24,314 bases of DNA from Bugula neritina (lineage: Eukaryota > Animalia > Bryozoa): the NCBI GenBank assembly GCA_964035545.1, contig CAXIUT010000066.1:1-24314 (forward strand). Direction: 5' to 3'. How positions within the stretch are numbered: position 1 is the first letter of the stretch; each line of letters begins with the position of its first letter. The translations under genes and the position numbers were made by a program. The notes under the pieces are model-generated. The model saw nothing but the letters and a program-made list of their open reading frames with translations. It was not told the DNA's origin and did no database searches. Positions 1 to 24,314 of the stretch are shown here, piece after piece.

Positions 1-75
1 CCCAACCCCAACCCCAACCCCAACCCCAACCCCAACCCCAACCCCAACCCCAACCCCAACCCCAACCCCAACCCC
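1..75. repeat. Left telomere, (CCCCAA)n
   Basis: Perfect C4A2 repeats at the window start, the telomere repeat known from Tetrahymena and some other ciliates. Confidence 0.98.
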
Positions 76-392
76 TACATTAAATATCATAATGGATCAA
101 TTTAATCACAAATTGATGACTATGACTATAATAATGTTAAATATTTATTAATTTTTTTACTAATCAGGAATCTAAGTTTCTTGTTTTAGAGAGATTTGAT
201 GATTAATTAAAATAATAAATAGATATCTTGAATAATATTCAACAAATCACCGATGCTACGTAGCTGATCCAACAGTTAATTGTGGAATTAGAGAAGATCA
301 TCGTAAATTTAAGATTCCCTGACACCTATGCCCAACCTTAATGTTGTGCCTAGTCAAGAGGCGATTCATATCCAGATTAAATATCATAATGA
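76..392 (+). pseudogene. Probable 3' remnant of a gene cut by the telomere (no start codon found)
   Basis: With TAR=Glu, 168-392 reads ESKFLVLERFDDELKEEIDILNNIQQITDATELIQQLIVELEKIIVNLRFPDTYAQPECCAESRGDSYPDEISE-TGA. A possible 32-nt GT-AG intron (136-167) links it to a frame that is open back into the telomere without an ATG. Confidence 0.4.
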
Positions 393-402
393 ATTAGATC
401 AA

Positions 403-1510
403 TCATTCCTCAATGATTATTTTATTTTTTAGTATTTTGTGAAGTTCTTTCAAGGCCTAAGGACTCTGAGTTTGTGTTTTTAGATACATTTGATAACTTA
501 CCTTTTTGAAAGCTGGGATGTTTTTGCTGATTGGCAAAGTTAAAAAAGGTTTCAAGTAAAGACCTATTGTCTTATTTAGCCTTCCAACTGTTTCCTCTTT
601 TTTGAGATAATCCATATATTTTTAAAAGTCAACAGTATATTCATCTTTTTCTTCATAGCATTTCAATATCTAAATAAATATAAACTTACGAATAGTTAGA
701 GTTAATTTTCAGAAAGTTCAGCAAAATCAATATTGAGTAAATTAATTTTGTTTTAAATGAAGAATAAGTTGAGCACAAGATCTGATAAGTTATATTTCAA
801 GCTGGAGATAACTGAATTAATGATTAGTTACTCATAATTGCCATTTATATTTTTTAATGTAAGGACCTTAGTTTTTGAAATGACTCAGAAGATTGTTAGA
901 AATAGCATTAATTTTCATTTTTAGGCTGTTTTTTTTGAGAATATAAGTTCCAATATGATAAGTATAACTCCAGGTAATAGACATAAGTTTTAGGATTTAA
1001 GAAATAGTTTAATTAAAAGCAAATCTTTTCTTAATACTCCAAAATGCTGTCTTTAGATATTTCTCCTCCTATATCTGGAAATCCAAATCCCTACATTTTA
1101 GTGGCTATCATTAAGGCAGCTAAGGCAATAAGTTGAAGATCTTCTTGCTTTGGATTGGGTGTCTTTTGGAAAAAGAGGTCTAAAAAGTAACTTGTCTTGG
1201 CAAACACTTCTCTTGTATAGTTGCATTTGGATGATTAAGAAAGGAGATATTTCATTATTTTCTTTTATTAAAAGAAAAGTACATATCGTTGAATTGGAGA
1301 GATCTTACTCTGAATTATCTTTTTGTAGTCAAGATGATAGGGTCCTTTCGGTAGTTATGGGTCAAGTATGGGAACATTCTGATGTAATTTTTTTTTTTCA
1401 AAAAAGTTGTGTTGGGTCAGAGTGGAGTTTAAAACTTGATTGGGAAGAGTTTCAGGGTTATGCTATTCTTGATAGGTAATGGAATTTCTACGAACTTCGC
1501 AATGTAGCAT
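403..1510 (-). CDS. Cyclin (cyclin N-terminal box protein)
   Basis: ATG at 1510, TGA at 403-405. Contains QRYKIMKYL...EVFAKTSYFLDLFF...DLQLIALAALMIATKMEG...SILEYEEKICFELNYFLNPKT, matching cyclin-box helices. Introns 1262-1282 (21 nt, inferred from alignment to the R..LI.WL motif), 812-831 and 670-689 (20 nt each). Confidence 0.88.
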
Positions 1511-1740
1511 CTCAAATCAAATAATTATAGCAAGAATAGTGTTGATTATGGCGCATGTTATCAATCAAACAAAAAGGGTATAAACAAAAGTTGATATTAT
1601 ATGATAAATAATCGAAAATATGTAGAATTTAAAAGTTAGACTTGTCTGTGTTATTATTTGAATCTGAGGTCAGTTTAAGTATTACACAAAAATGATTTGA
1701 ATTTGAGAAATAACGTAAATGTACATATTAAACAAATTAT

Positions 1741-1774
1741 CTAAGACTTAAAGAAAGCCTTTTTTAAGTCTTAG
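1741..1774. repeat. Inverted repeat / hairpin (15-bp stem with one G-T pair, 4-nt loop) in divergent intergenic region
   Basis: CTAAGACTTAAAGAA-AGCC-TTTTTTAAGTCTTAG. Confidence 0.75.
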
Positions 1775-1953
1775 TTAAGCATAATATCATCATTAAGACT
1801 TTTTGTACTTTAACTCAGATAAGGATAACAAATTCTACCATAATATATCAGATCATATTAATCAAAGAGTTTTAAATTTGATAAAATCAGCAAATACGAA
1901 ATGAATTAATCTATACTAAAAAATTTATATTTTTACTTTATCTGATATTAAAT

Positions 1954-2355
1954 ATGCTTCAATATGAATAATATTATATATAAGAGGAGATGCATCAAAA
2001 CCTATAGTTTCCTTTGAATCTTTAAGCCTACCAGGAAAGAGAACCGGCTGAAGAACAGAGAATTAGATTTCAAAACTATTTTCCAGCCTCCTAATATCTA
2101 CGCTCTGAGAGTGAACTGGTACCAATCTCAACTCATTGTTCATAGATTTAGAAAAACTATAAGAGTAAGATGGAGGAGTTCAATGTCGAATCTTTATACG
2201 AATCTGGCAAGATAAATATATATCCAAAGAAAAATACAGTAGACTTGAAGAATCATTTGAGCAAGAAGATGCAAAAGGTGGAAAAGAAGACATAGAAGGC
2301 GATGATTCAGATCGCAATAGGTTTATTGAAGAAGAAGTAGATGTAGGGTAAATGA
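1954..2355 (+). CDS. CCDC12: CCDC12/Cwf18-like pre-mRNA splicing factor, 133 aa
   Basis: Intronless ORF with TAR=Glu. Motifs IRFQNYFP and INIYPKKNTVDLKNHLSKKMQKVEKKTEKAM resemble the Cwf18-family motifs L.FRNY.P and NLAP.KP.WDLKRD..KKL..L..RT..AI. Confidence 0.75.
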
Positions 2356-2379
2356 ATAAATGATAATGATAGCATATAA

Positions 2380-4575
2380 TCAATTATCTTCCATCATTTA
2401 GTATAATTTAGTTGATGATTTTGCTATTCTGACTTTACTATTTTATATCCTGGAGATGATGAAGTTCATTTTGATGTCAGATTCGTCAGTATTTTGTTGT
2501 TTATTTGACTATTTAAGGACATTATTTGACTATCTAAGTACATTTCTATTTGATTATTTGAGTATTTGATTATTTTGATATTATTTGAATATATTTTAAG
2601 GCTATTTAGAAGGAACTTAATTGATTTGATTTTGACTTCTATAGGTTTTAATTTATGATTCTAGATATTTAATTTTATCTTTGTATTGTAATCTTTAAAG
2701 ATTGAGTTGATTTTAATAATTATTGATTTTATTCATGAAGTAATCTTTTTATTTATGATAATCTTGTTTGAGGTTGTTATACATTTAATTAAAAACTTAG
2801 TTATTATTGGTTTGATTTTATTTTTGATTCACTAGATTATTAATATGTTTTTATAGTTATTAAATATGTAATTAATATTATTTTTATCTTCTTTGATATT
2901 GTTCCATCATATTATCTCTAGCTGTTAGTGTCTTTTAATGTTATTATATTGCATCTTAAAGTAATTTTATCTTATCTGTTATATCATCTATTACATTATT
3001 CTTTATTTATATTACTTTTTATAACTTCAATATATCTTATTGCATTACTTGATTATTAAATTGTAATTTATTATTTTACTATTACAATGCTTTTATTTGT
3101 TATTTTTATATATTTTTAGTACTTAATTTTGAATTACTTTAGTTATTTACTTTTTTAGGAATAAGTTATTTCTTCTTTTTTAGATTTGATGGAGATAGAT
3201 TGCTCAGATGTTCAAGATAGGGTGATTTACTTCTTTTTATTGGTGATTTGTTGTTAGAATGGTTGTGAAGAGGAGATTTAGATCTGTTATTTGCTTTTTA
3301 TTTGCTTTTTAATGTTATTCTTTATGTGCTTTTATTTTTTTTATGGCTTATTTAGTGCAGTTGATATGTTCCTGATCGACAAGAGTTAGTTTATTTCTTT
3401 TGTTGCTCTGATTTCTTTAATTTTAGTGATGAATATTCTTTACTTAATTTTTATTCTTTATGAGGTTTTTAGAATGGAAGTTGAATATGACTTATTTATT
3501 TTTTTATGTGTAAATTGTTATTTTTTTGTCGATATTCTATTGAATTAAAAGATTGTAGCTTATTTTTAGATGATTTTTTGTTATTTCTTGATGCTTGAAT
3601 AGTACATACTGTATAATTTTATCCAATATAAATATGATTAATAATTTGATTATCCATAGTTATGAGTGGAAAGGGTTTATTTCTTGGTTAATAATCACTG
3701 ATTCCAAGTTCTCCATATGCATTTTTACCCCATATCCAAGCCTATCCTGACTAGGTAACAGCAAATCCATTATCTAGGCTAAGTTGAACAGATTTGAAAG
3801 GTTGTGACAATTTAGCAAATTATGTAAATTGATCATATGTTTAATTGTTATATTTGCCTTAAATATACAATCTTTTATTTTAGCTAATACCAACAAAATA
3901 ATCTGAGGCAGCAATTTATATAAATTTGATTTTAGTATCAACTTAGAAAGTAAGAGTAGGTTTATTTTTTTAACTCATATATAATTGACCATTATCTCTG
4001 AGAAAATAATTGTGATTGACTCCAGGTGCAATATCAATGATATTTTTACCATTTAGTTGGTTTATTAGTATAGGATCTGAATATGTTTTTGTTTAATACC
4101 ACTAGTTTCTTTTAAGATGATAAATCGAGTGAGTTGTAGTGATGAATATGTCGTTGTAGTTCATGTAGACGTTGATAGAGGGTTCTAGTATGTTTATTTT
4201 GGAGGGAGTTAGCTCTCCATTGACTATTTTTTATGAATTGAATTCCATGATGAAGGCTTATCCTTGTGAATTTATTATTACTATCATGTTGTCAGTAGTT
4301 GCTATATCGAGGACTGATTGGAAGGTGTTTATTTGGTAGATTGCGCTTTGGTAGTAGCATAGTAGAGGATTTGAAGGTTTAGGTAGGATGAGGATATAAT
4401 CGTGTCCTGGTGCACATTTGTGGATGGGCTGGTTGATGGGTATTTTTTGAGGGAGAGAATATGTTTTTTTATGGTTTTGTCGGAAGAGTCGATTGTTGTT
4501 ACCTTTGTTATTTATTAAGTACTTCCCCAGACGAACATTATCGTTAAATTTAAAATTATAAACCATATACTGCAT
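2380..4575 (-). CDS. RCC1-repeat (beta-propeller) protein with Ser/Lys-rich linker and C-terminal coiled coil, 731 aa
   Basis: Uninterrupted frame from ATG 4575 to TGA 2380-2382. RCC1-like blades IIDIAPGVNHNYFLRDNGQLY and GFAVTESGEAWIWGKNAYGELGISDYEPRNKPFPL. Confidence 0.82.
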
Positions 4576-4641
4576 ATTATATCAAGTTAATTAAATTAAG
4601 GTTCATTGTTAATACTTAATATTGATTTCTATAATAATAAA

Positions 4642-6657
4642 ATGAAGTAAGGGTTTTTTCAAAACATAAAAAACTTTTTCTAAAAAATAAATTCTCCTTC
4701 CAAGCCTTATGAAGATTAATCCCCTACATCAATCGATCCTAAAGTATATTTAAAAGCATTTAGATCATTAATTTCAATGTAACTTAACAAAAAAGTCCTC
4801 AGAAAGAGATCAACCAAGAAAACAATGAATTAAAGTACATAGATATAAAAGTAGTTAAGGTGATTTAGGTTTATTAATGGATTGGAGTTAGTTAGGTATA
4901 AGTAGTATGAATGTGGTTAGTGGCTAAATACCTGTTTTGGTTGATAGCAGGTATGTATAGACTAAAAATGCTTATGGTCATTTTTGTCGTTGTGTCCTCA
5001 TATTGACTGAATATCAACTTTTAATTAAGATAGCTGATGGGGTGATTCGGTTTTCATTGGGTAAGATTTAGAAAATGAGTAGACAAGTTAATTCCTAGAA
5101 AGATACTCAGATGATGATTAATTTGAAAGATGGGAGGGTTTTTAAGTTGATCGTTGGGAGTTAGATTTTGAGTAGAAATATATACTAAAAGATATAGACT
5201 TTTGTAAATGTTAAAAGTAAAAATCAATTCTTTGCTTTTAAATACTACTAACATAATAAATAACTGGAGAATCAGTACAAAGGATGGCAATTGTATGATA
5301 TGAGGGCATAGTACAAAAGAATGGGATTGAATTTGATGCCGCATACTTAGGATAAAATATCATAATATTGGGGATTATTCAAGTAGGTTGACAATTCTGG
5401 TGGTAAAATATGTCAAACCTATGCAAGCAAGATAGTAGTTCCTTCGAGAATGCCTTATGATAGTATAGTTAGATGTGCTAAATTCAGATGTAGATATCGT
5501 TTACCAGCTCTATCATATGCTTATCAATACAGAAAAGGTTAGTTTTCAGGTTTATATCGATCTAGTCAGAGCAAAGTAGGAGTGAGTAATAATAGATCTT
5601 CTGATGATTAGTTGTTATTGAAGTTGATTGGCAATCCTAAAATCGATCCTAAAACTTATAATAATGATACTTCTAGTCATATGTAGGTTAACTGTGTGAT
5701 ATATGATGCTCGTAACAAGATGGCTGCATTCGGTAACAAAGTAGTAGGTAAAGGGTATTAATCTGAATAATACTATTTGAATTGTAAGGTATAATTTTTG
5801 AATATTCCTAATATCCATGCTGTTAGGTAGTCTTTTAACAAGACTTTGAAGGCGGTTCATGGAGATGAGTTAAAATTTTATTCAGCATTGTCTGAATCTG
5901 AATGGTATGATTTTATATTTTTGATTATTGAAGGTGCAAGTAGAATTGTTTAATCTTTGATGGAGGGAAAAAATGTTTTAGTGCATTGTAGTGATGGATG
6001 GGATCGGACATCTCAGTTGTGTTCTTTGACTGGGATATTACTTGATCCTTATTATAGAACTATGGCTGGGTTTCAAGTGTTGGTGGAGAAAGATTGGATG
6101 CGTTTTGGATATCAATTTGCTGTGAGGATGGGTCAGGGAGTGAATAACTCTGATCAATAGGGTAAATCTCAAGTATTTTTGCAATTTTTGGATTGTGTTA
6201 GTCAGTTGCTTCATCAATTTCCTCATGATTTTTAATTTAATTATAGATATCTTCAGGAACTGGAGTAGTTATCACATAGTCTTCTTTTTGGTAACTTTTT
6301 ATGTAATTCTGAATTATAGATGAAAAATAATAATATATAGACTAAGACTGTATCGTTATGGAGTTATTTTATGAAGAATAAATAGAAATATATTAATCCT
6401 TATTACTTTAAGACTAATTTAATTTTGTATCCTTGTAGTTCTGGTAAAAATTTTCGTTTTTGGAAATAATATTTTTTACAGTATGTAGATGGTTTTTAAG
6501 ATATCTATAATATCCAGCCTTGCAAGTTTAATTAGTAATTATGAATTAAAATAGATGTACTTTGGACGTTATGTACTAGAGACTTAAAAAATAGAAAAAT
6601 AAAATGTAGAAACAAGAAGACAAATACAAAGATACAAAAGCTAAATAAAATAGTTGA
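4642..6657 (+). CDS. Myotubularin-family phosphoinositide 3-phosphatase (N-terminal PH-GRAM-like region, intact catalytic loop)
   Basis: Motifs [54 protein letters not shown] and TVSLWSY. Inferred 20-nt introns at 4744-4763, 4835-4854 and 6535-6554. If the last intron is not spliced, the stop is at 6542-6544. Confidence 0.95.
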
Positions 6658-6742
6658 TGCTGATAATTTTTATTCATTATCTATGTTTTTATTGATTTTA
6701 ATTATTTTTAGAGATTTTCCGCTTAGTATTATTATTATATTA

Positions 6743-9700
6743 ATGAGTGTGAAGGAAGAAGAGTTTCCTTTCGAGGAATTTATCGAAGCTTTGCAATAAG
6801 GTGGATCTTTAAAGAAATCTCTCAAAAATATACTATCAGCAGTCATTGAAAAGAATATGTAAAGTTAATAATATAAAGATATTGGACCTACTCAGCCGTA
6901 TCAACCATTATAGAAATATTAAAAACAAAAGATTAAGAACCAATTATTAAATGTCGATCAATGGAAGCTGCTACTATTCTATTTTAAACTTGTGAGTATC
7001 CGGTTTTTGTTTTTGTTTAAGTTTATTTGCTTCCCATTTTATTGGAAGTTTCAAACTATAAGGGCAGGAAATCATAGGAGCTAATATCATATTATTTTCA
7101 ACAAACTCAAAGAAGTGAAGATTCTCCTTAAATGAAACAAATCAGTCTATAATTTGTTGAAAGATGTCATTAGCTTATATTCTACGCTGCTAAAATTAAA
7201 CCTTTTAGAACTGTTTAAACAGAAGAACTTCAACAAGAATCTCTATTCTTTAAAAATGCTAGATTACTAAAATAAAGAGGAACAGAAGAACCTAAAAAAT
7301 ATACTTGGTGTAGCTAAACCAAATAAAAAGAATATAGAAAGCGTTATCTTTCTAATTTAAAAAAGTTTAATTAGTAATCAGATTAATGGACCTAATTTTT
7401 ACTAGTTAACTTGTTAGAATAAATTCAAACTGGAAAGAAATAACTATTATAGCTAAGATTACTTTTACCCTATGGATAAAGTTTTATGACATCAGCTATT
7501 ATTAATTTTTGTTAGGAAGAACTTTTAGATATTTCTTAATCTCTTGATTTGAAAAAGAAATATCTGGGTATTTTGAATTAGTTAGTTAGAAATGGGGATA
7601 TCTAAGCTATAATAATGGTTAAAAATAGTTAGATTGTACCAACTATTGTGTCTCATATCAGTAAATTTCCTGGACAGCAAGGAGTTAATGTCGGATAGGG
7701 TATTTTTCCTTAAGTTAAGGCAACTAAGCAAGTAAAAAAATAGTTTTATTGTGACTTTTTAAGATGTCTTTAAAACTGGGCTACCTCTCTACCTGAAGAT
7801 TACGATTCAGATGATTTCAATATTAAGAGTATCTATGAACATTTAAAAATTGCTAAAAAGTTTAAGTTTCCTTAAAATCTTTTAATAAATAGGTATAAGA
7901 AGGAAATTTTGTAAAATATTTAAAAGAATAAGGAGAGAAATGATCGTTTGCTTTAAATTTTAGAGAACATGTAAGAAAGTAAGCAGCAATCAATAAGTAA
8001 GCCAGCTGTATCTAAAATGAGTAATGTTTTACAGAAGACAACTTTACTAGCACCAGCTCAACTATAGATCAAGCTTGAAGATATCAAAAAAAGTCTTAAA
8101 TAAATAGTAATAAATCAATAAAAAGCAGAAGCTAATGAAAAAGCATTGCGTCAATTCAAAGATAATTGGATAACATATTTATAGTCTCTTGATTTTGATG
8201 GAACTGACTAGGAACATCTTGAGTAATTGATAGGAAATGGTTAGAAATGTGTCTAACAGATTCAATTGATAGTTCCTATTTATGCAAATTTATCTAAAGG
8301 AAAAATTAATTATAGATAATTCAAAGAAAGGGTTTGTGATTCATTAGAGTTTCACAATGATGTGAGTCAAACTAATATGAGTATGGATAAATCTAAATCA
8401 ATCAAAGTGAGTAAAATAGCTTTAAGTAAGATGGGTAAAAGTAAAGTAGCATCCAAAATGGGTAATTCTTATTTATAGAAAATAAAAGCTAAGAGTAAGA
8501 TAGGAGATAAGACTAGAATGAATATGAGTAAAGCTATGGATCGAAGTAAGGTAATGGAAATAAGCAATATGTTGGAAAGAAGTAAATGCATGGATAGAAG
8601 TAAACATAATATGGGAGATACTAGTATGAAGAAAGGTTACTAAAAGACATTAGATTATCAAAAAATATAGAGTGCTAAATAGTTAGAATCAGAAAATATA
8701 GATGAATCTATTACAAAAAATTATAAAATATAAGAAAGATAAACAATAACAAACTTAAAACAGCATTTTTAGACTCCTAAAACTAAAAATATTGTTATTG
8801 AAGATGTAATTACATCAAAAAAACATCAAATCCATTCTAGTAAAGATATTTATGAAGATTAAGATGAAAAAATTATTAGAATTGCTGATTATTAAGTAGA
8901 ACCTTATGAATAAAAAAAGCCATCAACAACTCCAAAATTATCTAGTAGTAGAGATAAAAGTCATAATTCTGGTTCAAAAATATTGGGTAGAAGAAATAAT
9001 AGTAGACTTGATAAATCAGGTGATAGTAAAATAAGTATAGGAAGAAGAAGTATCAGTGGTAAGAAGATAAAATAAACATCTTTATTGAAAAAAAGTCAAA
9101 TATAACAAAATAAAACTCAAAAAATAAGTTAAAGTTCACAATCAATAGAGAATAAAATTAAATAAAATGAGACAATTGCCCTTAAGAGTGGTATTAAAAA
9201 TGAAGTTTCGATAAAAAAGAGTTAAAAATAAGAATAATACGATAAATTTAATGTAGAAGCGGGAGAAATATCAAGTATTCATTCTAATTCTAATATCAGA
9301 GTAGTTCATCATTCTTCAGAAAAAAATCTTAACTTAACTAATCAAATTAGCGATCTTAATCATTCTAAATAGGCTTTCAAAGGAAAATAAATCAAATAAA
9401 TAAAATAAACGAAATAAAAGAAATAAATAAAATAAGTTGTTTAATATGTGACCCAAGATTTTCAAGTAGCTCCTCTTGTTGGAGATTATTATCAAGAATC
9501 TCACAAAAAAGATAAACATGTTAAACAATAATTTTCCAAAAAAAGATTAGATGATTCAAGATCAAAAGAAAAACCTGAAGAAGGGCCAAATTTTCGAAAC
9601 ATTTTTATGAAAAAGACTGAACAGATCGAGAAAAGACATTTTAATTAAGTTAAAAAGAGATAAACTTCAGAGAATCATTATATTGTAAAAAAATAACCTT

Positions 9701-10833
9701 AGAGATAATCAAGATACACTGCTAATGGACTTTAGGCAGCAGCTAGAGAGGGATTTGTAAGCCCAACGAGTCGTAATTCTTTTAAGAATACTGATAATGG
9801 TCAGGTTTCATCAAGTAAACTAACAGATGTCAAGTACTTATAATAAAAAAAGAATAAAGAGATTCTGGCTTTACATTCTAAAATAAAATAACTTGAAAAA
9901 GAATCATTATCAATGAAAATGAAATTAGCCCATAAGGATAATGAAATTCGATCATTTAAAAGTAAAAGTGGATCAAATAATGGTTCAGAGAGAGGATTTG
10001 CTCATTTCACAACTGCAAGTAATAGTAATTTCTAAAAAAGTTCTCTTAGAAGTAGTTCAGCAAGCAGAAAAGGTGAAATGACTCAATTTCAGAGAGAAGT
10101 TTAAAGTGGTTATAAGCAATATCTGGAAAGAATCAAAGGAAATACTTTTAGAAAAAGTTTACTGAAGTTGAAGTGTTTGGTACATAGAACTGACTAGATT
10201 TAAATAGGTTGTTTATCTCAGCGTTGTGAGTAGATGCTTGAATCAACTCTCTATGTCACACCACATAGATTCGATATGATAGATTTTTCAATTTCAGTGA
10301 TCCATGATCATCGATTGAAGATAAAAGTCTCTCCATAGAATGTTAAAGTTATTCCTGCTATGAAACAGCAAAAGATTCATTTGATGATCTAAGTGGATAA
10401 AATACCTTTTTGTGTTCCATAGTTCTAGATTAATTATAAAGCTGATTCCTAGTACTGTTCTAACTATAGTCGTTTAACTTTACCTTTGGCTTTTAATAAA
10501 TTTTGTATTATTCGTCCTTTAAAAGTATAATCTAAAAATGATCGACATATTGATTATGTGAAGACAGATAGTTTTAAAATAAACATGAAGGTAATTAGAC
10601 TAGATAAATTATCAGATGCATTTCCTAATTTTGTATGTTTACCTGCAATAAAAGGTCGCTAGTATTCAATTTTAGGAGCTACTTGTTAATTTGGTTCTTC
10701 TTGTTTTAATTTGATGGTTAATATAAGTGAAAAGATGTCATGGATTGAAGGGTATTTACTGAAGGGGGATTCCAAAGTAATGAATTTTTTAATATGCACT
10801 TTAAAGGAAATAATCGATGGTTCTAAAAAATGA
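6743..10833 (+). CDS. Large putative trafficking adaptor (~1356 aa): VHS/ENTH-like helical N-terminus, GAT-like bundle, long Ser/Lys-rich linker, alpha-adaptin-appendage-like C-terminus
   Basis: One 20-nt intron (6859-6878), then an open frame to TGA 10831-10833. C-terminal FRKSLLKLKCLVHRTDEIEIGC...QQKIHLMIEVDKIPFCVPEFEINY...LTLPLAFNKF resembles the AP-2 alpha ear. LENWA...IYEHLK..KKFKFP resembles the end of a VHS domain. The gene model is firmer than the domain calls. Confidence 0.7.
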
Positions 10834-10900
10834 TAACTATTTATGCTGATTTTATTTTATCTGATGATTATTTTACTATTAATAGTTAAGTAATTTATTT

Positions 10901-12490
10901 ATGTTACCTCACAATAGCTATCAATCTTATCAAACATTACCTCATCCTCAACAACAATCAATTGATCTTAATTTTAATGTTGATTGGAATACTAGAACCC
11001 TAAATTTCAACATGCCTCTTGCAGCCCAGCCTTTTGCCAAAAAGCAATAAGTTCCGATGGTATATCCAACTCGTCAATTAAGTCCAGGTTACTATCCTAA
11101 TCAATCATATCTAAGCTCAAATCATCCTTCATCACTACCAGGTTATCCAATGACAGCATCAAGGCCGATTACCAATTATGGTAGACCTTAACAGATGCAA
11201 GCATCAGAGTATCAACGGTATCCTTCTGATAATTCTGAGATAATGAGACTATCAAGCAACAAGAATGTTAAATCTGCAAATGATACCTATCCTGAAACAT
11301 ATAATTCTTTTTCAATAAATGTTGAGAAATCTCTTGAAGCTGTAAATTGCGTCATATGTGATAAACCTATTAAAAGAGAACAGTTTCAAGCTCATTTAGA
11401 TACTCATAAAGGGAAAAAAGTTGGATCACATCCCATCAATACATCTCATAATAGTAAAAAAAATTAAAGCAGAAATTAAGCTTCTAGGGGAGGACCTTCC
11501 TCTTTTTCAGTTAGAAATCAAAATTCATTTGCTCAAGCTGCATAACTATACCAGTAAAGTTCTTCTCCTAATTCACTTAGTTTTAAACCTAACAATTCAA
11601 GTTTTTCTAGAAGTAATCAAATAAACAAATCATCTTTTGAGAGATAGATCGAAGAATCTCAATCTAGGATAGTATATGTCCCTAGAGATTTATCTTCTCG
11701 AATGGTAAGTGGAGGACAATCTGACTTTAATTACAGTCAATCTATTGAACAGCAAATGATACATCAACCAAGTTTTAAAAAATAGGTTAAAGAGCCTTCA
11801 ATATCTCATCCAAGTTTAAGTTTGCCTCATTCTAACCGTAATTCTCTTTCAGCTGGTGTTATTCCAAGTATTTCTCAAAGTAATAGGGGTAATACTATTA
11901 ATTTTTCTCCACACTAAATATCAAGACAGAATGATAAAAGTAGATCTTCTCAAAATCAATTTTCTAGGCAAAGTGCCGCTAACAACAACAAATCTTTAAA
12001 AAAAACATTAAATATCAGAGATAATAGTAGACAATAAAAGAGTCAAAGTAGAAATAATCCTTTGAATTTTCAAGATTTGCATCAAACATAGTCTCAAATA
12101 TATAGACCTCAGCAACCTAAACTTACTCGAACTGAGAACCAGAAGAGTTCTCTTGAGGATTGCGATCAAAGCATTATTCATCATTTGAATAATCTTTCTC
12201 TATTTAGCAAGGAATCATCTATTGGATAGTTAAAGAGATAGTTGAAAATTCGATAAATTGTAGAGTAAGATAGTAGTTCTTAAGATGATTTGTATTATTC
12301 AGTAAAACCAACTCCATCAGCTCGTTACTATACTTCAGTTGAGCATTCAAAGCATCCTAAGAGAATGTCTGATACAAAATATAGCAATGGTTTAAGTCGT
12401 ACTAAACTTCCTGTAAACTATTTAGCTGTAGAAGAATTTATTCAAAATCCATTATACTATTCTTGTTATAGATCAACTCATCATAGATGA
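10901..12490 (+). CDS. Ser/Gln/Pro-rich low-complexity protein with a single C2H2/UBZ-like zinc finger, 529 aa
   Basis: Continuous frame (TAR=Glu) joining the ORF-track fragments 11195-11467 and 12290-12490; contains CVICDKPIKREQFQAHLDTH. Confidence 0.78.
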
Positions 12491-12609
12491 TATTTATGTT
12501 TAAATTAATTATTTTATGATCTTATATCTATTTGATATTTATTTTTCCAATAAAAGAGGAATAGCATTTTATTTTTAATATTTATAAAACATTATTTTTA
12601 AAATTTCTG

Positions 12610-13977
12610 ATGGGCTGGTTTCCTATTCTTTAAAACTTCTCTTCTGATCTAAATATTCCTCTTGACATTGTTAAAATACTAATTGCTTTCTTTGCTTCAA
12701 TTACTTTGAGTATGTCTTTTGATATTTAGGTCCTCTTTTTAGAATAGTTCATGATAGAAACAAAAGACTTGTTTTGGGGATTTTTGGAGGAATTATTCTT
12801 CTAAATTTCATGCTCTAGGAGTGGTCTTTTTTTGTTCTAGGTGGCATAGTTATTCCTTACTTCTTAATGATTAAGTCATCTAAACCTTTTGTGGTAAGTG
12901 CAATATGTGCCACTATCTTGCTGCTAATAGTTCATACTCATCGCTTTATGTAAGTTCAAAGTTAATATTTAGAGTTCTTTATGTGAAATGGGCTATGGAC
13001 TGTTCATTGTATGTGATGATATTGTCAACTAAACTGACTTACTATGGAAAATGGTTAGAAAAATAATAAAATAAAAAATAAACATCATTTTTAACATTTC
13101 TAGCATATAATCTATTCTATCCTAGCATACTAGCTGGTCCTACTTATAGCTATTAACTCTTTGAATAATATCTTTCAGTTCCTATTGTCAAACCAATTAA
13201 ATTATTAAAAGCTTTACATCCTTTATTTATGGCATTAGGTCTTGCTACGATATCTGTCTTGGTAATTCCTAATTTTTCAAGTACATGGATTATTTAAAAT
13301 TAATTTTATTTAAATATGCCTGTTTGGCAAAAGTATTTATTTTTTATTCCTTTTGGTTTTATATATAGAGCTAAATACTACTGTGCCTGGTATTTTGCTC
13401 AAACTTCAGCAAATTTAGCTGGTTTAAGTCAAAGTTCAACAGGATAATTCGACAAAGCTATTTCTGGTAGTATAAAATTTGAATCATAGCCAAATGCCAA
13501 GTTAAAAACTGAGTATTGGAACAGTAGTATTCAAGTATGGTTAAGAGTGGTAGTTTATGAAGGTTTGATTGCTAGGATGAATTCTTTTTATGCTTTATTT
13601 GGAACTTTTGTGATATCAGCTTTTTGGCATGGTTTGTATATCACTTATTACATATGTAAAAATAAGTATACTTAGTTTTTATTTCTTGGGGAATAATTAA
13701 TCATTTGACTAAATGGTGTTACAAATGGTGTCAACTGTTGCCTAAATAAGTCAGAAATTCAAAACTATCAACTTTTATAACTTGGTTCATTACGATTGAA
13801 TTACTGAGTCCCTTTGCTTTAGGTATGCTTATTCTAGACCTAAATTTAGCTATGAAATTCTATGCTGACTTAAACTATTCTCCTTTTATTATTTTATGCA
13901 TCTTATTGGTCCTTAGCTTTGTTGTTAAACCACCATCAGCAAAGAAAAATAAAATAAAATAGGCTAAATCAGTGTGA
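12610..13977 (+). CDS. MBOAT-family lysophospholipid acyltransferase, copy 1
   Basis: Motifs YPSILAGP, KYYCAWYF, WNSSIQVWLR..VY and SAFWHG (catalytic His); multiple hydrophobic segments. Introns 12710-12729, 12950-12972 and 13656-13675. Confidence 0.92.
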
Positions 13978-14126
13978 TTTGTTCATAAATATCTTAATTC
14001 AGACTTAATATAGAATTATCTGTTTTAATTAATAACTATATTTGAGATCCTTTTAAAAATAGTTTATATATATTTCAGTGTTTCTTATTTAATATTTATT
14101 TTTTGCACAAACTAGTTTGAATTCTT

Positions 14127-15493
14127 ATGAGTTGGTTCCCTTTTATGTAAGCTATTGCTTCTAATCTTAACATTCCTGTCGATATCGCTAAAATCATATT
14201 GGCCTTCTTTGCTGCAATTGCCTTAAGTAACTACATCCAATAAATAGGTCCTCTTTTTAGAATAGTCCATGATAAGAACAAACGACTTATTATGGGTCTT
14301 ATTGGTGGAATTATTTTTTTATGTTTTATGATTTAGTAGTGGTCTTTATTCGTGCTAGGTGGAATAGTTGCTCCTTATTTCATAATGATTAGATCATCTA
14401 AACCTTTTGTAGCAAGTGTTATATGTGCTACTGTCCTATTGTTGATAGTCCATACTCACCGTTTTATGTATTTTAGTGAATATTTAGGATTCTTTATGTG
14501 TCATGGGCTATGGACTGTTCTGTTTATATTATGTTCTTGGTAACTAAATTAACTTATTATGGAAAATGGTTAGAAAAATAAAATAATAAGAAATCAGCTT
14601 GTTTATGGACTTATCTAGCATACAATCTCTTTTTCCCTAGCATCCTTTGTGGTCCCACATATAGCTATTAGCTCTTTATCTAGTTCCTTTAAACCCGTAT
14701 TAAAAGACCAGTTCAAATAATGAAAACTCTAAAACCGATGTTTATTGCAATTATTTTAACTATATTCACAGTTTTTACTCTTCCAATATTTCCAAGTATT
14801 TGGGTCACTTAAAATTAATTTTACTTGAACCTAGCATTATGGCAAAAGTTATTATTTATTGTTCCTTTAGGATTTATATATCGAGTAAAATACTATTCTG
14901 CTTGGCATTTTAGTCAAGCATCAGTTAACTTAGCAGGTTTAAGTGAAAGTCTTTAAGGATAGTTTGACAAAGTAAGTACAGGATCTCTTTACTTCGAACT
15001 TTAACCAAATGCCAAGTTAAAAACCTAATATTGGAACAGTAGTATTCAAATATGGTTAAGAGTGGTAGTTTATGAAGATTTGACAGCTAGAATAGGCTCT
15101 TCTTATGCTTTATTTGGCACCTTTATAGTATCAGCTTTCTGGCACGGAATCTACTTAATCTACTATGTATGTAAGTCTTTATTAAACTTAGTATTTGTTC
15201 TTTGGGGAATTCTTAACCATTTAACTAAATGGTTCTATAAATGGTCACAAGCTTTACCTCAATCGATTAATAGCTCAAAAATATCTACTTTTATGACTTG
15301 GCTTGTCACTACAATAATAATGAATACGATAGCTATGTCAGTTGTGATTCTTGACTGGGAACTAGCGATAAAATATTATTCTGATCTCTACTATTCTCCT
15401 ATTATAGCATTAGTCGGTTGTCTTCTTTTGAGTTTGGTTGTTAAGCCACCATCTAGGAAGTCAAAAAAAGAAAAATAGGCCAAAATTGATTGA
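14127..15493 (+). CDS. MBOAT-family lysophospholipid acyltransferase, copy 2 (tandem paralog)
   Basis: Colinear with copy 1, with the same motifs (WNSSIQIWLR, SAFWHG) and introns at the same positions: 14227-14247, 14468-14487 and 15171-15191. Confidence 0.92.
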
Positions 15494-15529
15494 TTAGTTA
15501 ATAAATACCATAATATTCAATTATGTAGA

Positions 15530-15829
15530 TCATGCAGCGTCATCAAGACTTATCATCTGGAAAACTTTCTCAATGAGATCAGCAAATTACTTTCTTGAGA
15601 TTCTGTTGTCTCCGTTTTAATCGATTTCGTCAAGAATTTAATCGACTTCTTCACGTGTAGGATTATCAACTCCTATTTATTTAGCAATTTGCACGAGAAC
15701 TTGCTAGAATTCTCCTCGTTAGAGGTAGCCACTTCCATCAATATCCACTTTCCTGAAAGCGTCTTCCATGAGCTTTTTCATTTTTTTTGCATCTTTCATC
15801 ATCTGTTCAAATTTCTTTTCTTTAGGCAT
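15530..15829 (-). CDS. Small two-EF-hand calcium-binding protein, 99 aa (copy A)
   Basis: MPKEKKFEQMMKDAKKMKKLMEDAFRKV-DIDGSGYLERGE-FEQVL...EI-DENGDNRISRKE-FADLIEKVFQMISLDDAA-TGA; two 12-residue EF-hand loops. Confidence 0.92.
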
Positions 15830-15973
15830 CGATCCAATAATATTTAATTATATCTCAAAAATATTATGCTTAAATATAAAAACCCTATATATTTTTGTTT
15901 ATTTAATCAAAGAATTAACTCTTGATGACATTTACTTAAATATATTTGAAAAGAATTTTATCATATAAATAAA

Positions 15974-16790
15974 ATGGAGTAAAGAAAAAGTCGAAACATG
16001 TGGGGAGTAGTATTTTAAGGTTTTGAAGAAAGACGAATAGGTTCAGTGATTCATAACTTTAAATTATGTAGTGATAAATAAATCAAGACAACAGTAATAT
16101 CTAATCCTCAGATGTTTAAGATATTATCAAAATTATTGACAATATATAAAGAAAAGAATATGAAACAAAACTTAGAATTTCTCTTCGTAAAAATAAAAGT
16201 ATCTAGACACTAATAATATTGGAAGCAAAGGTTGCTAGATATTAGCAAAGCAGGCTCAATGGAGCAATTTAGAATATTTACAATTAAGTATTAATCAAAT
16301 AAAAAGATGATAATTAGATAAGAGACAAAGGATGTAAATAATTATCTAAAAGCACTTCATGGAAATCAATCTAAAAACTTTATATTTGTACAATTATTTT
16401 TATTCATCTAATAACAAAATCGGTTAAAAAGGAGTCAAATACTTAAGTAAAGCAACTCAATGGAAGCAACTTGAATCATTATATAATAGTAAAGTTGAAA
16501 AGATATAGATTCTAATAAGATAGGAAACATTGGGTTAAGACATCTATCTAAGGAATTCATTTCCAATTATTAATATCTCTAGCTGAGTACCAATATCATA
16601 AAGCAGATGAAAATGAGATAAGAGAGAAGGGATGTGAATTTTTATCTCTAGCTAGCCAGATGAACAAATTGAAATATATTTAATTCAGTTATATTTTGAT
16701 TATTAAGATCATAATAAAATTGGAAATGTTCGTCTTGGATATTTATCAAATTTTGAAATTCGAAATTATCCATATGACACTGAATAATGA
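15974..16790 (+). CDS. Leucine-rich-repeat protein, one ~27-aa repeat per exon
   Basis: Repeats such as TNNIGSKGCEILAKQAQWSNLEYLQL, DNEIRDKGCKELSKSTSWKSIEKLYI and NNKIGEKGVKYLSKATQWKQLESLYN. Phase-1 introns at 16068-16087, 16187-16206, 16288-16306, 16388-16407 (ends in AT, not AG), 16489-16508, 16587-16606 and 16688-16707. Confidence 0.85.
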
Positions 16791-17048
16791 TAAAATAAAT
16801 ATAATTTCAGAATTAATTAATATTTTATTAAATAAATAAACGTTAGTATCGAATATTGAAAAAAAGGGAGTTAACAAATAAAAGAGATATGAGATTTTAT
16901 AACTTTTAGTTGAATTATTACCCAAAAGTTTTTAGTATGATGTTTTTTCTTCCTTTATTGTTAAGGATTCAATAAAAAAGTTTAAAATAAGAAAAATAAG
17001 TCAAAATATGATGGATAAATTTGTAAATATTTTAATATTTAATGATTT

Positions 17049-17347
17049 TCATCTGCAGTTTTTCTAAGGCTTATCATTTGGAAAACTTTTTCTATCAAAT
17101 TAGCAAATTATCTTCTTGAAATTCTGTTATCAAAGTTTTAGTCAACTTCGGATAGCATTTATTGAACTTCTTCATGAGTTGGACTATCAACTCCAATTTA
17201 TTTAGCAATTTGGAAAAGTACTTGTTAGAACTCTCCTCTTTAGATACCGTTTCCATCAAAATCAACTTTTCTGAAAGAATCTTCCATTAATTTTTTCATC
17301 TTTCTCGTATCTTTCATCATCGACTCAAGACTCTGTTATTTAGGCAT
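17049..17347 (-). pseudogene. EF-hand protein copy B, diverged and possibly decaying paralog of 15530-15829
   Basis: Colinear with copy A, but EF-loop 1 is one codon shorter (DFDGNG-IERGE) and the TGA equivalent to copy A's stop (17049-17051) is out of frame by 2 nt. Confidence 0.65.
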
Positions 17348-17525
17348 CTATCAAACAAAAATTAATTATAAATAAACTATTTTTAATATTTATGCATAGA
17401 AAAGCTGAAATAAATCCATAAATGTTAAGCATATGAAAATTTATATTTAAATCTATAGTTTTGAACTAGAAATGAAATAGAAATTAGGCATTGATATTTA
17501 ATAATTTAAATAATTGTGAATCAAG

Positions 17526-18104
17526 ATGTCACACGGACCAGTTCTTAAAGCAAGTGAAGAAGAAGAGTTAGGACTTCTCAAAAAAGATATTTCTAAGGCA
17601 GAAATCGACCGCAAGAAGAACACTCATAAAGAAGAGTTAGGAGAAAAGGTTTTAATGTATGCTAGAAATTTGTTTTGGATGGTTGTTGGAGTTCTGACTG
17701 TATACTACAGCAACTTCTTTCATCATCTTTTCCATAATCCTAAAATAAATGAACTTTTCTTTGAGATCAGTATGACAGGATATACAATCATTCTTTGTTT
17801 AATGCTTTTCTCTTCATTCATTATGCCAAGAATTTCAGGTATAACTGATATAGAAGAGTATAATCCTAAGTTGGTTTCAGTAGGAGCTGTTGTTGGACTT
17901 GTAAGTGTAATATCTTTGATTGTAGCTATCTGGCCCATTTGGGGATGGTGGTCTTTAGGCATTTTCATAGCTTTGTGGAAAGGCTTTTTCGGGATGAGTG
18001 TCTTTTTGCCCAAAGGAGATATTGGAAACTTCCTTTTCCTGGCTATCAATGTATCTGTAATCCTCTCTTTTTATGTGATCGAACACGAAGGCTATCTTCA
18101 TTGA
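17526..18104 (+). CDS. TMEM128: TMEM128-like multi-pass membrane protein, 192 aa
   Basis: Intact intronless ORF. The pattern FW......T.YY..FF, GI.D.E.Y.P.L, IAIWP.W.WW resembles TMEM128 as recalled; not searched. Confidence 0.7.
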   Translation: MSHGPVLKASEEEELGLLKKDISKAEIDRKKNTHKEELGEKVLMYARNLFWMVVGVLTVYYSNFFHHLFHNPKINELFFEISMTGYTIILCLMLFSSFIMPRISGITDIEEYNPKLVSVGAVVGLVSVISLIVAIWPIWGWWSLGIFIALWKGFFGMSVFLPKGDIGNFLFLAINVSVILSFYVIEHEGYLH

Positions 18105-18201
18105 TTTGAGATCAATATATTTTTTAATTCAAAATTATTGAAATATCATTGTATTTTATGGTTAGTATTAAAATAATAATAACGTTAACTCTCAATAATT
18201 G

Positions 18202-18993
18202 ATGAGTGTTAGATCATAAATAAGTGAATCTTATATTGTCTCTTAACTCTATAAAATACTCGAAACTCTTAAAGAATAAATTATTAAAAACAAGTAAGGT
18301 CACAAATCATAGTTATAGCAGCTCAAACTTATCATCTCAGATAAAGAAAAAGAAAATTAGGAGCTTAAAAATATCATATCAAAGAAAAATTAAGAGTTAT
18401 AAACTAAAAGTCAAACTATTTAATAGTTTTCAAGTCAACTAAGAACTCATAGATATAAGCATTAAAAACAGGTTTCCTAGTTCTACTATGATACTCCAAA
18501 TATGGCTTCTCATAAGATTCAACCAAATACATGCAAAAATCTGGTCATTAATATCAAAAAATAGCATAAAAGGAAAGGTTCTTAAGTTATTGAAAATTAA
18601 TATAGTAAAGAATCAAATAAAAGATAAATATATTTAACATCAGTAACATCAACCAATTCTAAAGGTTAAAAAGGTGATAAAGTAGTGAATTATTTTAGAA
18701 GTAAGAGAAGTGAAGATAGAAATAAAGAGAATAGTTCTTAGGGAAAGCTAGCTCTTTCACTATCTCTTAAAAGTCCAACAAATAATAAAAGTCATAAATC
18801 ATTTGAGCCAAATTATATGATAAAGAGTTTAAAGAGTCCAACAGAAAGATAGAAAAAAATAAAACTAACTCTTGATAATTATCAATCTCACAAAAAAGTA
18901 TAAAAATCAGGCAATTAGTATTCAAAAAAACATATATCTATAAATTTAGGAGGAAAGATAGTCCATTCTAAGTAAATAAAAAACTGGAGATGA
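18202..18993 (+). CDS. Hypothetical protein, N-terminal coiled coil and basic Ser/Lys-rich tail, 263 aa
   Basis: TGA-free frame from ATG 18202 to TGA 18991-18993; heptad-like ELEQLKLIISDKEKENEELKNIISKKNEEL. Confidence 0.75.
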
Positions 18994-19030
18994 ATAATTA
19001 GAAGAAATTCATTTGATTTTGATTTATTTT

Positions 19031-20713
19031 ATGAATCTAAAAGTTGATAATAGAAATATAATTTTACTTAGAAGTAAATTGATGCAAAATTGCTTTTTTA
19101 ACGATCAGCAAGCTATTAACTAGGCTTAAGCTAGTGATGATTTATCGACTTTCATCCAGATCTTTAGAAGATGCATCTCTATAGCATAATTAATAGCTAT
19201 TCTTGTCTAAAAATAGCAAGATTACTCTCATCACACAGACAAAATAAAGCAAATATTTGAGTAGTTGGAGCCACTGAAGTAAAAATATTAGAATATAACT
19301 CAAAATCAAGTCATAAAAACAGTGTATATCGTATTTAATTTAGAACATTTCATCGATTTGCATGCAGACTTCTAGAACTAATATATCTTTATAGTTCAAA
19401 ATACAAACAAGTACTACATTCTCATTCATATACGTGTTTTGTCAACAGTCTTAATGAGATTTAAAAAACTATTAAGCTAAATCAATAATCTAAAATGTTT
19501 CAATAAATCATTAAAATCACTGAACTTTCTTTTCTTAAATTTTGTGTTAATTGCCAAAAAAAAGTCAAAATAGTAGAAGATTAAAGTTCACAAAAGTTTT
19601 AAAAAACTTGTACGTAAATAAAGAAAAATATTATCAAGTTTAAAAAGAGATAAAAGAAACGTGACACTTTTAAATAACTTTCCTAACAACAAAATTAAAG
19701 TTAATAATCACAAGAATAACCATAAATTACATTGAGTCCTATTCCTATGAGAACTAAATCAAATAAATTACCAACATTTAATAGGTATATTATTGTATAT
19801 TAAGATAGCTTTTGGATATTCAAAAAAGATTTTAGACTCTTAAAGGATTAGATCTTGAATTTTCTAGTTTCAAAACAGAGTATTTTTTGGCTAAAACCAA
19901 TCAAGATGTTTATTTTAAGGAGTATCTTAAGAGAAACTAACCTAACAAAAAAATAATAACTGCTTATCATGACGATTTTTATCTTTTTCAAAGAAAAAAG
20001 GTCTATAAATAGAACAAAAAAAGTATAAAATATATTATCTAGATAAATTGAATCAACTCATAGCAAGTAAGACACTAGGCCATAATTCTATTTCAAATAT
20101 AAATAAGATTCAATAAGAGTCACCATAAAAAATATTATAAAGCAATGAACATAGCCCTTTGATAAATTTTAAATCAAGAACTCCTACTATTAAACAACTA
20201 CCTAAAAATACTATCTACAGTGAGTAATAAGTATCATCAAAATCTGTTAAAATATAGAAATAGCAACTTAAAATGAAACAAGTTGAACTATCTCTTTAAA
20301 AGAAAAAGAATAAAAAGATTCCTCAGAATATATTCAAAAATATATCAAAAGTACAACCTATATGTATCAATCAATCATACTATAATGCAACCTAAAATCC
20401 TGGTAAAACTTCATTGGAATTCATTCAATCTAAACTAAGAATTTAGCCTTATTATAAACATAAAAATAAAACATAGTAAAGTTAGGAAAAAAATATTATG
20501 CATTTCTCATTTATGGATAAATAAGGATCAAAAAAGGAGTTAGATCCTATAAGATAGGCAATAAAATCTAGATCAACTTTCAAGGGAAAGTACTTATAGG
20601 TCAATTATCAGAATAAGAACAAATAGGCATCATTGAAAAGGAAAATATTTAATCAAAACTCTTCAATAACTAAGATACACATTAGAGCATCATCAAAAGA
20701 CAATAATATTTGA
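19031..20713 (+). CDS. Hypothetical protein
   Basis: Frame maintained by three 20-nt GT-AG introns (19324-19343, 19785-19804, 20023-20042); TGA at 20711-20713; no family recognised. Confidence 0.68.
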
Positions 20714-20766
20714 AGTATATTCTATCTCTTAGAATAATATTTGATTTTATTGATAAAAATATATAA

Positions 20767-22577
20767 TCAACCTATTTTACTTAAAGCTCTTGATAGTTTA
20801 TGTGCAAACTAATCTACTTAAGCTACACTATCAAATGATAGTACTCCCATTTACTTTTTCATTCCAAAATATCCACTTATTCCTTTCTATTTGCTACAAA
20901 TTATAATTTATCTTCCTTTTTTACTTAATTTTATATCACCTAATTTCAAAGTGGCTATTTTATCTTAATTTTAAAGATGAAGGTAGTAATTAGAAGTTAG
21001 TACTACTACAACTTTAAATATTTTTTTAGAATCAAAATTGTTAGTAGATGTTCTAGAACGATTTAATATTTGTTTTGATTCATACTTTGAATCATTTTTG
21101 CTTTAGTATAATATGTCATTTTACTATTTACTCATAATTGAGCTACTTGTTTTCCATTTTGCTTAATTTCTGTATAAAATGAGATCGTTATTCATTTATA
21201 TAGTTGATAGGAAGATAGTATTTTGGAGGGAATCGCTAAAATCTTGAAGAATTATATCTAATTTATTACTATTTTAGTATCTTATCTATTTTTTACTTTA
21301 CATTATATTGTACAATTCAATAGGTATCATAGTTAGTAGTACTTATATTAGTTATTCTTTTATTTTAGATTAACTATCAGTTTATTTCAAAGTATTTAAT
21401 TTTAAATTCAAGATCTAATTTTGAGAGCAATAGCATTTTTAATAAGCTGTAGTATAGTTAATAAGACATTATTTTAATATTTTTCCTATTTGAGCTTATT
21501 ATTTTGAAAATATTCCCACCATATAAGTTATAACCTTTCCATTAAAGTCATTGATGTACTTTAGATATGCATTTTATCTTTAAATCAAATATTTAACTTA
21601 AAGATATTTGTCTTTAGTTATGTATTGATTTCTAGAACGTATTTATTTAGATATAAATTTACAATCAACTCTTTATTTCTAATTTTGTAATCGACAAATT
21701 ATCATATCTTCCATTTATAGTTATATTCTATCTATCACTCTTATTATTTCTTCTTAGATATATCTTTATCTCTTCTATCTACGTTACTTATCTATCTTAT
21801 CATAAATTTACATTTTCTCCAACATTGCAGCATCTTTTAGTATTATTCTTTGATTATTTTATAAAATTAGGTTCTTTGTTATTTTCTATTCATATTGGAT
21901 TATTTTAGTTTTATTAAAGTTACTTTTTCATCGATATTAAATTAATCCATATCATGATCATCTTCTATTTAATTGATTGAGTCAAGACGTCTTAGAGATT
22001 ATATTTATTGTTTCATTTTGACTTACATAAAGGTGATATATATTTTAAGATTTTATAGTGATTTGATACTGTATAGTTTTAGTTTGTTGTAAAGAAATTT
22101 CATGCATTTAACATGGGGTTTATAGTTTTTTTAATTCATGTTTAAAAAGCTTAGTAAAGAAGTTGAAAAATTAGAAGTATCTTCTGTATTTATTTCATCA
22201 TAAAATTTACTACATATTGACTCTTCATGAAGAGTTATTGTTACTTGTGAAGGTAAACTACTATTAGATTACAATGATGATATAGGTTCCATACTTTTTA
22301 GCTCATTATTATCCTATTAATTTTGTTATTATTAAGCATCCTATAAAATTTAGCGTACATCTAGGAGAGGTTATACTATTTTTGAGTCAATAGGTAGAGA
22401 ATTATCAAGCGATATATTATTTTTGGATCCATTTAAAGACTAGTTTTGAGATCTGTCTAGACTAAAATCAATTTATTAATGATGCCAATCGTTTGTATTC
22501 ATGGTTTCTATTTCATTAAAGAGGTTATTTCTTGCTCGAGAATCAACATCTTACGCAGATGCAAAAGAATCGTCCAT
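20767..22577 (-). CDS. Hypothetical protein with IQ-like motif and possible C-terminal PH-like fold
   Basis: ATG 22577, one 20-nt intron (21792-21811), TGA 20767-20769. The spliced junction gives KMLQCWRKYKERREKR. The C-terminus has beta-rich segments followed by a terminal helix (VAEVDEFAHKLSRAL). Confidence 0.68.
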
Positions 22578-22652
22578 CTATATATTATATTACTTAAATA
22601 GCTATATTTAACTAACTCTTTAATTTTCTCTTTTTAAATATTATATCATAAA

Positions 22653-22721
22653 GGGGTTGGGGTTGGGGTTGGGGTTGGGGTTGGGGTTGGGGTTGGGGTT
22701 GGGGTTGGGGTTGGGGTTGGG
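22653..22721. repeat. Internal telomeric tract (GGGGTT)n, 69 bp; right telomere of the 1-22721 minichromosome
   Basis: Perfect repeats, G-rich on + as expected for a right end, terminating in TTGGG exactly like the window end. Confidence 0.95.
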
Positions 22722-23253
22722 TGGAAATCTGTGTCATCTCTATATCCTGAACAGTGATAGGTTGCTCTGGTATAGTCATATTTAGGTCTAAGTTAATAAA
22801 AATATACCTTCCACCGAAACAATTTGGGCATCGAGGAATTTGTCCAAGAGCTACTCCATCAGAGCATTTCCAAACTAAATCATCTTTGTTTCCAGACATT
22901 GATTGTAGATTTTTCCTCAAAAGATCTTTTAATTGTTGATTGGAATAATTCTCAAACTTTCTTTTGTATTCATTGAATACTTTCCACTCAGATTAGGTAT
23001 ATCCTCTTGGAACTTTAGGTTATTTTTTAAATTTCTTTTCTCTTAAAGCCTTCTTAGGTGCTGCTTTAACCACTTTCTTTGTCAGTTTAGATGATGCAAT
23101 AGTTTTTTTAACCTTTTTAGCAGGCTTAGAAATAATTGTTTTAACCTTTCTTGTTGATTTTTTGAGTTTTGGAGCTGGTTAGGATCTTTTAGAAGTTTTA
23201 TTTTTCCCTGAATTAGAGGCTAATCTTGAGGATCTTTTGACTACTTTTGCCAT
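22722..23253 (-). CDS. PADR1 (PARP zinc-finger-3-like) domain protein with Lys-rich N-terminus; 3'-truncated at the telomere junction
   Basis: MAKVVKRSSR...KPAKKVKK...AAPKK...QLKDLLRKNLQSMSGNKDDLVWKCSDGVALGQIPRCPNCFGG-[intron 22788-22807]-RPKYDYTRATYHCSGYRDDTDFH, then runs into telomere repeats with no stop and without the fourth Cys. Confidence 0.85.
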
Positions 23254-23339
23254 TAAAATCTAATATAAATATTAAGCGGTCAATTTAGTATTAATTTAAT
23301 ATATTATCAGAATAAATAAGATAACTAAAGGGAAAATAA

Positions 23340-24110
23340 TCAACAAAATTTATTTTTCCTTTCCAGAAATCGATCTTTACTTCCATCAACTCTGAGATCT
23401 TTCATATATATTTTTTGAGAATAATTATTTTTGATTCTAGTTTAAAATTCTATCAACTAATTGAGTTAAAGATGTCCTTTATTATTGAATCTTCTTTTAC
23501 TTTATCCTTTTTTGATTGAATCTTTGATATGACTTCCTTATTAATTTTTCATATTTTTGCCATAGAAAGTGACGAGTTAAGGTACTTTTTTTTATTATTT
23601 TTATTTAGAAAATTTGAATCCATGACCGTAGAGAGTCATGGCAGCATTGAAATTCAAATGATTATTTTTTTTATTTAAACTATTAGAAATAGGTTTGATT
23701 CTAAAGTTATGTTTTTAATGAGATAGATTATTGAAGTAGGCTGTATTTCTCATTTTTTATTCATTTTTTATTTTACTAAATAAATTCTTTTTTGGTTCAA
23801 TAACATCTCTAAATGTTTACTTAGTTAATTGTTCATTAATATTATTTTTTTATTTTTTTTAGTCATCACCGCAATCGATTGATTAGTTTACACTTTATTC
23901 TTATATTTATTCTATAAAATAATTTGTTCCTGCTATGTTTTGATGTTGACTATGGCTCAACATACTATTTTCATATAAACTTTATTATTTCTACTATTCT
24001 TCTTATTAGTTGTTTTTGAAGTTTACATTGGACATGTACTCCTAGAGAGTCATTCCTTTTGTAAATGTAGAACCTGAAACTTCTGACTATTCGCTTTGGA
24101 CTTTACTCAT
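23340..24110 (-). CDS. Hypothetical Glu/Lys/Asn-rich protein, 256 aa
   Basis: TGA-free frame from ATG 24110 to TGA 23340-23342 under TAR=Glu. Confidence 0.7.
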
Positions 24111-24203
24111 TCAACAAAAATATAAATAAATGTAAAACCGAAATATGTTCTTATTCAAACCAAATTCAATACTGAATATATTAATCAATATTTAAATATT
24201 TAT

Positions 24204-24314
24204 GGGGTTGGGGTTGGGGTTGGGGTTGGGGTTGGGGTTGGGGTTGGGGTTGGGGTTGGGGTTGGGGTTGGGGTTGGGGTTGGGGTTGGGGTTGGGGTTG
24301 GGGTTGGGGTTGGG
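24204..24314. repeat. Right telomere, (GGGGTT)n
   Basis: Perfect G4T2 repeats to the window end. Confidence 0.98.

Follow-up and report, generated by a model that had tools for sequence, protein, structure and literature searches.

The window, as the whole 24,314-nucleotide stretch of DNA analysed here is called, very probably represents a ciliate macronuclear chromosome translated with NCBI genetic code table 30 (the peritrich nuclear code), a reading drawn from sequence comparison in which UAA and UAG are ordinary codons specifying the majority of glutamates and UGA is the sole regular terminator. The match to table 30 follows from the decoding of TAA and TAG as Glu, the normal meanings of CAR (Gln), AAR (Lys), and TGG (Trp), the lack of TGA within conserved alignments, and the termination of orthologs at the same TGA. 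The same observations bear out the preliminary description of this DNA, which had proposed table 30 as opposed to a code in which TAR is Gln. The code is already known and is not new. By analogy with what is established for such codes, UAR would be read by tRNA-Glu-derived tRNAs with UUA and CUA anticodons, and the release factor eRF1 would recognise UGA only. Within the window, a tRNA scan found no tRNA gene, an Rfam scan found no rRNA gene, and there is no eRF1 gene.

Chromosome and gene content

The window is a 24-kb, telomere-capped molecule with a G+C content of 27.6%, bounded by (C4A2)n on the left and (G4T2)n on the right. When TGA alone is treated as a stop, the longest open reading frames span 1327, 733, 571, and 540 codons, versus a maximum of 194 under the standard code. 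Given the TGA frequency of 2% expected from composition, a TGA-free frame of 1327 codons has a probability of ~3e-12. Counted over ten genes, TAA and TAG make up ~4.1% and ~1.6% of in-frame codons, respectively, and are therefore not avoided. Proteins split at TAR codons were searched as separate pieces, and read-through comparisons carried X at TAR.

Table 1. Features located in the window, with strand and basis of identification.
Feature	Position	Strand	Basis
Left telomere, (CCCCAA)n	1..75	+	Sequence read directly; regular tract 6-75
Cyclin N-domain ORF, 13 in-frame TAR codons	800..1516	-	Pfam Cyclin_N
cwf18-like small gene, 3' part, TGA end	2152..2355	+	Pfam cwf18, E 1.3e-5
RCC1-like and coiled-coil protein, 733 codons, 51 TAA, 7 TAG, TGA stop	2380..4581	-	ORF
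Myotubularin-family phosphatase, 14 TAA and 19 TAG in frame, TGA stop	4829..6544	+	Pfam PF06602, E 3.5e-31
TGA-delimited ORF, 1327 codons, 64 TAA, 27 TAG	6850..10833	+	ORF
Ser/Asn/Gln-rich protein gene, 540 codons, TGA stop	10868..12490	+	ORF
MBOAT paralog 1, 20-nt intron 13656-13675	12610..13977	+	Pfam PF03062; paralog and L001 alignments
MBOAT paralog 2	14127..15493	+	Pfam PF03062; alignments
EF-hand gene A, 99 codons, 5 TAA, 1 TAG, TGA stop	15530..15829	-	Orthologs in L008 and L006
RNI-type leucine-rich-repeat gene, ~20-nt introns (e.g., 16187-16206)	15974..16790	+	Three-frame reading
EF-hand gene B, 7 TAA in conserved 99 codons	17039..17347	-	Alignments
TMEM128 gene	17526..18104	+	Pfam PF20479, E 2e-22
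Internal (GGGGTT)n tract, right-telomere orientation	22653..22721	+	Located in sequence
PADR1-type (PARP-like zinc-finger) gene fragment, 20-nt intron 22788-22807	22722..23385	-	Pfam PADR1_N, E 3.4e-6; spliced reading by eye
Right telomere, (GGGGTT)n	24204..24314	+	Located in sequence

The identifications differ in strength. The cyclin piece at 1094-1234 matches positions 44-87 of the 127-position Pfam Cyclin_N model (E 6.5e-7), and its TAG codon (1091-1093, minus strand), placed correctly in the preliminary description, comes straight after ...IATKM; the same piece had no match among solved structures. The cwf18 match, at 26.3 bits, lies just above the cut-off of 26.1. Matches of the 733-codon protein to RCC1 are weak and below threshold, and its ortholog on the related contig L006 is 42% identical over 706 amino acids. 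L006 also carries a syntenic, weakly similar ortholog of the Ser/Asn/Gln-rich gene. For the 1327-codon frame, the pieces searched had no Pfam match. Among solved structures, the MBOAT piece matched human MBOAT7 alone, which is uninformative because the compared site is Arg there, and a word search with this piece returned a single fragment pointing to contig L001. The TMEM128 gene encodes 14 Glu, all by GAR, and contains no TAR codon; an exact look-up of its sequence found no record, and the ESM Atlas returned nothing beyond generic TMEM128 clusters. The PADR1-type fragment is broken off mid-domain at the internal telomeric tract.

Decoding of TAA and TAG

An alignment of the myotubularin gene with 150 homologs, which are spread over the eukaryotes and include fish, insect, amoebozoan, Anaeramoeba, Corallochytrium, and Ichthyophthirius proteins, yields a profile that assigns both codons to glutamate, with log-odds for TAA of 8.4 for E versus -1.9 for Q and -2.5 for K, and for TAG of 8.0 for E versus 2.2 for D and 1.4 for Q. 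At the individual sites, the homologs carry Glu in 52/56 cases at TAG 5309, 83/88 at TAA 5759, 101/116 at TAA 6233, 63/96 at TAG 6317, and 38/70 at TAG 5609; 5759, 6233, and 5609 are the sites at which the preliminary description had read TAR at conserved Glu positions, and its coordinates hold. As a control, ordinary sense codons were put through the same procedure, and 36 of 37 received their correct meaning, among them CAA and CAG as Q, AAA and AAG as K, and TGG as W (the last over 7 columns). Conserved Gln sites use CAR, as had been claimed (CAG 5567, CAA 6182, and CAA 6215).

Four related metagenome/SRA contigs, two with the same gene order as the window, were compared with it codon by codon, and the assignment agrees with that from the conserved columns. 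For the syntenic relative L006, the comparison covers 1658 aligned codons in five genes at 53% identity, and the L006 partners of the 66 aligned window TAA codons are E in 22 cases, TAR in 11, D in 8, Q in 3, and K in 3, while the 23 aligned TAG codons face E 14 times and D 3 times. In likelihood terms, E is ahead of the next residue by 31 nats for TAA and 19.5 nats for TAG. EF-hand gene A is 91% identical to its ortholog on contig L008, which has Glu opposite five of the gene's six TAR codons and TAG opposite the remaining one; reciprocally, TAR codons in L006 and L008 face GAR in the window, including at loop position 12. PROSITE PS00018 restricts position 12 of the EF-hand loop to D or E. 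The TAA at 15587-15589 (minus strand) indeed occupies position 12 of the second loop of gene A, and the orthologs on L006 and L008 have Glu there.

The paralogous pairs on which the preliminary description had relied are also reproduced by alignment, namely GAG 13511-13513 of MBOAT paralog 1 with TAA 15026-15028 of paralog 2, GAG 12819-12821 with TAG 14337-14339, and GAA at codon 4 of EF-hand copy A with TAA 17336-17338 of copy B. TAA and TAG also replace each other among paralogs, among orthologs, and among strains. Variation within the species supplies a third independent test beside the profile and the contig comparison. Of 36 coding variants listed, 24 are synonymous, all of them in frames with many TAR codons read as sense; in the 1327-codon frame, strain variants include TAG>TAA at 7632 and GAG>TAG at 9748.

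Two other ciliate assignments can be weighed against these data, and both were rejected as extremely improbable. Table 6, the common ciliate code, reads TAA and TAG as glutamine; no reassignment is more frequent among ciliates, and it is presumed to be ancestral in Oligohymenophorea (PMC10553269). Some TAR codons do face Gln (3/66 TAA codons in L006, and 14/116 homologs at column 6233); against this code, profile decoding places Q below E by 10.3 log units for TAA and 6.6 for TAG, the ortholog likelihood places Q 46 nats (TAA) and 32 nats (TAG) below E, conserved Gln columns use CAR, and a loop position expected to be D or E is TAA. The split code of Oligohymenophorea sp. PL0344 (TAA = Lys, TAG = Glu) occurs in what is probably the same ciliate class (PMC10553269), and Lys is a minor partner of TAA (7/118 in symmetric counts), but the conserved TAA columns at 5759 and 6233 are Glu, K scores far below E in the profile, and TAA and TAG swap freely between paralogs, orthologs, and strains. 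In the comparison with L006, K is absent from the five best candidates for TAA and therefore lies >50 nats below E. The table 29 code of Mesodinium (UAR = Tyr) was rejected as well, with Y outside the six best residues for both codons and only 2/66 TAA codons facing Tyr in L006.

TGA as the stop codon

The true-frame conserved alignments are all free of in-frame TGA; given this and the TGG columns decoded as W, a Blastocrithidia-type reading of UGA as Trp was rejected. The TMEM128 and EF-hand orthologs terminate at a TGA in the identical or a neighbouring position, the position of the TMEM128 stop being conserved in both L006 and L008, and the RNI-type gene ends ...GAA TAA TGA. UGA thus behaves as the only stop and not as a sense codon, with one exception. 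The claim that every complete gene ends in TGA stands with a caveat for EF-hand gene B, in which no in-frame TGA occurs for 110 codons beyond the conserved end and the first in-frame TAA past that end is at 17039-17041. Unless this TAA is a stop, the protein would acquire a 110-codon hydrophobic tail entering the neighbouring convergent gene.

EF-hand gene B leaves room for an occasional terminator role of UAA, and an ambiguous code can be envisaged in which UAR is Glu within genes while UAA (or UAG) doubles as a terminator close to the 3' ends of mRNAs, a role that UAA has in Blastocrithidia. Such a code would spare gene B its hydrophobic tail and would be in keeping with the 8/14 genes that have a TAR no more than 6 codons ahead of their TGA, versus ~29% expected (counted from ORF ends). 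True TAR stops, however, predict that the next in-frame TGA lies on average ~50 codons further on, whereas in those eight genes the distance is 0-6 codons; the TGA position is common to orthologs, and the motif TAG-Ala-Lys between the last Lys and TGA is kept in both MBOAT paralogs. Gene B reads GCA-GA-TGA, with the TGA out of frame, where gene A reads GCA-TGA, so that a 2-nt indel, either real or an assembly error, would explain the anomaly more simply. An ambiguous code is accordingly regarded as very unlikely, and table 30 with UGA as the sole regular terminator as the preferred reading.

Consequences for annotation

Under table 30, TAR encodes ~60% of Glu, and Glu and Gln amount to 9.3% and 3.9% of the predicted proteins; reading TAR as Gln would change these values to 3.7% and 9.5%. 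Because of this share, translation with table 6 places Gln at more than half of the Glu sites, including catalytic and calcium-binding ones. The genes of this chromosome, and of the genome, are unreadable under the standard or the usual ciliate code, and the value of the assignment lies in annotation. A broad clade of metagenome relatives likewise uses in-frame TAR codons, and many metagenome/SRA contigs that have been fragmented by bacterial gene callers belong to such relatives. Since the code has already been described, the result holds little biological surprise, except in the event of a non-peritrich source.

Comparison with known systems

The most likely source organism is a peritrich or, more broadly, an oligohymenophorean. 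Telomeres of the C4A2 type fit Oligohymenophorea, and taken together with the 20-nt introns and the best-matching named homolog, which is from Ichthyophthirius (among 17 matches whose names were looked up), they are indirect signs that fit Oligohymenophorea/Peritrichia. Table 30 is used by Vorticella and Opisthonecta, as well as by Campanella umbellaria and Carchesium polypinum. For the latter two the code is reported (PMC10553269), and among ciliates it has been reported solely for peritrichs (PMC10553269, PMC11687900). The code of peritrichs and that of the window show no difference, with UAA and UAG as Glu and UGA as the sole regular stop in both; the window differs in having one gene (EF-hand B) that lacks a proximal UGA. 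The three confirmed introns of the window, each 20 nt, fit the narrow intron-length distribution described in three peritrichs (PMC13685798). No telomere or code details were found for comparison in the peritrich genome papers. It is improbable that either the source is a non-peritrich with an independent origin of UAR = Glu in another oligohymenophorean lineage, or UAA retains a residual, context-dependent terminator role (cf. EF-hand B).

Other reassigned codes share only part of this pattern. Oligohymenophorea sp. PL0344, which is likely of the same ciliate class, has UAG = Glu and a UGA stop in common with the window, but its UAA is Lys (PMC10553269), whereas that of the window is Glu. Tetrahymena and Paramecium (table 6) share the sole UGA stop, G4T2 telomeres, and an AT-rich composition with the window, and differ in reading UAR as Gln. 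Blastocrithidia reads UAR as Glu and UGA as Trp and also uses UAA as a stop (PMC12153298); the Glu reassignment is common to both, but Blastocrithidia is a trypanosomatid, whereas the window organism is a ciliate in which UGA is not a sense codon and Trp columns are TGG.

Chromosome, genes and introns

The window opens with (CCCCAA)n and closes with (GGGGTT)n; with a telomere at either end, it is a complete macronuclear chromosome of a ciliate (G+C content 27.6%). Under the standard code its longest open frame is 194 codons, while TGA as sole stop yields frames of 1327, 733, 571, 540, 445 and 425 codons; no frames of comparable length were found in the window with TAA or TAG as the only stop. 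A tRNA gene scan and an Rfam scan of the window returned no match. An internal (GGGGTT)n tract is oriented like the right telomere, lies ~73 nt, as read from the sequence, from the ATG of the gene on its left (the true right telomere is similarly ~95 nt from ATG 24110), and truncates a PADR1-like gene on its right (minus strand) in mid-domain, so that 1-22721 resembles an entire chromosome of 22.7 kb and 22722-24314 a 1.6-kb end piece added from another molecule, the junction being either an amplification/assembly chimera or a real fusion.

Stop-free pieces taken from the long frames matched the Pfam families Myotub-related (E 3.5e-31), Cyclin_N, MBOAT (two paralogs), TMEM128, PADR1_N, cwf18 (slightly over the cut-off) and, weakly and below threshold, RCC1 repeats; the window also carries two small EF-hand paralogs (EF-A and EF-B, both on the minus strand) and one leucine-rich-repeat (LRR) gene. 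Three introns are confirmed by homology or repeat structure, all exactly 20 nt long and of the form GTA...TAG, with 3' ends reading (C)TTAG or CTAG. Amongst GTA...TAG candidates, the most frequent length on the plus strand is 20 nt; on the minus strand, 20 nt and 18 nt tie for most frequent.

Features of the window with their coordinates
Feature	Position	Strand	Observation
Left telomere	1-75		(CCCCAA)n
Myotubularin TAG	5309		Glu in 52/56 homologs
Myotubularin TAG	5609		Glu in 38/70 homologs
Myotubularin TAA	5759		Glu in 83/88 homologs
Myotubularin TAA	6233		Glu in 101/116 homologs
Myotubularin TAG	6317		Glu in 63/96 homologs
Variant	7632		TAG>TAA
Variant	9748		GAG>TAG
Intron	13656-13675		20 nt
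Intron	16187-16206		20 nt
EF-B frame	16709-17347	minus	ATG at 17347
EF-B TAA	17039-17041	minus	First in-frame TAA beyond conserved end
TMEM128	17526-18101
Internal tract	22653-22721		(GGGGTT)n
Intron	22788-22807	minus	20 nt
Right telomere	24204-24314		(GGGGTT)n

Meaning of TAA and TAG

The preliminary description read both TAA and TAG as glutamate, and the codons and coordinates that it cited all proved correct in a codon check and in paralog alignments. The reading is supported by homolog columns, by contigs from related organisms and by within-species variants. A 68-residue piece from the catalytic part of the myotubularin gene was searched against 1.84 billion representatives, and the TGA-delimited frame was aligned in full by script to the best 150 matches, every TAR (TAA or TAG) being entered as X. 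Matches whose names were looked up come from fish, an insect, amoebozoans, Anaeramoeba, Corallochytrium and the ciliate Ichthyophthirius, and the alignment columns therefore derive mostly from standard-code organisms. Across these 150 homologs, summed log-odds favor Glu for TAA (E 8.4, Q -1.9, K -2.5) and for TAG (E 8.0, D 2.2, Q 1.4; individual codons in the table). As a control, the same procedure correctly decoded 36 of 37 sense codons with at least 4 aligned columns, including CAA/CAG as Gln, AAA/AAG as Lys, TAT/TAC as Tyr and TGG as Trp.

Fragmentary matches led to relatives' contigs, all with in-frame TAR codons: L001 (JGI metagenome, MBOAT gene), L003 (Logan, myotubularin gene), L006 (JGI, 42.7 kb) and L008 (Logan), the last preserving the divergent EF-hand/TMEM128 pair. 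L006 shares with the window the gene order RCC1-like, myotubularin, Ser/Asn-rich, EF-hand, TMEM128. This metagenome relative (40% G+C) lacks the intervening 1327-codon ORF, both MBOAT paralogs and the LRR gene, and its TAR codons are far rarer than those of the window. Over 1658 aligned codons (53% identity), 66 window TAA codons stand opposite E 22, TAR 11, D 8, Q 3 and K 3 times in L006, and 23 TAG codons opposite E 14 and D 3 times. With substitution frequencies taken from those same alignments, Glu leads the runner-up by 31 nats (TAA) and 19.5 nats (TAG); its lead over Gln is 46 and 32 nats, respectively. The clearest case is EF-A, 91% identical to its L008 ortholog, in which five of six TAR codons face Glu and the sixth faces TAG; reciprocally, GAR codons of the window face TAR codons of L008 and L006. 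Position 12 of a canonical EF-hand calcium-binding loop must be Asp or Glu (PROSITE PS00018); in loop 2 it is TAA in the window and Glu in L008 and L006, and in loop 1 it is TAG in L006. The MBOAT genes show the same reciprocity, with F-E-x-TAR in the window opposite F-TAA-x-E in L001.

Contigs from four public runs, ~1% divergent, were placed on 4829-10828. Within the two reading frames there, which read through many TAR codons, 24 of 36 listed variants are synonymous, and the two that touch TAR codons are both silent if TAR encodes Glu. On that reading, ten genes (4256 codons) use GAA 118, GAG 40, TAA 173 and TAG 66 times, TAR making up ~60% of Glu codons, and their proteins contain 9.3% Glu and 3.9% Gln. 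All 14 Glu codons of TMEM128 are GAA or GAG, with no TAR and no Gln (P ~1e-6 given a TAR share of 62% outside this gene); the aligned parts of its L006 and L008 orthologs likewise lack TAR, and its GC3 of 0.34 is the joint highest, with EF-A, of the ten genes counted.

The homolog, relative and variant tests, together with the TGA comparison below, contradict table 6 (TAR=Gln), the code of Oligohymenophorea sp. PL0344 (TAA=Lys; PMC10553269), table 29 (TAR=Tyr) and a Blastocrithidia-like UGA=Trp.

TGA as the stop codon

The further claim that TGA is the sole stop holds in that no TGA was found inside true-frame alignments to relatives, whereas it is abundant in antisense and wrong-frame ones, and in that stops are shared: TMEM128 orthologs terminate at the same TGA, and EF-hand orthologs at the same or an adjacent codon. 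It is qualified by EF-B, which has no TGA nearby. The base after TGA is T in roughly two thirds of gene ends (11/15 usable; p ~0.01, small sample) and in 41% of all TGA trinucleotides of the window.

An ambiguous code, with UAR occasionally terminating, is not supported in general, since a TAR near a gene end is followed by TGA 0 to 6 codons downstream, against a chance expectation of roughly 50, and TGA positions are common to window genes and their orthologs. EF-B nevertheless remains odd: because GCA-GA-TGA, a 2-nt difference, replaces the GCA-TGA of EF-A, its frame runs on through the TAA and continues without an in-frame TGA for 110 codons beyond the conserved end, entering the convergent LRR gene at its 3' end. 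EF-B may be a decaying paralog, may owe its frame to an indel in the assembly, or may be a genuine case of another way of stopping; decay is favored by its lower identity to the L008 ortholog (69% versus 91% for EF-A) and a first calcium-binding loop that is one residue short.

Lineage and comparison with known codes

TMEM128 relatives from ENA, JGI and Logan assemblies form 73 clusters with identities of 33-95%, only four of them below 51%. Many are called as 149-aa forms with an internal Met as start, the probable cause being that an upstream TAR is taken as a stop by bacterial gene callers. These clusters point to a clade, large and widely sampled, for which public protein sets contain mis-called genes.

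C4A2 is the telomere repeat of Tetrahymena and Paramecium, and Ichthyophthirius is the best-matching named myotubularin homolog among 17 matches with names looked up. Three peritrich genomes are reported to have a narrow, Paramecium-like intron-length distribution (PMC13685798), and amongst ciliates UAR=Glu has been reported, in the literature consulted, for peritrichs only (PMC10553269, PMC11687900). The source organism is very probably a peritrich; code, telomeres, Ichthyophthirius match and introns all fit this placement, although they do not prove it, and no marker gene lies in the window. The evidence supports a code identical to the already known table 30, the peritrich nuclear code.
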